A program made the translations under genes and the position numbers. Of a stretch of DNA of 64,000 nt, positions 1-64,000 are shown one piece after another. The stretch comes from an uncultured virus (IMG/VR IMGVR_UViG_3300046786_000599) (taxonomy: Duplodnaviria; Heunggongvirae; Uroviricota; Caudoviricetes). The stretch's first letter is position 1. Each line of letters begins with the position of its first letter. Where the stretch lies: IMG/VR virus record IMGVR_UViG_3300046786_000599. One strand, 5' to 3'. Below the pieces are notes generated by a model. It saw nothing but the letters and a program-made list of their open reading frames with translations. It ran no database searches and was not told where the DNA came from.

Positions 1-2
1 CT

Positions 3-377
3 AGAGTTCTTTCAAAAGAAACCAGGGAAAAAATGAGAAACTCAAGAATTGAATATTTAAAAAGAACAAATGGATATTATTATCCAAATTTTAATTTTAA
101 AGCATGTGAATATTTTAAGTTGTTGGAAGAACAAAATAACTGGGATGGGTTGTATGCTACAAAAAACAAAGAATACGAAATGTTTAATGGAAAATATTTT
201 GTAGATTATTACGAACCGACTTTAAATATAGTTGTAGAATACGATGAACCTCACCACTATCTTAAAAACGGAAATCTTCGAAAAAAAGATATAAAAAGAA
301 TGGGTGAGATAAAAGAATTTTTGAATTGTAAGTTTTTTCGGTATAATGCGATGAGTAGTGAATTAAAGGAATATTAA
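3..377 (+). CDS. Homing endonuclease-like protein (NUMOD3 + Vsr/DUF559-like PD-(D/E)XK domain), 5' truncated by window edge
   Basis: Frame is open from position 3 (RVLSKETREKMRNS, NUMOD3-like). C-terminal YFVDYYEPTLNIVVEYDEPHH resembles the ORF at 57753. Confidence 0.65.
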   Translation, partial: RVLSKETREKMRNSRIEYLKRTNGYYYPNFNFKACEYFKLLEEQNNWDGLYATKNKEYEMFNGKYFVDYYEPTLNIVVEYDEPHHYLKNGNLRKKDIKRMGEIKEFLNCKFFRYNAMSSELKEY

Positions 378-380
378 AAA

Positions 381-1802
381 ATGAGTGAAAATAAACATAT
401 TGTAGATAACCTTCGTAAATTCGGAAACGAATTTCAAACAAAGTGTGTAGCAAGTTTGTTGTCGGATAAAGCGTTTTTGGAAAGAATTTTAGATATTTTA
501 TCTCCAGATTATTTTGAAGCAGATTCTTCCAAATGGATAGTTGGGGAAATCACAACGTATTTCCTTCAATATAAAGACATTCCAACAATGACTGTTTTCA
601 AAGTTCGTAGTGATACAATAACAAACGATGTTTTGAGAAAAGCTGTAATTGATCAACTTAGAAACGTATATCAAAAAATTTCAGATACCGATATCAACTA
701 TGTCAAAGAAACGTTTCTTGAGTTTTGTAGAAACCAGAGCTTAAAAAATGCAATGTTAGTTGGTGTGGAATATCTAAAGTTAGGAGAATATGAAAAGATT
801 CGTGCCGCAATTGATAAGGCTTTGAAAGCTGGAGCGGAGAGAAATCTTGGTCACGATTACTTTTTAGATGTAGATCAACGGTTGAGCGATATTGCTCGTT
901 CTTGTGTTAAAACTGGATGGGGGTTGATTGATTCACTGTTGGATGGAGGATTGGCTCCTGGAGAATTGGGGGTTATCATATCTTCTGCTGGTGGTGGTAA
1001 ATCTTGGTGTTTGGCTCGGTTAGGAGCTGAAGCAATGATGCAAGGGAAGAATGTTATTCATTACACATTAGAATTGAATGAGAATTATGTAGGTCGTAGA
1101 TATGATGCATGTTTCACTGGATTTGATTTTCAAGCAATTCCAAAACAAAAAGAAGTGGTTAAGAAACGTGTTGATGACATGAAGGCTCAGCCAGGCATGG
1201 GTAAGTTAAGAGTTAAATACTTCCCCATCAAAACAATATCTGCGATGTCTATTAAGTCTCATTTAGAGAGATGTCAGATGATTGAAGGTATTAAATATGA
1301 TATAATTATCGTCGATTATGCTGATATTCTTCGTCCCATTGTAGCTGAAAAAAATTCTAACTCGTATTCGGAAGCTGGTTCTATTTACGAAGAACTTCGT
1401 ATGATTGCTGGTGAACTACAGATTCCAGTATGGACAGCTTCTCAAGGAAACCGTGGTTCGTCAGAAGAAGATATCATAACAGCATCAAATGTAGCTGATT
1501 CTTATCGAAAAATTATGACAGCTGATTTTGTTATGTCCTTGTCCAGGAAGATGGAAGATAAGGTAGCAAATACGGCTAGGTTTCATATAATTAAAAACCG
1601 TTTCGGTTGTGATGGAATTACATTCCCATCAATTTTTAATTCGTCAAACGGATCTATTACTATGTATGATCAATCGTCTAAAGAAGGTATTGATCTTCAA
1701 TCGAAAATGGATGATGGAGAAAATGTTGTAAAGAAAATGTTGTCGGATAAATGGCAACAACATTCTAAGAGTGGGGAAGATGTAGATCCCGATTCTGTAT
1801 AA
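381..1802 (+). CDS. Replicative DNA helicase (DnaB / T4 gp41-like)
   Basis: Walker A SSAGGGKS, HYTLEL, IIVDYADIL, VWTASQGNR, IIKNRFG. Confidence 0.93.
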   Translation: MSENKHIVDNLRKFGNEFQTKCVASLLSDKAFLERILDILSPDYFEADSSKWIVGEITTYFLQYKDIPTMTVFKVRSDTITNDVLRKAVIDQLRNVYQKISDTDINYVKETFLEFCRNQSLKNAMLVGVEYLKLGEYEKIRAAIDKALKAGAERNLGHDYFLDVDQRLSDIARSCVKTGWGLIDSLLDGGLAPGELGVIISSAGGGKSWCLARLGAEAMMQGKNVIHYTLELNENYVGRRYDACFTGFDFQAIPKQKEVVKKRVDDMKAQPGMGKLRVKYFPIKTISAMSIKSHLERCQMIEGIKYDIIIVDYADILRPIVAEKNSNSYSEAGSIYEELRMIAGELQIPVWTASQGNRGSSEEDIITASNVADSYRKIMTADFVMSLSRKMEDKVANTARFHIIKNRFGCDGITFPSIFNSSNGSITMYDQSSKEGIDLQSKMDDGENVVKKMLSDKWQQHSKSGEDVDPDSV

Positions 1803-1876
1803 AAAGTCTTACATTCCGTGAGAAAAGTTTCTACTTATATTTGCGTCAAGTTTTAATTATGAAAGAGGAAAAAAAT

Positions 1877-4528
1877 ATGTCCAGTAGTTCTATGTTTGTA
1901 GATGAAGTTTTAGTAAAGTATGAAGATGTAAAGGAACAAACAACCGAAGAATATTTTAACAACAACAAGTTCTCGATAGATGCCTTTAAAAAGAAATATA
2001 CTCTGTATCCAGAAGAAACGTATGTTCAAGCAGTAAAACGTGTTTGTGATTTTATTGCTTCGGTTGAAAAAACGGAAGAGTTGAGAAAATATTGGAGTGA
2101 ACGATGGTTTAGTGAAATATACAATGATTGGTGGCATCCCGCTGGTTCAATTATGCAAGGTGCTGGTTCAGGCAGAAAAATTTCATTGGCTAATTGTACT
2201 CATAATAGTTTAGGCGGTCTCCATCCTGATGAAGAGTGGGATAGTTTGGAAAGTATCGTTAAAAACACATCTTACACAGTTGCAAAATGTGCAGCTTTTA
2301 GACAAGGGCTTGGTGTAGATTTTTCTCGTCTTCGTCCTGCTGGAACCAAAGTATTGAACTCAGCAAATGAATCGACGGGTGCTGTACATTGGATGAAATT
2401 TGTAGATAGCATCGGTTATTATGTTGGCCAAAAGGGACGTATTCCAGCCATGTTGTTTTCTCTTTCTATTCATCATCCTGACGTAGAAAAGTTTATCACA
2501 ATCAAAGGAGATTATACACAAATTCAAAATGCTAATATTTCGGTCCAATGTACTGAAGCGTTTTATAAAGCCGTCGAAAACGATTCTGATTGGGAATTAA
2601 CTTTTGATATACCAGAAGTTAAAAAGGGTGATAAGGTTTATGTAGACGTTCATAGCGTTGATATGAATTGTACTAAGGAAAAAGAAACAGGAAAATATTA
2701 TAAGATTGCGTCACATAGTAGGTCGAAAGAAGTTTTCACTAAAATTGTTAAGGCTAGAGAACTTCTTAAATTGATTGCAAAAAACATGCATTCAAATGCA
2801 GAGCCAGGAATTCAGAACATTGATTTGGCTAGAAAATATTCTAACTCCGATGCGATGTATGATCCAAATGACGAATACGATTCTCGTATTATTGGAACTA
2901 ATGCTTGCTCCGAACAATATTTGAGTCGTGATTCTCTCTGCGTATTAGGTTCGATAAATTGTGGGAGATTTTCTACTCTTCCTGAAATCTATGTAGCTCA
3001 GCTAGAGAAGATAGGAAAATCCATCAACCGATTTCTTGATAATGTTAATGAATCTGAGTTGGTTCATCAGACTTTTGCTACTCCACATCAAGAGTTAGCT
3101 ATTCGAAAACTCAGAAGAACTGGTGCAGGCGTAACTAATATTGCAGCTTGGTTGTTCAAGAAACACCTTATCTATGGAACACAGGAAGCCAATGATGCTT
3201 TTGAAGAGTTCATGAAGATTTATAATTACTGGATGTATATTGGAACAGAAGAACTAGGAAAGGAAAAAGGAGACTTCGGACTTTTCAATGTAAAGAAATG
3301 GAAGGCTGCTCCTTTTGTTGCTAGAATCATTGAAGAATCTAAAAAAATTGCTGAAACATACAAGACTCCGGTGATGACAGGAAATTATGCTCGTAATGTG
3401 ACGTGTTCTTCTATTGCTCCAACAGGAACCCTTACATTAATGTTTAGGGATACCGCATTCAGTTATGGTATTGAACCTGCTTTTTTCCTTTATTATTGGA
3501 AGAGAACTCGTATGGCTGGTAAGTATGAATATTATTTCAATGTTCCTAAAGTTGTAAGAGAAGCTTTCGAGACAGCAGGATTCCGTATTCCTATGGAATC
3601 TGATACTGTAAAAGACGATTGGGATGGCAGATTAGGTAAACCAATTGCAAAGTTTATAGATGAACATAAGGAAAAGGCTGGAATCAAATTCAAGACTTCT
3701 ATCCAAATTACTGCTGTAGATAAATTACAATTTATGGCTCAGGTTATGAAATGGGTGGATTCATCTATTTCGGTAACTTATATGTTGCCAGAAGGTTCTA
3801 CTTGGAAGGATGTCTATAATTTTATTATTGAGGCACATCGCAAGGAAGTCAAATCAATCGCTGCTTTCCCCGACAAGAAAATGTATGGAATTGTATCAGA
3901 ATCTCCGTTTAAAGATCTAGCATTAAAATTACAAGAAGAAGGTGTATCAATTCACCACCAAAACTTTGATGATAATGAATTGAAGGTAATGAATATATCT
4001 AGAGAGAATATCAAACCACAAACCAATTCTGCTCCAAAAAGACTAGACTCTTTAGATGCCGATATTTATGTTGTCTCTGTCAAGAACGAGAAATTCTGTA
4101 TTGTTATTGGTTTACAGAATAATCAACCTTATGAAATTTTTGGTGGACACCTTAACGGACTCGGATTGAAGTCTAACTTCAAAAAAGGCAAGATTATTAA
4201 AGTTAAGAAGGCTCAATATGCTTTGGAGTTCGATGATATTTATATTGAAGATTTTTCTAAACAATTTACTCCAACAGAACAAATTTTGTTTAGAATGACT
4301 TCTACTAGTTTAAGATACGGCGTTCCTATTCAGTTTGTGGTAGATCAGTTACAGAAGGCTACACAAGATATTACTTCTATGGGGTCAGCCGCGGCTCGTT
4401 GTTTAAAGAAATATATTAAAGACGGTGAAAAGGTTCATAATCAATCTTGTCCAAGTTGTGGAAATGGGTTAATTTTTATGGAAGGTTGTGTAACCTGTTC
4501 TACTTGCGGATATAGTAGATGTAGTTAA
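1877..4528 (+). CDS. nrdJ: Class II (adenosylcobalamin-dependent) ribonucleotide reductase with C-terminal TSCPD/Zn-ribbon region
   Basis: SLANC, GVDFSRLRP, TNACSE, SIAPTGT, DSSISVT, C-terminal CPSC..EGCVTCSTCGYSRC. Start chosen at ATG 1877 after GAGG. No beta subunit nearby. Confidence 0.88.
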   Translation: MSSSSMFVDEVLVKYEDVKEQTTEEYFNNNKFSIDAFKKKYTLYPEETYVQAVKRVCDFIASVEKTEELRKYWSERWFSEIYNDWWHPAGSIMQGAGSGRKISLANCTHNSLGGLHPDEEWDSLESIVKNTSYTVAKCAAFRQGLGVDFSRLRPAGTKVLNSANESTGAVHWMKFVDSIGYYVGQKGRIPAMLFSLSIHHPDVEKFITIKGDYTQIQNANISVQCTEAFYKAVENDSDWELTFDIPEVKKGDKVYVDVHSVDMNCTKEKETGKYYKIASHSRSKEVFTKIVKARELLKLIAKNMHSNAEPGIQNIDLARKYSNSDAMYDPNDEYDSRIIGTNACSEQYLSRDSLCVLGSINCGRFSTLPEIYVAQLEKIGKSINRFLDNVNESELVHQTFATPHQELAIRKLRRTGAGVTNIAAWLFKKHLIYGTQEANDAFEEFMKIYNYWMYIGTEELGKEKGDFGLFNVKKWKAAPFVARIIEESKKIAETYKTPVMTGNYARNVTCSSIAPTGTLTLMFRDTAFSYGIEPAFFLYYWKRTRMAGKYEYYFNVPKVVREAFETAGFRIPMESDTVKDDWDGRLGKPIAKFIDEHKEKAGIKFKTSIQITAVDKLQFMAQVMKWVDSSISVTYMLPEGSTWKDVYNFIIEAHRKEVKSIAAFPDKKMYGIVSESPFKDLALKLQEEGVSIHHQNFDDNELKVMNISRENIKPQTNSAPKRLDSLDADIYVVSVKNEKFCIVIGLQNNQPYEIFGGHLNGLGLKSNFKKGKIIKVKKAQYALEFDDIYIEDFSKQFTPTEQILFRMTSTSLRYGVPIQFVVDQLQKATQDITSMGSAAARCLKKYIKDGEKVHNQSCPSCGNGLIFMEGCVTCSTCGYSRCS

Positions 4529-4593
4529 AGCATATAATTATTTATATCAACAGATTTATTTGAATATTTATATATGTTGACGTAATTATATTT

Positions 4594-5295
4594 ATGCCTA
4601 TGAGTGATACACATTTGGAACCGAGAGTAGCTAAACTAGAAGAAGGTTTGGGACGCTTGACAGAAGATGTACGTAGTCTTGCTAGTATTGTTAGAGATCA
4701 AGGAAGTACAGTCGAGAAACAACTCAGCGAATTAACAATCGCGGTGACACAAGCGGCTGGTCCGAAGAAAACAGACTGGGGGACGTTAATATCTGCGATA
4801 TTACTTATAATGGCTATTGGTTCCGCGGTTTTCTGGCCTTTAAATCAAACCGTTCAAGAAAATAAAATGGCTGTTGAAACATTAAACAACTCATTTCAAG
4901 ATCACGGTCAATTAACACTACATCCTGTCGGACAAGCTCTTATACAGAGATTGGAATTGCAATTAAAAGATCATATTGAAGACAACAGACAGGAAATGGA
5001 AGATCACCTAAAAGATGCTAGAGAAATGCATGCTGTTATGATGAAAGACATAACTAAACAAAACGAATATATTCAAAGAATACACGATTTAGAACTTGCA
5101 GCATTAAAAGAAAAAACCCAGCTTCATGACGATAGACTTTATGGAAGAGTTGTTAAACTTGAAGATAGAAATTCTTTGGAAATTGAACGTGAGAAGGATG
5201 AACTTCAAATGTGGAGAATGAGAGCACTGGGAATTACATCTGAACCATCAGTTAGTACTCATACTCACGAAGTTATAGAACAGAAAAAAGATTGA
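4594..5295 (+). CDS. Single-pass membrane protein with coiled coils (possible lysis accessory protein)
   Basis: Hydrophobic segment WGTLISAILLIMAIGSAVFWPL flanked by heptad-like helices; TATTTAT motifs upstream. Confidence 0.5.
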   Translation: MPMSDTHLEPRVAKLEEGLGRLTEDVRSLASIVRDQGSTVEKQLSELTIAVTQAAGPKKTDWGTLISAILLIMAIGSAVFWPLNQTVQENKMAVETLNNSFQDHGQLTLHPVGQALIQRLELQLKDHIEDNRQEMEDHLKDAREMHAVMMKDITKQNEYIQRIHDLELAALKEKTQLHDDRLYGRVVKLEDRNSLEIEREKDELQMWRMRALGITSEPSVSTHTHEVIEQKKD

Positions 5296-5320
5296 TGTTT
5301 TAGTTTGGTTCTGTTAGTCT
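5292..5320 (+). promoter_or_regulatory. sigma70-like promoter, probably leaderless
   Basis: TTGATG-17nt-TAGTCT with TG extension, 7 nt before ATG 5328. Confidence 0.5.
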
Positions 5321-5327
5321 TTTGTAA

Positions 5328-6101
5328 ATGGAAGGTTTCTATTTCAACCCAAACAATTTTGTAATTCGTTCTATAAGCAAATCTGTTGCTAAGAATTTGA
5401 TTATAAAAAATCATTATTCTCATAAATGGACGATGTGTCAAGTTGCCTATGGCATTTTTCTTAAAGAAGAAATTGAAAATGAGTTTATAGAAGGTGATTT
5501 TGAGAAACTTGTGGGTGTATGTGTTTATGGTTCTCCTGTAGGTAGGTCTGCGGCTGATTCTTTTTGTTCTCTTGTTAAGAACGACGAAGTATTTGAGTTA
5601 ACAAGACTTTGGGTGGCTGATGGTTATGGAAGAAATGTCGAAAGTTGGTTTATATCCCAAACTTTTAAACAACTGAAAATAGAATATCCTCGTATTAAAA
5701 TAGTATTGAGTTATTCTGATGAAGAACAAGGACATAAAGGAATTATTTATCAAGCTACTGGTTTTTACTATCAAGGAAACAAATCAATTGCTTTGATGCC
5801 AAACTTTTCGGTTTCTTTAATTGGTCCTCCTTACGAATGGATACATTCAAGAACGGTTCAATCTACTTATGGTTCTCATAATGTAGAATACTTAAAAAAG
5901 AAGATAGGACATACGTTTTGGCGTAAAAAGGAGTCTACGAAACACCGTTATTTTTATGTTTTGACTAATAAGGTTGAAAAGAAGAAGATATTAGCTAATT
6001 TAAAACACTCTTGTTTACCATATCCGAAGGATACTAAGTTTGAAGAAGAAATAGAAGAAATTAAGGTGGAAACGATTAGAGAAAATCCATTTTTTACGTA
6101 A
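5328..6101 (+). CDS. Mom-family (GNAT-fold) DNA base-modification protein
   Basis: IIKNHYSH, GVCVYGSP, ELTRLW, RNVESWFIS, SYSDEEQGHKGIIYQATGFYYQG match the Mu Mom family pattern. Confidence 0.8.
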   Translation: MEGFYFNPNNFVIRSISKSVAKNLIIKNHYSHKWTMCQVAYGIFLKEEIENEFIEGDFEKLVGVCVYGSPVGRSAADSFCSLVKNDEVFELTRLWVADGYGRNVESWFISQTFKQLKIEYPRIKIVLSYSDEEQGHKGIIYQATGFYYQGNKSIALMPNFSVSLIGPPYEWIHSRTVQSTYGSHNVEYLKKKIGHTFWRKKESTKHRYFYVLTNKVEKKKILANLKHSCLPYPKDTKFEEEIEEIKVETIRENPFFT

Positions 6102-6127
6102 CGTGTTAATATTTATATCTGAAAAGT

Positions 6128-6865
6128 ATGAATAAAGAACAATTCCGCCAATACGTTAAATCCATTCTCCTTGAGGTTAAAAAGGAAAAAGACGATGGGA
6201 CAAAGAAAGATCCAAAGGCTAAAGATTATTTGGATAGCACTGCGTCTAAATACAAGAAAGATGTAGATGGAGGTTTTGACGAGACATCAGCAAAGTTAGT
6301 TCAACAAATCGGACGAATTGTCAAGAAAATCGACAAGCAAGCTTCGTGTGTCTTAGACGATCATAATGACATTACCGCAATTCTTCCTGGAGAGTTTAGA
6401 ATTCGTATTTCTCCAAGAGGAGCTTCTTTATTTAATGTCGAAGCTTTCCGAAACATGACAGATAGGGTTTATGCTATTTCACTGTCTGCGGAACAAGTAA
6501 TTGATTTTGTTAAAGTCAATTTTGCAATAAGAAAGAAGGGATACGTTCAATCGGCATATGATAAGTCGATGGAAAACATGAAGGATGCTTCTGAAAAGAA
6601 ATCAAAAGAACTTCCAAAAGGAGAAACTGTTAAAGCAATTGAAGTTCCTGAGAAGGATGTTGAGGATGCAGTTACGGATAAGAAAGACCTTCCAGACGCT
6701 CCTATGTCGCCAGCAGAGGATCCAAAACGACAAGAGGATCACGGTGTTGAGAAGGCAAAGAATATGCCAAAGTCCGTTAAGATGGCTCATAAAGAGGTAG
6801 ATGATACGTTGGTTATTGGCAAAAAGGATTTCGGTGATACGTCTAAAATCGGTAAGAAGGTTTAA
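6128..6865 (+). CDS. Hypothetical charged protein, possibly virion-internal
   Basis: 245-aa ORF with N-terminal MNKEQFRQYVKSILLE and upstream ATATTTATAT motif. Confidence 0.5.
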   Translation: MNKEQFRQYVKSILLEVKKEKDDGTKKDPKAKDYLDSTASKYKKDVDGGFDETSAKLVQQIGRIVKKIDKQASCVLDDHNDITAILPGEFRIRISPRGASLFNVEAFRNMTDRVYAISLSAEQVIDFVKVNFAIRKKGYVQSAYDKSMENMKDASEKKSKELPKGETVKAIEVPEKDVEDAVTDKKDLPDAPMSPAEDPKRQEDHGVEKAKNMPKSVKMAHKEVDDTLVIGKKDFGDTSKIGKKV

Positions 6866-6871
6866 TTTGGG

Positions 6872-6900
6872 TTGACATGTAATAGAAAAACGATTACATT
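6872..6900 (+). promoter_or_regulatory. sigma70-like promoter
   Basis: TTGACA-17nt-TACATT upstream of the AAA gene. Confidence 0.6.
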
Positions 6901-6911
6901 GTCCCCACATT

Positions 6912-7865
6912 ATGACCAAAACCGAGCTTCTTGAGTTTCTTTCTACGGCCGATAAAATAAAGCCGGCAGACTTTATTATTGATTCCCTTAAGTGGCGATA
7001 TCTTTTGTGGGCCGCTGTAAAAGGAAAAAATATCCTTTTACTAGGTCCGACTAGATGTGGCAAAACCAAAGCGGCTCAGTCGGTTGTAAAAGCATTAAAC
7101 AAAATTGACAAGTTCTTCTATTTCAATATGGGGTCTACGCAGGATGCTAGAGCAATGTTGATTGGCAACACCCTTCTCAAAAAAGAGTCTGGGACCATCT
7201 TCGCTCCTTCTCAGTTTGTTAAAGCAATCAGCACTAAAAATTCGTTTATTCTGTTGGATGAAATTACTCGCGGTCATCACGACGCTTGGAATATTTTGAT
7301 GCCTGTTATTGACCCTACACAACGTTATCTTAGATTGGATGAAACGGAAACATCCGAGGTTATTCATGTTGCTGAAGGAGTAACATTTATGGCTACGGCA
7401 AATATTGGAACAGAATATACAGCAACTAAAGTTTTGGATAAGGCTGTTTCCGCTCGGTTTCCTGTTAAAGTTGAGATGGAACCATTGAGCAAAAGCGATG
7501 AAATTAAATTGCTTAATTTTAACAACCCAAATGCTACTAAAGAGGAGAAAGACGTATTCATGTCAATTTGTGAAATAGCAGAACACACTCGAAAACAGTT
7601 CAAAAAAGAGGATGGGAAAATTACAACTTTCATTCCAACGGGTGCTGTAATTGAAATGGCCGAATTGGTTGGTGATGGGTTTGAATTGTCTGAAATTGCT
7701 GAGGTTGCTATCTATCCAGATTATTCTCCTGATGGAGGTACGGATTCCGAACGAACATACATCAAACAGTTGGTTCAGAAATATATTAAACCTCCTACGA
7801 CTAAAAATCCTATTAACGATCCTTTGAAGAAAAACGAGGATGACACGGAAGATGTTCCGTTTTAA
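6912..7865 (+). CDS. MoxR/CbbQ/CobS-like AAA+ ATPase
   Basis: GPTRCGKT, LLDEITR, ATANIG, LDKAVSARF. Confidence 0.88.
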   Translation: MTKTELLEFLSTADKIKPADFIIDSLKWRYLLWAAVKGKNILLLGPTRCGKTKAAQSVVKALNKIDKFFYFNMGSTQDARAMLIGNTLLKKESGTIFAPSQFVKAISTKNSFILLDEITRGHHDAWNILMPVIDPTQRYLRLDETETSEVIHVAEGVTFMATANIGTEYTATKVLDKAVSARFPVKVEMEPLSKSDEIKLLNFNNPNATKEEKDVFMSICEIAEHTRKQFKKEDGKITTFIPTGAVIEMAELVGDGFELSEIAEVAIYPDYSPDGGTDSERTYIKQLVQKYIKPPTTKNPINDPLKKNEDDTEDVPF

Positions 7866-7868
7866 TCA

Positions 7869-10175
7869 ATGTCTAAGAAATTTAAAGAAAAAGTAAAAAG
7901 CGTATGGTCTGACTTTTGGTTGGACGATGACGATTTTGAAGAGTTAGACGTTTCATTTGGTTCTAAGAACTCTGTTTTAAATACAGGAGTCCTTGATCGG
8001 AATACGTTGAAATTGGCTTCTAGCCGTCGTGCCATTGCCAATTTTGTAAACATCCTCACTGGAGAAGACATCCCTGTTTATTTTTGGGGTGGCGATAAGA
8101 CTGGTGCTACGGATGGTAAGGTTGTTTATCTCTCCGCTGATATTGTAAAAAAAGAAGATTTCGATTCTGCTGTTGGTCTTGCTCTTCACGAAGGTTCACA
8201 CATTGTTCTTACAGATTTTGATTTAATCAAAACTCTGTGGGGACGCATCAGTGAATTGTACAAATTGGGTAAGGTAGTTGGAATTGACAAGGAACAAGTC
8301 AAGTGTTTCACCCATTTGATGGTCAACTATGTTGAAGACAGATACATAGACAATTACATCTTCACTACTGCTCCTGGATATAGACCATATTATGTTGCTT
8401 TATACGACAAATATTTCAACAATGAAATAATCAGCAAACAACTACAGAGTAAGTTGATGAGGCATCCCAATTTGGCTTCTTATGAAGCTAGGATTATCAA
8501 CTTAACAAACCCACACACTGATTTGGATGCTCTTCCTGGATTAAGAGAGATTGCTGAAGAAATTTCTTTGGAGAACATTGGTAGACTAAAAACTCCCAAA
8601 GATAGAATAAAAATTGCCACAGAAATAGTTAAAACGGTGTTTAAAAACATAAAGAAATGTGTTGAAGAACAGAGTCAGAATGGAATGGGTGGAAAGAACT
8701 CTAATGACCCAAATCAGAATGGTAATGATAAAAAAGAGATTCTATTTGATATAAAGTTAGATGATTCGGATAACGATTTGGATAAGGATAAAGACGACAA
8801 AAAAGGAAAACCTCTTGATAGAAAAGACGGAGAAAAAAAATTGGGTAAATCGAAATCTAAAGGCAAAGAAGAGGGTGATGACGAAAAATCAGATGAACAA
8901 AATGAAGATGATGTTTTAGGTGGAGAAAAACAAGAAGCTGAGAAATCAGATGATTCCCCAAAACAACCTTCCGAAACAAATGATGATTTGGGGTCCGACT
9001 CAAATGATATCAAAAAAGAACTCCAAGTTATTAAGAAAATAATAGAAATTCAAAAAGAGTTTATTGAAACTCATGGTAATGTTGTGAAAAAATCTGTTAG
9101 TGCGAAACAGAAATCTTTGTTGGATATCATAGAGAAGAGTGGAATTGTTTTGGTTAAAGTTGGAATGGATTTGATTCCTGGAAACGATAAGGCTGTTGGA
9201 ATTGAATGCGTAGTGGTCAAAAAAATGACCAAAGACCTTATGTTTTCAGGAATGTTTCCGATGTGTAAAACAAAACTAATATTTCCAAATTCATTTAATG
9301 ACCAATTCCAAATTGATCCTCCTGAAAATGTAAAAAATGCTGTTGTTAAAGGAATTCAACTTGGAACTTTGTTGGGCAAAAAACTACAAATTCGTCAAGA
9401 AACAAATACTACTATTTTTCCAAGGAGAACCTCTGGAAAGATATTGAGACGACATTTGGCAGATGTTGGTTGTGACATAGAATCTATTTTCTATAAAACG
9501 AAGATGGATAAGTATGACAAATTGAATCTTCATATCTCTGTAGATGCTTCGTCTTCTATGACGGAAGGCGGTAAATGGGAACGAACAATGACTATGGTGG
9601 TTGCTATTTGTAAAGCAGCTTCTATGATTGATAATCTTAGAGTTGTTGTTTCTTTTAGATCCACTATAGAAAACAAATCGTCTGTAGGTTTTTCGCAGAT
9701 GAACTCATATTTGCCATACGTTGTGTGTGCATATGATTCCGCTAAAGACAAGTTTTCCAAGGTCAAAAATCTCTTTCCATATCTTATTGCTAATGGAGCA
9801 ACTCCTGAAGGATTGGCTTTTGAAGCAACTATGGATGAACTGATTTGTCAAAAGGCTGGAGAGTCGTATTATTTTCTGACTATATCGGATGGAGAACCGG
9901 CGTATAACTATAGCAGTGAAAATGGCATCCACATTACTTACAACATGATTGTGGGAGCGGATCACACCCGAAAACAATACAAGAAGATTCTAGCAACGGG
10001 TGTTAAAGGGATGGCATACTTTATTAAAGGGGCTGTACAACACTGGGCATCGGCACCAGACGCTCATGAAAAATGTTTTCGTCACATGTACGGAAACGAT
10101 GCTAAGTTCATTGATGTTAACAACGTAACCTCTATAGCGAAAACCATGAACGGTCTTTTTTTGGAGAAGGATTAA
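7869..10175 (+). CDS. Zincin-like metallopeptidase + acidic linker + vWA domain protein (CobT-like partner of the AAA ATPase)
   Basis: ALHEGSH, NYVEDRYID, D/E/K-rich linker, MIDAS DASSSM, GATPE, ISDGEP. Confidence 0.85.
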   Translation: MSKKFKEKVKSVWSDFWLDDDDFEELDVSFGSKNSVLNTGVLDRNTLKLASSRRAIANFVNILTGEDIPVYFWGGDKTGATDGKVVYLSADIVKKEDFDSAVGLALHEGSHIVLTDFDLIKTLWGRISELYKLGKVVGIDKEQVKCFTHLMVNYVEDRYIDNYIFTTAPGYRPYYVALYDKYFNNEIISKQLQSKLMRHPNLASYEARIINLTNPHTDLDALPGLREIAEEISLENIGRLKTPKDRIKIATEIVKTVFKNIKKCVEEQSQNGMGGKNSNDPNQNGNDKKEILFDIKLDDSDNDLDKDKDDKKGKPLDRKDGEKKLGKSKSKGKEEGDDEKSDEQNEDDVLGGEKQEAEKSDDSPKQPSETNDDLGSDSNDIKKELQVIKKIIEIQKEFIETHGNVVKKSVSAKQKSLLDIIEKSGIVLVKVGMDLIPGNDKAVGIECVVVKKMTKDLMFSGMFPMCKTKLIFPNSFNDQFQIDPPENVKNAVVKGIQLGTLLGKKLQIRQETNTTIFPRRTSGKILRRHLADVGCDIESIFYKTKMDKYDKLNLHISVDASSSMTEGGKWERTMTMVVAICKAASMIDNLRVVVSFRSTIENKSSVGFSQMNSYLPYVVCAYDSAKDKFSKVKNLFPYLIANGATPEGLAFEATMDELICQKAGESYYFLTISDGEPAYNYSSENGIHITYNMIVGADHTRKQYKKILATGVKGMAYFIKGAVQHWASAPDAHEKCFRHMYGNDAKFIDVNNVTSIAKTMNGLFLEKD

Positions 10176-10183
10176 CATTAAAG

Positions 10184-10212
10184 TTGACAACATAAATTGT
10201 CTGTGATAAAGT
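10184..10212 (+). promoter_or_regulatory. sigma70-like promoter
   Basis: TTGACA-17nt-TAAAGT with TG extension; TATAAT also at 10212-10217. Confidence 0.55.
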
Positions 10213-10261
10213 ATAATCACAACTTCAAATGAAGTAAAATAAAAACCGGAGAAATAAAACT

Positions 10262-10666
10262 ATGAATAAGACAGATAGAAAAAATAAAACCAACCTCGTT
10301 GTAACTTGGCCTGAACATGGTAAACTTTTTACCATCAAGGACCTGCTTGCTGCTAATCCAGAATTTGTTGAGATCACGCTTCGCGTGAGAGTTGACAAAG
10401 CGATTAAAAAGGAACGTACTGTTGCGGTGATTGGGTATAAGAACACTGGCAAGGGACGACCTACGATGATGTTAGCAATGGCTCCTATTACTCAAGAGTT
10501 TCTTGATGCTGCTTACGCCACTGGAATTCAAACACCTGAAATTAAGCCGATTGTTTCGGTTATCGATGTTACCACGCCGGTTTCTACTTCGGATACTCCT
10601 ACTGCTACAACCGACATTCCGGTTGACGCTACGGAAGCTATTCCAACCGTTGAGATTCCTGTTTAA
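10262..10666 (+). CDS. Hypothetical protein, possible winged-helix DNA-binding protein with Thr/Pro-rich tail
   Basis: FTIKDL..ITLRVRVDKAI..TGKGRP wing-like motif; GGAG SD upstream; own promoter and terminator. Confidence 0.5.
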   Translation: MNKTDRKNKTNLVVTWPEHGKLFTIKDLLAANPEFVEITLRVRVDKAIKKERTVAVIGYKNTGKGRPTMMLAMAPITQEFLDAAYATGIQTPEIKPIVSVIDVTTPVSTSDTPTATTDIPVDATEAIPTVEIPV

Positions 10667-10689
10667 ACCTTGGAAAAAAATACTTTTGG

Positions 10690-10718
10690 AAAAGAGAGCC
10701 ATCAGGCTCTCTTTTTTT
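10690..10718. terminator. Bidirectional rho-independent terminator
   Basis: AAAAGAGAGCC-ATCA-GGCTCTCTTTT hairpin with T tract, between convergent genes. Confidence 0.85.
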
Positions 10719-10995
10719 ATTCTTCTTGTCCTCTGGCAGTTTCTTTTTTGCCATCGTAAATGATTTTCTTTTCCCAATAACCAATTGCGTTCTTTTTGTA
10801 GTAGAATATGGTGACGCTTTTGGGTAAGTTTCGTATAACAGCATCGACAAGGTTTCTGCTTCCGACGACTAAAGGAGTTCCGTCATCAGCATCATCAAAT
10901 AATCCAAATGATGAAACAGAATATTCAAAATGATGATATAATAACGACCTATAATCAATAGGTTTAAATTTTGGTTTGACTTGTTTACCTGCCAT
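10717..10995 (-). CDS. Hypothetical protein
   Basis: 92-aa ORF ending at the terminator; ATATTTATG motif upstream on the minus strand. Confidence 0.6.
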   Translation of the reverse strand: MAGKQVKPKFKPIDYRSLLYHHFEYSVSSFGLFDDADDGTPLVVGSRNLVDAVIRNLPKSVTIFYYKKNAIGYWEKKIIYDGKKETARGQEE

Positions 10996-11015
10996 AAGTT
11001 AGAATGTACATAAAT

Positions 11016-12215
11016 ATGGGAAAAGAACATAAATTCTTCTCAAACGTAGGCGAGTTTGATTTTGAGGATGAACAAAAAAAGTTGGTTGTTAGTCTTGATA
11101 GGCTCAAATCCATGAGCGTTCAGGAGTTTACTTTTTACAAAAAGTGGGAAGAACTTCAACAGTTTAAAGATTCTGCTATTTTTACGGATGCTGAATCAGT
11201 TGAACGTCGTATATGGAGGATATTTGATGTTAACGATGAAGAATCCACTATTCAACAAATAGAAGATCTTGAACCAGAGGTCTTGTTTGTAAGAGAGGAT
11301 GATGTCAAATATTATAACGTGTGGAATACTTTGCGGTTATTTTGCCATACAATGGAATATAATCAAAATCCAGGTCGGTTTTTGAGGTTTTTGGTTTTAG
11401 ACAAAAAGACGAGAAAGTATCTTGGAGCAATGTCTGTTGCTTCTGATGTTATAGCAATAACGGATCGAGACGAATATCTTGGTTGGACATCGGATAATCG
11501 GTTAAAGGATAAAAAACTTGCTTATTCTGCTATTGGTAGTTGTATTATGGCAACGCAACCATTTGGGTTTAATTTCCTTGGTGGTAAGTTGATGGCCTGT
11601 TTGGTGACAAGCGAAATTATTAGAAATACGTGGGAAGAGTTGTATAATCAAAAACTTGTTGGTATGACCACAACGAGTTTATATGGTTCTTATTCCATGT
11701 ATAACGGAATTCCGTGGTGGCATAAGTGTGGTTCTTCATCAGGTAAAATCCTCATTAAGCCGGATCAATCGTGTTATGAAACCTGGCATCAGTGGATTAA
11801 GGACAATCGCAAGGAAGAGTATATCAAGACGATGACACAGAAAGAAGGTGTATCAGGTCCGGTGACAGGTGCTAAACTGAGAGTGTTGTCTATGATAATG
11901 GATTCTTGTGAAGTAAAACAGAAGAATTATGTTCATGGATATGAACGAGGGGTTTATTATAGTCCATTTTACATAAACACGAAAGAATTTTTACAGAATA
12001 AAATAACAGAAAAAGAGTTGATTATCCAACCAAGGATACAAGGAAATATACAATCCATAATGGACTGGTGGAAACCTAAAGCAATTAACAGATTTCGTAA
12101 GTTGTTTTCCGAGAATAATGTGAAGGATTCTGTGTTGTTTTATTTGCCGATGTGCAAGATGAAGTATGATGAAGCAAAATCAAAATATTTTGCTGATGTT
12201 GGGACAGGAAAGTAA
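11016..12215 (+). CDS. DUF4338/DruA-like (GNAT-related) protein, long form
   Basis: NPGRFLRFLV, DRDEYLGW, QPFGFNFLGGKL, TTTSLYG. Start chosen downstream of TTGACT-18-TAGAAT (10976-11005). Confidence 0.72.
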   Translation: MGKEHKFFSNVGEFDFEDEQKKLVVSLDRLKSMSVQEFTFYKKWEELQQFKDSAIFTDAESVERRIWRIFDVNDEESTIQQIEDLEPEVLFVREDDVKYYNVWNTLRLFCHTMEYNQNPGRFLRFLVLDKKTRKYLGAMSVASDVIAITDRDEYLGWTSDNRLKDKKLAYSAIGSCIMATQPFGFNFLGGKLMACLVTSEIIRNTWEELYNQKLVGMTTTSLYGSYSMYNGIPWWHKCGSSSGKILIKPDQSCYETWHQWIKDNRKEEYIKTMTQKEGVSGPVTGAKLRVLSMIMDSCEVKQKNYVHGYERGVYYSPFYINTKEFLQNKITEKELIIQPRIQGNIQSIMDWWKPKAINRFRKLFSENNVKDSVLFYLPMCKMKYDEAKSKYFADVGTGK

Positions 12216-12292
12216 AATAATTTGATTTGTGATCATATTTATGATAGGTTGGATAAGAATCAAAAAGAACATTAGAACCAACGGATAGTAAA

Positions 12293-12445
12293 ATGGGTAA
12301 GACATATAGAAGAAATCAGTCGTTTAAACCAAAAGGCAAAGACTTTAAGCGATTCAAACAATCGAACAAATTCAAGAAGTGGGATGAAAAACCTCATAAG
12401 TCATTTCGACCAGAAGACACTGTTGAAACAGTTATAGATGAATAA
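12293..12445 (+). CDS. Small basic hypothetical protein (50 aa, not in ORF track)
   Basis: MGKTYRRNQSFKPKGKDFKRFKQSNKFKKWDEK...; stop lies 3 nt before the next ATG. Confidence 0.55.
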   Translation: MGKTYRRNQSFKPKGKDFKRFKQSNKFKKWDEKPHKSFRPEDTVETVIDE

Positions 12446-12448
12446 AAT

Positions 12449-12754
12449 ATGATTGAATTAGTTATCTCAATTCTATCAGTAGTATTATCTTTATTGGTTG
12501 CAATAGTTGTGTATATTAAATTAAAGTCGATATACATAAATCTGTTTAACCTCTCTAGGGGATTAGATGTTTTGTTTGCAAACCAAGATAAGATTATAGA
12601 ATTGACTAAACTCAAGAGTTTCATACAATTGACCAATGAAGAAGGACAAGAAGTCAGAACCCAAGTCACTAAAGAAAAAGAAGTCTTTGGAAAAAGACCA
12701 ACAAAAGGGATTGTTCGACCATCTAAATCAGATACGGACAACGAAGAGTCCTGA
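12449..12754 (+). CDS. Small membrane-anchored protein
   Basis: N-terminal hydrophobic helix MIELVISILSVVLSLLVAIVVYI; overlaps the next gene by 119 bp. Confidence 0.55.
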   Translation: MIELVISILSVVLSLLVAIVVYIKLKSIYINLFNLSRGLDVLFANQDKIIELTKLKSFIQLTNEEGQEVRTQVTKEKEVFGKRPTKGIVRPSKSDTDNEES

Positions 12755-13154
12755 TTACTGGATCACGCTTTCTGACAAAGAAAAAAAGAACTTTAACCAC
12801 TGGATGATTCTTACAGGTTTGTCTCAGGACGAATCTTTAATTCCACTTTGTTCTAAACTTTGGAGAGAGGGGTATTATGACAAAATACCATCTCCGCAGT
12901 TTTACACTTTGTTATGTCAACTTGTTCCTTATTCTGAACGAAAGTTTGGTTGGAACAAAGCTAAGAAGAAAAACTTAGAGTTACTGGGATATATTGCTCG
13001 ATGGTTTTCTATTTCCACAAGGGAAGCAGATGAATATTTTTCTATTTTTATGTCAGACGAAACTGGAATGATTGAATTGGCTAAAATACTTGAGGGGTGT
13101 GGGTTAACAGATAAAGAAGCTGAACAGGTTTTGTTAGGAAAAGAAAGTGAATAA
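12636..13154 (+). CDS. Clamp loader small subunit (T4 gp62-like)
   Basis: GLFDHLNQI, FNHWMILTGLS, QFYTLL..VP..KFGWNK, IARWFSISTREADEY. Confidence 0.65.
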   Translation: MKKDKKSEPKSLKKKKSLEKDQQKGLFDHLNQIRTTKSPDYWITLSDKEKKNFNHWMILTGLSQDESLIPLCSKLWREGYYDKIPSPQFYTLLCQLVPYSERKFGWNKAKKKNLELLGYIARWFSISTREADEYFSIFMSDETGMIELAKILEGCGLTDKEAEQVLLGKESE

Positions 13155-13157
13155 GTT

Positions 13158-13805
13158 ATGATAATAATTGGAATTACTGGATTTGCTAGGACAGGAAAGG
13201 ATCTGTATTGTAATATTGCTAAAAACATCTTAACAATGAATGGATTACACGCAAAACGATATGCTTTTGCTGACGAGTTAAAATGGGAAGTGGAACCGTT
13301 TTTAAGAAATGTTTGTGGTGTAGATGTGTGGACAGATGATATTAAGGTTAAAACGGATATTCGTGATTTTCTTGTTTGGTATGGTACTACATTTTGGAGG
13401 AAACGTGAACCTCTTAGATGGGTTAGTCGAGTAGAACGAGGAATTAAGACTGACAATCATGTTGATGTTGCTTTGGTTTCGGACGTTAGATATCCAAACG
13501 AAGGACATTGGGTTCATGCCAATGAAGGATGGTTAGTACATCTTTCGAAATATACTAAAACTTCTCCGGACGGAGGAAGAACGTGGGAAAAAATTTATCA
13601 AAAAGCTCCTAATTTAGAGGAAGAAAAGAACGATCCAATAGTTAAAAAAATGTCCGATTATCAAATTCATTGGGAAGACATGTCAAACAGCGGACAAGTT
13701 AAAATTAATATGCCGGACCTTGTAAATAATATGTATCTTAGAGAATTTGTCTTTAAGAGTTTACAAGCATGTCCTTCATTGTCTCAGAAGCTAACACAAA
13801 TGTAA
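13158..13805 (+). CDS. Deoxynucleoside monophosphate kinase (T4 gp1-like)
   Basis: IIGITGFARTGKD, AFADELK, RDFLVWYGT, VSDVRYPNE. Confidence 0.88.
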   Translation: MIIIGITGFARTGKDLYCNIAKNILTMNGLHAKRYAFADELKWEVEPFLRNVCGVDVWTDDIKVKTDIRDFLVWYGTTFWRKREPLRWVSRVERGIKTDNHVDVALVSDVRYPNEGHWVHANEGWLVHLSKYTKTSPDGGRTWEKIYQKAPNLEEEKNDPIVKKMSDYQIHWEDMSNSGQVKINMPDLVNNMYLREFVFKSLQACPSLSQKLTQM

Positions 13806-14515
13806 AAAGTCCAATATATTTATTGGAATGTACAACTCCGTCTGAAAACAAGATTTTTAGAAGTACAATAGATACATATCATTCTTACGTAAAGTATAAA
13901 GATAGTCCTACCCGTAATATTCGTTGGTTAATCTACGAATCTATTACGGGTAATTTAGTTGGTGCGGTAGGACTTTCTTCGGCTACCATTGCTGTAGCAA
14001 AACGAGACGAGTGGATTGGTTGGGATAACGTAACCAAAATGCGTAATCTAGGCAAGACAGCAAACAATTCTAGGTTCTGCTTGATTCAAAAAAACTTTAC
14101 CATAAAAAACGTCGGTTCTCTAACATTAAAACAGTTGAGAATTCAAGGAGCAATTCGTTGGAAGGAACGGTATAACGAACCCTTGGTGTTATTGGAGACT
14201 TTTGTTCAACCGAGTAGAGACAATGAATACAATGGACATTCTACAAGAAACGGATCAATTTATCTTGCAGATAATTGGGTGGACGTTGGGATGACAGCAG
14301 GTTCAAGTATTCAGAAAACTCCACTTAAACTTTGGGCAAAAGAGAATGGAGAACGTGGTAGGTTAGCCAGAGAAAATCCCGAAGAATGCCTGAAAAGATA
14401 TGCTGGTTATCTCGGAGAACACAACGCTTCTGGCTTTAAAGTCACTAAAAGTCCTAAAAAGATAATCTTCCTTAAACCGTTAGTTTTTAATTGGAAAAAG
14501 ATATTAACTACCTAA
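13769..14515 (+). CDS. DUF4338/DruA-like (GNAT-related) protein, short form
   Basis: IDTYHSY, RDEWIGW, NNSRF, WKERY..LVLLETFV, GSIYLADNWVDVGMT. Confidence 0.78.
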   Translation: MSFIVSEANTNVKSPIYLLECTTPSENKIFRSTIDTYHSYVKYKDSPTRNIRWLIYESITGNLVGAVGLSSATIAVAKRDEWIGWDNVTKMRNLGKTANNSRFCLIQKNFTIKNVGSLTLKQLRIQGAIRWKERYNEPLVLLETFVQPSRDNEYNGHSTRNGSIYLADNWVDVGMTAGSSIQKTPLKLWAKENGERGRLARENPEECLKRYAGYLGEHNASGFKVTKSPKKIIFLKPLVFNWKKILTT

Positions 14516-14804
14516 AAATTGTTTTTACATGATGGATATCATCTATGTAGAAACTAATAGTTGTGTCTTGACATCCCAAAAATAAATGGGCTTTTACAGA
14601 ATCTATAGCTGCGAGAGATTCTCTGTAAATTCTATTACACTCTGCACTTTTATTTGATTTTTCTCTGTCGGTATTTCCTCCGCATACACACATGGAGTTA
14701 TAAGTCATAAAGCATGTAACTAATCTATCAAAAGATGGGTGTGCATGAATTATTTGTTTTATGTTTAACAAATTAACCATCTGTGTAAAGTTTCTTACAT
14801 CCAT
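14508..14804 (-). CDS. Hypothetical protein
   Basis: 98-aa ORF coupled to the upstream minus-strand gene; CVCGG motif. Confidence 0.55.
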   Translation of the reverse strand: MDVRNFTQMVNLLNIKQIIHAHPSFDRLVTCFMTYNSMCVCGGNTDREKSNKSAECNRIYRESLAAIDSVKAHLFLGCQDTTISFYIDDIHHVKTIFR

Positions 14805-14805
14805 A

Positions 14806-15138
14806 TTACATTAGTTTGACTATTAAATAATACAAAAACAACGAACACACACATACTATAGGAATGCCAACATTACTTATAAATAGACAAAATAGTATGC
14901 TTAACCACACTGAAAGACAAATTGGACAAGTTGTTAGTTTGGTAAAAAATCCATTTGGAAACTTTATTCTTAAAAATTGATGATAAGTTACTGTACAATC
15001 TTTTGTGTTTTTGAATTCTTCCCATTCTTGTACGTAAAAAAACTTGTCTAATTTAATCAGTTTAGTATAAACAACGAAAGCATCCGTTTTAAACCAAATT
15101 AGAAGAATTAAAGTAATTAGTAAAGTGATATAAATCAT
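14806..15138 (-). CDS. Small membrane protein with CPxC motif (DUF1360-like)
   Basis: TKLTTCPICLSVWLS plus hydrophobic helices. Confidence 0.6.
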   Translation of the reverse strand: MIYITLLITLILLIWFKTDAFVVYTKLIKLDKFFYVQEWEEFKNTKDCTVTYHQFLRIKFPNGFFTKLTTCPICLSVWLSILFCLFISNVGIPIVCVCSLFLYYLIVKLM

Positions 15139-15164
15139 ACGTATATATAGATTTTAAATTGGTT

Positions 15165-16469
15165 ATGATTACATTAGATAGAAGAAAAGAATTAATCCGT
15201 TCGTTTTTAGAAGAGGTTAAACAGGAAGAATTTGTACCACAATTCTGTCACAACCTAAAATCTAACAAATCCACTGTTTACTATGGCGGACCTCTTTATG
15301 ACGACGATGAACTCGTTGAAGCGATAGATACTTTTTTGTTTGGTAAATGGTTGGCAAGTGGAGACAAGGTTGCTAAATTTGAAAATGAATTTTCCAAAGT
15401 AATAAATCTAAAATATTCATTGATGGTTAATTCTGGAAGTTCTGCTAATTTAGTGATGTTAGCTGCATTTAAGAAGTTCTATAATCTTCAAAACGATGAT
15501 GAAGTAATTATATCTGTTGTTGGTTTCCCAACATCTCTCGCTCCAATAATTCAATGTGGGTTAACCCCTGTATTTGTAGATATTGAATTTGATACTTTGA
15601 ATTTCAATTTGGATGAAGTTTTAAGAAAAATCACAAGTAAGACTAAAGCAATTTTGCTTTCCCCTGTATTAGGAAACCCTCCTGATATGGATAAATTGTT
15701 GGAGATATGTAAAACCTACAATATCCATCTCTTGGTTGATGGATGTGATAGTTTGGGAAGTAAATGGGATGGAAAAAATTTAGCCGAATATGGTGAATTA
15801 GCCAGTTGTTCATTTTATCCAGCACATCATATTACTACAGGTGAAGGCGGCATGGTGTCTTCTAACAACGAAGAACACATAAATCTTGCTAGAAGTTTTG
15901 CCTGGTGGGGGAGAGATTGTTATTGTGTCGGTCAGAACAACCTTCTCAAGAACGGAACTTGTAACTGTAGGTTTAAACAATGGATTGACGAACTTCCTTA
16001 TCCTATCGACCACAAATATTTTTATACTAACGTAGGATATAACCTCAAACCTTTAGATTTGCAGGGAGCCTTGGGTCTTGCTCAGTTGAAGAAACTAGAC
16101 CAAATTCACAACTTAAGAAAGAAGTATAAAGGTGAGATACAGAATATACTATCAATTATAAAGGGAATAAAATTTCCAACTTGGTATCCTAAATCAGAAG
16201 TGAGTTGGTTTGGTGTTCCTGTCATTTGCGATTCGATGGAAATAAAGACTAAGTTAGTAAATTACTTAGAAAATAACAGAATTCAGACAAGAAATTATTT
16301 TGCTGGTAATATTCTTGTTCATCCTGGGTTCAAAGAATATGGGAACTGGAAGGAGTATCCAAATGCCAACCAGGTTCTTGAAAAGGTGTTTTTCATTGGA
16401 TGTTCACCAACTATGACTGAAGAAAACGTTGAATATATTAGAGGCGTTGTTAAAAAATATGAATACTAA
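15165..16469 (+). CDS. rfbH: NDP-4-keto-6-deoxyglucose 3-dehydrase (RfbH/DdhC, E1)
   Basis: VNSGSSANL, SFYPAHHITTGEGG (His at the PLP Lys position), WGRDCYC..TC Fe-S motif, DHKY. Confidence 0.88.
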   Translation: MITLDRRKELIRSFLEEVKQEEFVPQFCHNLKSNKSTVYYGGPLYDDDELVEAIDTFLFGKWLASGDKVAKFENEFSKVINLKYSLMVNSGSSANLVMLAAFKKFYNLQNDDEVIISVVGFPTSLAPIIQCGLTPVFVDIEFDTLNFNLDEVLRKITSKTKAILLSPVLGNPPDMDKLLEICKTYNIHLLVDGCDSLGSKWDGKNLAEYGELASCSFYPAHHITTGEGGMVSSNNEEHINLARSFAWWGRDCYCVGQNNLLKNGTCNCRFKQWIDELPYPIDHKYFYTNVGYNLKPLDLQGALGLAQLKKLDQIHNLRKKYKGEIQNILSIIKGIKFPTWYPKSEVSWFGVPVICDSMEIKTKLVNYLENNRIQTRNYFAGNILVHPGFKEYGNWKEYPNANQVLEKVFFIGCSPTMTEENVEYIRGVVKKYEY

Positions 16470-17394
16470 AGATTTAGTCAAAAAGTGGGAAAAAACAGGA
16501 TTGTTTGATGGTTTAAAAAAAGAAAGTTCTAAAATGGCAATCCTAACCGAATCTCAAAGCAAAAAATTAATGATTGATAAGATTGATGTTTTTGGTTCAA
16601 CAGGATTCATCGGTTCACGATTTTGTGAATTATATTCTGATGAAGTCGTTCGTATTTCTAGGGAATGTAATATTCCTGATAACAAGGATGTTCTCTATTT
16701 GATTTCAACTGTAGATAATTATAACGTATTCACAGACCTTCATGTAGACATCAATACTAATCTAAACAAATTGATGGATGTGTTGGAAAATTGTAAAGAA
16801 AAAGATTTGACGTTTACTTTTGTGAGCAGTTGGTTTGTTTATGGAATATCAACTACAATACCTGTCTCCGAATTTCAACCTTGTTTTCCAAAGGGGTTTT
16901 ATTCCATTACCAAACTTGCTGCTGAACAATTGGTGGAATCGTTTTGTAAAACGTTTAAAGTTAAATACAGAATATTTAGACTTTGTAATGTATATGGCCC
17001 TAATGATAAAGGTAAATCCAAAAAGAAGAATGCTTTACAATATTTGATTGATGAAATGAAGAAAGGAAACGAAATCAATCTTTATCACGGCGGATATTTT
17101 GTAAGAGATTACATGCACGTTGATGATGTTTGTAGAGCGATGAAACTATGTATGGAAAAGGCTCCTACTAATGATGTAATAAATATCGGAAGCGGAGAAT
17201 CTGTAATATTTAAAGATTTGATTGATTTTGTTGCTAACGAAGTTGGTTATAAAGCAAAAATCAACACTGTTGAACCAACAGAGTTTCACAAAATTGTTCA
17301 AGTAAAGGATTTTTGTTTGGATAGTTCTAAATTACAAAAGTTGGGGTTTGAAAAGAAGATTTCTATAAAGGAAGGATTGAGACAATTGTTATGA
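16459..17394 (+). CDS. NAD-dependent sugar epimerase/4-reductase with 37-aa capsid-like N-terminal extension
   Basis: GSTGFIGS, SSWFVYG, YSITK, RDYMHVDD. SDR domain begins at internal ATG 16570. Confidence 0.8.
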   Translation: MNTKDLVKKWEKTGLFDGLKKESSKMAILTESQSKKLMIDKIDVFGSTGFIGSRFCELYSDEVVRISRECNIPDNKDVLYLISTVDNYNVFTDLHVDINTNLNKLMDVLENCKEKDLTFTFVSSWFVYGISTTIPVSEFQPCFPKGFYSITKLAAEQLVESFCKTFKVKYRIFRLCNVYGPNDKGKSKKKNALQYLIDEMKKGNEINLYHGGYFVRDYMHVDDVCRAMKLCMEKAPTNDVINIGSGESVIFKDLIDFVANEVGYKAKINTVEPTEFHKIVQVKDFCLDSSKLQKLGFEKKISIKEGLRQLL

Positions 17395-18245
17395 TTTTAC
17401 TTATAGGTTCAACAGGTTATATTGGAAGTGAATTTACACGTCAACTTACTGAAAATGTAGAGGATTTTCGGACAGTAAGTTATTCAGAGGTTCTAAAAAA
17501 TGGGTTTGAGTCTTATTTAACCGGAGTACGACTTGTGATTAATGCATCTGGATATACAGGAAAACCAAATGTAGATAAGGCAGAAGAAGAAAAAGATAAA
17601 TGTATTCTAGGCAATATTGTAGTTCCGATGAAATTAGTTGAATATTGCAGTAAAAAAGACATATTATATGGACATGTTTCTTCTGGATGTATCTATACAG
17701 GTAGACGTAAAGATGGAAATGGATTTGAAGAAACAGACGAACCAAATTTCACTTTTAAACACAATAATTGTAGTTTTTATAGTGGGACAAAAGCAATGGC
17801 GGAAGATTTGGTAAAATTTTACAGAAACAGTTGGATATGGAGGTTAAGAATACCATTTGACGAAGAAGACGGTCCTAGGAACTATTTAAGTAAATTGTTG
17901 AAGTATAACAAATTAATTGATTATGAAAATTCTATTTCCCACCGCAAAGAATTTGTTACTGCTTGTCTTTTAACAATACAAGAAAACGCACCATTCGGTA
18001 TATATAACGTAGTAAACACAGGAACAATTACTACGAAACAAGTTACAGAATGGATTAATGAATATTTAGATCCAAAAAAAGAGTTTGAATTTTTTGAATC
18101 GGAAGACGTGTTTTACAAAACCGCAGCAAAGGTTCCTCGTTCGAATTGCGTCTTAAGTAACAAAAAATTGTTAAGACTGAAAATTCCTATGAGAAGTGTA
18201 GAGGATGCTATAATTGATTCGCTTAGACATTGGAAAACTGTATGA
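17391..18245 (+). CDS. RmlD-like / NRS-ER bifunctional 3,5-epimerase-4-reductase
   Basis: GSTGYIG, GYTGKPNVD, HVSSGCIY, FYSGTK, WRLRIPF. Confidence 0.8.
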   Translation: MILLIGSTGYIGSEFTRQLTENVEDFRTVSYSEVLKNGFESYLTGVRLVINASGYTGKPNVDKAEEEKDKCILGNIVVPMKLVEYCSKKDILYGHVSSGCIYTGRRKDGNGFEETDEPNFTFKHNNCSFYSGTKAMAEDLVKFYRNSWIWRLRIPFDEEDGPRNYLSKLLKYNKLIDYENSISHRKEFVTACLLTIQENAPFGIYNVVNTGTITTKQVTEWINEYLDPKKEFEFFESEDVFYKTAAKVPRSNCVLSNKKLLRLKIPMRSVEDAIIDSLRHWKTV

Positions 18246-19084
18246 AAGGTATTATATTAGCAGGAGGAAGTGGGAGTCGGTTATATCCACTGACTATATC
18301 ATGTAACAAACAGTTATTACCGGTTTTTGATAAACCGATGATATATTATCCACTTTCTACTCTTATTAAACTTGGCATTCGTGATATACGAATCGTTTCT
18401 AGTTTGGAATATATGCAACGATATGTTCAGTTGTTTCAAACTGGAGAGGATTTGGGGTTAAACATTACATATGCTGTTCAGATGAAACCGAGAGGGCTTC
18501 CGGAAGCATTTATTCTTTCTGAGGATTTAATGGATGAATCAGTTAAAGAAGATATTGTGATGGTTCTTGGCGATAACATTTTTCACGGAAACATTCCTGT
18601 GGTGGATTGTTGTCAAATTTATGCTTATAAAGTTAAGAATCCTTCGGATTATGCTGTTGTAGATTTTGATGAGAACATGAAGGTGACTTCATTAATAGAA
18701 AAGCCTAAAGAACCAAAAACGAGGTATGCTGTTCCGGGTCTTTACAAACTTGATCAACGTTCCGCCAAATTTTCTAAAACGCTTCATCCGTCAGTTAGAC
18801 GTGAATGGGAAATAACAGATTTGTTAAAGTGTTATATTAATAGAAACGAAATGAGTCTGTCTATTCTTGATGAAGGGTTTGTGTGGTTAGATGCTGGTAT
18901 GCCATCTATGCTTTTTCAAGCATCTGCTTATGTTCAAACTATTCAAGAGAGAACAGGTAAGAAGATTGGTTGTATTGAAGAAGATTGTTATAAACATGGT
19001 TTTTTGACAAAAGAAAAGTTAAAGGAATTGCTTTTAAAAATTCCTAAAGGAGAATATAAGGATTATTTGGAGAATTTGTTATGA
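18242..19084 (+). CDS. rmlA: Glucose-1-phosphate thymidylyltransferase
   Basis: MKGIILAGGSGSRLYPLT, KQLLPVFDKPMIYYPLS, LGDNIF, EITD, WLDAG. Confidence 0.93.
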   Translation: MKGIILAGGSGSRLYPLTISCNKQLLPVFDKPMIYYPLSTLIKLGIRDIRIVSSLEYMQRYVQLFQTGEDLGLNITYAVQMKPRGLPEAFILSEDLMDESVKEDIVMVLGDNIFHGNIPVVDCCQIYAYKVKNPSDYAVVDFDENMKVTSLIEKPKEPKTRYAVPGLYKLDQRSAKFSKTLHPSVRREWEITDLLKCYINRNEMSLSILDEGFVWLDAGMPSMLFQASAYVQTIQERTGKKIGCIEEDCYKHGFLTKEKLKELLLKIPKGEYKDYLENLL

Positions 19085-20067
19085 ATATTTTAATTACAGG
19101 TGGATGTGGTTTTATAGGTTCTAACTTTATCAGACGAGTAATTGATAAAGAGGAAATACATAGTATATACAACTTTGACATAACCAATTATGCTTCAAAC
19201 GAATCATATTTATATGATTTAGAAGATCACCACAAATATACTCTTTTTAAAGCAGATATTAGGTCAAAATCCGACGTAATGGAAGTGTTGCGTGAACATT
19301 GGATTAACAAAGTCGTAAATTTTGCTGCTCAAACTCATGTAGATAACTCGATTAAAGATCCAGAATCGTTTGTAACTACAAACGTAAATGGAACGTTTAA
19401 TCTTTTAGAGTGTTGTAGAGAATATTGGGGAGATGAATTGGATTATAAACGGTTTGTTCATGTTTCTACAGATGAAGTTTATGGTGCGTTAGAATTAAAT
19501 GATGAATCATTCACATTAAATACCCCTTACAAGCCTAATTCACCATACTCAGCGACTAAAGCTGCGAGCGACCATCTTTGTAGAGCGTATTCAAAAACCT
19601 TCAATTTTCCTGTTATTGTTACCAATTGTTGTAACAATTATGGACCAAATCAACATTCTGAAAAGCTGATTCCTCTTACAATTAACCGATTGCTTTCTAG
19701 ACAAAATATTCCTGTTTATGGAACTGGTAATAATATTCGCGAATGGATTTATGTAGATGACCACTGCGATGCGATTTGGGAAGTGTTAACAAAGTCTGAG
19801 CCAGGAAAACAATACCTAATTGGAAGCGGATTGGAATTGACTAACTTGGAGTTGGTACAAATGTTGTGTGATTTGTTTGATAAAACCACAAACAGAACCG
19901 TTGGAGAATCCAGAGAATTAATAAAGTTTGTTAAAGACAGACCTGGACACGATTTTAGATATTCAGTAGATTCATCTCAAATTCGAAACGATTTGAACTG
20001 GAATGCAAAAGTGAATTTTGAAGAAGGTTTACAAAAAACTTTAGAATGGTATCTCAAGAAAGTTTAA
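19081..20067 (+). CDS. rmlB: dTDP-glucose 4,6-dehydratase
   Basis: GGCGFIGSNF, AAQTHVDNSI, HVSTDEVYG, PYSATKA, DRPGHDFRY. Confidence 0.95.
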   Translation: MNILITGGCGFIGSNFIRRVIDKEEIHSIYNFDITNYASNESYLYDLEDHHKYTLFKADIRSKSDVMEVLREHWINKVVNFAAQTHVDNSIKDPESFVTTNVNGTFNLLECCREYWGDELDYKRFVHVSTDEVYGALELNDESFTLNTPYKPNSPYSATKAASDHLCRAYSKTFNFPVIVTNCCNNYGPNQHSEKLIPLTINRLLSRQNIPVYGTGNNIREWIYVDDHCDAIWEVLTKSEPGKQYLIGSGLELTNLELVQMLCDLFDKTTNRTVGESRELIKFVKDRPGHDFRYSVDSSQIRNDLNWNAKVNFEEGLQKTLEWYLKKV

Positions 20068-21319
20068 GTTTGTTCAAATACCAATGGTCGTCAGCGTGAA
20101 TTAAATTCTCATTGTAAGATTGTATTTTATTGACGGTGAACGTGAAAATGTCATATTCAAATTCTCCTGGTTCTTTCACTGAATCTTCAACGATAAACAT
20201 CAAGTTTTCAATAAACTGATAATGTTCCTGTCTAAATTCCTCTGCTCTAAACTCAATTAAAATATCGTTATTAAATCCGCCGACTGGTTGTAAAGAACGT
20301 AATTTAGTTCCGATTTTGAAATGAGAAACGGATTCTTCTTGACTTGTGTATTGTTCTTTTGCCCAAACTGGTGTATCAGTATAAATGGTGTCACACCACG
20401 GTTCTAATAAAGGAAGAAGACGATATTGGTTGTGGTGGATGTTATGAATAACAAAACCAACATCATATCTTTTACAAACTCTGGGCATCATCATTTCATC
20501 GTGGAGAACATTCATATGCCACTTCCTCCACCATTCACGAAACTTGATTTGCCTTAATGTAGTATATTCTTCTGAATCCTTAGAACGTTTCCACACCTTA
20601 CCTCCACCAACAGGTATTTCTTGTATAATGTTTACACCATCTTTAAACCTACTTCCTCTACAAGTCATGTGATAAACAAACGCATCTCTTGCTTGAACAA
20701 ATTGATAGCCAGCGAGTTTGAATCGGTTGAATAAATCGGAATCTTCCAGTTCCATTGGAGCAAAAACTCGTTTATCGTGACCGCCTATAGACAACAAATC
20801 TTCAACATACATTATCCAAGGAGCAAAGATTCCAGCTGTAGTTTTGTCTTTATTAGCCGTTTCTTGTTGTGAAACAAATTCAAGAAACTGTTTCATTTGA
20901 AACTCTTCTGGTTCCAAACCAAAATTTTCTACATATTTCTCGGGCCCAGGCGGATGTAACGGCGGTTCAATTCTTGTTCCGGAAACTACTGTTCCTCTTT
21001 TGACATGTTTCATCATGTTTTTAAGATAGTTTGGTGTAGCTACCATATCCGCGTGGAAGATGCCAAACACTTCGTTGGACGCCATTTTCGCCCCTTGGTC
21101 ATACAGCACAGTATGCCCAACACGGTCTGGTCCAGTATTTCTATATACCTTTACGTGAACGTCTTTTAACGAGCACATCCACTCCCACGTTCCATCTGTA
21201 GAAGCATCATCTAGTAGAATTACCTCTACATCATTGCCTAAATGTGTTCTGATGCTGTTATAAGCAAACTTTACATATTTGAGGTTATTACGTGACGGTA
21301 TAACTAATGTGACATTCAT
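20054..21319 (-). CDS. Glycosyltransferase family 2
   Basis: VIPSRNN, LDDASTDGT, HADM, EDSDLFNR. Confidence 0.85.
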   Translation of the reverse strand: MNVTLVIPSRNNLKYVKFAYNSIRTHLGNDVEVILLDDASTDGTWEWMCSLKDVHVKVYRNTGPDRVGHTVLYDQGAKMASNEVFGIFHADMVATPNYLKNMMKHVKRGTVVSGTRIEPPLHPPGPEKYVENFGLEPEEFQMKQFLEFVSQQETANKDKTTAGIFAPWIMYVEDLLSIGGHDKRVFAPMELEDSDLFNRFKLAGYQFVQARDAFVYHMTCRGSRFKDGVNIIQEIPVGGGKVWKRSKDSEEYTTLRQIKFREWWRKWHMNVLHDEMMMPRVCKRYDVGFVIHNIHHNQYRLLPLLEPWCDTIYTDTPVWAKEQYTSQEESVSHFKIGTKLRSLQPVGGFNNDILIEFRAEEFRQEHYQFIENLMFIVEDSVKEPGEFEYDIFTFTVNKIQSYNENLIHADDHWYLNKLKLS

Positions 21320-21744
21320 ATATTTTTAAGCAATTCGCTTGAAGAGTGTATTTTCGGTTGACCTAAAAGAACGTAATGAATGTTTAAATTTTTGCACACA
21401 AGTTGTTCTTCGGAAACTACTGTTGTTGCAACTCTATCTCCGCTGTTAAAAAATGCCATTTTTGCATTTGGCCATAAAGACCTAATATATTTTAATGTTT
21501 CACATTGATGTTTATCTTTGTCGATGGAAATCAAGGAATATTCTACGCCTTTGATGCTATGCATGATATTAGCTCTATGACGGTCATCCATGAATGGTTT
21601 TGATTGTTTAAGTTTAACTTGATAATCGTTATTTACTACAACCACTAATTTATCGCATTTTTCTTTAGCCCCATTTATATACTCGATGTGACCAAAGTGA
21701 AGTGGGTTAAAATAGCCGGACACAATTCCTATTTCGTATTCCAT
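21316..21744 (-). CDS. Cytidylyltransferase-like protein (RfaE/TagD-like, HxGH)
   Basis: SGYFNPLHFGHIEY, VVVVNND, NSGDR, HSSS. Confidence 0.85.
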   Translation of the reverse strand: MEYEIGIVSGYFNPLHFGHIEYINGAKEKCDKLVVVVNNDYQVKLKQSKPFMDDRHRANIMHSIKGVEYSLISIDKDKHQCETLKYIRSLWPNAKMAFFNSGDRVATTVVSEEQLVCKNLNIHYVLLGQPKIHSSSELLKNI

Positions 21745-21745
21745 A

Positions 21746-22705
21746 TTATGATGAAAAAACTTCTGCAACCCCTTGATTTTCAAACTCAAAAGGCATTATA
21801 CTGTTTTTAAAATGTTCTTTTATCTTTATAGCAGTGTTTGGGTCTGAAATTGATAAAACAAATCCACAACCGCCGCTTCCTAAAAGTTTTGATCCATATG
21901 CTCCCATATCCATTACTGTGTCTACTATTTCATCAACTTTTTCCGTAGAAATCAAGTTAGAAATATTTCTTTTTTCTAACCAAGATTGGTAAAGTAATGT
22001 TCCTATATTTTTAATATCTTCGTTTAAAAAATAAGTATATGCTTGTTTAGATATATCCAAAATTTCTTTTTTGTTTTTGTTTTCGTGAGACTTAGCAATA
22101 TTGTTTTGATTTCTTTGATTGTTGGTATAAACTAAAACCAAAGAACGTTGAAGTTCTTCTTTAAACTCGCTTGTAACCGGAAGAGGTTTAACTAGAAAAT
22201 CTCCGTTTGGTTTAATTTCTACAGTGTTTAAACCGCCATAAGAAGGCCAAATTTGATCTTGAATTCCACCAGCTTCATTTAGAATATTTCTTTCTATTTT
22301 AATAGCATCCAACGCTAACTGTTTATCTGTAGTAGGTTTGTTTTTGAAAACTTTATCAATCAGATAAAGCATACCTACACAAAATGAACTTGAACCTCCA
22401 AGACCAACTCTTGAAGGTATATCCGAAAAAGATGTAAACTCAATAGGGTCTTGTATCTGTCTATATTTTAATACTTCTCTGATCAGAGGATTTTCTATTT
22501 CATCCCACGATTTTACAGTTTGTAATTTTGAATATGAAATAATGCTTTCCGGAGTAAGAATTTTTGGACGTTTTCGCATACATAGATAAACGAATTTATC
22601 TATGGTAGTTCCTATTAAAAGAGAACCGTGTTCTTGGTAGAATTCTTTGTAATCAGTAGAACCTCCAAAAAACGATACTCTGAATGGTGATTTGACAATA
22701 TACAT
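21746..22705 (-). CDS. GHMP sugar kinase (HddA-like heptose-7-phosphate kinase)
   Basis: PFRVSFFGGSTD, GLGGSSS, GIQDQ, KLLGSGGCGF. Confidence 0.88.
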   Translation of the reverse strand: MYIVKSPFRVSFFGGSTDYKEFYQEHGSLLIGTTIDKFVYLCMRKRPKILTPESIISYSKLQTVKSWDEIENPLIREVLKYRQIQDPIEFTSFSDIPSRVGLGGSSSFCVGMLYLIDKVFKNKPTTDKQLALDAIKIERNILNEAGGIQDQIWPSYGGLNTVEIKPNGDFLVKPLPVTSEFKEELQRSLVLVYTNNQRNQNNIAKSHENKNKKEILDISKQAYTYFLNEDIKNIGTLLYQSWLEKRNISNLISTEKVDEIVDTVMDMGAYGSKLLGSGGCGFVLSISDPNTAIKIKEHFKNSIMPFEFENQGVAEVFSS

Positions 22706-23082
22706 TAATCGCCTTTAACTATTCTATAAGAATCGTCCTCAAAATGTTCAGTAGAAATCTCAATCAGTTCGCCTCCTGTAAGAGAAAACATTTGATGCCT
22801 TAAACCTACAGGAATTTCAATTACGTCGCCTGGATAAACAACTAATTCTTTGGCATTGTCACAATCATCATCCCAACTCAACTTGATAATAAAATCGCCT
22901 TTCAAAACATAAAAATGTTCGGTTTTTTTCTTGTGGTAATGAAAAGAACACTTTTTATCTTTTTCAAAATGAAGTATTTTACCACAATATTTTTCGTTAT
23001 TAGTTAACCATAATTCATATCCCCAACCTTTCGGGTGGTGTTCTGGACTAGTAGTGAAGAAGTTTATATTTTTACTTTTCAT
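22705..23082 (-). CDS. Cupin protein (mannose-6-phosphate isomerase-like)
   Basis: PKGWGYE, SFHYHKKKTEHFYV, EISTEHFEDDSYR. Confidence 0.8.
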   Translation of the reverse strand: MKSKNINFFTTSPEHHPKGWGYELWLTNNEKYCGKILHFEKDKKCSFHYHKKKTEHFYVLKGDFIIKLSWDDDCDNAKELVVYPGDVIEIPVGLRHQMFSLTGGELIEISTEHFEDDSYRIVKGD

Positions 23083-23605
23083 TATAATAATCTCCCCATT
23101 CAACTATAACTGATGACCTATAACCGAAATAAGCTGTTCTATAAATATCAAATATCCAATCCGGTTCATCTAACCTAACCACGTTAATGTTTGGACACAT
23201 TAATTTAATCGTATTTGTATAATCCCCAACATGTTGATGTTGAGGATGCAATGGTCTTTCAGAACCAATCGCAACTCTTATAATAACTTTTGGCTTATAT
23301 GGATTGTCTGCCATTAATTGAATTTTATCCAAATGGTTTACAAGTTGGTTTGTTGCCAATAAAAAGAAATTCCATCTTGGGAAAATAGATATTGGAACGG
23401 TTTTGCCATCCAATGCCATTCCAATAGACATCCCCATTTGCATGTCTTCACAAACAGGCATTTCCCACAATTTTTCTGAAGGAACTTCTTTTAACGTGTT
23501 GGTCATAGCCGTCCCGGCATACTGTACTGCCTGCCCCAGAAAAAAAGTATCTGATTGTTGTCCTAACCACGTCATTGACCTTTTTAGTTCTTCTGCGTAT
23601 TTCAT
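23072..23605 (-). CDS. TPP-dependent enzyme beta subunit (pyrimidine-binding domain only)
   Basis: FLGQAV, EMPVCEDMQMGMSIGMAL, QLVNHLDK, QHVGDYT. Confidence 0.82.
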   Translation of the reverse strand: MKYAEELKRSMTWLGQQSDTFFLGQAVQYAGTAMTNTLKEVPSEKLWEMPVCEDMQMGMSIGMALDGKTVPISIFPRWNFFLLATNQLVNHLDKIQLMADNPYKPKVIIRVAIGSERPLHPQHQHVGDYTNTIKLMCPNINVVRLDEPDWIFDIYRTAYFGYRSSVIVEWGDYYNEK

Positions 23606-23925
23606 AAAGTATCTTCAAAGCTAATTTTATAAATGCCAATTCCATAGGGCGTTTCAAGAAGGGTTTGAATTTTAACTATTTTGTAAATTTCATTTTCTGG
23701 GTTATTAGAAATGTAAATTTCATTTTTTATGTCTTTTGGTTCGTCTATGTCTAATATTCTGAATTTTTCTCCTACCGAGGGTTTACCATGTATTGATAAT
23801 ATTAAACTAATAAATCCTATTCTGTCTTTAGAAACATAAGTTCGACCAATGTATCCCGCTTTAATTCCAGGACATTCATTCGATGCTATTACATCATATG
23901 TTTTATTTTCAATTTTGAATTTCAT
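23602..23925 (-). CDS. Hypothetical protein
   Basis: 107-aa ORF with ATGA overlaps on both sides. Confidence 0.55.
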   Translation of the reverse strand: MKFKIENKTYDVIASNECPGIKAGYIGRTYVSKDRIGFISLILSIHGKPSVGEKFRILDIDEPKDIKNEIYISNNPENEIYKIVKIQTLLETPYGIGIYKISFEDTL

Positions 23926-24545
23926 AACTTTTTATAAAAATCTACAATTTTTTCTAACTCTTCTATTGTTGAGTTTCTTTTTAATGTATTTGCTCTGTGA
24001 GATATCACTATAACATTTCCTTTTACATAACCCCGTGAATTGTCAATTCTATCTAAAGATGGAGAGTTATCTGTGGGAAGACCCTTTCCTATTTTTAGTA
24101 GTATTCCCAATACAGGACAAACATCTGGTATGTATATATCATTTTTAGTAATTGAATGTTCTAAGTTTTTCTTTTTTGCTCTACATTTGCTTGACTCTAA
24201 CATAACAGATACAGGATCGTTTTCTAAACGAAGTCTTCTTAATTCTCTTTTTCTTTGTAATAGAACATCTCTATTTTTTAATTTTCTTTCACGTATTTCG
24301 TCGGCATGTTCTGTTCTATATTTTTTATTGTGTTTCACTTTTTTTGATAAATAATCGGCGTCATTTTTATGAGAATCTCTATAAGATTTTGCCCGATCCA
24401 ATTCTTCTTTTTTATGATTTTCATACCAACTATTTCTAATATTTGATAAACAAGGTTTACAATATATAGATAATCCGTCTTTTTTGGATTTATCTATTCC
24501 AAAATCTTCTGTTGGCAATTTACATTTTAAACATATTTTAGTCAT
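23922..24545 (-). mobile_element. HNH-type homing endonuclease
   Basis: N-terminal CLKC..CKPC; C-terminal CPVLG..SPSLDRIDNSRGYVKGNVIVISHRANTLK; ATACTTATA motif upstream. Confidence 0.78.
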
Positions 24546-24588
24546 GTTTATAAGTATCAACTTAAAATTGTATTCTTCACCCAAAGTG

Positions 24589-25200
24589 TTAAAACATTAT
24601 GCGTTCGCCAGTTCCGGCATGGGGATATTTATTTTCGTATTTGTAGTAAATAATTTTATTACTAAACTTAGAAATGGTTTCCCAACTGTCGTTTTCTTTG
24701 TTCCAAGTTTTTCGAGTATCTGTACAAACCGATTTATTATTATCTTCTATAACAAATGTAATTGGTAAGTTGTAATTACTGGCATATTTCCAATTTTCTG
24801 TGAAACATCCGGTTTCTGCTGTCATATCACCAACGAAACAATAAACGTGTTCATCCAATCCTTTTCGTTTAATGTCAAATGCTTTTCCAGTTGCAATTGG
24901 AATAACACCGGTAACAATTGCAGAAGACATAACTCTGTATTCTGGATAGTTTAAAGCCATAGACCTGCCGTTTTTAATATCTTGAATAAGTGTATCAGGA
25001 GGAACGCCTTTTAAAAGACATTGATAATGACTTCTCCACGAACAAAAAACCCAATCTTGTTCACGAACTTCATTAAAAACTTTTATCATTTGTTCTTCGT
25101 TTCCGTAATACAAATGTACTGGAGCACGAATTTCTTTATTTCTCCATGCCTCACAAACCAGGTTTTCAAATTCAATTAATGCTTGTGGAGTATATTTCAT
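24589..25200 (-). CDS. TPP-dependent enzyme alpha subunit (E1 alpha-like)
   Basis: PVHLYYGNEE, WRSHY, GDM..x..EDNN TPP-binding motif. Confidence 0.85.
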   Translation of the reverse strand: MKYTPQALIEFENLVCEAWRNKEIRAPVHLYYGNEEQMIKVFNEVREQDWVFCSWRSHYQCLLKGVPPDTLIQDIKNGRSMALNYPEYRVMSSAIVTGVIPIATGKAFDIKRKGLDEHVYCFVGDMTAETGCFTENWKYASNYNLPITFVIEDNNKSVCTDTRKTWNKENDSWETISKFSNKIIYYKYENKYPHAGTGERIMF

Positions 25201-26375
25201 ATATTGTTTAATAAATCACACAGTTTCACGATGTCTTCTGATTTTACATCAGGATAGTTTCCAATATACCATCCGTAAAAATGAACGTGATCGCAGTTTA
25301 CAAACTTTTCGGCATACATCTCTCCGCCGAATAAAGTGGATAAATATGGTTGTCTAAGTTGATTTCCACCGCCTGACATACCTCTTCGAAATTCAACGCC
25401 GTTTTCAAGAAGAGTTTTTTCAACTTTATCTCTCAATTCCAAATTTGGTTCTCTGAGTAATAATGTAAATGCATAATTACTATTTCCTTCTTTGTTAAAA
25501 TCAGTAAAGTATTTGTTGGAATCTAAATTGTTTAGAAAAATATCTAGATTTTGTTTTCGTGTTATATTGTTTTTATCCAATCTAGGAAGTTGGTTCAAAG
25601 CTAATACAGCATTCAGTTCGGTAGACCGCATATTGTAAGCGTTATGTAAGAAAATGAAGTCTTTGTTTAGTTTTGGATATAAACCAGCAACATTATCAAT
25701 GTATTCTTTATCACTTGATTCACGAAGCATTCCATGAGATCTCATTATTCTGGACATTTCATAAATGTCCTTGTTATTAGTACAAACCACGCCACCTTCT
25801 ATGCTAGTCATATGATGTGCATAGTAGAAAGAAAAGTTTGATACATCACCTATAGAACCAACTTTGGTTCCGTTGAATGTTGCGCCGTGTGATTCACAAA
25901 CATCTTCTATTAAGATGATGTTATTGTCTTTTACTGCTTTAAGGATTTTATCAGTAAGACCATTATAACCTAAAATGTGAGTTAAAAGAATAGCTCCTGT
26001 GTTTGGGGTGATCTTTTTTAAAAGTTCGTCTTCATCTAAAGCCAATGTTTTAAGGTTGATGTCACAAAACACCGGAACTAACCGTGCGTGTAGAATCGCA
26101 CATACGTCCGACACCCAATTCAAAGGAGATACAATGACTTCTCTTTTGTTTTTTGGAAGAGTAGTTGCTAATACTGCTAAAGTAACTATATTAGCAGAAC
26201 TTCCTGAGTTTAGGAACACACTATATTTAACTCCCAACCATTTACTCCATTCGGTTTCAAACTCACGAACTTTTTGACTGTTAGTAAGAACGGGCAATGG
26301 TCGTTGAGAAAGGAATTTGACAAGAACATCTGCATCTTCTTCCGTAATATTGTTATGCATTAATGGCCATTTCAT
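25197..26375 (-). CDS. ColD-like GDP-4-keto-6-deoxymannose 3-dehydratase (DegT/DnrJ family)
   Basis: NSGSSAN, EDVCESHGA, SFYYAHHMTSIEGG (His in place of Lys), RSHG, YNMRSTE. Confidence 0.75.
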   Translation of the reverse strand: MKWPLMHNNITEEDADVLVKFLSQRPLPVLTNSQKVREFETEWSKWLGVKYSVFLNSGSSANIVTLAVLATTLPKNKREVIVSPLNWVSDVCAILHARLVPVFCDINLKTLALDEDELLKKITPNTGAILLTHILGYNGLTDKILKAVKDNNIILIEDVCESHGATFNGTKVGSIGDVSNFSFYYAHHMTSIEGGVVCTNNKDIYEMSRIMRSHGMLRESSDKEYIDNVAGLYPKLNKDFIFLHNAYNMRSTELNAVLALNQLPRLDKNNITRKQNLDIFLNNLDSNKYFTDFNKEGNSNYAFTLLLREPNLELRDKVEKTLLENGVEFRRGMSGGGNQLRQPYLSTLFGGEMYAEKFVNCDHVHFYGWYIGNYPDVKSEDIVKLCDLLNNI

Positions 26376-26376
26376 A

Positions 26377-27336
26377 TTATTTATTTCTTAATTCTTGAGA
26401 AACCCATTCGTAAGTTCTTTTAATACCTTCTTTTATATCTATTTTTGGTTCCCAGTTTAAAACGTTTTTTGCTTTATCTATATTAACTTTTCTAACCGGA
26501 ATCATTCTGGGTCCAGTAGGAATAAGTTTATAAGGAGCATCATAACTTGAGACTTTTTTTATCATCTCCAACAATTCTAGTACTGTATAACTTTTACCAT
26601 ATCCAATGTTAATCTGTTCAAATGTATCGAGTTTTTCAGCAGATGTTATCATGGCATTTACCATATCATCTACATAAAGAACATCTCTGATATCTTGACC
26701 ATCACCCCAAACTTCGATTGGATTTTGTTTTTCTACTACTTTTCTGATTAAGGCAGTAAGAACGTGAGATCTGTTGGGGTCTATTTTATCGTTGGGTCCG
26801 TATATGTTTGTTGGACGTAATACAATACAAGCGGTTTTCTTTTTAAGTTTTTCTGAAAACATTTGACAAAGTTTTTCTGTATAACGTTTCATCCACCCTA
26901 CCGCAAAATACTTATCATAAGGGTCTCCTTCAAACATTTTATCTTCTGTTATAGGTTCTTCTGAATATGGATATCCTGTAGTCGAAGCTAACCAAATAAT
27001 TTTTTTAACATCATTTGAATGAGCGGCTTCAAAAAGGTTTAGATTCATTATGACATTTGGTTTTACAAATGTTAATGGGTTTGTTTCCTGAACAGCCGCT
27101 CCTGAACTGTTAGCCGCACAATGAAAAATTATATCTATGTTTTTAGTTATTTTATCACAAAAATCGGGATTTAATAAATCCCCCTCGGCGTATAAAACTC
27201 CGCCAGTAAGTTTGTAGTTTTTGTGATAAATAGCAACAACGTTACAATCTGGAATCTGTTTGAGTTTTCCTATAACATTAGAACCGATTAAACCGGTTGC
27301 TCCTGTAACTAAAATGTTCTTTCCTTCAAGAGTCAT
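26377..27336 (-). CDS. GDP-L-fucose/colitose synthase-like (Fcl/ColC) epimerase-reductase
   Basis: GATGLIGS, RPTNIYGPND, SHVLTALIRK, VWGDG..RDVLYVDD. Confidence 0.72.
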   Translation of the reverse strand: MTLEGKNILVTGATGLIGSNVIGKLKQIPDCNVVAIYHKNYKLTGGVLYAEGDLLNPDFCDKITKNIDIIFHCAANSSGAAVQETNPLTFVKPNVIMNLNLFEAAHSNDVKKIIWLASTTGYPYSEEPITEDKMFEGDPYDKYFAVGWMKRYTEKLCQMFSEKLKKKTACIVLRPTNIYGPNDKIDPNRSHVLTALIRKVVEKQNPIEVWGDGQDIRDVLYVDDMVNAMITSAEKLDTFEQINIGYGKSYTVLELLEMIKKVSSYDAPYKLIPTGPRMIPVRKVNIDKAKNVLNWEPKIDIKEGIKRTYEWVSQELRNK

Positions 27337-28237
27337 AGTGTAACTTGTATATTTCTTTAATCTTCTCCTTTTCGGATTCAGTTAGAAGAGGAAAATCCAA
27401 AGATTTTACATTTTCAAAAACCTCGTTTTCGGTTTTCATTCCAGGAATAATAACTGAAACATTTGGATTTGACAAACAAAATCTTAAACAATTCTGGGCA
27501 TCAGTATAACTATTATCATCCAGAACGGATAACATTTTTTTATAAACTTCGGTTTGTTTTTTTACTTTATTTTCTGTCCAAGACTGCCTTACATCGGCGG
27601 AATCTCCTGTAAATTCGAATTTTCCACTCAAAATGCCTTGGGCTAGCGGAGTCCGTATGACAGTTTTTATACCTCGTTCTTTACATTCGTTAAAAACACC
27701 GTTGTTTTCAACGCGGTGATCTAGAATGTTATAGTTAATTTCAAGAACGGTGGGTTGAAAATTAGCCATAACAGTTGTTCCATGATTCATATCTGAAAGA
27801 GATATTCCAATTTCTCTAATAATTCCTTCTTTTTTCAAATCACGCATAAAACTCGAAACTTCTGTATTGAAAATAATATCCCAAGATGGGTTGTGGAGCA
27901 TGTAAACGTCCACATAATCCGTCTTTAATCTGGATAAACTTTCTAATAAAGCGGATCGAAGATAATGCGGATCGAAGTTTTGAGTATCCTTATCAACAAA
28001 TCCACCTTTAGTTATAATAACAATTTGATCACGAACGTCTTTGAAAATGTTTCCCAACAAACTCTCTACATAACCAAAACCATAAAAGTTTGAAGTATCA
28101 TATACGTTAACACCGTTTTCAAAAGCAGTCATTAAAGCTTTTTTTGACTCGTTTTCATCAACCTTGCCATAAGATACAGATCCATTCTTATCTCCACTTA
28201 ATGGCCAAGTTCCAAAACCAATTCTATTCCATTTCAT
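27326..28237 (-). CDS. Aldo/keto reductase
   Basis: IGFGTW, DTSNFYG, SLSRLKTDYVDVYMLHNP, PLAQGILSGK, IPGMKT. Confidence 0.9.
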   Translation of the reverse strand: MKWNRIGFGTWPLSGDKNGSVSYGKVDENESKKALMTAFENGVNVYDTSNFYGFGYVESLLGNIFKDVRDQIVIITKGGFVDKDTQNFDPHYLRSALLESLSRLKTDYVDVYMLHNPSWDIIFNTEVSSFMRDLKKEGIIREIGISLSDMNHGTTVMANFQPTVLEINYNILDHRVENNGVFNECKERGIKTVIRTPLAQGILSGKFEFTGDSADVRQSWTENKVKKQTEVYKKMLSVLDDNSYTDAQNCLRFCLSNPNVSVIIPGMKTENEVFENVKSLDFPLLTESEKEKIKEIYKLHYDS

Positions 28238-28238
28238 A

Positions 28239-30242
28239 TTAATGATGTCCTGATAACTGATAAACCGTCTCCCAATTGCCGTATAAATAGGCTCCCTTTT
28301 TGTTTCCATACCAAACAACTTCTTTATACCATTCGTTCCAATCCATATATACAGTTTTTGTTCTTTGGATTTTGTAAGTTGTTGGCGTTTTGTTTAGTGT
28401 AGCAGAACCTTGTTCCAAAAACGTTCTATAAAACGACATTATATCGTGGTTCAAATTAACCTCAACATCGTTCAGTTGAAATGGCAGTTTCAATAAAGCT
28501 CTATTCAATTGAATTGATTCTTTGAGAGGTTCTAAACACGATTCTTTGTCGTTTTCTAGTGCTAGTTCAGATAACAATTCAAAACACTCTTCATAAAACT
28601 TATCTATTTGATTGAATTTAGCCATTTTAATAAAAACGTATTCATCAGCAGGCCACCAGATGTTCAACCACTGTTTTGCTTCACAATATTCAGACCCGCC
28701 CGTTTGAATATCTTTTGCTTTCCAAACAAAGAATTCTCTGATATTCCACAAAACGCTCCATTTTTTAAGACGGTTTTCATCCATAAAAGCGTCGAATATC
28801 TGTTTATATTTTAGCCCTGTTAAATTATGAAACAAAACAATGGGAATTTGAAGTAATTTATCAAAATGAAGCAAAGCAGTCATCCAACAATAAGCTCTGG
28901 TTTTTAACCAGTCTTCTTTTGGCATAGAATCGGTTCCAACAACCAAAACCTGTTTTTCTCTTATAGATGGATCGTCTATTTCTTCATCTAAAGAACCATG
29001 AAAGTTTATAATATCCGTAACTACTTTAACCATACCAAACTTTTTTTGGTATTCTGGATTTCCCATTTCAGCGTTTGGTAATATTGAAAGATTGTTGAAC
29101 TGAATTCGGTTATGCTGCCCGTTAGTAATAATTTGATCAATGCCGTTGGTAAAAGATTCATAGGTTTCGCCTGGCATTGCTAGAATCATGTCAGAGTAGG
29201 TTTCAACTTTATCTTTCATAAACCTACGTTGAAGTTCTTGATAAGATTCCAGTGAAATATTGTCTCTCTTGATGTTTTTGAGAGTAGTTGTATCCATTGA
29301 TTGAACGGATAGTGTTACACCCTTGTTCAATCCAGCATCCGATAACATTTTCTGAACTGTATAAGACCTATCAGTAGCATTTTTAGTGTTTTGAACAGAT
29401 AAAGCTTTTGGGTATCCTTTTTTAAGTTTAGAATCAACTACATATTTTGTAATATCAATGTCTCTTACAAGAATGCCATAATTAGCATCACAACAGAATA
29501 TAAATTCAATCTTGTGATCGCTAAACCAATCTATTTCTTTGTAAAGCCTTTGCTCATCAAACTTACTAATTTTAACTTGGATAGCAGACCCCCAATCACA
29601 ATACGTACATTGAAAAGGACACCCCCGGTTTGTTTCCCATAATGCCAACCACTGTTCTTCTGGGTTTTGTTTGATGATGTTATCAAACATTCCTGATAAG
29701 TAAGGTGAAGGAATTTCATCTAAAGTTTTAAACCTACCTTTTTTTGGAATAGTAAAGAGTTTATCGTTTATAGAATAAGATATTCCAGGAACATCACTCC
29801 AATCTAAACAATTCCAGTGAATATGATTTGGTTTTTTCGACAATTTTTCAAGAATCAGTGTAAAAATGTGTTCTCCCTCACCATGCACAGCCATATCTAC
29901 AAACGAAGAATTTAATTTTAACCATTCCTCGATTTTATCTGGAACCTGAGGACCGCCTACAATAATAAAACAGTTTGGATTAACTTCACGCAATTCTTTG
30001 GCAATTTTAAGAGATATTTTTTCATTCCAAACATATAGGCTGAATCCAATTACATCACAGTTTTTCAATTTTTCAACAGCAGATTTAACCGAGATTCTTT
30101 TATAGATTATATCTGTAAACTCAAATTCGTTTATACATTTACAATGTTGTAGAGCATAAGATTGAATTATTCCTACGGAATATGGAAAATAATTTTGTCC
30201 AGAAAAACTATTATTGATTTGTATCAGTCCGACTTTTTTCAT
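28239..30242 (-). CDS. B12-binding radical SAM protein
   Basis: GFSLYVWN, VGGPQV, HGEGE, ETNRGCPFQCTYCDW. Confidence 0.9.
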   Translation of the reverse strand: MKKVGLIQINNSFSGQNYFPYSVGIIQSYALQHCKCINEFEFTDIIYKRISVKSAVEKLKNCDVIGFSLYVWNEKISLKIAKELREVNPNCFIIVGGPQVPDKIEEWLKLNSSFVDMAVHGEGEHIFTLILEKLSKKPNHIHWNCLDWSDVPGISYSINDKLFTIPKKGRFKTLDEIPSPYLSGMFDNIIKQNPEEQWLALWETNRGCPFQCTYCDWGSAIQVKISKFDEQRLYKEIDWFSDHKIEFIFCCDANYGILVRDIDITKYVVDSKLKKGYPKALSVQNTKNATDRSYTVQKMLSDAGLNKGVTLSVQSMDTTTLKNIKRDNISLESYQELQRRFMKDKVETYSDMILAMPGETYESFTNGIDQIITNGQHNRIQFNNLSILPNAEMGNPEYQKKFGMVKVVTDIINFHGSLDEEIDDPSIREKQVLVVGTDSMPKEDWLKTRAYCWMTALLHFDKLLQIPIVLFHNLTGLKYKQIFDAFMDENRLKKWSVLWNIREFFVWKAKDIQTGGSEYCEAKQWLNIWWPADEYVFIKMAKFNQIDKFYEECFELLSELALENDKESCLEPLKESIQLNRALLKLPFQLNDVEVNLNHDIMSFYRTFLEQGSATLNKTPTTYKIQRTKTVYMDWNEWYKEVVWYGNKKGAYLYGNWETVYQLSGHH

Positions 30243-30250
30243 ATAATAGT

Positions 30251-31201
30251 TTAAATATCTGAAAACGGACAATTTGTGTTTTTAATAATAGGACAAGCTT
30301 TCAATACTTCACAAATTGTATCGTCTAAAGAATATTCTGGATTAAATCCTAACTTTTCTAGTTTTTCATTAGAAACAATATAATTTCTCTGATCAGGATC
30401 TTTGTTAATTTCCGACTCAGTGATATAGAAGTCCGGAACTTGTTTCTTGATAGCCAAACATAGGTCCATTTTATTAACGTTAGCAGATGTGTTTCCTAAA
30501 TTATAAACTTGTCCTACCATTTTTGAATGTCCAATAGAAAAACTAATAACATTTGCTACATCTCTAATATGAACGAAGTTTCTAAGGAAACTTGATTCAA
30601 ATAAAACTATAAACTTATCGTTCCAAGCTCTCCATGTAAAATCGTTAACCAGAAGATCCATTCTCATTTTTCTAGAAACTCCCATGACTGTAGCTAAACG
30701 AAATGTAATGTTGTTCCCAGAGGCCATAATAGCCTTCTCAGCAGCACATTTGGTTTTGCCGTATAAAGAGATTGGATTAAGTGGTGTCTCCTCCGTACAA
30801 AATACTGCTTTTCCGTTGGTATGAGTTCCTAATCCATATCCCGAATTGGTATTTGCATGAATTACAAGTTGGTTTTTACTTACTTTGGAAGCAAGGAATT
30901 CTGCACTATCTTGGTTAACTTGTTTGGTTTCTATAGGAAAACGGTTACACAGAGGCATTCCAACATATGCGGCTAAATTTATGATAACATCGTGTTGTTT
31001 AATAAGTTTTTCATAAAGTTCATAGTTTCGTACATCACCATACACAAAATTAAAATTGTCATACGAAGCATTCTCCAATATACCATGCTGTCGGTGAATC
31101 AAATTGTCAAAAACGGTTACATAATACTCATCTTCTAATAATTGCGGAGTTAAAATGTTTCCGATGTAACCCGCTCCGCCTGTAATTAATATTTTGCTCA
31201 T
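30251..31201 (-). CDS. NAD-dependent epimerase/dehydratase
   Basis: GGAGYIG, LAAYVGMPLC, YGKTK, RLATV..RMRMDLLVNDF. Confidence 0.88.
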   Translation of the reverse strand: MSKILITGGAGYIGNILTPQLLEDEYYVTVFDNLIHRQHGILENASYDNFNFVYGDVRNYELYEKLIKQHDVIINLAAYVGMPLCNRFPIETKQVNQDSAEFLASKVSKNQLVIHANTNSGYGLGTHTNGKAVFCTEETPLNPISLYGKTKCAAEKAIMASGNNITFRLATVMGVSRKMRMDLLVNDFTWRAWNDKFIVLFESSFLRNFVHIRDVANVISFSIGHSKMVGQVYNLGNTSANVNKMDLCLAIKKQVPDFYITESEINKDPDQRNYIVSNEKLEKLGFNPEYSLDDTICEVLKACPIIKNTNCPFSDI

Positions 31202-31204
31202 ATT

Positions 31205-32506
31205 TCAAAAAATATAGTTGTTTTCTCTGAGAAAATGTTGCATGTCTTTATAATTGTTAATAATTTCTTCGTTAGACATACTTTCTCCAAACGGAGTTGT
31301 TTTATCATAATGAAAAGACATAACAACTTCTTCCGCATCATCAAATCGACTGAATACATTTATCAATTTATCAAAATGTAAATCTTTGTCAAGATTTATT
31401 CCAAATTTTGTAGGATTTTTAAAAATTTCGGATCCTGGAATAGGGGTTAATATAGATAACAAAACGGAAGATGGTTTTATTTCTTCGACAAAATCTATAC
31501 TTTTTTTAACTATATCTTTTGGTTCTCCTGGAAGTCCAAAAATTAAGTTTAATCTTATACCTATATCATGGGTTTTTAAGTTTTGAAAAAACTCTTTGGA
31601 TTTCTCTACATTGGTTCTTTTGTTAATGTTATTAAGAACATTTTGACAAACACTTTCCATCCCAACAGCTAAATCAACACATCCTGACTCTTTTGCCATT
31701 TTTATCAGTTCTTCTGATATTCCATTTGAACGACAATTGCCTCTCCATTTGATGTTTGTTTTTTTAATACTATCTAAAACCACTGTTGTTTTTTTAACAT
31801 TTGGTGTTAGAATAGTATCGTCTTTAATAGCTAAAGCTTTAACTCCGTATTCTCTCTTTAGATATTCAATTTCTTCAGTTATTAAACTATCTGATCTAAA
31901 TCTTGGGTTAGATTGGTCCAAATTTGCACAAAAATGACATTTAAAATTACATCCTCTAGAGAATAGAACTGCTGTACCCAACAAGTCTTTATATTCTCCA
32001 TTTAGAGTTCCTGTTTCTGTTATAGCTGTTTTTGGTAAAAAACTTCGGTTAGAATGCGGATATTTGTTAATATCTAATGAACGCTTTTCTTCATAAATCT
32101 TTTTTAAACATCCGTTTTGATAGTCTTTTGTAATATCTACTATAAGTTCATCTCCTTCACCTATACACACCGAATCAAAGTATTTCAAACACTCTTCCAT
32201 GTATAGATTAACATGAATTCCGCCAGCTACGTGTTTTGCATTTGGATATTCTTTTTTAATTTCGTTAACCGTTCGTATTGTTTCCGGATAGTTAATGGTA
32301 GTAACAGAATATAAAAAAATATCGTTCTCTTTAATATAATAGATACAGTTTTCTTTTTTAATTCCTCTTAAATCTATAATGGATAAATCGGACGACCCTT
32401 TAAAATTATTTTCTAATATAGTAGTAAGATGTAAAGCATTTAAAGGTATATTTCTAAATGGTTTAAAATTAACGGAATCGTTTTGTATTATAAACGCAAT
32501 TTTCAT
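31205..32506 (-). CDS. B12-binding radical SAM protein (class B methylase-like)
   Basis: AGGIH, IGEGD, SRGCNFKCHFC, GMES, FGLPGE. Confidence 0.88.
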   Translation of the reverse strand: MKIAFIIQNDSVNFKPFRNIPLNALHLTTILENNFKGSSDLSIIDLRGIKKENCIYYIKENDIFLYSVTTINYPETIRTVNEIKKEYPNAKHVAGGIHVNLYMEECLKYFDSVCIGEGDELIVDITKDYQNGCLKKIYEEKRSLDINKYPHSNRSFLPKTAITETGTLNGEYKDLLGTAVLFSRGCNFKCHFCANLDQSNPRFRSDSLITEEIEYLKREYGVKALAIKDDTILTPNVKKTTVVLDSIKKTNIKWRGNCRSNGISEELIKMAKESGCVDLAVGMESVCQNVLNNINKRTNVEKSKEFFQNLKTHDIGIRLNLIFGLPGEPKDIVKKSIDFVEEIKPSSVLLSILTPIPGSEIFKNPTKFGINLDKDLHFDKLINVFSRFDDAEEVVMSFHYDKTTPFGESMSNEEIINNYKDMQHFLRENNYIF

Positions 32507-33396
32507 TATAAATTTCTAAGATATTTTTCAAAAAAATGATACGTAGTCCAGTTGTTTATTAAAGTCTGATGAGCATGTTCAGCGAGATGAACATATTTTT
32601 CATAATTGTTTAATATCTCATGTATTTTTTCTTCTAAATCCTTGTTGTCGTACCAATAGATAAAATCTTTATCCGGAGTAAACATGGTTTCGATTATTTT
32701 AAATTCTTCATAGTGACACAAAATGATGGATTTACATGCTGCTGCTTCTAATGTTCTGGTTTTTACTTGTGGTATGAATTTACATTTTTTTAAGTTTTTA
32801 AAGGCTTCGTGTTTTGGATATTTTTCATCCATTGGTATCCCTGACGTTTCGTAAAGACAATTAAACACCACTGATATTTTACTGTTGGCATTGAACTGCA
32901 TTTTGTCTTTGAAAGTAGCTCCTCTGTTTTTTCCGTAGTTAAAAGATACTATTGCGTTGTTAAATTTTTCTATTACACCGACCATGCCTCCGATAAAATC
33001 ATGAAATACGTGGCCGGTAAAATAAACATCATAATATTTAGTAAAATCAGTCGGTATGTTTTCTATGTTAAACATATTAAACCCACAGATTCTTTTGTCA
33101 CTTCCATATAAATCGTTATAAAACTTTGTTGTATATGGACAATTAGAAATTAACTTGTGAATTTTATTGTAGTTTTTCTTTACAGTTTCTTCAACGTGAG
33201 GAACCCAAAAATCATTTGGTTCTTCCCATAACATTAAAACAACGTTATCATATTTGTCAAAACAACTGAGAGAAGCACCAATTGGTGCTAGAGTGTAATC
33301 TGTTAAAGTAGGAATAGTTTCAAACATTTCCCAGTTTAAAAACCTAGCTTGATCCTGTGGGTTAAGAGCAATATATTCTTTAGGCAAACACTTCAT
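32506..33396 (-). CDS. Putative glycosyltransferase (GT-B, CgeB-like C-terminus)
   Basis: KTRTLEAAACK..FTPDKDFIYW..DLEEKI. Confidence 0.65.
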   Translation of the reverse strand: MKCLPKEYIALNPQDQARFLNWEMFETIPTLTDYTLAPIGASLSCFDKYDNVVLMLWEEPNDFWVPHVEETVKKNYNKIHKLISNCPYTTKFYNDLYGSDKRICGFNMFNIENIPTDFTKYYDVYFTGHVFHDFIGGMVGVIEKFNNAIVSFNYGKNRGATFKDKMQFNANSKISVVFNCLYETSGIPMDEKYPKHEAFKNLKKCKFIPQVKTRTLEAAACKSIILCHYEEFKIIETMFTPDKDFIYWYDNKDLEEKIHEILNNYEKYVHLAEHAHQTLINNWTTYHFFEKYLRNL

Positions 33397-34343
33397 AATT
33401 TTCTATAATAATCTAAAAGAAACTCTATACTATCACTGAGAGTATATTTCGGTTTCCATCCAGTTTTTAACGTAAATTTTGTTACATCCGGAATTTGCAT
33501 AGTAACATCAACCGGTCGAAGCAATTTTGGATCAACTTCTGTTATAATAGGAACGGATGAATGTTTGACAAGTTCAGTTAAAAATTCACCAACAGTCATG
33601 TTGTTACATCCACCAACATTATAAACTTCGCCGTAATCACACTTGGTCACAGAAACCCAATATGCTTCCATGTTATCTCTAACATCAATTATTGTTCTTG
33701 TTGAATCAAGATTTCCGTGAACTATCTTTTTACGATTTCCTCTTTCAATTTCCACTACTTGTCTAGCAAAGGCACTTGAAAAAATATCAGGTCTACGTGG
33801 GTTAATATATGTAAACGCTCTGGTTGTAATAATTGGAATTCCATAAGATAACCAATATGATTTACATAATTTTTCTTGAGCAAGTTTGCTTATTGCATAA
33901 ACGTTAATTGGGTCTACGGGATATGTTTCTTTTATAGGAGTATCTTCTTTTCTAACCTGACCATAAACCTCGGATGTTCCACAAAAATGAACAACAGGTT
34001 TCATATTGAGAATGCGTATTGCTTCTAGAAGGTTTAAAGTCCCATTGACGTTGTTATTGAAAATAGCAATAGGATTATCAAAACACAACCTTACATTGGC
34101 ATGTGAAGCCATATGAAAGATATAATCTGGTTTAGATTTTTCTAGAGTTCTTATTACAGAGCCCAAATCGGTTAAATCACATTCAAACATTGTAAGTCTA
34201 TTTTGAATGTTGGTTAGATTTGATGATCTATCTGTATGCCATCTTGTTAAACCCTGCACATTTAAATCCGGAACATTTACGAGATATTCCGCTAAATAAC
34301 TAGCACCGCTTCCGTTTATTCCTGTAATCAATGCATTTTTCAT
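33393..34343 (-). CDS. gmd: GDP-mannose 4,6-dehydratase-like SDR
   Basis: ALITGINGSGASYLAEYL, KPDYIFH, TSEVYG, YAISK, GNLDSTR, LLRPVDV. Confidence 0.75.
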   Translation of the reverse strand: MKNALITGINGSGASYLAEYLVNVPDLNVQGLTRWHTDRSSNLTNIQNRLTMFECDLTDLGSVIRTLEKSKPDYIFHMASHANVRLCFDNPIAIFNNNVNGTLNLLEAIRILNMKPVVHFCGTSEVYGQVRKEDTPIKETYPVDPINVYAISKLAQEKLCKSYWLSYGIPIITTRAFTYINPRRPDIFSSAFARQVVEIERGNRKKIVHGNLDSTRTIIDVRDNMEAYWVSVTKCDYGEVYNVGGCNNMTVGEFLTELVKHSSVPIITEVDPKLLRPVDVTMQIPDVTKFTLKTGWKPKYTLSDSIEFLLDYYRKL

Positions 34344-34346
34344 ATT

Positions 34347-35204
34347 TTAATCTGTGTGTGTTTGTTTTAAAAAGTCAAACACATCGAAACTGACATTTGG
34401 GTTCATGTATAAAACGCCGAATATTAGATTACTCGGAGATATGATCAGATGTCTACAATTTATTAAGTTAGTAACATCTTTTAATACATTGACATATTCT
34501 TCAGTTAAAGTTGTTCCTCTTTCAAACTCGGTTTGGTGTTCCCCAATTCTTTTCATAGTCAAACATAACATTTTATCTTTAAACTTTTTTGAACACAGAT
34601 CCAAAAATCCCTGTTGACTAGACGCTATGTATATATTATCATACTTTCCAGTTTCAAACGCAAGTTCTATTTGATCTAAATATTTTTTATGATATTCTTC
34701 TACGGACATCAACGTATGAAACGGAGTTCTTTTTCCATCGTTAGTATAATAAAACCGAAGAAATCTATAATTAACTCCCATCGTGTTTTCCGGAAGTCGT
34801 GGTTGTTGAATTAATTCAGAGTTAAACTTTACATTTTCTAAATAGATGTAGTTATACAACCGTCTTATGTGGTTTAATTCTGGTTCTGTATATAAAAGCC
34901 CTTGACAAAAAAACCAACCGCTATCATATTTGTTGAATATTGTCTCCCCAATATCTTCTTTATATGCTTCTTTTATCTGCTCTGTAAACAACGTTGAGTG
35001 TTGTACATTAGCGTTGTGTTCAAAATCGTGTAAAGCGTAATCATATTTCTGTTTAAAAAACACGTCAAATGCGTTTTTTTGAGGTATTCCTTCCCAATGA
35101 ATGTAGACGGGTATTTCGGTTCTCATGGAATACCAATACCACCCTAATGCAGCATTTAAATTACTAAAAAATCCAGCACTAAGTCTGTTTTTAACTAATA
35201 TCAT
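34347..35204 (-). CDS. NodZ/GT23-like O-fucosyltransferase
   Basis: AGFFSNLN, GVNYR, IYIASS, DVTNL..CRHLI..SN. Confidence 0.6.
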   Translation of the reverse strand: MILVKNRLSAGFFSNLNAALGWYWYSMRTEIPVYIHWEGIPQKNAFDVFFKQKYDYALHDFEHNANVQHSTLFTEQIKEAYKEDIGETIFNKYDSGWFFCQGLLYTEPELNHIRRLYNYIYLENVKFNSELIQQPRLPENTMGVNYRFLRFYYTNDGKRTPFHTLMSVEEYHKKYLDQIELAFETGKYDNIYIASSQQGFLDLCSKKFKDKMLCLTMKRIGEHQTEFERGTTLTEEYVNVLKDVTNLINCRHLIISPSNLIFGVLYMNPNVSFDVFDFLKQTHTD

Positions 35205-36009
35205 GATAATTTTTCCAATAACTTTCAATAAACTTCACTTCTTCTGATGTAGTTTTATTGTTTATGAGAGATTTCCAGTATTTGAACTGAATTAATTCAA
35301 ACGGCGTTCCAAAACAAACATAGTTGTCCGTTGGATGATGTATAACATACAATCCGTCTCTAATCATTTGATTATAAATCAACGTTACATAAAATTCTCC
35401 ATTAACTCGTTCATCATTTTCAATCATTTTTTTACAATACCGTTTTAGGATACTTCCTGTTCGAAAATAATAAATTCCGCTTGACGCATATTCATTTAAT
35501 GGGTCGTTAGTATAATATCCCTTTTCTCTTACTTCCAAAACCTGTTCATCATCTAACTTCAAATGAGCAAAGTTAATATTTCGCATTCTGTGGGGGTGTT
35601 TTCCTGTATGTGTAACCAAACAACCGTCACAATTAGTTTCAACTAACCGTTTTAAGAAATTGGAGTAATCCCATTTATGAGTCAAATCACAATAGGAAAT
35701 AATATAAGGTTCTCGATCTTCGATCAACTCTTCGATTTTTAAAAGAGATACAACAGGACCTTTTCGATGAGCAGGAATAACAACGACTTTAGAAAGTGGG
35801 TATAATTCTTCTACGATTTCATTTATTTTATAGTTTTTAACGTCTTGATCATTTACTATAAAAATGACGTTTTTAAAATCTATGTCCGGATACATGTCTA
35901 GAACATATTCTATAACGTATCTATCGTCTATTTTAATAAGTGGTTTAGCAATAAAACCTTCTTTTGTAAATCTTTCACTATTACCACTTAATGTAAAAAC
36001 AAATTTCAT
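35191..36009 (-). CDS. Sugar nucleotidyltransferase (BcbE-like)
   Basis: SGNSERF..KPLI, ISYCD, SSGIYYF, VNGEFYV, FGTP. Confidence 0.8.
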   Translation of the reverse strand: MKFVFTLSGNSERFTKEGFIAKPLIKIDDRYVIEYVLDMYPDIDFKNVIFIVNDQDVKNYKINEIVEELYPLSKVVVIPAHRKGPVVSLLKIEELIEDREPYIISYCDLTHKWDYSNFLKRLVETNCDGCLVTHTGKHPHRMRNINFAHLKLDDEQVLEVREKGYYTNDPLNEYASSGIYYFRTGSILKRYCKKMIENDERVNGEFYVTLIYNQMIRDGLYVIHHPTDNYVCFGTPFELIQFKYWKSLINNKTTSEEVKFIESYWKNYHDIS

Positions 36010-36503
36010 AAAATAATCTGGCAAAACCTATCTAATATGTTGTTTTTAACCTCTATAGGATAATCCGTACAAACTCCATAACAATTATTAAAATCATTTA
36101 GATTATAGACCGGAACCATTTCAGGCATGACAATAACAGCGTTTTTATTGGGAGGATATCCCGGTTTACAAAACATATTACGTTTTGAAGTCAATACATA
36201 ATTATCATTATCATGACCAAATACATTCAATTCTTTAAATTCTAACAAATATATTAACGATTCTATGTTTTTACAATGAACCCAAAGTTTATCAGAATGT
36301 TCCAACAAAAAATCTAAAGTATTTTTAAAAAATTTCTTTTTATCATAATCATGTCCAATGTATAAAACATCCCTTTCACACCAAATGTCGGTTTCTACAT
36401 CAAACCCTAAACTTATAGCTTTCAGAATAGATTCAAAAGTATTTTCTGATTCTCCATCTGATCCGTTTAAGTTTGCTCTGTGAGATATTATTTTCCGTTC
36501 CAT
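36006..36503 (-). CDS. Glycerophosphodiester phosphodiesterase-like protein
   Basis: ISHRAN..EN, GFDVETDIW, WVHCKN, GVCTDYP. Confidence 0.75.
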   Translation of the reverse strand: MERKIISHRANLNGSDGESENTFESILKAISLGFDVETDIWCERDVLYIGHDYDKKKFFKNTLDFLLEHSDKLWVHCKNIESLIYLLEFKELNVFGHDNDNYVLTSKRNMFCKPGYPPNKNAVIVMPEMVPVYNLNDFNNCYGVCTDYPIEVKNNILDRFCQIIL

Positions 36504-37282
36504 GCTAAATCTAATATATTGTTAATAGCTTCTTTGTTGAGTGTATATGGTCTGAGAGAATGAAAATCTATGTAATAATTATTTCTAAGGAGATGTTCGT
36601 CATAATTCATTTTACAACCACGACTTAAACATTGAGAAAAATCATACCAAAGACCTTCAAAAGCAATTGACTTTGTTTTTAGTTTATTTCTTATTTTTTC
36701 AGTTGAAAGATGTTCGCAACAACAATGATACATCATTTCTTCATTTCTGAAGGTTTCACAAAAAAATCCAAGACCATATTGTTTAGATTCATATATGAAC
36801 TTACAAGCTTCTTCAAACGTATCATGTAAATCGAGATTTTTATCAAATACATGTCCTTTAGCAACATGGTAATGACTTACAAGATCAGCTCCACCTTCTC
36901 TGGGCCCCTTTTCCATCCACAAATCGTGCGGGTCTGATATTTTGTTATAACCTAGATGAACATGATAATCGTCAGATATGTCTGTTATGTCATCAATAAA
37001 CCTCGTTCTCTGAAGAGGAAATAAATCAATGTCTCCTAATAACCAAGTTGTGTCCGGTTCTGTTTTTGCCCACCAAATCCTCGACCATAATAATTGTATT
37101 CTTCGTGGATATGGAAGTGGTTTAACACGAATGACTTTTCCATATTTTTCAGTTGCTGGCAAATCTCCAAAATATACAAGAACTGATTCTATCCCCAATT
37201 TTTCATAGAAAATTTTTGATATAGGTTCCCAAAAATCAAGATATTCATCTGATGAAGAGAAAAGAACTTTTTGTATTTTCAT
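36488..37282 (-). CDS. Putative glycosyltransferase-like protein
   Basis: YLDFWEPI, GDIDL (DxD), YIDFHSLRPY; island context. Confidence 0.5.
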   Translation of the reverse strand: MKIQKVLFSSSDEYLDFWEPISKIFYEKLGIESVLVYFGDLPATEKYGKVIRVKPLPYPRRIQLLWSRIWWAKTEPDTTWLLGDIDLFPLQRTRFIDDITDISDDYHVHLGYNKISDPHDLWMEKGPREGGADLVSHYHVAKGHVFDKNLDLHDTFEEACKFIYESKQYGLGFFCETFRNEEMMYHCCCEHLSTEKIRNKLKTKSIAFEGLWYDFSQCLSRGCKMNYDEHLLRNNYYIDFHSLRPYTLNKEAINNILDLAWNGK

Positions 37283-37296
37283 AGTGTGACTACTTT

Positions 37297-37325
37297 AATA
37301 TATCTGTTAAAAAACAAAATGTCAA
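37297..37325 (-). promoter_or_regulatory. Internal sigma70-like promoter
   Basis: TTGACA-17nt-TATATT on the minus strand in a 45-bp intergenic gap. Confidence 0.55.
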
Positions 37326-37327
37326 TT

Positions 37328-38134
37328 TTATTTTAAATAGTGTAAGTAAATATAATCTTCTGGAAGAGGAAGATTAATAGATCTTTTAAAGTTTTCTTCA
37401 ATTATATCTTTTTTAGAATTGTAGAAATCCTCATTATAAATCGATAAGTCGAAGTTGTCGGAAATTCTTACAATGCCTTCTTCAAGGAAAAAATCAGATA
37501 TACTATTTGCCCCCCAATAAATAGGAATTGTTCCTGTTACGAAACAATCAACAACTTTTTCTGTCCAATATCCTTCAGCAACAATGTTTTCTATCGAAAA
37601 CGAAAATCTATAATCATCCAACCCTTCGTTTTTGGATTCTATTCTTTTATAACCACTTCCAAAAACATCTAAATGTTCTTTATAAGTATCGACAATCAAA
37701 TGTCTGAGTTTATGTCCAGGAGCTTCTATTTTGTTAGACGCTATTATGGACCACAGTTTTGTCTTTGGGAAAATTTTTCTATCTTTACACCAAGTAAAAG
37801 CATGAGGCAACAAATAGGTGATTTCAGGATGTCTTTGTATTAGTTCATAATCATTACTAAACACATATTGAAAATCAGACAATACTCTTTGTTTAATAGT
37901 TGGATTATCTAAAAGTTTAGTATAAGGTCGTGTAAACCACGGCGACTCACAGAACCATCCAATGTTTAGTTTGGATTTATTTACGGATCTTGTTAAAACT
38001 TCTCCGTCGATATGGATAGAAACTGGGCCGGAATGATCAGTTTTGTTCCATTCTATATGTTTTGGGATTTCCCATCCGCATGATGATGGGGCGTGTTGAA
38101 ATGAACCGCCTACCATGTTAAAAACAATTTTCAT
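37328..38134 (-). CDS. GT10 (alpha-1,3-fucosyltransferase-like) glycosyltransferase
   Basis: SIIASNK, GHKLRH, YRFSFSIEN, YWTEKVVDCF..GTIPIYWG. Confidence 0.85.
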   Translation of the reverse strand: MKIVFNMVGGSFQHAPSSCGWEIPKHIEWNKTDHSGPVSIHIDGEVLTRSVNKSKLNIGWFCESPWFTRPYTKLLDNPTIKQRVLSDFQYVFSNDYELIQRHPEITYLLPHAFTWCKDRKIFPKTKLWSIIASNKIEAPGHKLRHLIVDTYKEHLDVFGSGYKRIESKNEGLDDYRFSFSIENIVAEGYWTEKVVDCFVTGTIPIYWGANSISDFFLEEGIVRISDNFDLSIYNEDFYNSKKDIIEENFKRSINLPLPEDYIYLHYLK

Positions 38135-38796
38135 TCTATCATATATTTGAATCCTGTTTCTTTATACGGTTTTATAACATGTACAACAGATAAAGTATTC
38201 ATTTTATATTTATACCCTTTTCTTAGAACTCTTTTTGACCACTCTAAATCTTCACATTCTCCCCAATGAAACCATTTGTTAAGAGGTTCTTTCTTCATCA
38301 GTTCCGTTTTGGCAACCCAATACGCTCCTGAGATATACATGTGTTTAAACTTATCATATGAATATGGGGCTAACAAACCAACTTTTCCATCTATAGTTTG
38401 GTTTTTGGGGTCATCCCAAGCTAACCAATCTCTAAACCGACGACCATCTGTATTGATAAGCATGTTCATACAAATATCCCAATGGTCACCAAATTCTAAA
38501 AATCCATTATACCAATCAGCATCAAACGCAAAATAATCATGTAAAAATACAATGTTTTCCTTTGATGCCGATTCTGTAATAAGATTCTTTTTTAAAGCAA
38601 TTCTAGGAGTATCATCAAACGGTATGTATTTAAAGTCACCATCTCCATTATAATTTGATGGACCGCCCACAACTATAATTTCGTAATTTTCTTTTTCCAA
38701 TCCATTTAAACTTCTTATAGAGTTGAGTATATGTGGCATGAAAACACATATTCTATTGGAAGTAACTATGCCGAATGTAAAATTCAATTTTTTCAT
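38131..38796 (-). CDS. Glycosyltransferase family 2-like
   Basis: FTFGIVT, YEIIVVG, KKNLI, FLHDY, EDLEWS. Confidence 0.75.
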   Translation of the reverse strand: MKKLNFTFGIVTSNRICVFMPHILNSIRSLNGLEKENYEIIVVGGPSNYNGDGDFKYIPFDDTPRIALKKNLITESASKENIVFLHDYFAFDADWYNGFLEFGDHWDICMNMLINTDGRRFRDWLAWDDPKNQTIDGKVGLLAPYSYDKFKHMYISGAYWVAKTELMKKEPLNKWFHWGECEDLEWSKRVLRKGYKYKMNTLSVVHVIKPYKETGFKYMIE

Positions 38797-39593
38797 AACA
38801 CTTTAAGTTTTTTTAACAAATCCCTCATTCTATAAGTGTATGTATGTTTTGCTATACAAACTTCGTATCCTTTTATAGCCATTCTAGTTCTTTCTTCCTC
38901 ATGTTCAATGTAATATATGATTTTGTCTCTCATTTCTGGTTGAGAAGTATATCCAACCTTCCCTTCGAATATTTCTATAACCTGTGGAATAGTAGACAAC
39001 TCAAAATTGCCACTCATCGGAATATCAAATGCTTTTTGATTTAAATAAACAAAATCCTTTCTTGGTATTTGGTAATTTAAGTTTACTTTTGTGTTTCCAT
39101 ATGTCATTTCTGAAAAAGCAGTATCGGATTTAATTACTATAGATTTTAACTTAGGATCTTTCATTGGATCATCAGCACTTACATCATATCTTCTTTCTAA
39201 TTCTGTATAAAAAGGAATTAAAGATTCTTGAGATGCAAGTGGACAATAATAGAAAGGTAAACCATCTTTGTTAAACGAATCTTCTGTAGATTTATCATAA
39301 AAACAAGGTTCTACCCAAAGATTAACAAACGGATAGTTTTTGTAAAATGTTTTATAGTTATCTCCTACTATACAAACGGTTTTGACTGCTTTCTTTTCTT
39401 GTAGTAAATCTAATTCATGTTCAGAAGGATCTTCAATTATCTGTATATCAGGAACGAAATCTAGTTTTTTCAAAACCTCATATGCTTTTGTTATCGGTAT
39501 GACGTTTTTAGCACCACAATCTTCTAACCCTTCTTTCCATCCGGAATACACTGAATCATATTTGGTTAATTCTTTATAAAATGAGATATTCAT
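38793..39593 (-). CDS. CgeB-like glycosyltransferase
   Basis: KVNLN, LNQKAFDIPMSG, YYIEHEEER, HTYTYR. Confidence 0.7.
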   Translation of the reverse strand: MNISFYKELTKYDSVYSGWKEGLEDCGAKNVIPITKAYEVLKKLDFVPDIQIIEDPSEHELDLLQEKKAVKTVCIVGDNYKTFYKNYPFVNLWVEPCFYDKSTEDSFNKDGLPFYYCPLASQESLIPFYTELERRYDVSADDPMKDPKLKSIVIKSDTAFSEMTYGNTKVNLNYQIPRKDFVYLNQKAFDIPMSGNFELSTIPQVIEIFEGKVGYTSQPEMRDKIIYYIEHEEERTRMAIKGYEVCIAKHTYTYRMRDLLKKLKVL

Positions 39594-40315
39594 ACATTCT
39601 TTAAAACAAATACTGGTTGATAAGACCCATCTTGACCTCTATCAACATCATAAACGGTTTCATCAAACCCTTCTTGGTCTATCATTTCCCAGTTGTCCAA
39701 CAAGTAAGGCAATCTAATAGGACCATATCTTCTATGAGCATTCCACACTACAGCATCTTGTCCAACCGGTACTGCTAAAAACAACAATCCGTCTTTCTTA
39801 ACAATTTCTTTCATTTCTTTCATTGCTCTAAAATCACCATCCGGATCAACAGGGTCACCATAACGACCCAACCCATCATGTTCAAATGTTGATATTGAAA
39901 TTGCTACATCAAATGGTGGGTGGTGGGCAAAGTTTTTAATATGAATCATTTTTAATCTATCATCAGACGGTTTTATAATATTCCATTCGATAGCCGTAGG
40001 GATTCCTTTATAGTGTAACACAATGGATTCATACCACGGTTTAATTGAACCCATAACTGCTACGGTTTTGCCTTCAATAGAATGTCTATCCAATAAATCA
40101 TACAACCACTTATCTGTTATGCCATATGAATCACCAGGAATTTTATATTGGATTTTTCTTAAATATGAATCGACAGTATCTTTTGAATATAACCTTTCAT
40201 CGACAGCATTGTTTAAATCTGAAAAATACCAGTGGATTACTTTTACATTACCACTCATGGTAAATGCGTTCTGTTGTTCTTTAGTTAAACTTTCCCATCG
40301 AATTGCCTCTTTCAT
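39590..40315 (-). CDS. SAM-dependent methyltransferase-like protein (DUF268)
   Basis: VMGSIKPWYE, SISTFEHDGLGRYGDPVDPDGD, NAHRRYG. Confidence 0.8.
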   Translation of the reverse strand: MKEAIRWESLTKEQQNAFTMSGNVKVIHWYFSDLNNAVDERLYSKDTVDSYLRKIQYKIPGDSYGITDKWLYDLLDRHSIEGKTVAVMGSIKPWYESIVLHYKGIPTAIEWNIIKPSDDRLKMIHIKNFAHHPPFDVAISISTFEHDGLGRYGDPVDPDGDFRAMKEMKEIVKKDGLLFLAVPVGQDAVVWNAHRRYGPIRLPYLLDNWEMIDQEGFDETVYDVDRGQDGSYQPVFVLKNV

Positions 40316-41829
40316 ATCTTAATCCACCCTTCCGGTATTAAATCTTTTAAATCCCAATGTGCATATCCTGGACCAAACCACGTTTTGGGAGCAATAACCT
40401 TTTTTGTTGGATTTTGGTTTAACCACGCTCCCCACCAACTAAATGTCGAGTTTCCTATAACGTTGTTTTCACACAATGACATTAAATATAGTTCATTGTA
40501 GTCTTCGTCTTTAATAAAGTCAAACTTTCCTTTGAAAAATGATTTACACCAATCCATATCATCACTGAAAACCAAATACTCTTTGTCGCCCATTTCTTCA
40601 ATTGCTTTTGTGTAGTATTCTTCTCCAACAAACACATGATGTGGCCAAAGTTTCAAATAATCTCCTCTGCGAACATGTATTGAAACTTTGTTCGATACAT
40701 CACCGTATTTTTCAATTAACAACTTTTTGTGTTCTTCACTAATACCAAAAAACTTATAAATTTCTTTTTTGTCAAAATATTTTTCGGATTGATATCCGCC
40801 TTTGATGATTGTAAACGGTTCTATATTAGGTATTTGTACAAAATTAAATTTCTCAGAATTATATATGGCACATATATTAATGTTTTTTGATGTTATAAGA
40901 TTTCTAAAAACGTTGGTTTTATACGTTTCGAATTTTCTGCCTTGAAGTGGAAGGAAGTGAGTGTCAGGATCAAACATTGCCACATAACCCAAACGTTTTG
41001 CGAGAGATATACAAGAGGCTACTTGAAACATTTGGTTTCCCAAACCGCCTGAAAGTTCGGAAGTTATGATTGGAAGCAAATTCTTTTTTGGACGAGAACG
41101 AATTTCCGATTCATAGTTTACATTTCTTTTTTTCTGATGTTCTTGTATTCTTCCTACGTTTGTTTGACTGTGGTTATAAACGTATGTAGGAAAATCAAAC
41201 CGACATATTTTATCAGAAGGACATTTCTCTAAAGCATCAAACATGATTACCAAATCATCGGGTCCTAGAATGTATTGATCGTCTTGAATAGATAAGAAGT
41301 CTTTTTTATCTATTGATTTCCAAATGAACCCTCTCATTGTTTTGGTGTGACTTGAACGCCAAGTATCTTTTCGATAATCTCTGTTTTTTGTTATTTGAAT
41401 CGGAAATTCTGAATTTTGAGGATGTGGTTCAGAAACTCCTTCCCCTCCATTCCAAACTACCATGCCACCATAACCAACCCAACAGTCGTTCAACTCGTAA
41501 TATTGGTCGATGGCATGTAATACTTCATCGCTAGACAACCAATCGTCACCATCTAAAAACAAAACAATGTCGTTATCGTCAATGTATTGATCTAATACAT
41601 TAGAAAAAATCCAAGATTTAGTATTGTTTTTTTCAAAATCGATAAACTTAAATCGATCATCTGTGTTTTTTACACATTCTTTAGCAACTGAAATCGTATT
41701 ATCCGTGGAACCGTCATTGAAGAACAAAACTTCATAGTTAGTGTAAGTTTGGTTTGTTACACTACTTATACACAATTCGGTCCACTTTTCGTTGTTGTAA
41801 GACGTTATAACGATTTTAAACTTATTCAT
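40312..41829 (-). CDS. GT2 + GT11 (alpha-1,2-fucosyl/colitosyltransferase) fusion
   Basis: N-terminal NDGSTD and LDGDDWL; C-terminal GGLGNQMFQ, YQSEKYF, HVRRGDY, FSDD, NSTFSWWGAWL. Confidence 0.9.
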   Translation of the reverse strand: MNKFKIVITSYNNEKWTELCISSVTNQTYTNYEVLFFNDGSTDNTISVAKECVKNTDDRFKFIDFEKNNTKSWIFSNVLDQYIDDNDIVLFLDGDDWLSSDEVLHAIDQYYELNDCWVGYGGMVVWNGGEGVSEPHPQNSEFPIQITKNRDYRKDTWRSSHTKTMRGFIWKSIDKKDFLSIQDDQYILGPDDLVIMFDALEKCPSDKICRFDFPTYVYNHSQTNVGRIQEHQKKRNVNYESEIRSRPKKNLLPIITSELSGGLGNQMFQVASCISLAKRLGYVAMFDPDTHFLPLQGRKFETYKTNVFRNLITSKNINICAIYNSEKFNFVQIPNIEPFTIIKGGYQSEKYFDKKEIYKFFGISEEHKKLLIEKYGDVSNKVSIHVRRGDYLKLWPHHVFVGEEYYTKAIEEMGDKEYLVFSDDMDWCKSFFKGKFDFIKDEDYNELYLMSLCENNVIGNSTFSWWGAWLNQNPTKKVIAPKTWFGPGYAHWDLKDLIPEGWIKI

Positions 41830-42803
41830 GTTAAAACCGAGTTAATAAAAGTTTTCCATTGTTCTATTCCAAAATATTTTTTATAATTTTCCTTGGCCAA
41901 TTCAGAACATGTCTGATAAAATTCCGGTTCTTCTTTTAACATTTTAGCTAATTTTCTTGCATCAAAAACATTTTCGGATGAAACTGAAAGATCAGGAAAA
42001 CACAAACGTTGAGTATCAACATCTTTATTACCTATACATGGTATTCCAAAATATGCACAATTAAGGGAAAATGTTCCAGCCGCTACTGTAGGCATCATAT
42101 GAACGGCGTATTTAAAGGTGGATAACGTTCTTATCCAATCAACCCACATTATCCGAGGTAATATATTTACTACTTGTTCTTCTCCTGGTTGACTAGCATG
42201 AGAGGTTTGAACCCAAATGGGAACTTCGAATTCTTGAGCAACAAGATAACTTTGAAATCCTCCATACCACCGACAAAAATTTCCGCCGATAATTGATTTA
42301 TCTTCTGTTTTGCGGAATATATCCTTGATTAAAGTCTCAATCATTAATGTTGGTATAACTTCTACTTTTTTATCCGGAAACCAACCTTTATACCATTTTT
42401 TATCATATTCATTATGGGATAAAACAAGGTCAACTTCCGCCAATGTATTATAAAAATTAAATTGATCTTCCAAATTGAAATCGTTTACATACCAAGTTGG
42501 TCCTTCTTGAACATAAGCTATTTTTTTGTTTTTCTTTTTTAATTCTTGAACAAAAGGCAATTTATAAAGTTGAGAAAATCTATTCGGTTCGTTACTTACA
42601 CGAATGCCTTCATTGTTTAATCCAACGCCTCCTTTTGGTAAAATTAACATAACCCAATCATATCCAGAGACATCATTGTAGTTAATTACTGGAAAATGAT
42701 CAGCGTTTAGAACGCACATCCAAGAAAATTCCGTTCTCATATTAATATGAGTAGAAGGTATTTTTCCATAAAACCCCATTTCTGACAAAAACGCAATTCT
42801 CAT
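41826..42803 (-). CDS. Putative glycosyltransferase (GT-B-like)
   Basis: VHMMPTVAAGTFSLNCAYFGIPCIG; island context. Confidence 0.6.
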   Translation of the reverse strand: MRIAFLSEMGFYGKIPSTHINMRTEFSWMCVLNADHFPVINYNDVSGYDWVMLILPKGGVGLNNEGIRVSNEPNRFSQLYKLPFVQELKKKNKKIAYVQEGPTWYVNDFNLEDQFNFYNTLAEVDLVLSHNEYDKKWYKGWFPDKKVEVIPTLMIETLIKDIFRKTEDKSIIGGNFCRWYGGFQSYLVAQEFEVPIWVQTSHASQPGEEQVVNILPRIMWVDWIRTLSTFKYAVHMMPTVAAGTFSLNCAYFGIPCIGNKDVDTQRLCFPDLSVSSENVFDARKLAKMLKEEPEFYQTCSELAKENYKKYFGIEQWKTFINSVLT

Positions 42804-43744
42804 AATATTTTCATGTATTTTTCAAAATAAACATCAGTTAATGTTTCAAAGTTTTTAACGCAATTATAGAATATGTGTATCCCATAACCTTCTTTTGTAA
42901 AGACATAGTTGAGATTGTTTTGATGAATATACAAATTGATTGGAACTTCGTCAAACGCATCTTTAAACAGAGATTGGTCTTCTATAATTTTCTTCCACGT
43001 TTGGGTTTTAATAAAGAAAACCGTATTAGTCAAATATGGAATTTGTTTAATTTCCATTGAATAATTTTGTTTTTCTTTAATTTTATCATAATGTGTTATT
43101 GCTAGATCATTGATTTTAATCTGAGCTTCTTCTTGTAATCTTAGAGGATGAATTCCTTTATAATAGTGATCGAGTTTATTTACTTCGTTATAGAACAGTT
43201 CTTTATTCCATTCTTTTGTGGTTTCGTTAACAACATTGAGTGGAGTATAGTCTGCTCCCCAAAGTGGTTCAAATTTGTAAGTATGAAACAAATCATACAT
43301 TTCTTTTATTTCTTCTGGAGTTCCTAATCCTTCTATAAAGGATTCTATTTGAGGAATGCTTATTGAAAGGTTTGGAGTCAATACAACGTTTTTATCGTCC
43401 TGCAAAATATCAAGATTGTCTATAATGTATTCCCAAAGATGTTGACTAAACCAAGCATCATCATCCAGTTTACAACAATATTCAGTATCAGATTCACAGG
43501 ACAACTTAATTTTGTCCATATAGTTAAGTGTAAATGGAAACTCAGCTGTATAAGTTTCTATTCCTTTTGATACTAAGGTTTCGGCTACTTGTTGCCATAT
43601 ATGAGCATTTCCAGCATATAAAATTTTAACACAAATTTGTTCTTTGTGTTTAGGACTAATTAAAGACAAATAGTGAAACACTATGTTTACAAATTTTATT
43701 CTAGACGGCCTGTGCGGTAAATAACAAATTGTTAATTTTTTCAT
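42800..43744 (-). CDS. Putative glycosyltransferase (GT-A-like)
   Basis: EYCCKLDDD, FDEVPIN; island context. Confidence 0.5.
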   Translation of the reverse strand: MKKLTICYLPHRPSRIKFVNIVFHYLSLISPKHKEQICVKILYAGNAHIWQQVAETLVSKGIETYTAEFPFTLNYMDKIKLSCESDTEYCCKLDDDAWFSQHLWEYIIDNLDILQDDKNVVLTPNLSISIPQIESFIEGLGTPEEIKEMYDLFHTYKFEPLWGADYTPLNVVNETTKEWNKELFYNEVNKLDHYYKGIHPLRLQEEAQIKINDLAITHYDKIKEKQNYSMEIKQIPYLTNTVFFIKTQTWKKIIEDQSLFKDAFDEVPINLYIHQNNLNYVFTKEGYGIHIFYNCVKNFETLTDVYFEKYMKIL

Positions 43745-44469
43745 ATCTTTTTATAATTTTCTGAAGGGTATCTTATAAACCCTTTTTGAGATGGGTGCAT
43801 TCCACTGTTCCATAGTTCTACATATTTACTCGCTGGATTTGAACAAATCCACATTTCGCATCGGTGTCTGTGGTATTTATCTTCTTTTGAATAGAAATTT
43901 GGAATTCCTGGCATTTCTTCTGGTGCTAATAACGTATTTATATGTTCACTTTTTGACCACCAAAAGTTTCCAGAAAAATGAGTTGTTGGCCAAGTAGCCA
44001 AATCGACGCCGGTGGCATCAAATCCCTGTTCTAAGAGATTTAAACAACTGTTATATTTTTCGATGTTAAAATAAGTCATGTAATGTCTTTGATCGACAAC
44101 TGCCATGTTATCAATTGGACTTGTTACTCCTCTTAAATGGTAATAACAAACATAACATTTATTTTCTTTACAAGTTTTTTGAACAAGATTTAGAGTTGGA
44201 AATTCGTGACAAAAATAATCACCATCTATAGATCTTTTTACAAATTCTTCTTCAGTAGGAAGTTGCTTAGTAATAGGGTTTTCATTAAAATAATGAATCT
44301 CAACATTATCTGGGAAATCGGTTTTTTTTAATCTTCCTGGCCCAACTATTCCGATATAGAATTTTTTCGATGAACGAATTAACGGAATTGACTTCTCCCA
44401 ATTTTCTTCAAAGATCTCATTGTATCTTTTCAATGAACATACATGTAAGAATGTATAAATGTCTCTCAT
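43741..44469 (-). CDS. Conserved glycan-locus protein, putative glycosyltransferase
   Basis: EFPTL, YYHLRGVT, HFSGNFWWSKS, RHRCEMWI. Confidence 0.5.
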   Translation of the reverse strand: MRDIYTFLHVCSLKRYNEIFEENWEKSIPLIRSSKKFYIGIVGPGRLKKTDFPDNVEIHYFNENPITKQLPTEEEFVKRSIDGDYFCHEFPTLNLVQKTCKENKCYVCYYHLRGVTSPIDNMAVVDQRHYMTYFNIEKYNSCLNLLEQGFDATGVDLATWPTTHFSGNFWWSKSEHINTLLAPEEMPGIPNFYSKEDKYHRHRCEMWICSNPASKYVELWNSGMHPSQKGFIRYPSENYKKI

Positions 44470-44795
44470 ATGTTATTTGTAATATATTTGTCTCCAATAA
44501 CAGATGGCATCTTTATAACACAAGTAATTGTATCAGTCAACGGAATAAAATCGGTAGATTCTCCTTTTTCTATAAAAACAACATCTCCTTCGTTTTTGAG
44601 GTTTCCGTTCATTAAAGCAGATCCCTTTACTATTACAGTTATTTCTGTAGCAACTTTATGATGATGAGAAGATTCTGACTGTCCAACATTATAGTGTTTT
44701 ATTGCTACTTCAAAATCCTTAGTATAAAGAATGGAAGGAAAGAAATCTCCAATAAACCAACCGCCTTTATAATCTGATAATTTAGACGTTTCCAT
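44466..44795 (-). CDS. Cupin protein
   Basis: GWFIGDFFPS, HHHKVATEIT, KMPSVIGDKY. Confidence 0.75.
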   Translation of the reverse strand: METSKLSDYKGGWFIGDFFPSILYTKDFEVAIKHYNVGQSESSHHHKVATEITVIVKGSALMNGNLKNEGDVVFIEKGESTDFIPLTDTITCVIKMPSVIGDKYITNNI

Positions 44796-46152
44796 AATTT
44801 TTGATAAAGTAATCTAAATCTTCTGGAGTTCCAAGACCCCACATTTTGTCAACGTTGAAGATTTTTGTTTTTTTTCCGTCTTGAATGGCTTCATTGTAAA
44901 CTGGACAAACATAAAATTCGTTGTTTATACGAATGTTCTTGGAAATCATTTGTTCGGCATATTTTACATAATCAGATCCACGTTTCCAGTAATAAACACC
45001 TACAGTTGCCACATTACTAATAACTTCTTTTTCACGAACTTCTGTAACAAAACCATTTGCGTCTTGTTTTACATAACTCCATTTAGGATGGGTATTTGGA
45101 AAAGTTAGAATCCCACCATCAATTTGATCACCGATCATTGAATACATGAATTCATTGCTATCCCATTCTACAAACTGGTCTGAATTAGCTATAAGTAACG
45201 GTTCATTGTTGTCAATGTATTCTTTAGCTAATAAAGTTGTACATGCTGCTCCTTCTGTGAGGTGGTCTACTTGAACAATTTTACAGTTGGGTGTAATAAG
45301 ATTGAGAAGTTGCTTAAGGTTATACTTCTCATAATGTTCTTTTCTTACAATGTAAATGTGTTCGGCATCAATGTTGATATTTTCTATAACAACTTGAATC
45401 ATAGGTTTACCTTTAACATCTATTAAAGGTTTGGGAAAAGTATAACCAGCTTTTTCAAACCTACTTCCAGCACCTGCCATCGGAACTAAAACTTTCATTT
45501 TTCCTCCTTGCCATTTTGGTCTAATCTGTCGGTTGTCAATCATCGAAATATAATCAATCAACGAATCGAACTTTACATCATTGGAATCTTTAACTCCAAA
45601 AAGATATGCTCCGCTGTTTAAAGCCGCTTTCCTTCCAATATGTGAGTCTTCTACAATAACGGTTTCTTTTGGATCAACCTCAGCTTTAAGCATACAACGA
45701 AGATACATCTCTGTAGCTGGTTTTGGATTTTTTACATCTTGGTTAGAATAGAAAAAATCAACATATTCCATGAACCCTTTAGTCATCAACATCATTTTAA
45801 CGGTTTCACGAATAGAATTAGAAGCTACAGCTATTTTATAACCCAAAGAACGGAGTTCGCTTAGAACTGAAACTAAACGTTCGTCTTTATTGAATCTTTT
45901 GATAATTTCAAGTGTTTTCTCTTGTTTTAACCTCCACACTTCATCGTGTTTTGACTTTGGAAGACCTTTTTCCTGAGTCAACATGTTAAGCTTTTTAGTA
46001 GTATTTAATCCATCATATTTGGATAGATGTTCTTCTCTTGAAATAACATATTTTGGATCAATGGATTTTAAAGCAAGATTAAGAGCTTCGTAATGAAGCT
46101 CCTTTGCGTCTACAAGTACGCCATCTAAATCAAATATAATTAGTTTAATCAT
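44782..46152 (-). CDS. HAD phosphatase - sugar nucleotidyltransferase fusion
   Basis: FDLDGVL, ASNS, KP, EDS; then PMAGAGSRF..PKPLI, TEGAACT, NSDQ, NNEFYVCP, LGTPEDL. Confidence 0.9.
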   Translation of the reverse strand: MIKLIIFDLDGVLVDAKELHYEALNLALKSIDPKYVISREEHLSKYDGLNTTKKLNMLTQEKGLPKSKHDEVWRLKQEKTLEIIKRFNKDERLVSVLSELRSLGYKIAVASNSIRETVKMMLMTKGFMEYVDFFYSNQDVKNPKPATEMYLRCMLKAEVDPKETVIVEDSHIGRKAALNSGAYLFGVKDSNDVKFDSLIDYISMIDNRQIRPKWQGGKMKVLVPMAGAGSRFEKAGYTFPKPLIDVKGKPMIQVVIENINIDAEHIYIVRKEHYEKYNLKQLLNLITPNCKIVQVDHLTEGAACTTLLAKEYIDNNEPLLIANSDQFVEWDSNEFMYSMIGDQIDGGILTFPNTHPKWSYVKQDANGFVTEVREKEVISNVATVGVYYWKRGSDYVKYAEQMISKNIRINNEFYVCPVYNEAIQDGKKTKIFNVDKMWGLGTPEDLDYFIKNYGNV

Positions 46153-46982
46153 ATTTCTAATACAGGCTGTTCCATGAAATGAAAATGACAAATTCCACAT
46201 TCTGTAAAGAATATGTTCTTGTGACTGGAATCAGAAATTCGATTGAAAATTATAGTTTGAAGAAGTTTTTTATAACTATCCTTACTGATTAGATGTTTGC
46301 ATTTTAGGTTATTTCTTAAAACACAATCTCTCAACACAATTTCACAAAGTAAATATTTATATTCAACTTGTGTTTTGTTGTTATTGTAATTTGGATCGTT
46401 AATACATTTATTATACAAATCTTCAAACCACTTATCTTCACACAAACAATCTATATCAGATTTAATTACAAAAAAGTTGGTTTGTGGGAAAAAATATTCA
46501 TATCCATTATCTTTAAAAGAGTTTACAGCTAAATCTGCATCTAGTTTATAGTAACTATCCATTCCTGTATATCCATGTCCTTGAACAAAGAAAAACTCAG
46601 AGTCATCCATTTCGACATCAAAAATATTTTCGTTTATTAAAACATCGTTGGTAGACTTCCAAGCCCATTTATATCCCATGTGTTTTGATTGAAACAAAAC
46701 GGTTTTATCTAAATCAGTAAATCCAAAAGTATGCCCATAGTTTTTTCTATTTATCATTATACATTTGTCTCCAAAATGTTTGAGCCAAATGTTGTTGTAA
46801 TCGTTTATGAATCGTTGAGATACATTTTCAGTTCTAGTATGAGCAACTATAACTTTTGGAAACTGAGATATAATAGGAAGGTTGTGTAAAACGTAACGTT
46901 CTAGATTTTCAATATCATCTATCTTTGTAATACATCCTATTGAACAATAGGCAGATTCGTTTATAACATCCTTTAATTTCAT
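46149..46982 (-). CDS. Hypothetical glycan-locus protein (possible glycosyltransferase)
   Basis: NYGHTFGFTDLD, KSTNDV, PQTNFF; translationally coupled within the island. Confidence 0.5.
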   Translation of the reverse strand: MKLKDVINESAYCSIGCITKIDDIENLERYVLHNLPIISQFPKVIVAHTRTENVSQRFINDYNNIWLKHFGDKCIMINRKNYGHTFGFTDLDKTVLFQSKHMGYKWAWKSTNDVLINENIFDVEMDDSEFFFVQGHGYTGMDSYYKLDADLAVNSFKDNGYEYFFPQTNFFVIKSDIDCLCEDKWFEDLYNKCINDPNYNNNKTQVEYKYLLCEIVLRDCVLRNNLKCKHLISKDSYKKLLQTIIFNRISDSSHKNIFFTECGICHFHFMEQPVLEI

Positions 46983-47656
46983 TTTGGTAAATTAAACCCC
47001 CAGTTTTCTTCTTTAGTGAAGTTTGAATTATATCTGAGGTTTGTTTCTATCTGTTTTTCTATAGTTTTATCGTGATACAATGCTAGTTCTTCGTCAAACG
47101 GTAGATAAACGTAACTTGTATTACCTCCTATACGTTCGTGAAGTCTACCAACCCATTTGATTCTATTAGGTATGTTTTTAAACAATCTGCCTTGAGGGTC
47201 TGGCCAATTTATAATGGGTCTTTTATAAGTTGACGATTCAGTTAATCTCCACCCCCACTGTTTAGCATGTTCAGTGGTTACTCCTTTGAAATCATTTATT
47301 CTCGGAAGCCAAAACACTTCTATAGTTGGATTGGCTTCTATAATATCTTTAATGTTTTCCAAAAGAGCTTCAGTAGGATTTTCATCACCGTCTATCTGAA
47401 ATATATAATCTCCCGAACATTTTGATGATCCCCAGTTTTTGTGTTCAGAATAGTTGTTGTTTAAGTTGTGTTCATAAACATAAACATGTGTTGGACCAGA
47501 TGTCCAATTATACAAAATACGGTATGTTTCTTTTGTCGGATTGTCTGCTACAATTACAACCTCGTCATTATCGCCTAAAAACTTATCTAATCTAGAAAGC
47601 AAGTTGTCTAGAGTAGTTGTTTCGTCGTGACACGTAATTAAATAACTCAGTTTCAT
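46979..47656 (-). CDS. Glycosyltransferase family 2
   Basis: HKNWG..CSGDYIFQIDGDE, WPDPQGRLF, LHERI. Confidence 0.85.
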   Translation of the reverse strand: MKLSYLITCHDETTTLDNLLSRLDKFLGDNDEVVIVADNPTKETYRILYNWTSGPTHVYVYEHNLNNNYSEHKNWGSSKCSGDYIFQIDGDENPTEALLENIKDIIEANPTIEVFWLPRINDFKGVTTEHAKQWGWRLTESSTYKRPIINWPDPQGRLFKNIPNRIKWVGRLHERIGGNTSYVYLPFDEELALYHDKTIEKQIETNLRYNSNFTKEENWGFNLPK

Positions 47657-48963
47657 CCTGCTTTAGGTAAGGTGATTTTCTTCAACTTTGGAAGGTTAAT
47701 AGTTTGTTGTACAGCCATCTTTGGAACAATTCTATCTAACATTGTATGAAACACTTTATCCATCTCTTGAATAGAAAATTTAACTTCATTAACTTTTCTT
47801 AGTTCTTCCGATTTAACCAAATAAGAATCGTAATGTTCATAAACTGTCTTCATTACTTCACCAGCCGCTGCGTAGTTTACATTAAACCAGCCCGATTCTT
47901 TAACAAACCATTCATTTACCGCTTCTCCCGGAATTTGTTTAAGTTCTCCTGGAAGTAACCTACAAAGTTTTGGATCCAAGAAATCAAGATGACCACTCCA
48001 ATTAGGAGCGAGAAGAGGTTTGCCACTCAATGTGGAAAGGAGAAGAGGATGTCCAAACCCCTCTCCATGAGTAAAGGAAACGTGAACCTTTACCTTTTCA
48101 TGGTTATATAGAGCATTCATTTCTTCATCGGTAAACTCGCCGTGAAGAATATAAATTTTAGGATTTTCTGGCTTTTCACCACCTAATCCATCAATGATTG
48201 ACTTAAGTTTTCCAATACAATCATATTTGTCAATTTTACAGAGAGCGGCACCGCTAGTCTTTAAAATCAAAGCAGGTTTTGATGCTTCTGGATAACCACG
48301 GAATGTTTCAATAAACGTCTTAATTAACATTCCTATGTCTTTTCTGTCAGCATTGATGTTGTTTGCTGTCCACTGTCCAACAAAGAGATAACAGAAGTTT
48401 TCTTTGATTTTAGACATGTGTTTTTCAAGATTTTCGTTTTTAACGTCGGTCTTCTTAAACACATTTGTATTAGCTCCCCAAAATAAAACTTCACATGGTT
48501 TGTCTAATTTAAGAAGTTCTTTTCTCCCATCATTAAAGTTTTTGGTGTAATTGGCTTGTTGAAAGATTTTTTGTGCATGAACAGATGTAGCAATGTTAAA
48601 ATTCATTCTATTCAATCCTTCAATCCAAGGACCTGCCGCAATAGTGCTTTCAATACCAGCAGTCATTCCAATGTTAAACTTCCCAACTGGTTGAAACTCG
48701 TTTGGAATTGTACAGTGAATAAAAATATCAGGCTGTCTATTGAGTTGTTGTTGAAGGATTTTCGGAATTAAGGCTTGGGTTTCAGCATCCTTATCCAAAT
48801 CGGATTGTAGGTTTTTCTTACTGCAATGCCCCCATCTTGTAGGAACAAGCATTAAGTCAAATTTATCATATCGCAATAAGGATTTAGCGACTGTTTCTGC
48901 CCAGTCACCGTACCCAGAACGAGTCCAACATGGGGACTGAAATACACAAAGAGGCTTACTCAT
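47653..48963 (-). CDS. Glycosyltransferase family 4-like
   Basis: TRSGYG, RKDIGMLI, THGEGFGHPLL, WSGHLDF. Confidence 0.85.
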   Translation of the reverse strand: MSKPLCVFQSPCWTRSGYGDWAETVAKSLLRYDKFDLMLVPTRWGHCSKKNLQSDLDKDAETQALIPKILQQQLNRQPDIFIHCTIPNEFQPVGKFNIGMTAGIESTIAAGPWIEGLNRMNFNIATSVHAQKIFQQANYTKNFNDGRKELLKLDKPCEVLFWGANTNVFKKTDVKNENLEKHMSKIKENFCYLFVGQWTANNINADRKDIGMLIKTFIETFRGYPEASKPALILKTSGAALCKIDKYDCIGKLKSIIDGLGGEKPENPKIYILHGEFTDEEMNALYNHEKVKVHVSFTHGEGFGHPLLLSTLSGKPLLAPNWSGHLDFLDPKLCRLLPGELKQIPGEAVNEWFVKESGWFNVNYAAAGEVMKTVYEHYDSYLVKSEELRKVNEVKFSIQEMDKVFHTMLDRIVPKMAVQQTINLPKLKKITLPKAG

Positions 48964-49850
48964 ACGTTATAAATCCTTTCTAATACGTCAGTTACATTAA
49001 TTTCATCTTCCCAAATTCTCATAAGTTTATATCCTTTTTTATTTGCTAAATTGTCTTTATATCTATCATTTTTCCACCGTCTCGACTGTTGTTCGTCCAT
49101 ATCGTCTAATTTTACATTTTTACTATGCCAATAACAACCATCAACTTCTATTATTAAGTTATTTTTTGGTATATACAAGTCAAAAATTTTATTTTCTAAT
49201 ACAAATGGAGAAATAAATTCTATATTGTGTTTTTTTAAAATATTTTTAATTTTAATCTCAGGAACGGTATTAATTCCGTGTAATCCACCATCATTCCAAA
49301 ATTTTATTAATCTTTCTGTGGTCGCTTTTCTGAGTTTTTCAATTGTTTCTTCGGAATGTTTTTTTCCATAAAAATGATTTTTGTCTCCTGTCATTTTTTC
49401 AGACATATGTTTTCTACTGTTTGGATTATTCCATCTAATGTATCTTCCAGTTTCCAAACTATTCAAATGAAACTGTTTTGTTTCATCGTTAATAGAATTC
49501 CAATAATCCTTTTTTATTTCAGACTGTAACTTTTTAAACTTATCAAATTCCGTTTTGTTTTGTTTTAACAAACTCATTTGCCGTCTACAATTCTCCGACA
49601 TCTTCTGTTTCACTTCAGGCTTTGACATTTCCATTTTAATTTTTTCTATAACTACTGGATTATCCATTGCCATTTTTGTTTTTTCGCTTATTAACTTGCG
49701 TTGTTCTTCTGTCCGTTTTCTGCCTTTGCGAGTTTCGTTAGCACAATTATAACACAAAGCATTTGTTCTATTTCCCCTATTCCAGTTACAACGATTGGAA
49801 TAGGGGATTTCGGTATTACAGTTTGGGCAACTTCTTTTCCACATATTCAT
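48960..49850 (-). mobile_element. Homing endonuclease-like protein (Zn ribbon + NUMOD3 + Vsr/DUF559)
   Basis: WKRSCPNC, NHFYGKKHSEETIEKLR, FDLYIP..IIEVDGCYWH, RIWE. Confidence 0.8.
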
Positions 49851-49962
49851 TGATAAGTTTTTCGATGACCCAAACGATTTTTAAACCATTTTTCGCACAA
49901 TAAGATTTTAACTTAGTGTAAGTTTCTTCGTTGACGTTTATAACTTTTCGTTTAGATTTCAT
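49816..49962 (-). CDS. Small ribbon-helix-helix-like protein (48 aa, not in ORF track)
   Basis: MKSKRKVINVNEETYTKLKSYCAKNGLKIVWVIEKLINEYVEK; overlaps the endonuclease start. Confidence 0.65.
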   Translation of the reverse strand: MKSKRKVINVNEETYTKLKSYCAKNGLKIVWVIEKLINEYVEKKLPKL

Positions 49963-50010
49963 TTACTAATCAATAAATAGTGTAGTGAATACAAAAACAT
50001 TCAAAAATGT

Positions 50011-50277
50011 TCATTGTTTTACTTTTTCTAATTTAATAGAAGATATATTCGAAAGTGGAATAAATTTTATATCAAGGATATTTGTTGTCGAATCTGTAAA
50101 GTATCCACCTTGTTTTTTTATATCAGAAACAAACTCGCATAAAATATTAAAACAAATCATATCATATTCAACGTCGTTGAGAGAATTATAATTTATAAGC
50201 GGATTTCGACGATTATCGATGTCTTCGTCTGTTATATATTTAATCAGGTCTATTTTTTTATCTTTTGGTTTACTCAT
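50011..50277 (-). CDS. Hypothetical protein
   Basis: 88-aa ORF with ATGA coupling. Confidence 0.5.
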   Translation of the reverse strand: MSKPKDKKIDLIKYITDEDIDNRRNPLINYNSLNDVEYDMICFNILCEFVSDIKKQGGYFTDSTTNILDIKFIPLSNISSIKLEKVKQ

Positions 50278-50495
50278 ATCATTATTTCTTTTGGTTCTAC
50301 TTTAAATTCTTTTTTTAAGTAATCATACATTTCTTTGACACAAACATCACAGAGATGTACTTTAATTTGATTCATATCAAAAATACTACCATACCAACTA
50401 ATCAATTGTAGCTCGGAAAAACATTCTCTCCCAGGATGTTTATCGCATAAAAACCTAGACTCTTCTGGTTGGTATTTTTGAGTTACTTCTTTCAT
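50274..50495 (-). CDS. Small putative Zn-binding protein
   Basis: CDKH..C, YGSIFD, HLCDVC. Confidence 0.6.
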   Translation of the reverse strand: MKEVTQKYQPEESRFLCDKHPGRECFSELQLISWYGSIFDMNQIKVHLCDVCVKEMYDYLKKEFKVEPKEIMI

Positions 50496-51136
50496 ACGCC
50501 TACTTCTCGTTTTTTAATCTGTTCACTATATCGTTCTTTAACAGGAACTCCCCCTGCTTCGTTATACATGTCTGCTAACGACTTTCCTGATATAATCCGA
50601 GAAACTTCTTGTTTTGGTTGAGTTTTGGTTTTATCGGTTGATCCGAATCCACCTTCACCACGTTTGGTTTTAGTCAAATCGTCTACCAACTCGAAATCAA
50701 CCAAAACTGTTGGTTCAAAAACTAACTGAGCAATAGTATCACCTTTTTTGTAGATTTTATTATAATTAACATTTCCCAAGATTCCTGTTGAGAATGGGTA
50801 TTTTAAATCTTCCGGTTGCCAAATATATTTGAATCTACAAATGACCATTCCTCGATAATCGTTGTCAATAAGCCCAATACTGTTCGATAGAACAAGATTA
50901 TACTTGCTAACGGATGATCGTGGATGAATAAGGGTATGAAACGTCATTGCTTCAGGAGCAATGAAAAGATTCGTCTCGTATTCGATATAATCTATTCTTT
51001 TCCAAAGAGTGCCTTCCGATTCTCCAACAATCTTTGGATCGGAAGTAGCAATAATATCATATCCAGCAGATACTTCCGATGCTTTTTTGGGTAAAGTAAG
51101 ACCTTCTATTTTTTTAACGTAGATTTTCATAACCAT
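50492..51136 (-). CDS. dut: Trimeric dUTPase with C-terminal extension
   Basis: SAGYDI, PRSSVS, GLIDNDYRG, IAQLV, RGEGGFGST. Confidence 0.93.
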   Translation of the reverse strand: MVMKIYVKKIEGLTLPKKASEVSAGYDIIATSDPKIVGESEGTLWKRIDYIEYETNLFIAPEAMTFHTLIHPRSSVSKYNLVLSNSIGLIDNDYRGMVICRFKYIWQPEDLKYPFSTGILGNVNYNKIYKKGDTIAQLVFEPTVLVDFELVDDLTKTKRGEGGFGSTDKTKTQPKQEVSRIISGKSLADMYNEAGGVPVKERYSEQIKKREVGV

Positions 51137-51152
51137 TGTAATTAACTACAGT

Positions 51153-52646
51153 TTACAACTTGGCTATAGTAGATTCAATTTTTTTGTTAATTTTATCCAA
51201 ATCTATTTTCGGTAAAGTAAATCCCATTTCTTTATTTGGCATCTGATTTCCAATATAATCCGTGGAAGTCACAAGTTCGATTGAGCTCGCTGGTTTCCAT
51301 TTAGAAAAACAATGATCCATAGCTGCTACAAACTGGTTACACATATTTTCAGCATTTAAGCCGCCGTCGCCCAACGCCCATTCACGTCCTTTAAATCCAC
51401 ACAGTTCTCTCTGTTCCTTCGGCATGACATACCAATACATCATAGCTTCTGCTAACTCCTCCCATGTAGAAAGGTCGTCAAGAATATATGGTGTTGGAAT
51501 CGAACCTTGAATATATCTTGCTGTTGGGAATAATGGATAAGACCATACACCGTGAGTCTTATATTTGCCATCAAAATTAGATCCCCACTTTAGGTCGAAA
51601 ACAGGAGGTTTACCATTTTCATCAACAAACCCCATCTGATCTTGAAGACCGCCTGTAACTGTTGCAATAACAGGAGTTCCACATATGATGGATTCAGCAA
51701 TTGAAAGTCCAAATCCTTCATTTGATGAAATGTTGATGGTAACATCAGCGATGTTATAAAGACACGACATGTCTTCTGGAAGGATTTTAGCAGTAGAAAA
51801 CACAATGTCATAATCAGGACAAAGAGCTTCTTTAACCGCCATCAAATCGGTTCCGGCATCACATCTAACTTCGGTGTGAAGAATTAGACAACACTCTTTG
51901 GCTTCCTCTTTGGGAAGGTTATCACAGAAGTTTCTATAAGCTAGAATAATATTCGATGGACGCTTACGGTGAACGTTACGGCTGTTAAACAACATTACAA
52001 ACTTATAGTCTTTTCCAGACAGAAACTCTTTTCTCCTCTGAACAAGTCGAGCATCCGTAACAGGCAATGGTTGAAAAACTTTGTGGTTAATTCCATGAGG
52101 TACGTAATGAATTAACGTTTTGTCATGAATTTCCGAGTCGTTTACTGTACAAACCCTATCTTCTCCTAAAACCTGCTTATTTATATTGTAAGTTTGTTTG
52201 CTAATAGACATTAACACATCACAAGATTCGTAAAATGGCCGATTATACATTGGATATGGCAAATCATCCCAAATGTTAAGGTAAGTCAACGGAACCTTAG
52301 CTCTAACTTGTTTTTCAATCAAATATAACCAAGTCCAAAAACGGGGATCAGTGAAATGAAGAACAGCATCAGGCTTCTCCATATTCATGATTGCAAACAA
52401 TGTATCTTCGTCGCCGTAACCGTCTACAGGGTAAAGTTTTACGTAACAATCGTTTCTGCCCAACATCTTGTTAGTTGCATCCGACATATCAGCAATCTTG
52501 CCTTTGTCAGGATGGGTTATAGCACCTGCTATTTGAACCCAATCGTATCTGTCTGCTGTTCCTAGAACGAGTTCACGTCCCATTGTAGCAATACCTGAAT
52601 GCATTCTTATATCATCAGCCAATAATAATATTTTCTTTTTTGCCAT
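51153..52646 (-). CDS. Glycosyltransferase family 4
   Basis: HSGIAT, VPHGIN, RNVHRK, SSNEGFGLSIAES..GTPVI..TGGLQDQ. Confidence 0.88.
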   Translation of the reverse strand: MAKKKILLLADDIRMHSGIATMGRELVLGTADRYDWVQIAGAITHPDKGKIADMSDATNKMLGRNDCYVKLYPVDGYGDEDTLFAIMNMEKPDAVLHFTDPRFWTWLYLIEKQVRAKVPLTYLNIWDDLPYPMYNRPFYESCDVLMSISKQTYNINKQVLGEDRVCTVNDSEIHDKTLIHYVPHGINHKVFQPLPVTDARLVQRRKEFLSGKDYKFVMLFNSRNVHRKRPSNIILAYRNFCDNLPKEEAKECCLILHTEVRCDAGTDLMAVKEALCPDYDIVFSTAKILPEDMSCLYNIADVTINISSNEGFGLSIAESIICGTPVIATVTGGLQDQMGFVDENGKPPVFDLKWGSNFDGKYKTHGVWSYPLFPTARYIQGSIPTPYILDDLSTWEELAEAMMYWYVMPKEQRELCGFKGREWALGDGGLNAENMCNQFVAAMDHCFSKWKPASSIELVTSTDYIGNQMPNKEMGFTLPKIDLDKINKKIESTIAKL

Positions 52647-52658
52647 AATTGTAACCTT

Positions 52659-52862
52659 TTACAGAGAACTAGTTGAGTTTAAAACAGGAATTTGAAAGTT
52701 ATTCACAGTTTCACGAAAAACTAGGTCGTTAACATAAAAATAAATACACTTCTCCACAAAAGATTGGAGAGTGTATTTATGTCTTACGCTAAGAACTTTT
52801 AACTCGTCGTATAACTTTGAATCCACCTTGACGGTGGTCGGAACTTTGTTTGTGTTCTTCAT
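52659..52862 (-). CDS. Ribbon-helix-helix-like DNA-binding protein
   Basis: TTVKVDSKLYDELKVLSV..TLQSFVEKCIYFY. Confidence 0.6.
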   Translation of the reverse strand: MKNTNKVPTTVKVDSKLYDELKVLSVRHKYTLQSFVEKCIYFYVNDLVFRETVNNFQIPVLNSTSSL

Positions 52863-52919
52863 ATATGTTTAAACTTACATCCATACATATATTAAGATTT
52901 ACTTTTCGATATTTTTTTA

Positions 52920-53819
52920 TTAAACTAGTTCTTGTTTTTGATCACAGTTGATTTTTTTGTGTGGACAATACTTACAATGTTTCTTTTTTTCTCCTGGGTT
53001 TTTAGGGAAGTTCTTGACATCAGAAACATAACTTCCTTCTTGAGTAAACGACTCTGATACAAACTGAGCAAAATCTGTTATTGTTCCCGCAACAATAGGA
53101 TTACTATTAGGCGGAACAAACAACTGAATTCTGCTTTGAGGATAACTTACCTTTTCATACAATTTTCTTTTTAGAATAAAGAATTCTACAGAGATTTTGT
53201 GTAAAGGTATGTTGAATTTTTTACTATAGAAAGCTTTGTACAAAAGCAACTGAGCGGTTTTTGTATAATCGTCTTTCATATAATCGTTCCAACCATTGGA
53301 AGATGTTTTGAAGTCGAAGATTTTGATGTCTCCTGTTTTCTTTTCACGTAGAACAAGGTCAATATATGCTACGAAGTTGACGTTGTTTTTGATAGGCATA
53401 TCAATTTCCAATTCAACGTCAACGAACTCGTATTTGTCTTTTGGGAAGTGTTTTATTCTAGTAGCTGTTTCGGAAAACTCTTTTAAGATATCCTCCCCAT
53501 CAAACATGAATTCAGTATATTCATCCTCCGTATGTTTAACTTCCGTATTTTTTAACTCTTTTTCAAACGTTTCTTTGAAGAGTTTGTATAATTCTATTGA
53601 GTCTGCTTTTTCAACACCTTCTGTATATAACGTCTTAACATAGGTTTGAATGGTTTCGTGAATAGCCGTTCCAAAACAAGTATTAATACTATCATCAAAC
53701 TGTTTAAGACCTCGCACGTAATCCAACATCCACCAGTGAGGACATTTTAACCATTTAGCAAATTGTGAAAAAGAAACTCTTATTTTTTCTTCTTTTTTGT
53801 GATTTTCTACATTTTCCAT
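52920..53819 (-). CDS. PD-(D/E)XK nuclease (RecB/Cas4-like, Cys cluster)
   Basis: SFSQ..CP, FGTAIHE, YIDLV, DFKTS, QLLLY, CKYCP..C. Confidence 0.88.
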   Translation of the reverse strand: MENVENHKKEEKIRVSFSQFAKWLKCPHWWMLDYVRGLKQFDDSINTCFGTAIHETIQTYVKTLYTEGVEKADSIELYKLFKETFEKELKNTEVKHTEDEYTEFMFDGEDILKEFSETATRIKHFPKDKYEFVDVELEIDMPIKNNVNFVAYIDLVLREKKTGDIKIFDFKTSSNGWNDYMKDDYTKTAQLLLYKAFYSKKFNIPLHKISVEFFILKRKLYEKVSYPQSRIQLFVPPNSNPIVAGTITDFAQFVSESFTQEGSYVSDVKNFPKNPGEKKKHCKYCPHKKINCDQKQELV

Positions 53820-53825
53820 TTTATT

Positions 53826-53854
53826 AGATTAACACGACTCAGTTAAGTTGTAAA
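53826..53854 (-). promoter_or_regulatory. sigma70-like promoter, probably leaderless
   Basis: TTTACA-17nt-TAATCT with TG extension, 6 nt before ATG 53819. Confidence 0.55.
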
Positions 53855-54143
53855 TTTTTTATTCAGACGCATGTTATTTTCATAAATATCTTCAACATTA
53901 TTTGGAAATTGATAATCATAATTACATTCTCCTAAACATATCCATCCGCTTGCGGATAATCGAGATTTATTTACAATTCCCTTTAAATTATCTCGTTTTA
54001 GATTATATTTTTTTAAAAACTCACCAAACGTACCGATAAATTTCAAATTTGGTTTTTTAAAAAAAGCATAATATTTTTTATGTTTATTTAATATATAATT
54101 GACTAAAATTCACTCTCTTCTTTTTATTTACTTCTTCATCCAT
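53843..54143 (-). pseudogene. Remnant: duplicated nuclease 5' end plus homing-endonuclease C-terminal fragment
   Basis: 54143-54084 encodes MDEEVNKKKRVNFSQLYIK*. The following frame lacks an ATG and encodes KFIGTFGEFLKKYNL..GWICL, similar to the GIY-YIG C-terminus at 61537. Confidence 0.55.
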
Positions 54144-54190
54144 AATACTTATTATTGTATCCTAAATACAATATTACAACAACATATTTT

Positions 54191-54973
54191 ATGTTAAACC
54201 GAATTAAATTAACACTACTGACTTTGCTTTGTTTCAGTTCAGTTCTCTATGCCGAACAAATAAATGGCTTTGTAACAGTCTATAACCATTCCGAAGGTTT
54301 AAATTATCAATCTTACAAAGTAGATACTAAATCGTTTGTAACTAATGGTTTAGAACAATACAAAACATATGAAATTGACGTTAACACTTTTGAAATAAAC
54401 ACTAAACCCAACGAAACTGTAGGTTTATATTTTGTGAACGGCAATGTTGTAAAGGTTTCTGAAAATTCTGAGTTCAGAGTAGATTTGATGAACGTCACTT
54501 TAAAAAACAAAACAACGTATCCTTCAAAAGTTGATGTAGAAACTTATAATTTGAACATGGCGTTAATGGAAGGAGAGGGGTGGTTTGATGTAAAAACTTC
54601 AGGAAACGATCAATGTTTATTACAAACACCGCTTGTAAATTTGGGGTTGGATACAGGAAAGTTCTATATTCAAACTACAAAGAATAGCGTAATGGTTTAT
54701 ATTATTGAAGGTAGTTTAGGTGTTTATGATAATGTGACAAATAAAAAAGAAGAAATTCAATCAGGGAATGCTGTGTTGATTAGACCCTCCCCTAAGCTTA
54801 GTCCTAAACAACTGGAGTTATTTGCTGATAAAATGACTACAGTTATTAAAAAAGCTAAACCAGAAACATTTAAAGTACATTTAGAAACTATCAATCAACT
54901 TAAAGAAGCTTGTACAGCAGAGTTAATGATTGTACAAATAGACAATAAAATAATAGGTGTCAAGATAAAATAA
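54191..54973 (+). CDS. Secreted FecR-domain-like protein
   Basis: Signal peptide MLNRIKLTLLTLLCFSSVLYA; NGNVVKVSENSEF, LMEGEGWFDV, QTP, VYIIEGSLGV. Confidence 0.7.
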   Translation: MLNRIKLTLLTLLCFSSVLYAEQINGFVTVYNHSEGLNYQSYKVDTKSFVTNGLEQYKTYEIDVNTFEINTKPNETVGLYFVNGNVVKVSENSEFRVDLMNVTLKNKTTYPSKVDVETYNLNMALMEGEGWFDVKTSGNDQCLLQTPLVNLGLDTGKFYIQTTKNSVMVYIIEGSLGVYDNVTNKKEEIQSGNAVLIRPSPKLSPKQLELFADKMTTVIKKAKPETFKVHLETINQLKEACTAELMIVQIDNKIIGVKIK

Positions 54974-54974
54974 T

Positions 54975-56117
54975 ATGAATTATAGACAATTTTTTATCGA
55001 AGAATTAGAACAATCATTGAAATTTGATATTCAATCAGTTGGTTATCACAACAACCAACACGATTTGGTGTTGACTGCTAAAACAGAAGATGGCAACGTA
55101 GTTGGCAAAATAGAATATAATGAGTATCAAGGAAAACCACATATTAGTTGGATAGAAGTTGAACCTTTGTTAAGAAAACAAGGTATTGGAAAAAAAATGA
55201 TTAATTTTTTACAAAACCAATATCCTGACGAAGAAATTAAAATTGGAGGTACTACTGATTTAGGAACTAAATTTTTTGATAAGTTACCAAAAACGTTTGA
55301 AAAGAACGAAAGGTATGATACGTTAGTAAAACGATTAAAATCTTTACAAAACGCTGAAAATAGATTAAATAAGTATGTTCAGAAAACAGGAATTTCTAGT
55401 GAAAGAATTTCAAATTTATACAATGATATAAGTGATGAAATATGGCAAATAGAACAGGAGCTACAAGATATGTCTCCAGGAAAAACAAAATTTAAAGAAA
55501 CCTTTATATCTGAAGATTATCCTCCCAACTGGAATATCGAAACTTTCAAATCTATCAAATCATTCTCTAAGAGAGTTGCTTATTGCAATCAAAACCTACA
55601 ACGTCTTGCTTCGGGGTCTTCCAGAATAGCATACAAAATAGATGAGGAAAAAGTTTTGAAGTTGGCTAAGAATAAAAAAGGCATTGCTCAAAACAGCGTA
55701 GAAAGAGACTGGTATGTTCAACAATCATACGGAAATATTGTTGCTAAGGTTTATGATGTCGATGAAAATGACTTATGGTTAGAAATGGAATTGGCCAAGA
55801 AACTCACGCCTAGCCGGTTTAAAGCGTTAGTCGGAGAACATGTAGACGATGTTGGGGATTATCTATTGAACAGAGATGACGAAAATAACGGTAAAAGACG
55901 AGTTCGAGCAGAAGATCCAATTGTGAAATTAGTATTGGATAAAAACGAATGGGTCCAACAAATTTACTCTCTCTGTCGTGAAGTTGACCTTCAGCCAGGA
56001 GATTTCGGTCGAATTTCCAGTTATGGTGAAGTAATCAGAGATAATAAACCAGCCGTGGTTATAATTGATTTGGGTCTTAGCAAATCTGTTTGGAACGATT
56101 TCTATGGAGTAACTTAA
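54975..56117 (+). CDS. GNAT acetyltransferase - protein-kinase-like fusion
   Basis: ISWIEVEPLLRKQGIGKKMI (GNAT motif A); LASGSSRIAY, VLKLA, LEMELA, GDF, VIIDLGL (kinase-like). Confidence 0.68.
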   Translation: MNYRQFFIEELEQSLKFDIQSVGYHNNQHDLVLTAKTEDGNVVGKIEYNEYQGKPHISWIEVEPLLRKQGIGKKMINFLQNQYPDEEIKIGGTTDLGTKFFDKLPKTFEKNERYDTLVKRLKSLQNAENRLNKYVQKTGISSERISNLYNDISDEIWQIEQELQDMSPGKTKFKETFISEDYPPNWNIETFKSIKSFSKRVAYCNQNLQRLASGSSRIAYKIDEEKVLKLAKNKKGIAQNSVERDWYVQQSYGNIVAKVYDVDENDLWLEMELAKKLTPSRFKALVGEHVDDVGDYLLNRDDENNGKRRVRAEDPIVKLVLDKNEWVQQIYSLCREVDLQPGDFGRISSYGEVIRDNKPAVVIIDLGLSKSVWNDFYGVT

Positions 56118-56123
56118 AATAAG

Positions 56124-56152
56124 TTGAATTTCTTTTCTAACTGTGTGATAAT
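56124..56152 (+). promoter_or_regulatory. sigma70-like promoter, probably leaderless
   Basis: TTGAAT-17nt-GATAAT, 7 nt before ATG 56160. Confidence 0.5.
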
Positions 56153-56159
56153 GTTAAAC

Positions 56160-56720
56160 ATGATTACACATCGTATAGGAAATCTAGTTAAAGAACCTCT
56201 TGATGCTTTTATTCACCAGGCAAATTGTTTTAACACAATGGGTTCTGGTGTAGCAAGGGAAATCAAAGACACTTATCCAGAAGTTTACTATGCGGATTGT
56301 AGAACTAACAAAGGATCTCTGAATAAACTTGGAACTTTTTCCTATGCTAGAACGTTGGATGGAAAAATTGGTTATAATTTATATAGCCAATATGACTATG
56401 GTTATGATGGCAAATTGTATACCAATTATGAAGCGATGAGACGGGGTTTGGAAAAAATATTAGAACATGTAAAGACACATTTGAAGTCCGATGCTAAAAT
56501 TGGCATTCCGTGTCGAATGGGGTGTGCTAGGGGAGGCGGCGACTGGAATGAAGTTCTAAAAATTATTAGAGAAGTTTTTGAAAACGAAACATTGGAGATA
56601 GTTATTTGTGAATTTAAAGAATATTCTCCTCAAGAAGAAGATTTCAAAAATAAGTTACGAGCGGCTTATAAAAAATCTGAGTTGTTAGGATTAACCGAAA
56701 GTGATACAAATGAAAGTTGA
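56160..56720 (+). CDS. Macrodomain protein (ADP-ribose glycohydrolase-like)
   Basis: GNL, HQANCFNTMGSGVA, NLYSQ, IPCRMGCARGGGDW. Confidence 0.9.
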   Translation: MITHRIGNLVKEPLDAFIHQANCFNTMGSGVAREIKDTYPEVYYADCRTNKGSLNKLGTFSYARTLDGKIGYNLYSQYDYGYDGKLYTNYEAMRRGLEKILEHVKTHLKSDAKIGIPCRMGCARGGGDWNEVLKIIREVFENETLEIVICEFKEYSPQEEDFKNKLRAAYKKSELLGLTESDTNES

Positions 56721-56874
56721 TGAAACAAATATTGATCTAAACAGTTTTATACATGAAATTAAAGAACGGCTACCTAATTTTGAAATTAATGTTTTAAGAT
56801 TGGGTGAAAATTTTGTAAAACCAAAGACGTTTTCTGAGTGGATGGAACTCTTTGTAAGATGGAATAACACATGA
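56710..56874 (+). CDS. Small hypothetical protein (54 aa, not in ORF track)
   Basis: MKVDETNIDLNSF...FSEWMELFVRWNNT; ATGA overlap with the next gene. Confidence 0.5.
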   Translation: MKVDETNIDLNSFIHEIKERLPNFEINVLRLGENFVKPKTFSEWMELFVRWNNT

Positions 56875-57146
56875 TACCCGCCGGACTTTGGCCACACATT
56901 TCTATAGATGAAATAAACTCTTTATCGGAAGATGAAGCGTTTATGCTTTTGTATATTTGTAATGTATGGGCTCCTATAAGACCTCCAGTTCCTTCCGAAA
57001 ACGACCAACATCCAATTACTTTAAAATTGATACGGTATGCTCGGCGAGAAGCAATACTTGATAGAGTTAAACAGGCAGAATCCGTTGTAAAAGAAGAACA
57101 CAAGGAAATATACAATGGACTTAAAACGAAGTTGAAAGTACCATAA
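56871..57146 (+). CDS. Hypothetical protein
   Basis: 91-aa ORF in operon. Confidence 0.55.
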   Translation: MIPAGLWPHISIDEINSLSEDEAFMLLYICNVWAPIRPPVPSENDQHPITLKLIRYARREAILDRVKQAESVVKEEHKEIYNGLKTKLKVP

Positions 57147-57150
57147 CTAT

Positions 57151-57402
57151 ATGAAAAATAGAATGAGTATAGAAATTGTAGGACATACCACAGAACTTAG
57201 AGAGTTAATTCATATTCTAAAATGTATTCAAAAGTGTGGTGAACGAGGAACCCATAGAACATTTCAAGTTAGTGTTGATGGTGACGGATCTGGTCGATTA
57301 TTGTTTTTGTATAAGAATGAGTTTGGAGAAGATGAATTTTTCCCAACGGATGATATTGATTTAGATAAAGAAGAATTGAGAAACCTTTCTATCGGGGAAT
57401 AA
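57151..57402 (+). CDS. Hypothetical protein
   Basis: 83-aa ORF with VDGDG motif. Confidence 0.55.
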   Translation: MKNRMSIEIVGHTTELRELIHILKCIQKCGERGTHRTFQVSVDGDGSGRLLFLYKNEFGEDEFFPTDDIDLDKEELRNLSIGE

Positions 57403-57406
57403 AGAA

Positions 57407-57649
57407 ATGAACGTAAAAGTTTCAGATAATGTTAAAAATCTTAAAGAAAATGTTTATGACTGGCATAATAGGTATTTAGAAATATTAAGAAAACAAAAGG
57501 AACATACAATTATGAATGTTTTAGGAAATAACAATCAAATTATTACGGGAAATAATAACATTCAAAAAATAAAGTCATCTAAAAAATGGATTTATATTTC
57601 GATTTCTATACCGATAATTAGTTATTTATTTTATTTGATATTATTCTAA
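57407..57649 (+). CDS. Small protein with C-terminal TM helix
   Basis: GNNN repeats, WIYISISIPIISYLFYLILF. Confidence 0.5.
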   Translation: MNVKVSDNVKNLKENVYDWHNRYLEILRKQKEHTIMNVLGNNNQIITGNNNIQKIKSSKKWIYISISIPIISYLFYLILF

Positions 57650-57679
57650 CGCTTTATGTTCTAACGTAATATTTATTGT

Positions 57680-57829
57680 ATGGGTCGCAAAAAATTAAAT
57701 AGAAACAAAGAAGAAATCCGAGAACAAAATCGGTTGCGTGCTCGTAAATATTATGAGAGACATAAAGACAAGATCAAACAAAACAGAATGCGAAGATATT
57801 GGGAAAGTTTGGAAGAGAAATTGTTCTAA
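57680..57829 (+). CDS. Small basic MGRKK-type protein (49 aa, not in ORF track)
   Basis: MGRKKLNRNKEEIREQNRLRARKYYERHKDKIKQNRMRRYWE; TATTTATT directly upstream; similar to 62153-62314. Confidence 0.65.
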   Translation: MGRKKLNRNKEEIREQNRLRARKYYERHKDKIKQNRMRRYWESLEEKLF

Positions 57830-58457
57830 GTGTGGCGTTGAGATGGTTTATAATCACCAATCCAATTTTTGTCGAAGTAAGAGAACCAATGCCAAGTGTA
57901 TTCGGTGTCGTCACGACGGCCAACTTATAGGACGAGTTCAGTCGGAAGAAGAAAAAGAAAAACGGGCTAAAAAACTTAGAGGAAAGAAAAGAAGTTTAGA
58001 ATCGAGAAAAAAATACTCCGAATCTAAAATTGGAAAAAACAATCCGCGGTTTGGAAAACACACGTTAAAATCGGAAGAACATAGACGGAAAATTAGACTA
58101 TCCTGCATTGAAACTATTAAAAAACGTTTAGAATCAGTTGGGAAAACTATGCGTCCGAGTTTTAACATTAATGCATGTAAAGCAATAGATGAATATGGAA
58201 AATTGCATGGATATAACTTTCAACACGCAATGAATGGCGGAGAATATCATATTAAAGAATTGGGATATTGGTTGGACGGTTATGATGAAGACAAAAACAC
58301 AGTTATTGAATTTTTTGAAAACAACCACTGGCACAGAAAAAACAAAAATAAAGATTTAAACCGAGGGAAAGAGATAGTTGACTTTCTGGGGTGTGAGTTT
58401 ATAATACTAAGAGAACAGATTGGAGGCATTTATTTACCAGAATATTTTTTGCGATAA
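57753..58457 (+). mobile_element. Homing endonuclease-like protein (Zn ribbon + NUMOD3 + Vsr-like)
   Basis: WKRNCSKC, KNNPRFGK, SEEHRRKI, YWLDGYDEDKNTVIEFFENNH. Confidence 0.72.
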
Positions 58458-61098
58458 GAAGAATGATTTAGTATATCTTTGGGATGACGAACAGGGAATG
58501 CGGTCTTTTAAATTCCAAAAGTATGCTTACAGAAGACGTACTGGCGGTCAGTATAAATCAATGTATGGTGATGATTTAGAGAAAACTATTCATTTCGACC
58601 CCCGTGATCAAGATGTTTTTGAAGGCGATGTTCCTCTCGAAACGAGAATTTTGATTGATGGTTATGAAAATTCAGATGAACCGTCCAAAGGACATAAGGT
58701 TTTAATTTTCGACATCGAGGTTAGTTCCGAAGGTGGATTTCCTGTAATTGAAACTGCTGATAAGGAAATTACCGCTATTGCTTTATACGACAAAGTTGCT
58801 GATCAGTATCACGCTTTGATTGTAGATAAGGATTACAAAATCAAAGATGAAGATAAAGGCAACGTTTTCATCCGATCTTATCAGAATGAAGAGTCGCTTT
58901 TAAAAGCATTTCTCAATAAGTGGGAAGAAATTCAACCAACAATTGTAAGCGGTTGGAACATTGACTATTTTGATGTGCCTTATATTCACAACAGAATTAA
59001 GGTTGTATTGGGTGAAAGAGATGCTGGTAGACTGTCTCCAATTGGAATTTGTTATATGAACAAATTCAATAAAAAAATGGTGGTTGCTGGAGTTTCTTGT
59101 TTGGATTACATTTTACTTTATAAGAAGTTTATTGGAAAAAACCGACCATCTTATGCTTTGGGTCAGATTGGTAAGTTAGAAGTAAAGATGGATAAAATCG
59201 AGTATAAAGGTTCTCTAAATACTTTGTATAAAGAAGATATCCAAAAGTATGTAGATTACAACTTGAACGACGTTTATATTGTTAAAGCATTGGATGATAA
59301 ATTCAAGTATATTGAACTTGCCAGAGAGATTTGCCATGTTGGACATGTTCCTTATGAATGGTTTCATATGTCATCAAGGTATCTTGAAGGGGCAATCCTA
59401 ATGGATTTGAGGCGGAATAAGTTGGTTGCTCCGAACAAACCTATCAATGGAGCAGAAGAACTTGAACAGAAGGAGGCTGACGGTGAAGAGGGGTTTGAAG
59501 GAGCATATGTTAAACGTCCTGTTCCTGGTCGGTATGATTGGTTGTATGATTTGGACCTTGCATCAATGTATCCAAATATCGTCATTACACTCAATATCAG
59601 TCCGGAAACCAAAGTCGGAAAAGTTCGTTCTGTGGAACTTACTCCAGAAGGAGGAAAGTATTTCACGGAAAAACTAAAAGGACGTTATGCTGAGTTAGAT
59701 GAAAAAGATCAAAAAAACTTATCCGAGTTTGATTATGTTAAAATGCATATCAGTGATTTTGATTCCGACTGTTTTTCTCAGAATTATATTTCTAATGTAG
59801 ATTTGGGTGGTTCAAAATATACAATTGAGGATTTCAAGAAACTGCTCACCGAAGAAAAACTTGGAATTAGTAGTAATGGTGTAATTTACGTAAGTCAACA
59901 ACAAGGCGTTATTCCTAAGTTGTTGAGCCAGTGGTTCAAACAACGTAAGGAAATGCGTCAACTTTCCAAGAAATACCATGATGAAGATAATAAAGAATTG
60001 GAAGAGTATTACGACAGAAAACAATATACTTGGAAAATCATGCTTAACTCCATGTATGGTGGCCTTGGTTTGCCGGTTTTCCGTTTTTATGATGTTGACA
60101 ATGCTGCTGCTGTAACAGTGACAGGTGTGACAATTATTCAAACGACTGGTAAACTGATTAATCAGTATTATAGGAACGTTTGTAAGACAAATGAGGATTA
60201 TGTGGTTTATCAAGATACCGATTCTTGTTTCGTTTCTGCGGTTCCTATTGTTAAGGTTAGAAATCCTAATATGGATGTTTCTGCTACTGAAAGTAATGAA
60301 GAAATGGTAAAAGCAATTCTCGGAGTTGCTTCCGAAATTCAGGATTTCATTAATAAAACTTATACAGTAATGGCAAAAAGAATGTTCAATGTAGATAAAC
60401 ACACATTGGAGATTAAACAAGAAATCATATCAACCACAGGGTTCTGGCTTGCTAAGAAACGATATGCTCAATGGAGAATCAATGAAAACGGTAAATACAT
60501 CAAGGATGATAAACACAAACTTGAAGTAAAAGGAATTGACGTTGTTAGAACAAGTTTTCCTGCTAGGTTTAGGTCATTTTTAGAAGAGATATTAAAAGAC
60601 ATTTTGGCTAAAAAGCCTAAAGAAGAAATTGATGAAAAGATTCTTGCTTTTAGAAAAGGATTGAAAGATTTATCTGTGACGGATGTTGCTAAAAATACAT
60701 CCGTCAAATTTTTGAGTCAAGATGGCAAAACCAATTATGACCCCAAATCAAGACATCCATTTCATATTGTTTCTGGAACACCAGCTCAAGCAAAAGCTGC
60801 TATATACTACAACGATTTGTTAAAGAAATTCAATCTACAAGTTAAAGTAGAAAAAATCCATAGCGGTAGTAAAATTAAATGGGTTTATTTAAAAGGCAAC
60901 CCACATTGTATGGATTGTTTAGCGTTTAAAGCAGATGGAACCGATCCAGATAAAATAATGGAAATCATTAATACTTACATAGATAAGAAGGGTTTGTACG
61001 AACATGAATTGAGAGGTAAATTAATGGATTTCTATACAATTCTCGGATGGAATTTTCCATCGGCAGATGCTAGAAAATCATTGGAGTTTTTCTCATGA
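58420..61098 (+). CDS. Family B DNA polymerase (T4 gp43-like); start may be ATT at 58432
   Basis: FDIE, GWNIDYFD, YNLND, DLASMYP, KIMLNSMYG, YQDTDS, KKRYA, KGIDVVR. Confidence 0.95.
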   Translation: MEAFIYQNIFCDKKNDLVYLWDDEQGMRSFKFQKYAYRRRTGGQYKSMYGDDLEKTIHFDPRDQDVFEGDVPLETRILIDGYENSDEPSKGHKVLIFDIEVSSEGGFPVIETADKEITAIALYDKVADQYHALIVDKDYKIKDEDKGNVFIRSYQNEESLLKAFLNKWEEIQPTIVSGWNIDYFDVPYIHNRIKVVLGERDAGRLSPIGICYMNKFNKKMVVAGVSCLDYILLYKKFIGKNRPSYALGQIGKLEVKMDKIEYKGSLNTLYKEDIQKYVDYNLNDVYIVKALDDKFKYIELAREICHVGHVPYEWFHMSSRYLEGAILMDLRRNKLVAPNKPINGAEELEQKEADGEEGFEGAYVKRPVPGRYDWLYDLDLASMYPNIVITLNISPETKVGKVRSVELTPEGGKYFTEKLKGRYAELDEKDQKNLSEFDYVKMHISDFDSDCFSQNYISNVDLGGSKYTIEDFKKLLTEEKLGISSNGVIYVSQQQGVIPKLLSQWFKQRKEMRQLSKKYHDEDNKELEEYYDRKQYTWKIMLNSMYGGLGLPVFRFYDVDNAAAVTVTGVTIIQTTGKLINQYYRNVCKTNEDYVVYQDTDSCFVSAVPIVKVRNPNMDVSATESNEEMVKAILGVASEIQDFINKTYTVMAKRMFNVDKHTLEIKQEIISTTGFWLAKKRYAQWRINENGKYIKDDKHKLEVKGIDVVRTSFPARFRSFLEEILKDILAKKPKEEIDEKILAFRKGLKDLSVTDVAKNTSVKFLSQDGKTNYDPKSRHPFHIVSGTPAQAKAAIYYNDLLKKFNLQVKVEKIHSGSKIKWVYLKGNPHCMDCLAFKADGTDPDKIMEIINTYIDKKGLYEHELRGKLMDFYTILGWNFPSADARKSLEFFS

Positions 61099-61250
61099 TA
61101 TATAAAAGCATAGACGAGTTGGACGAATTAACTTTGGAAGACATTGAAGAGTTCGATAGCGTTCTTATATGGGACGTGAGTGAACAAAAAACAAAAAAGG
61201 TGTCAATACAAACTTTAATGGATTATTTAAAAATGATTAATAGTCAATAA
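61095..61250 (+). CDS. Small acidic protein (51 aa, not in ORF track)
   Basis: MIYKSIDELDELTLEDIEEFDSVLIWDV...KMINSQ; ATGA overlap with the polymerase. Confidence 0.55.
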   Translation: MIYKSIDELDELTLEDIEEFDSVLIWDVSEQKTKKVSIQTLMDYLKMINSQ

Positions 61251-61526
61251 TAAATTGACGTTATTTGTGTATAGTGTAAACTATTGACAATGAAAATTAA
61301 TTATGGATTGATAGCACTTCAACACGTAAAAGGTGTAGATTTTAGAATTTTACATTTTTGTGGATATGAGGAACCACCAACAGATTTTGATAAAACTTCT
61401 TTAATGAAAGAATTAAAATTTGATCCGGAATTTGGATTAATTAATGAAGAATTTATTATAATAGAAGCAGAACCACGTTTAGTAAAAGAGTATTCAAAAA
61501 TGATTAATGGTCAATAATAAATTGAC
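61224..61526. repeat. 36-bp direct repeat (61224-61259 and 61491-61526, 2 mismatches)
   Basis: TATT(T/C)AAAAATGATTAAT(A/G)GTCAATAATAAATTGAC. Confidence 0.9.
61290..61517 (+). CDS. Hypothetical protein between the direct repeats
   Basis: ILHFCGYEEPP; ATG 7 nt after TTGACG-16-TAAACT. Confidence 0.6.
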   Translation: MKINYGLIALQHVKGVDFRILHFCGYEEPPTDFDKTSLMKELKFDPEFGLINEEFIIIEAEPRLVKEYSKMINGQ

Positions 61527-61536
61527 TAATTAGTTG

Positions 61537-62193
61537 TTAAATAACAATCCACCCTTTACAGTTGTTGCTTCTTTTATGGATTAAGTTGTAAAGGTTTGCT
61601 TTATCAAAACTGTATTTTTTAGAAAAGTCGGAACGTATTCCTATAAATGTCTTTTTGGTTATTACATTTAGAAATGTAAACATTGTTTTGTTAGGAGTTC
61701 CCATTTTTAATCTTGTTTCATTTGAATGCGTTTTTCCAAAATTTGGATTTTTTGAACCTATATATCTACCTTTCATCAGATTGCTTTGTCGTTGTTTTTG
61801 TTCTTCTGTATGTCTGAACTCAAAATGGATTTTTAATTTTTTATGAGTTTTGCTCATTTTTTCTTTTGTGGTTTTGTTATGAACTCTGTTTCTCATTGGA
61901 GCGATGGCATCAAAACAAATATTATAAGTTTTGTCTGGTTCTGATTTTGCTATATCCAAATATTTTTGTTCAATTAATAACAAATCGTTTGACTGAACAT
62001 TTTCTATTACAGAATATGACCATACCGATTTTTCATACTTATTCCAGGCATTTTGGAGTTTCGGATTATTATGTCGGTTTTTATTTAAAAGCCGTTTGTG
62101 GTCATAAAATCTTTTTTGTATATTACTACTGCTACCAACATAGTAATTTCCGTTAGTTTCGTTGATTATTTTGTATATTCCGCTTATTTTCAT
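61537..62193 (-). mobile_element. GIY-YIG homing endonuclease with NUMOD3 motifs
   Basis: SGIYKI..YYVGSS, HNNPKLQNAWNKY, EQKYLD, NPNFGKTHSNETR. Confidence 0.9.
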
Positions 62194-62314
62194 AATATCT
62201 TTTTAATGCTTTGTTTCGTTGTTTTTTTACATTTTTCCAGTAATAACACATTTGTCTTTTTCTTCTAGCAATTAATTTTTCTGTATCGGTCAGATATTTC
62301 TTTTTTCTTCCCAT
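62153..62314 (-). CDS. Small basic MGRKK-type protein (53 aa, not in ORF track)
   Basis: MGRKKKYLTDTEKLIARRKRQMCYYWKNVKKQRNKALKRYYE; TATTTATT upstream. Confidence 0.65.
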   Translation of the reverse strand: MGRKKKYLTDTEKLIARRKRQMCYYWKNVKKQRNKALKRYYENKRNIQNNQRN

Positions 62315-62388
62315 ATTAATAAATAATATTTAGAATTATAAAAGTAGAGAAAAAGTAGAGAAAGATTTAATTTTAATTTACCAAAAGG

Positions 62389-62417
62389 TTGACTTTTTGT
62401 TGCGTTGTTGTTATGAT
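62389..62417 (+). promoter_or_regulatory. sigma70-like promoter
   Basis: TTGACT-17nt-TATGAT with TG extension. Confidence 0.65.
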
Positions 62418-62441
62418 GGTTTTTAACAAAAGGATTTTAAT

Positions 62442-62876
62442 ATGAAAATAGATTTAGAAGAAGTTGAAGCTAAAATGTTGGAACTCAAGATTGACCCGAT
62501 GAAGGTTAATCAAGTTGTAACCGAGTTGGAAAAAGTAGTTGAAGAATTGGCAGATGAACGAAAAGCTGAAGCAGGTCCAAAGGCAAAGTGGGAATTTGTT
62601 ATAGTTCTCAATGACAAAGATGGTTATTTGAAGGGCAAGGAAATTGCTGGATGGGTAGTTCAGAAGCCAGAAGAAGATGATGCTAATCTTGTACTTTCTA
62701 AATTGGCAGATGCTGCTAAGTCACAGAATGAAGTGACAAAGAAAAAGGCTAACAGAATTAACGATCTGGTTTCTTTATTTGAACACCTTAAATCCAAGTT
62801 CACTAAGGAAAAGAAGGTTAGAGTTAAGACCAAGGAACTCACTAGAGTTCTTATTACAGATGGGAATATCGTATGA
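62442..62876 (+). CDS. Hypothetical protein
   Basis: 144-aa ORF with AAGGA SD. Confidence 0.65.
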   Translation: MKIDLEEVEAKMLELKIDPMKVNQVVTELEKVVEELADERKAEAGPKAKWEFVIVLNDKDGYLKGKEIAGWVVQKPEEDDANLVLSKLADAAKSQNEVTKKKANRINDLVSLFEHLKSKFTKEKKVRVKTKELTRVLITDGNIV

Positions 62877-63280
62877 ATGAAGAAGATGTTGGTTTAAAGA
62901 AAGAAATGAATGAAGCTTTTCATACCATGAAGGATAATACACAGGTCAATAAAGATGAAAAACAACTTCGAATTGCTAAGTTGAACATGCCTGCTACCGT
63001 TGTTGATTTTTTGATGGACCATTATGGGTTTTTTGATTTGGTAGAACTTAATACACTTACCCTTTATATTTTAAAAACCTTCGGTCATATAGAAAATGAT
63101 GGTTTTAAATTCGCCATACATAAAACGACAGAAGGCAAAACTGAAGCGTATGAACTTGATATTCACGACTTGATTGCTAAGTTTAGAATTCAGTTGGCTC
63201 AATCTTTAAATCAAAATAAACTATATGACCCTGAAATAAAGATTGAACATAAGGAGAAAAATGAAAAAGATAGTGTGTGA
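62873..63280 (+). CDS. Hypothetical protein
   Basis: 135-aa ORF with ATGA coupling. Confidence 0.6.
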   Translation: MNEEDVGLKKEMNEAFHTMKDNTQVNKDEKQLRIAKLNMPATVVDFLMDHYGFFDLVELNTLTLYILKTFGHIENDGFKFAIHKTTEGKTEAYELDIHDLIAKFRIQLAQSLNQNKLYDPEIKIEHKEKNEKDSV

Positions 63281-63458
63281 TAGTTGTGGCTCAGAAAATG
63301 CTAAATCATATAAGTATGAAGTTTTTCCTACACGGGCAATCTATTTCAAAGACTTCTGCGTAAACTGTTTACAAGAGTTTGTTTTGAAAAATCAGGTTAA
63401 ACTTACAGAAGTTCAGGAAGATAACAGATCTACTAAAAAAAGGATTATACATGGCTGA
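63261..63458 (+). CDS. Small Zn-finger protein
   Basis: CDSC..CVNC; AAGGAG SD. Confidence 0.6.
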   Translation: MKKIVCDSCGSENAKSYKYEVFPTRAIYFKDFCVNCLQEFVLKNQVKLTEVQEDNRSTKKRIIHG

Positions 63459-63606
63459 TGAAAAGAAAATAGAAGTTCCAAAAGAAAAACATCTATTCAA
63501 AGATAAGAGTGCGGCTGGCAAGGGTGACAGACCGAGAAATGTTAGTCGTGACTATTGGAATAATTGGGAAGATATAAAAGGCTTTAAAAAGCCGAAGTTT
63601 AAATAA
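63451..63606 (+). CDS. Small phage protein (51 aa, not in ORF track)
   Basis: AGKGDRPR..YWNNWEDI; AGGA SD. Confidence 0.6.
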   Translation: MADEKKIEVPKEKHLFKDKSAAGKGDRPRNVSRDYWNNWEDIKGFKKPKFK

Positions 63607-63607
63607 A

Positions 63608-64000
63608 ATGGCAAAGAAGTATAATAAGATTATGCCTTTTGAGGATAACACGAAAGTCTTGACTCAATTTGGTCAATTGCCTCTTTCGGTTATGGAGTTT
63701 CAAAACGAACCGAAATGGAGTTGTGCATATTTTGAACAAGATAAAGAAGAACAACGTAGGTCAGATGACTCTAAGTATTTGCCTGGATTGGGAATGTCTG
63801 AGTTTTCATCTGCCGTGTGTGAATTTATAGTCAAATACTGGTCAATGAAAAACGCAACTATTATTGACCCATTCGCTGGTAGAGCGACGAGGGCAGTAAT
63901 TTCGACCAAATTGAAGAGGAATTACGTTGGTTATGAAATTTCGCCTAGAACATATCAAAGGAGTTTAGAACACTTTGCTAAATTAGAAATTAGTCCAGCC
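63608..64000 (+). CDS. DNA methyltransferase (N4/N6-type), 3' truncated by window edge
   Basis: Open frame from ATG 63608: ..VCEFIVKYWS..IIDPFAGRATRA..RNYVGYEIS (SAM-binding motif I). Confidence 0.72.
   Translation, partial: MAKKYNKIMPFEDNTKVLTQFGQLPLSVMEFQNEPKWSCAYFEQDKEEQRRSDDSKYLPGLGMSEFSSAVCEFIVKYWSMKNATIIDPFAGRATRAVISTKLKRNYVGYEISPRTYQRSLEHFAKLEISPA

Follow-up and report, generated by a model that had tools for sequence, protein, structure and literature searches.

The cluster described here occupies positions 15159 to 52646 of the window (the whole 64,000-nucleotide stretch of uncultured-virus DNA that was analyzed; IMG/VR IMGVR_UViG_3300046786_000599) and comprises 43 ORFs, 5 on the plus strand and 38 on the minus strand, laid out as a convergent pair of blocks (plus, 15165-20067; minus, 20054-52646). 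Approximately 37 of the 43 are glycan related, the other six being a dUTPase, two endonucleases, and three small ORFs. An earlier note on this DNA had described some 40 tightly coupled genes with several nucleotide-sugar pathways, embedded among T4-like replication genes and interrupted by homing endonucleases. That description holds: 40 of the 42 intergenic gaps are overlaps or no longer than 30 bp, nucleotide-sugar enzymes were matched in the cluster, DnaB, RNR, clamp loader, and PolB were matched in the flanks, and the two endonuclease ORFs lie at 23922-24584 and 48960-49850.

The cluster is genuine and viral. Contigs from four studies cover 29 or 30 of the 30 bins of positions 12001-32000 and bridge the junctions, the one between the convergent blocks (20054-20067) being spanned by contigs from runs X7 and X12. 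The window flanks are collinear with a complete phage record (G003), and 28 cluster genes are collinear with a second record (G001), at 46 to 88% identity, up to the end of the G001 contig. A cellular or chimeric contig, the possible refutation that the earlier note had named, is excluded by this collinearity together with the bridging contigs.

Reading along the minus strand, the operon is headed by a ribbon-helix-helix gene (52659..52862; weak Pfam RHH_3 match, E 0.0026), which lies outside the range of the earlier note, has a TATATGTA element nearby at 52891, and is the best match of 69 ORFs in 84 related loci, mostly directly ahead of GT4a; it is probably an autoregulator. There follow GT4a, a conserved GT-B glycosyltransferase (51153..52646; PF00534, EX7E motif intact), for which 7,977 homologues at E≤1e-20 were found among the 8,000 candidates scored; a nonglycan insert of a dUTPase and two small ORFs (50011..51136; PF00692), many relatives likewise having the dUTPase between GT4a and GT4b; a NUMOD3/DUF559 homing endonuclease assigned by profile matches (48960..49850); and GT4b, a conserved GT-B protein (47653..48963; phrog_2170, E 5e-14) in which the second Glu of the EX7E motif is replaced by Leu (EX7L). 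The third core enzyme, a short conserved GT2 (46979..47656; PF00535, E 1.9e-14), is the best match of 63 ORFs in the 84 loci.

For GT4a, which we propose to be the priming enzyme, the best PDB profile match was chlorovirus B736L (E 1.2e-12; for GT4b, E 4.8e-4), with 16 to 18% identity to GT4a and GT4b; structure comparison of the GT4a model (pLDDT 84) placed B736L level with MshA, BshA, and sucrose-phosphate synthase (Z 29-30). Modeling predicts a GT4a-GT4b heterodimer, with a complex score of 0.88 versus 0.00 for the best of three controls; 116 of 157 solved complexes attained the mark used for this score, as did 2 of 215 mismatched pairs. The runs shared at least 95% of their contacts, partner pLDDT was at least 87, and in the modeled interface the C-terminal tail of GT4a packs on GT4b. 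According to the accessible portion of the source (PMC6973325), streptococcal and lactobacillus GtfA-GtfB likewise combines a two-protein GT priming complex (here a predicted one) with strain-variable extending GTs and no lipid carrier, and its acceptors are Ser/Thr rich, whereas those considered here are putative, unlinked, and taken from relatives, so that the likeness is a working analogy only. DUF1975, the GtfA/GtfB models, and accessory Sec gave no Pfam or NCBIfam match to E 0.01 / 0.1.

Downstream of this start, still on the minus strand, lie three variable islands. Island I (41826..46982) holds candidate GTs 46149 and 42800, a HAD-nucleotidyltransferase fusion (44782), a cupin (44466), a DUF8361 protein (43741-44469), and a GT-B protein assigned by fold (41826-42803). 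Island II (36488..41829), labeled by Pfam matches with candidates by motif, contains a GT2-GT11 fusion (40312), a DUF268 protein (39590), a CgeB-like GT (38793), a GT10 (37328), and candidate GTs 38131 and 36488. Island III (28239..36503) encodes a small ORF (36006), a nucleotidyltransferase (35191), a GT11/NodZ-like lead (34347), a GDP-sugar dehydratase/reductase (33393), a CgeB-like GT (32506), an SDR epimerase (30251), and two B12-binding radical SAM enzymes (31205 and 28239). Library matches account for eight GT ORFs with nine domains in the cluster as a whole and fold for a ninth (ORF 41826), giving nine supported ORFs and six candidates. The families previously listed (GT2, GT4, GT10, GT11, and CgeB-like, PF13524) stand, but the count of 13 to 15 GT-like ORFs becomes an upper range, because the "NodZ-like" ORF yields a weak lead, to a GT11 domain (HHalign probability 29%, E 6e-4), ORF 43741 is DUF8361, and four ORFs (46149, 42800, 38131, and 36488) have DxD-like motifs as their sole basis. 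For six unlabeled ORFs, Pfam scans of homologues, HHalign, and a PDB search gave no firm class.

ORF 41826 bears on a reading in which the GTs would attach sugar to a modified base of the phage DNA, protecting it against restriction. Its top Foldseek match is T4 alpha-glucosyltransferase (E 1.3e-9), although BshA and others score practically as well (E 1.6e-9 to 4e-9), and the operon does sit with a dUTPase and a PD-(D/E)XK nuclease among replication genes. Immuto 2-6A, however, has GT4a, GT4b, both GT2s, and a homologue of ORF 41826, yet the available part of the published LC-UV-MS/MS analysis of its DNA lists dA, dC, dT, and fdPreQ1 only and reports no glycosylated nucleoside, with the qualification that low-level or digestion-resistant adducts could escape. 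Neither a hydroxymethylase nor TET/JBP was matched in the window; TET/JBP (PF12851) was found in none of five relatives, but the control was also positive nowhere. A hypervariable chain of many sugars would, moreover, exceed what restriction evasion needs. We therefore regard DNA as a very improbable target, and of the earlier proposal of a glycan on capsid/tail proteins or on DNA, it is the protein option that is favored and the DNA option that is weakened by the Immuto nucleoside analysis.

Beyond the islands, a minus-strand module (23072..28318) recognized from profile matches, a motif, and pathway logic probably makes a C4-branched 3,6-dideoxy sugar. It consists of an aldo-keto reductase (27326), an Fcl-like SDR (26377), a ColD-type 3-dehydratase (25197; best PDB matches ColD/WbdK, E 2e-48) with His where the PLP Lys normally stands, and TPP E1-alpha (24589) and E1-beta (23072) genes, and its TPP alpha/beta and aldo-keto genes have a pathway parallel in the logic of AviB1/B2 and Pau7 (PMC4753412). 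The two TPP genes are separated by a mobile insertion (23602..24584, minus; phrog_3322) comprising an HNH-type endonuclease and a 107-aa ORF, and contigs from runs X3 and X12 connect 23605 directly to 24604. Next come minus-strand heptose/sugar activation genes (21316..23103), namely, a cupin (22705), an HddA-like GHMP kinase (21746), and an HldE-type nucleotidyltransferase (21316), all with matches under equivalog cutoffs, and a long terminal GT2 (20054..21319, minus; PF00535). The latter is a semiconserved operon end, matched in 25 of 32 related records (near full length in 16) and in none of the ORFs of the complete G003. The inverted plus-strand block (15165..20067) encodes an RfbH/E1-type 3-dehydratase in which the His and Cys motif is present, an SDR, RmlD-like and RmlA-like proteins, and RmlB, the last exceeding its cutoff.

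The AviB1/B2-type and aldo-keto reductase genes derive from antibiotic sugar pathways, and GT4a, besides its structural tie with the small-molecule GT4s MshA, BshA, and SPS, shows a weak GT4-conflict match under the cutoff. Such features would suit a pathway whose products are glycosylated host proteins or a small glycoside or glycolipid, serving antidefense or host takeover and not coating the virion. We consider this improbable, as at least nine GTs imply an oligosaccharide chain, the O-antigen-like turnover of the middle of the operon suggests an exposed structure, and profile searches of the cluster revealed no gene for an aglycone synthase.

No cluster ORF matched Wzx, Wzy, Wzz, an ABC exporter, WbaP, or WecA in profile searches, as the earlier note had also seen. 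The initiating transferase, flippase, polymerase, and exporter of a Wzx/Wzy or ABC O-antigen/capsule locus are all unmatched in the window, which likewise differs from GtrABC serotype conversion in having no GtrA flippase, membrane-anchored GtrB, or multipass GtrC, the only resemblance being weak GtrB-like PHROG matches on GT2s without membrane helices. The accompanying claim that there is no multipass membrane protein is true between 15165 and 52646, where each ORF has at most one 19-mer above 1.6 on the Kyte-Doolittle scale (top value, 1.67, in the PLP enzyme RfbH), but not beyond, because a conserved gene for a DUF1360-like small membrane protein (14806..15138, minus; 110 aa, CPxC motif, two or three predicted helices, Atlas 0.94, weak PF07098 matches in homologues) adjoins 26 bp away. 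Among 32 related records, 14 have this gene at the close of the operon, and it was not found in the other 18 (many of them fragments), including Immuto, Mel-JY01, and the complete G012. Its assignment as GtrA was rejected, comparison showing it to be DUF1360-like, and a perfect correspondence of its presence with the EX7L motif of GT4b (14/14 versus 11/11) was not accepted as functional coupling, because it may merely separate two subgroups. A 98-aa Cys-rich protein without a family match (14508..14804, minus) follows it here and in relatives. Both the membrane gene and the branched dideoxy-sugar genes are features absent from the earlier note.

In relatives, WbaP, WecA, and Wzx (PF02397, PF00953, and PF01943) were found in none of five long records, with controls positive in 9, 12, and 13 of 14 bacteria/archaea, and 15 of the 18 multihelix ORFs of G003, G012, and Immuto matched no exporter family over the cutoff, the other three being excluded as long tape-measure-like ORFs.

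Soluble LOS-type glycosyltransferases are not known to require a flippase, polymerase, or initiating transferase of their own. For this reason, missing export genes cannot separate virion from host-surface targets, and the earlier inference of virion protein glycosylation from missing exporters arrives at the best supported reading, but by reasoning that does not hold. Alternatively, in the manner of LOS outer-core loci, soluble GTs might add sugars to lipid A-core of the host, or to one of its lipid-linked intermediates, on the inner side of the membrane, with export by host MsbA/Lpt or Wzx and the effect of blocking superinfection or grazing; no phage exporter would be necessary, and the DUF1360-like protein could act as a membrane anchor of the enzymes. 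RfbH, ColD, and yersiniose-like sugars are typical O-antigen epitopes, and the small membrane gene does end the operon in some records, but it was not found in most and is not GtrA. G003 and Immuto each encode, at another locus, a 112-aa protein with weak SMR/EamA-like similarity, but the two do not align with each other, and Kdo or lipid A-core enzymes are unmatched in the window. A location among replication genes suits expression before assembly, and cyanophage GT clusters have been read in this way (PMC12801897), whereas the core is kept across recorded hosts (Flavobacterium, Rhodothermus, and Microcystis) whose surface glycans should differ. On balance, we judge a host-surface target to be unlikely.

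The cluster is not a one-off but the longest measured version of a lineage-wide operon. Both the 84 loci and the 20 extended records show a core plus a variable island: the operon starts with conserved GT4a, GT4b, and GT2 genes, is hypervariable in the middle, and often finishes with another GT2. Its 37.8-kb span is the maximum among the versions measured, 22 relatives spanning 10.8 to 25.8 kb. Relatives with the operon include Immutovirus, Mel-JY01, and RM378; GT4a orthologues of the closest named phages are 49%, 46%, and 27% identical. The Immuto operon (10.8 kb) runs PD-(D/E)XK, small gene, GT4a, GT4b, short GT2, variable genes, and long GT2, while in RM378 all that remains is GT4a and a second, very distant GT-B. 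GT4a and the major capsid protein point to one and the same set of nearest named records, and therefore the core travels with the virion lineage. Our literature search found no function tests of the operons of the closest phages and no paper on Mel-JY01.

No acceptor gene was found within the window, single-protein scans for the remainder of the phage located just 1 viral and 2 metagenome loci, and the evidence on acceptors comes entirely from relatives. In six of seven core-bearing genomes, windows with a Ser/Thr content of 45% or more account for 1,118 to 2,461 of every 100,000 residues; the count is zero in RM378, with the GT4 pair only. The level was high in one of four controls: XacN1, without the core but with an annotated GT9, had the highest count (2,744, in Thr-Pro repeats), and W06 has GT4/GT2 genes with Ser/Thr-rich proteins absent. 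These mixed controls count against a virion target, as does the placement of the operon among replication genes. GTSGSS-type Ser/Thr-rich proteins match tail-fiber PHROGs; for the serine/aromatic repeat proteins of the closer relatives G003 and G015, a virion location is inferred, because PHROG matches are mostly absent. The structural-gene motif TATTTATA is more common at Ser/Thr-rich ORFs (8/37 versus 71/1021; Fisher P = 0.004), and the exact late motif was present upstream of the operon in Immuto and in none of 45 other upstream regions. In three relatives, neither the major capsid protein nor the tube protein showed a Ser/Thr-rich C-terminal extension, and tblastn with one G003 serine-rich protein matched no named phage. 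Protein O-heptosyltransferases of the Aah/TibC type (TIGR04414) exceeded the cutoff in 4 of 38 other records, all core bearing; in G012, the gene is in a second glycan cluster directly ahead of terminase-portal-capsid, and in Mel-JY01 it lies between Ser-rich ORFs. The 44 window ORFs scanned gave no TIGR04414 match, and Aah/TibC is absent from the window's subgroup.

Given the Ser/Thr-rich repeat proteins and Aah/TibC enzymes of relatives and the GT4 pair predicted to dimerize, we consider the locus to be, with reasonable probability, a phage-encoded, lipid-carrier-free system for cytoplasmic O-glycosylation of virion fibers, GtfA/B-like in its working but of a separate family. The GT4a-GT4b pair, with the short GT2, would act in the cytoplasm to prime phage proteins at Ser/Thr residues, the most plausible acceptors being Ser/Thr-rich repeat fiber and decoration proteins, as in relatives. 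Island GTs would lengthen the chain using nucleotide sugars made locally: a dTDP-6-deoxyhexose, 3,6-dideoxy sugars via the two His-type PLP dehydratases, heptose, and a C4-hydroxyethyl-branched sugar via TPP alpha/beta and the aldo-keto reductase, with methyl groups added by the B12 radical SAM enzymes. Carried by the virion, the glycan would be released upon lysis, making an exporter unnecessary, and exchange of islands might shift the virion "serotype" under receptor, grazer, or protease pressure.

Virus-encoded soluble GTs and nucleotide-sugar pathways, as in known cases of virion glycosylation, are both found in the window. They are shared, in the accessible text of PMC9614988, with the clade-variable Megavirinae fibril and chlorovirus capsid clusters, in which B736L activity is given as unproven; the window, by contrast, belongs to a tailed phage of bacteria known from genes alone, and B736L is only distantly similar. 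The scale, formerly called nearer to giant viruses than to typical phages, is indeed large but not unprecedented: Tupanvirus has a cluster of 33 genes in 49 kb (same source), and the cultured cyanophage S-SCSM2R has 13 GTs, S-SCSM1 and P-SSM2 also having "LPS" clusters (PMC12801897). Those cyanophages and the moraphages, with four core GT groups (PMC12619734), are likewise large aquatic phages of the T4-like type that carry many GTs and epimerases and have a putative target, but S-SCSM2R, S-SCSM1, and P-SSM2 were unmatched by the GT4a search. Mycobacteriophage Che8 (Freeman 2023, as relayed in parts of PMC11256854 and PMC12619734) provides a precedent for phage GTs with glycosylated structural proteins, although with few GTs against the dozens of genes and own rare sugars of the window, and the capsid and tube C termini of relatives lack an obvious acceptor extension.

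More tentatively, we speculate that in a very widespread lineage of large tailed phages, a virus-specific, B736L-related GT4 heterodimer primes serine-rich fibers while an O-antigen-like cassette swaps the outer sugars to yield "serotypes," the window phage wearing a methylated, C4-branched dideoxy-sugar glycan from about 37 genes. The cultured relatives Immuto 2-6A and Mel-JY01 share the core, and the enzyme pair, its interface, and candidate acceptors are specified; soluble GTs and rare-sugar enzymes could also be sourced from the island. If this idea is true, the "LPS" gene clusters of big phages, long without an explanation, would be open to testing, and glycan-coated virions would be a core trait of abundant aquatic large phages, beyond a few actinophages.

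The cluster (15165-52646) comprises 43 ORFs, named here by lower coordinate: a + strand block of 5 (15165-20067) and a - strand block of 38 (20054-52646). Neighboring ORFs overlap or lie within 30 bp of each other at 40 of the 42 intergenic junctions, and six ORFs are non-glycan genes. Domain scans (Pfam on 73 ORFs, PHROG on 71, NCBIfam on 44) yielded glycosyltransferase (GT) matches in eight ORFs with nine domains, all on the - strand: GT4a (51153), GT4b (47653), a short GT2 (46979), a GT2-GT11 protein (40312), two CgeB-like GTs (38793 and 32506), a GT10 (37328), and a long GT2 (20054). ORF 41826 has a predicted GT-B fold (pLDDT, 90), ORF 34347 matches GT11 weakly, and ORFs 46149, 42800, 38131, and 36488 carry DxD-like motifs with no library match; ORF 43741 is a DUF8361 protein. 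Of the 13 to 15 GT-like ORFs counted in the earlier note, nine are thus supported (eight by library, 41826 by fold), with a ceiling of 15, the others being a weak lead, DUF8361, or motif only. One hydrophobic 19-mer above 1.6 is the most that any ORF of the cluster contains, and the scans matched neither an exporter nor an initiating transferase among these ORFs; the assertion that no multi-pass membrane protein occurs therefore holds inside the range but overlooked a 110-aa DUF1360-like membrane gene adjoining its edge. The feature is real, but it had been overstated in part. The DUF1360-like protein contains a CPxC motif; it and its 98-aa Cys-rich neighbor (14508-15138) stay paired in relatives and are possibly redox or metal-binding proteins unrelated to glycans.

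The contig is phage and is not chimeric across 12001-32000. The cluster is flanked by DnaB, class II-type RNR, clamp loader, dNMP kinase, PolB, and homing endonuclease genes (Pfam, PHROG), collinear with G003, a complete phage record of 365 kb, and contigs from four studies cover 29 to 30 of 30 bins in that interval, bridging the replication flank to RfbH as well as the +/- strand junction; a cellular or chimeric origin, the earlier note's own caveat, could thus be set aside. A related record, G001, is collinear with 28 genes of the 32001-52646 part. The endonuclease insertion that separates the TPP alpha gene from the beta gene in the window is missing from two of the covering sequencing runs. 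At 6912-10175, a MoxR-like AAA ATPase precedes an ORF of 768 aa in which a vWA-like DxSxS motif was read by eye; both genes are kept in G003 and in G012, another complete relative.

The cluster is a large example of an operon that is common and lineage-wide. At least 7977 of 8000 scored candidates are GT4a relatives, and a scan of 50,697 phage records matched GT4a in seven (four of Immuto, plus Mel-JY01, RM378, and LR756508), the same records that are nearest to the G003 major capsid protein. Among 84 loci (4 earlier ones and the top 80 of 587, with some near-duplicates and many incomplete), 73 ORFs had GT4b as their best match and 63 had the short GT2; GT4a, GT4b, and short GT2 form a core of constant order, followed by an island of genes that vary from phage to phage. 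Matches to the long GT2 occur in 25 of 32 records, 16 of them over nearly the full length and none in G003, and the DUF1360-like gene is present in 14 of the 32. From GT4a to the far end, the operon in the window spans 37.8 kb versus 10.8 to 25.8 kb (median, 17.5) in 22 records, a comparison leaving out records, such as G001, whose contig stops inside the island. Inverted rfbH/rml genes occupy the matching place in G003 and G016. In several relatives (L004, L052, L053, and L084), an insertion that carries an endonuclease, probably an intron, interrupts GT4a.

The exact late motif lies upstream of the operon in Immuto but in none of 45 other upstream regions; TATATGTA is present in 20 of these 45 and also in the window. 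A palindromic TATATATA (15142-15149), located in the 26 bp that separate the DUF1360-like gene from the divergently oriented rfbH, could drive the inverted rfbH block. The RHH gene is preceded, here (52865-52915) and at matching places in many relatives, by short inverted repeats that are candidate operators for autoregulation.

What the operon glycosylates is best read as virion fibers, which soluble enzymes would O-glycosylate in the cytoplasm; we consider this reasonably probable. Four lines favor a protein target: a GT4 dimer model, Ser/Thr-rich proteins, Aah/TibC enzymes, and the DNA analysis of Immuto. The GT4a-GT4b heterodimer model scored 0.88 (best of three controls, 0.00), above a mark that 116 of 157 solved complexes attain, compared with 2 of 215 mismatched pairs; these counts are approximate for the alignments used here. 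Contacts agree between runs at a level of at least 95%, the pLDDT of the partners is at least 87, and GT4a 454-466 packs against GT4b 269-277; the model supports binding, but the score may stem from resemblance to solved GT-B pairs, although the solved matches reach about 20% identity at most. The closest profile match for both is chlorovirus B736L, tied with MshA/BshA in structural comparison; its activity is described as unproven. The predicted pair would resemble GtfA/B, two proteins that form a complex to prime serine-rich repeats for glycosylation, variable enzymes then extending the chain (PMC6973325); GtfA/B family features were not found in the window ORFs (Pfam, NCBIfam). In GT4b (47653-48963), Leu/Ile replaces the second EX7E Glu (residues about 301-309) in 14/14 records with the DUF1360-like gene, and the Glu is kept in 11/11 without it; the change may reflect a different nucleotide donor, a non-catalytic partner, or a mere marker of two subgroups.

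Ser/Thr-rich low-complexity proteins occur in six of seven core-bearing genomes (1118 to 2461 residues per 100,000), and the same count found none in RM378, which has no island. Controls gave 0 (PA5oct), 0 (W06), 277 (T4), and 2744 (XacN1, which carries an annotated GT9); XacN1 and W06 speak against a strict link between core and such proteins. Of 24 such proteins scanned, the five of GTSGSS type and the Immuto spike have tail PHROG matches, partly via repeats, and the serine-aromatic type of G003/G015 mostly has none. The structural-gene motif TATTTATA accompanies 8/37 of these Ser/Thr-rich ORFs, a larger share than the 71/1021 among other ORFs. Of 38 records, four have Aah/TibC-family protein O-heptosyltransferases that exceed the cut-off; each of the four also has the core, and the enzymes are located next to head genes or Ser-rich ORFs, and are absent from records of the window's subgroup in that scan. 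In Mel-JY01, an 805-aa GTSGSS-repeat ORF with tail-fiber PHROG matches (L146:635-3052, +), opposite an annotated - strand hypothetical protein, stands two genes ahead of an FkbM-TibC fusion. G012 has a second glycan cluster at 260-269 kb (L138:13186 to L139:3383; GT4-FkbM, DegT-like, acetyltransferase, DUF8361-like methyltransferase fusion, and TibC-like genes) directly ahead of the terminase, portal, and capsid genes. XacN1, a cultured jumbo phage, encodes roughly a dozen long, mucin-like proteins with Thr-Pro repeats (L175-L185) and is an independent candidate for virion O-glycosylation.

WbaP, WecA, and Wzx were found in none of five long relative records, and the positive controls were detected. 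This does not decide the target, because LOS-type loci use host export and so require no phage exporter; remodeling of host LPS/LOS accordingly keeps a minor share of the probability, and an acceptor other than virion protein, host LPS/LOS, or DNA is somewhat less probable still. T4 alpha-glucosyltransferase is the top fold match of ORF 41826, tied with others, which would suit DNA as the target; however, Immuto 2-6A possesses both the core and a 41826 homologue, and its DNA is reported to show dA, dC, dT, and fdPreQ1 by LC-UV-MS/MS (bioRxiv 10.1101/2023.04.13.536721), leaving DNA improbable. Flanking the cluster, a gene of the Mom family and two that are DruA-like (5328-6101, 11004-12215, and 13769-14515), all conserved in G003, form a candidate separate DNA-modification set.

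As for the sugars, RmlA/B/D-like genes would supply a dTDP-6-deoxyhexose. Both PLP enzymes have His at the aminotransferase Lys position, one matching RfbH (390 bits against an NCBIfam cut-off of 423) and the other ColD/WbdK, from which we infer two putative 3,6-dideoxy sugar routes. The split genes for TPP E1 alpha and beta, together with one for an aldo-keto reductase, fit the AviB1/B2-Pau7 logic, which leads to C4-hydroxyethyl-branched sugars, e.g., yersiniose (PMC4753412). An HddA-like kinase, an HldE-type transferase, and an SDR nearest to RMD and GDP-heptose 4,6-dehydratase suggest GDP-heptose, and two B12 radical SAM enzymes suggest methylation.

Virion glycosylation is known from mycobacteriophages (Freeman 2023, as cited elsewhere) and from giant viruses, where Tupanvirus has a 49-kb cluster of 33 genes. 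Among large phages, the 13 GTs of S-SCSM2R were interpreted as host-surface modification, and four core GT groups are in print for moraphages. Our search, with subscription literature mostly outside it, found no publication on this operon's core-plus-island layout, the GT4 heterodimer, or the target. New from the window are the longest island measured, the branched-sugar module, and the predicted GT4a-GT4b dimer, and the cultured relatives permit a direct test of whether virion fibers would be glycosylated.

Follow-up and report, generated by a model that had tools for sequence, protein, structure and literature searches.

The window (the whole stretch of DNA analysed, 64,000 nucleotides) contains, at 16459–17394 on the plus strand, an open reading frame of 311 residues in which a leader of 37–38 residues is followed by an ordinary nucleotide-sugar SDR (Table 1). 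Pfam assigns the complete protein to the Epimerase family (PF01370; E = 4.8e-34) and to PF16363 (E = 1.4e-25), and 3469 SDR homologs were found at E ≤ 1e-5. The Rossmann motif GSTGFIGS occupies residues 46–53; the GxxGxxG stretch G46-S-T-G-F-I-G52 and residues Y148 and K152 of the YxxxK motif are invariant across 15 aligned SDR homologs. No NCBIfam equivalog reached its cut-off for the SDR (dTDP-glucose 4,6-dehydratase, for example, gave 103 bits against 365). The Gp23 family (PF07068) was matched neither by the 311-residue protein nor by the leader alone. On these comparisons, the tagged protein is not a capsid protein and shares with Gp23 just the propeptide motif described below.

The tagged gene lies between the gene for an RfbH-like sugar 3-dehydrase, which scores 389.6 bits against the NCBIfam RfbH model and thus falls under the cut-off of 423, and the genes for an RmlD-like reductase, RmlA and RmlB. 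The ATG at 16459 is in frame with that at 16570, with no stop codon between them, and it overlaps the end of the RfbH-like gene (TAA at 16467–16469) by 11 nt; the earlier note had described the frame and the overlap correctly and had read the identical peptide. A start at 16459 makes four of the four operon junctions overlapping, whereas a start at 16570 would leave a gap of 100 nt. It had also been suggested that the peptide links the glycan island to the virion. This link is a weak one: the motif is indeed borne by one of the window's SDR-type genes (at least six in number), but a six-frame scan of the 64 kb revealed no second copy, leaving the SDR as the sole carrier.

Capsid, scaffold and protease genes of the source phage were not found within the 64-kb window. 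The DNA polymerase encoded in the window is 41–50% identical to those of three of five related phage records with the same capsid type. An exact 53-mer taken from the window had no match in IMG/VR. The closest IMG/VR contig (54 kb; DNA polymerase 77% identical) and two other fragments lack the motif. Genomes in this phage group appear to be very large: a complete relative measures 353 kb, and the 54-kb relative is rated as 12% complete. Two DruA-like genes are present in the window, 2–5 kb upstream, as are homing endonuclease genes, which also adjoin capsid genes in other records.

Table 1. Features of the tagged SDR gene and its operon (positions in the window).
Feature	Position	Strand	Remarks
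RfbH-like (DegT family) sugar 3-dehydrase gene	15159..16469	+	PF01041, E = 1.9e-76; stop overlaps start of tagged gene
37-codon leader as first flagged	16459..16569	+	Copy of capsid-propeptide core motif
38-residue cassette (MN / cassette / KIDVF)	16465..16578	+	Defined against untagged alleles ≥90% identical; edges ± a few residues
First motif half, KWEKTGLFDG (residues 9–18)	16483..16512	+	End of helix 1 and turn
Candidate gp21-type prohead protease site, L29-T30-E31	16543..16551	+	L/I-X-E; cut after Glu
Second motif half, ESQSKKL (residues 31–37)	16549..16569	+	In helix 2
Extended-SDR body, stop codon included	16570..17394	+	PF01370 and PF16363; nucleotide-sugar reductase or epimerase type
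RmlD-like reductase	17391–18245	+	Translationally coupled; start overlaps preceding stop as ATGA
RmlA	18242–19084	+	Translationally coupled; ATGA overlap with preceding stop
RmlB	19081–20067	+	ATGA overlap; end of coupled operon (17391..20067 after the SDR)

The leader had drawn attention through a remembered resemblance to the N-termini of gp23-type capsid proteins (L..KW..tGLLeGL...LLEnQ.k.L). This pattern proved to be real and to lie within the portion that gp23 loses during maturation, which in T4 is a propeptide of 65 residues (PMC5694885, PMC9026906); the gp23 N-termini of T6 and S-PM2 can be aligned with the leader. A tblastn search with the 37 residues against 50,697 phage records matched seven, the best two hits falling in the N-terminal part of T4-like capsid proteins, those from Mel-JY01 (residues 25–57; E = 0.05) and LR756508. 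A profile of four leaders gave 126 matches at E ≤ 1e-3 among 1.84 billion proteins, including capsid proteins of full length (1.1e-6 and 8.6e-5). At least 490 loci in IMG/VR were confirmed by tblastn, and the best 80 all place the motif at about residues 22–65 of Gp23-type capsid proteins. The similarity on which the earlier note's reading turned is present far above chance level, with profile E values down to 1e-6 and in 80 of the 80 best loci. None of 2000 shuffled leaders reached the score of the leader (50.5 bits; shuffle maximum 13.2), a control that is partly circular because the leader itself was used to find the motif sets. A search of Pfam with the leader alone (hmmscan) returned nothing, but this result is uninformative because the Gp23 model begins after the propeptide (its match in the capsid protein of Mel-JY01 starts at residue 71), leaving the motif in the unmodelled N-terminal part. 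PHROGs yielded phrog_37273 at E = 0.09 only, and among PDB sequences the leader profile found no gp23, only chance-level matches to a SMAD MH1 helix (E of 0.012–0.057) and one cilia protein. Taken together, these comparisons show true relatedness between the leader and the conserved propeptide core of gp23, the T4-like major capsid protein.

The motif was defined as KW.K(T)G(L/I)(L/F)(D/E)G, a spacer of 9–13 residues and (L/I)xE(S/N)Q.K.L, arranged as a helix-turn-helix, and the leader displays every one of these elements. Four leaders representing three SDR lineages were aligned (the window's, P0001, P0011 and P0013); K9, W10, K12, G14 and D17 in the first half and E31, S32, Q33, S34, K35 and L37 in the second are invariant among them. 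KW.KTGLL.G occurs without variation in a set of 44 capsid proteins that was chosen partly by that pattern. Capsid proteins carry ENQAKQL, whereas non-capsid carriers carry ESQ.KQL, and the signature D17, S32 and S34 is common to the leaders and to other non-capsid carriers, unlike the capsid proteins. The leaders score 47.7–61.6 bits against a model of the non-capsid motif versus 25.7–50.5 bits against the capsid model. By these scores and residues, the leader is the variant typical of non-capsid proteins (GLL-D-G and E-S-Q). AF2 predicts helices at residues 3–12 and 23–34 of the leader, connected by a loop, at a pLDDT of 42–59 compared with about 90 for the SDR body. A helix-turn-helix is predicted in the full capsid precursor too (mean pLDDT 64; propeptide 58–73), at values too weak for a packing partner of the propeptide to be read from this model. 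Prediction of a complex between the capsid propeptide of a stand-in phage (residues 1–70; A5) and its putative scaffold (A6, from the family of acidic ORFs that precedes the capsid gene) scored 0.00, which weighs neither way.

Close alleles define the leader as a discrete cassette. Among sequences at least 90% identical to the window's SDR there are four tagged (eight contigs), five untagged (17 contigs) and one fragment of 112 residues; the tagged (311 residues) and untagged (273 residues, beginning MNK-IDVF) forms differ by a clean indel of 38 residues. The untagged sisters P0012 and P0014 likewise have the N-terminus M(N)KIDVF. The earlier note's placement of the SDR start at ATG 16570 is not supported by these alleles. 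As the untagged SDRs begin MNK-IDVF, the native start is, on this comparison, the same ATG at 16459, and the added piece is an insertion after codon 2, not an upstream extension. Direct repeats at the cassette edges were considered as a cause of its precise loss and rejected, the only pair being a 6-nt AAGATT, whose two copies are separated by 110 nt and not in frame with each other.

Conservation across lineages shows that the SDR is translated together with its leader, which is under purifying selection. Homologous SDRs keep the extension, which the earlier note had seen as worth following, in three lineages; identity between lineages is 46–62% in the leader and 59–64% in the body, and the leader alignment has 15 invariant positions and an intact frame without a break. 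In the window's protein, P0001, P0011 and P0013 the leader directly precedes strand 1 of the SDR (residues 1–37 or 3–40). Independent gene calls record the 311-residue form, and P0248 is identical to the window's open reading frame. The leader is absent from 116 of the 120 SDR homologs listed, in which only 3–10 residues precede strand 1, and it was seen in none of 80 metagenome loci among the matches listed, all of which are at most 60% identical to the SDR. Six apparent long metagenome matches were rejected as alignment spill-over.

The motif is also found on proteins other than the SDR. At least 14 non-capsid proteins were confirmed by hand to bear it, some with two copies; in several small proteins it is internal or near the C-terminus. 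This count rests on the hand-checked carriers, since the automatic division of the 126 matches (36 capsid, 29 too short, 61 other) over-called the last class with capsid fragments that have divergent or chimeric tails. In one family of small proteins unrelated to the SDR, P0125 and the product of L085:6001-6339 share 76% identity and are set apart by a clean in-frame indel of 44 residues that corresponds to the same motif. Several small accessory carriers are encoded amid small hypothetical genes, away from the head module, and the complete 353-kb phage record contains three weaker motif ORFs in addition to its capsid protein. P0135, P0147, P0162 and P0164 have the appearance of chimeras in which a capsid N-terminus is joined to unrelated sequence. 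Searches of a word index, which is insensitive, retrieved only P0001 when residues 1–42 were used; with a 40-residue leader profile, the index of longer proteins gave three tagged SDR clusters and P0122 and no further enzyme class.

A candidate processing site coincides with the motif Glu. The gp21 protease of T4 cleaves at L/I-X-E (PMC9026906, section 2.5), and by this rule, which may not be that of the present clade, three of the four aligned leaders have a fit at this position: LTE31 in the window and P0001, and LME in P0011, which also has LDE; P0013 shows no fit. The capsid counterpart of E31 is E52, invariant in the 44 capsid proteins. A second invariant capsid residue, E61, is presumed to be the maturation site; the leader of P0011 extends to its LDE at this position, where the window and P0013 have Asp instead of Glu. 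Peptidase_S77, the gp21 family, is above cut-off in five of five related phage records with such a capsid protein.

These observations lead us to propose, at slightly less than an even chance, that the leader targets the SDR to the capsid as a propeptide mimicking that of the capsid protein itself, and that LTE31|S is where the protease is likely to cut. The leader is a portable copy of the helix-turn-helix propeptide core, translated together with the SDR. During head assembly it would take up the same contacts with the scaffolding core or shell interior as the capsid propeptide, so that part of the tagged enzyme would be built into proheads; a gp21-type protease would then cleave after Glu31, freeing a near-native SDR within the head, ready for ejection into the next host. 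The sequence comparisons establish homology to the propeptide, translation under purifying selection, the cassette behaviour and the occurrence of the protease family in related phages; binding, packaging, cleavage and the role of a packaged enzyme are all inferred here. The layout of the leader fits that of known capsid-targeting propeptides in being N-terminal and flexible and, in three of the four aligned leaders, in having a candidate L/I-X-E site. In T4, foreign proteins are packaged by short N-terminal propeptides alone (PMC9026906, sections 2.6–2.7; PMC9958956, section 3.1); the route by which proteins otherwise reach the T4-type core counts as unresolved in a 2023 review (PMC9958956, section 3.1), in line with PMC9026906 (sections 2.6–2.7). 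Several observations count against packaging: the tag is dispensable, 17 of the 25 close-allele contigs being untagged, as are 116 of the 120 listed homologs and the 80 more distant metagenome loci; P0013 offers no L/I-X-E fit at the motif Glu; the reason for carrying a single enzyme out of a sugar pathway of several steps as cargo is not obvious; and the motif is internal or near-C-terminal in several small proteins.

Conservation and modularity would fit equally well if the motif were functional in docking the protein to an assembly-stage factor (prohead protease, chaperone, scaffold or capsid protein) without packaging, whether to switch the enzyme off or on at a given time or to modulate or compete with capsid assembly. 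Motif copies that are internal or duplicated, as in small proteins, are easier to reconcile with a binding module than with a propeptide confined to the N-terminus, and the invariant Glu of the motif stands in an L/I-X-E context. The capsid-size-redirecting proteins of phage satellites, which exploit likeness to capsid or scaffold, offer a parallel. A sugar-operon enzyme would, however, be an odd vehicle for an assembly modulator, and in four of the four tagged SDR forms examined the motif is N-terminal and directly before the cargo, the classic propeptide layout; we regard docking without packaging as unlikely, though not negligible. It is very improbable that the motif serves as a decoy, a look-alike on abundant non-structural proteins that titrates a host-defence or rival-phage factor recognizing the capsid precursor. 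Such a role would be in keeping with the occurrence of the motif on several small accessory proteins among small hypothetical genes outside the head module, and with the two DruA-like genes 2–5 kb upstream, but would leave the fusion to an enzyme and the N-terminal position unexplained; moreover, we know of no defence system that senses the propeptide part of gp23.

The remaining explanations deny the leader a function. Recombination, illegitimate or associated with homing, might have placed a piece of a capsid-type gene in frame, where it is simply tolerated, the alternative that the earlier note itself had raised. Its presence or absence among alleles at least 90% identical shows that the enzyme works without it, homing endonuclease genes occur beside capsid genes and in the window, and P0135, P0147, P0162 and P0164 are chimera-like. 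Against this, the leader has been kept in three lineages having diverged about as much as the enzyme body (46–62% versus 59–64% identity), with 15 invariant positions and an unbroken frame, and it shares D17, S32 and S34 with the other non-capsid carriers and scores higher against their model; since a neutral stretch of 111 nt would not outlast a body divergence to 59–64%, a plain relic is distinctly unlikely. That the leader is untranslated, the gene beginning at ATG 16570 behind a frame open by chance, is scarcely credible, even though this start would give MIDKIDVF, resembling ordinary SDR N-termini, and no strong Shine–Dalgarno sequence precedes either ATG (16459 or 16570). P0011 and P0013 keep the leader yet have no Met at the position equivalent to 16570, amino-acid conservation extends across lineages, the MNK- of the untagged alleles corresponds to codons 1–2 of the long form, and the operon is coupled throughout. 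A start at 16570 alone is, on this evidence, close to refuted.

The reading as a capsid-targeting propeptide would have consequences beyond this gene. It is conceivable, although rather doubtful, that very large T4-like phages direct proteins in general to the interior of the head by means of a portable capsid-propeptide mimic, with the cassette moving in frame between genes and loading small accessory proteins and at least one working sugar-nucleotide reductase, to be delivered with the DNA to the next host. If so, the gp23 propeptide core itself would dock proteins to the scaffolding core, which would explain core localization in T4 too, and the present SDR would be the first case found in which a metabolic sugar enzyme has the phage head as its destination. 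Searches of the literature outside subscription journals brought up no non-capsid protein described as bearing a tag that resembles a capsid propeptide. A capsid propeptide core seemingly pasted in frame onto unrelated proteins, with tagged and untagged alleles coexisting at above 90% identity, constitutes a natural experiment. It offers a short, defined peptide as a candidate scaffold- or shell-docking element, and it could be used to package cargo into T4-like phages for delivery, as is done now with the T4 capsid-targeting sequence (CTS).

Encapsulin cargo-loading peptides are likewise short and portable and load enzymes into an HK97-fold shell, but they differ from the leader in being usually C-terminal, shell-binding and uncleaved, and to our knowledge they have no sequence relation to the motif. 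Compared with untagged SDR orthologs from phages and bacterial sugar operons, the window's SDR has a body that is 59–95% identical, with the same Rossmann and YxxxK motifs, and 38 extra residues after codon 2. The gp23 propeptide has the same core as the leader, KW..(T)GLL(E/D)G, a spacer and (L/I)xE(N/S)Q.K.L, with the same helix-turn-helix and with the Glu of L/I-X-E in helix 2; the leader has no counterpart of the first ∼22 residues of that propeptide or of the Gp23 fold, sits on an SDR enzyme and has the D/S variant signature. The proposed way of working parallels that of the CTS of T4 (internal proteins IPI–III and Alt), which is N-terminal and cleavable, brings unrelated cargo into the scaffolding core and is portable between proteins, its carriers being small, variable accessory proteins. 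As described in PMC9026906 and PMC9958956, the CTS has 10–19 residues, whereas the leader has 37–38 and derives from a capsid propeptide; CTS targeting has been demonstrated by experiment (Mullaney and Black 1996, via PMC9026906 and PMC9958956), whereas the leader is known from sequence only. The ejection and inner-head proteins of the giant phages SPN3US and phiKZ differ in having A/S-X-E rather than L/I-X-E sites and no sugar-pathway enzyme among their cargo, and no resemblance of their propeptides to the capsid protein's own has been reported. The phage group of the window would share very large genomes with them. These propeptides, too, are longer than the CTS; they have several protease sites, of which the leader has candidates, N-termini that are conserved across diverged paralogs, and a targeting role that has been inferred (PMC5694885).

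The leader-bearing SDR gene reads as one 311-residue frame from ATG 16459 to TGA 17392-17394, stop-free through ATG 16570 in the window sequence, and its ATG overlaps the stop of the upstream RfbH-like dehydrase gene by 11 nt, confirming the earlier note's reading of an in-frame leader with a coupled-type start. The gene is the second of a coupled operon (RfbH-like dehydrase, tagged SDR, RmlD-like reductase, RmlA, RmlB) in which the three junctions downstream of it are ATGA overlaps; a start at 16570 would leave a 100-nt gap, the only one in the operon. The GSTGFIG and Y148xxxK152 motifs of the SDR body are invariant in an alignment of 15 homologs, and an NCBIfam scan of the protein gave no equivalog at or above the cut-off.

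The pattern of gp23 N-termini given in the earlier note proved right. A tblastn search with the 37-residue leader against 50,697 phage records matched seven, the top two being N-terminal regions of T4-like capsid proteins: that of Microcystis phage Mel-JY01 (residues 25-57, 45% identity, E 0.05) and that of LR756508, a 484-kb uncultured phage. A profile of four known leaders (A1), searched against 1.84 billion representative proteins, gave 126 matches at E<=1e-3, most of them capsid N-termini or their fragments, with full-length capsid proteins at E 1.1e-6, 8.6e-5 and 9.4e-4. At least 490 IMG/VR loci carry the motif as confirmed by tblastn; in all 80 that were kept it lies at approximately residues 22-65, and the encoded proteins match by blastp the capsid protein of Mel-JY01 (itself Pfam Gp23, E 1e-79); the PHROG assignment 'major head protein' was confirmed for two of these. 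The same stretch of T6 and S-PM2 gp23 (GenBank records) aligns with the leader, and the likeness in sequence is well beyond chance. A Pfam scan of the leader gave no match because the Gp23 model covers the Mel-JY01 protein only from residue 71 onward. PMC5694885 and PMC9026906 describe the first 65 residues of T4 gp23 as a propeptide that the prohead protease gp21 removes, and the motif therefore lies wholly within the cleaved part.

Of the 120 SDR homologs that scored best, three library proteins (P0001, P0011 and P0013) carry this leader and one carries an unrelated one; in the remaining 116, strand 1 is preceded by 3-10 residues. The bodies of these three lineages, with the window belonging to that of P0001, are 59-64% identical and their leaders 46-62%, with 15 invariant positions and the frame intact, a conservation that non-coding DNA would not maintain. 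Neither P0011 nor P0013 has a methionine at the Met38 position, and independent gene calls gave a protein (P0248) identical to the 311-residue ORF. P0001 falls in a ten-member cluster at 90% identity: four tagged (311 residues, 8 contigs), five untagged (273 residues, 17 contigs) and one fragment. At the N-terminus the short forms read MNK-IDVF or MSK-IDVF, matching residues 1-2 and 41 onward of the long form, and therefore define a clean 38-residue insertion after codon 2; they place the native start codon at 16459 in both forms and do not support the earlier note's placing of the SDR start at ATG 16570. Untagged sisters of P0011 and P0013 also begin M(N)KIDVF. In the SDR tree, tagged rows occupy three separately supported places within one 31-row clade, requiring at least three state changes. 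Since leaders and SDR bodies have diverged to the same extent, the fusion is probably old, the distribution of the tag reflecting repeated loss or exchange of alleles and not recent spread.

The motif also occurs on at least 14 non-capsid proteins, twice in some, and in a complete 353-kb phage record three ORFs other than the capsid gene have weaker versions of it. P0125 and the ORF L085:6001-6339 are 76% identical, and the clean 44-residue indel between them is the motif. The SDR leaders scored 47.7-61.6 bits against a model of non-capsid copies and 25.7-50.5 bits against one of capsid copies, a comparison that is indicative only, both sets having been found with the leader profile. P0125 and its relatives (L085:6001-6339, L087:1488-1919, P0122, P0127, P0136 and P0217) share the N-terminus MSSL.S..RKLNP.KVW.A..., have no Pfam or PHROG match and carry zero, one or two motif copies as in-frame indels; the family is encoded among small hypothetical genes. 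In the 353-kb record, a minus-strand ORF of ~126 residues (L181, G001:C1 ~12193-12231) is a short paralog of approximately the first 100 capsid residues, with the motif and an LP.LVR-like stretch and without the capsid fold. P0135, P0147, P0162 and P0164 have a complete capsid N-terminus at the start or within, continuing into unrelated sequence (a GT1-like C-terminal motif, a DnaB-like Walker region, a glycine-rich stretch and a long coiled coil), and may be either real fusions or chimeras produced by assembly. In two uncultured phages a homing endonuclease gene of GIY-YIG type (L006:4781-5542, L007:4663-5418) lies directly 3' of the gene for the major capsid protein, and T6 has an annotated one at that place (L183:2169-2840), a possible driver of recombination around the capsid gene.

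AF2 predicts the SDR body at pLDDT ~90 and the leader as a loose helix-loop-helix (pLDDT 42-59), the same form as predicted for the capsid propeptide. Two glutamates are invariant across 44 capsid proteins, E52 (in LLE|NQ) and E61 (in L-x-x-E|A, just past the motif), and both fit, as candidate sites, the T4 gp21 rule of cleavage after Glu in L/I-X-E (PMC9026906 section 2.5). The first candidate site in the window leader is LTE31|S; the second is an Asp in the window and in P0013, and P0011 keeps both. According to section 2.6 of PMC9026906, Asp at that position in the T4 capsid targeting sequence (CTS) blocks processing and leaves targeting intact. The gp21 protease family scored above the cut-off in all five related phage records with this capsid-protein type, three of which have polymerases 41-50% identical to that of the window.

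The presence of a capsid-propeptide-like leader on an SDR is a solid and unusual observation, and the leader is homologous to the gp23 propeptide, translated, selected and modular. From its helix-loop-helix form, the L/I-X-E sites, the gp21 family in relatives and T4 propeptide biology we infer, as the most likely reading, a putative capsid-targeting propeptide, which would mimic the capsid protein's own propeptide and thereby target the SDR to the capsid. Sections 2.6-2.7 of PMC9026906 describe a short N-terminal propeptide as sufficient to bring foreign proteins into the T4 core, where gp21 releases them. Against targeting, the tag is dispensable and, with three 90% clusters among 5.8 billion proteins, rare; the motif is internal in several small proteins, and packaging a single enzyme out of a long pathway has no obvious use. 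Across the whole 64 kb, none of the other five SDR-type genes has the tag, nor does any other ORF, those of the glycan island included. The leader might instead dock the protein for regulatory ends or to interfere with assembly, or be a tolerated relic or a decoy.

The window, a fragment from a large, uncultured T4-like phage with AT-rich DNA, has genes for a gp43-type polymerase, a DnaB-type helicase, a clamp loader and ribonucleotide reductase, followed by a sugar island of ~35 kb; no head genes were found in the window. The two DruA-like ORFs flank clamp-loader-like and dNMP-kinase-like genes in a replication module, an unexpected place for a defence-system (Druantia) protein family. The Mom-like gene adjoins ribonucleotide reductase and, with the dUTPase-like gene, hints at modified DNA. 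Homing-endonuclease-like ORFs flank the polymerase gene, the first (57738-58457) overlapping its start region. The IMG/VR contig closest to the window (77% identity in the polymerase) spans 54 kb, with a CheckV completeness of 12%, and a 125-kb relative is rated 31% complete; the genome of this phage is probably several hundred kb.

Coordinates of the tagged gene and of other features of the window
Feature	Position	Strand	Remarks
Mom-like DNA modification protein	5328-6101	+	phrog_1384 E 1.3e-50
DruA-like ORF	11004-12215	+	PF14236 E 3.3e-25
DruA-like ORF	13769-14515	+	PF14236 E 2.4e-18
RfbH-like dehydrase	15159-16469	+	
Tagged SDR	16459-17394	+	extended SDR body, residues 41-311, PF01370 E 4.8e-34
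Leader insertion	~16465-16578	+	
Glycan island	20054-49850	mostly -	~30 kb; three more SDRs; second DegT aminotransferase; two B12-binding radical SAM enzymes; aldo-keto reductase; split thiamine-enzyme pieces (E1_dh and Transket_pyr); GT2, GT10, GT11 and GT1-like transferases; nucleotidyltransferases; heptose-kinase-like GHMP kinase
NUMOD3/DUF559 endonuclease	48960-49850		end of glycan island
dUTPase-like gene	50492-51136		
Homing-endonuclease-like ORF	57738-58457		
DNA polymerase	58420-61098		
Homing-endonuclease-like ORF	61537-62193		

Full-text literature searches, with subscription journals outside the coverage, brought up no account of a non-capsid protein bearing a capsid-propeptide-like tag. 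A defined peptide of this kind makes T4-type core localisation testable. The leader is not a member of the Gp23 family, because it lacks the capsid domain present there. It differs from the T4-type CTS in length and, as a putative targeting propeptide, would resemble, in its way of working, both the CTS and the long propeptides that giant phages have on their ejection proteins.
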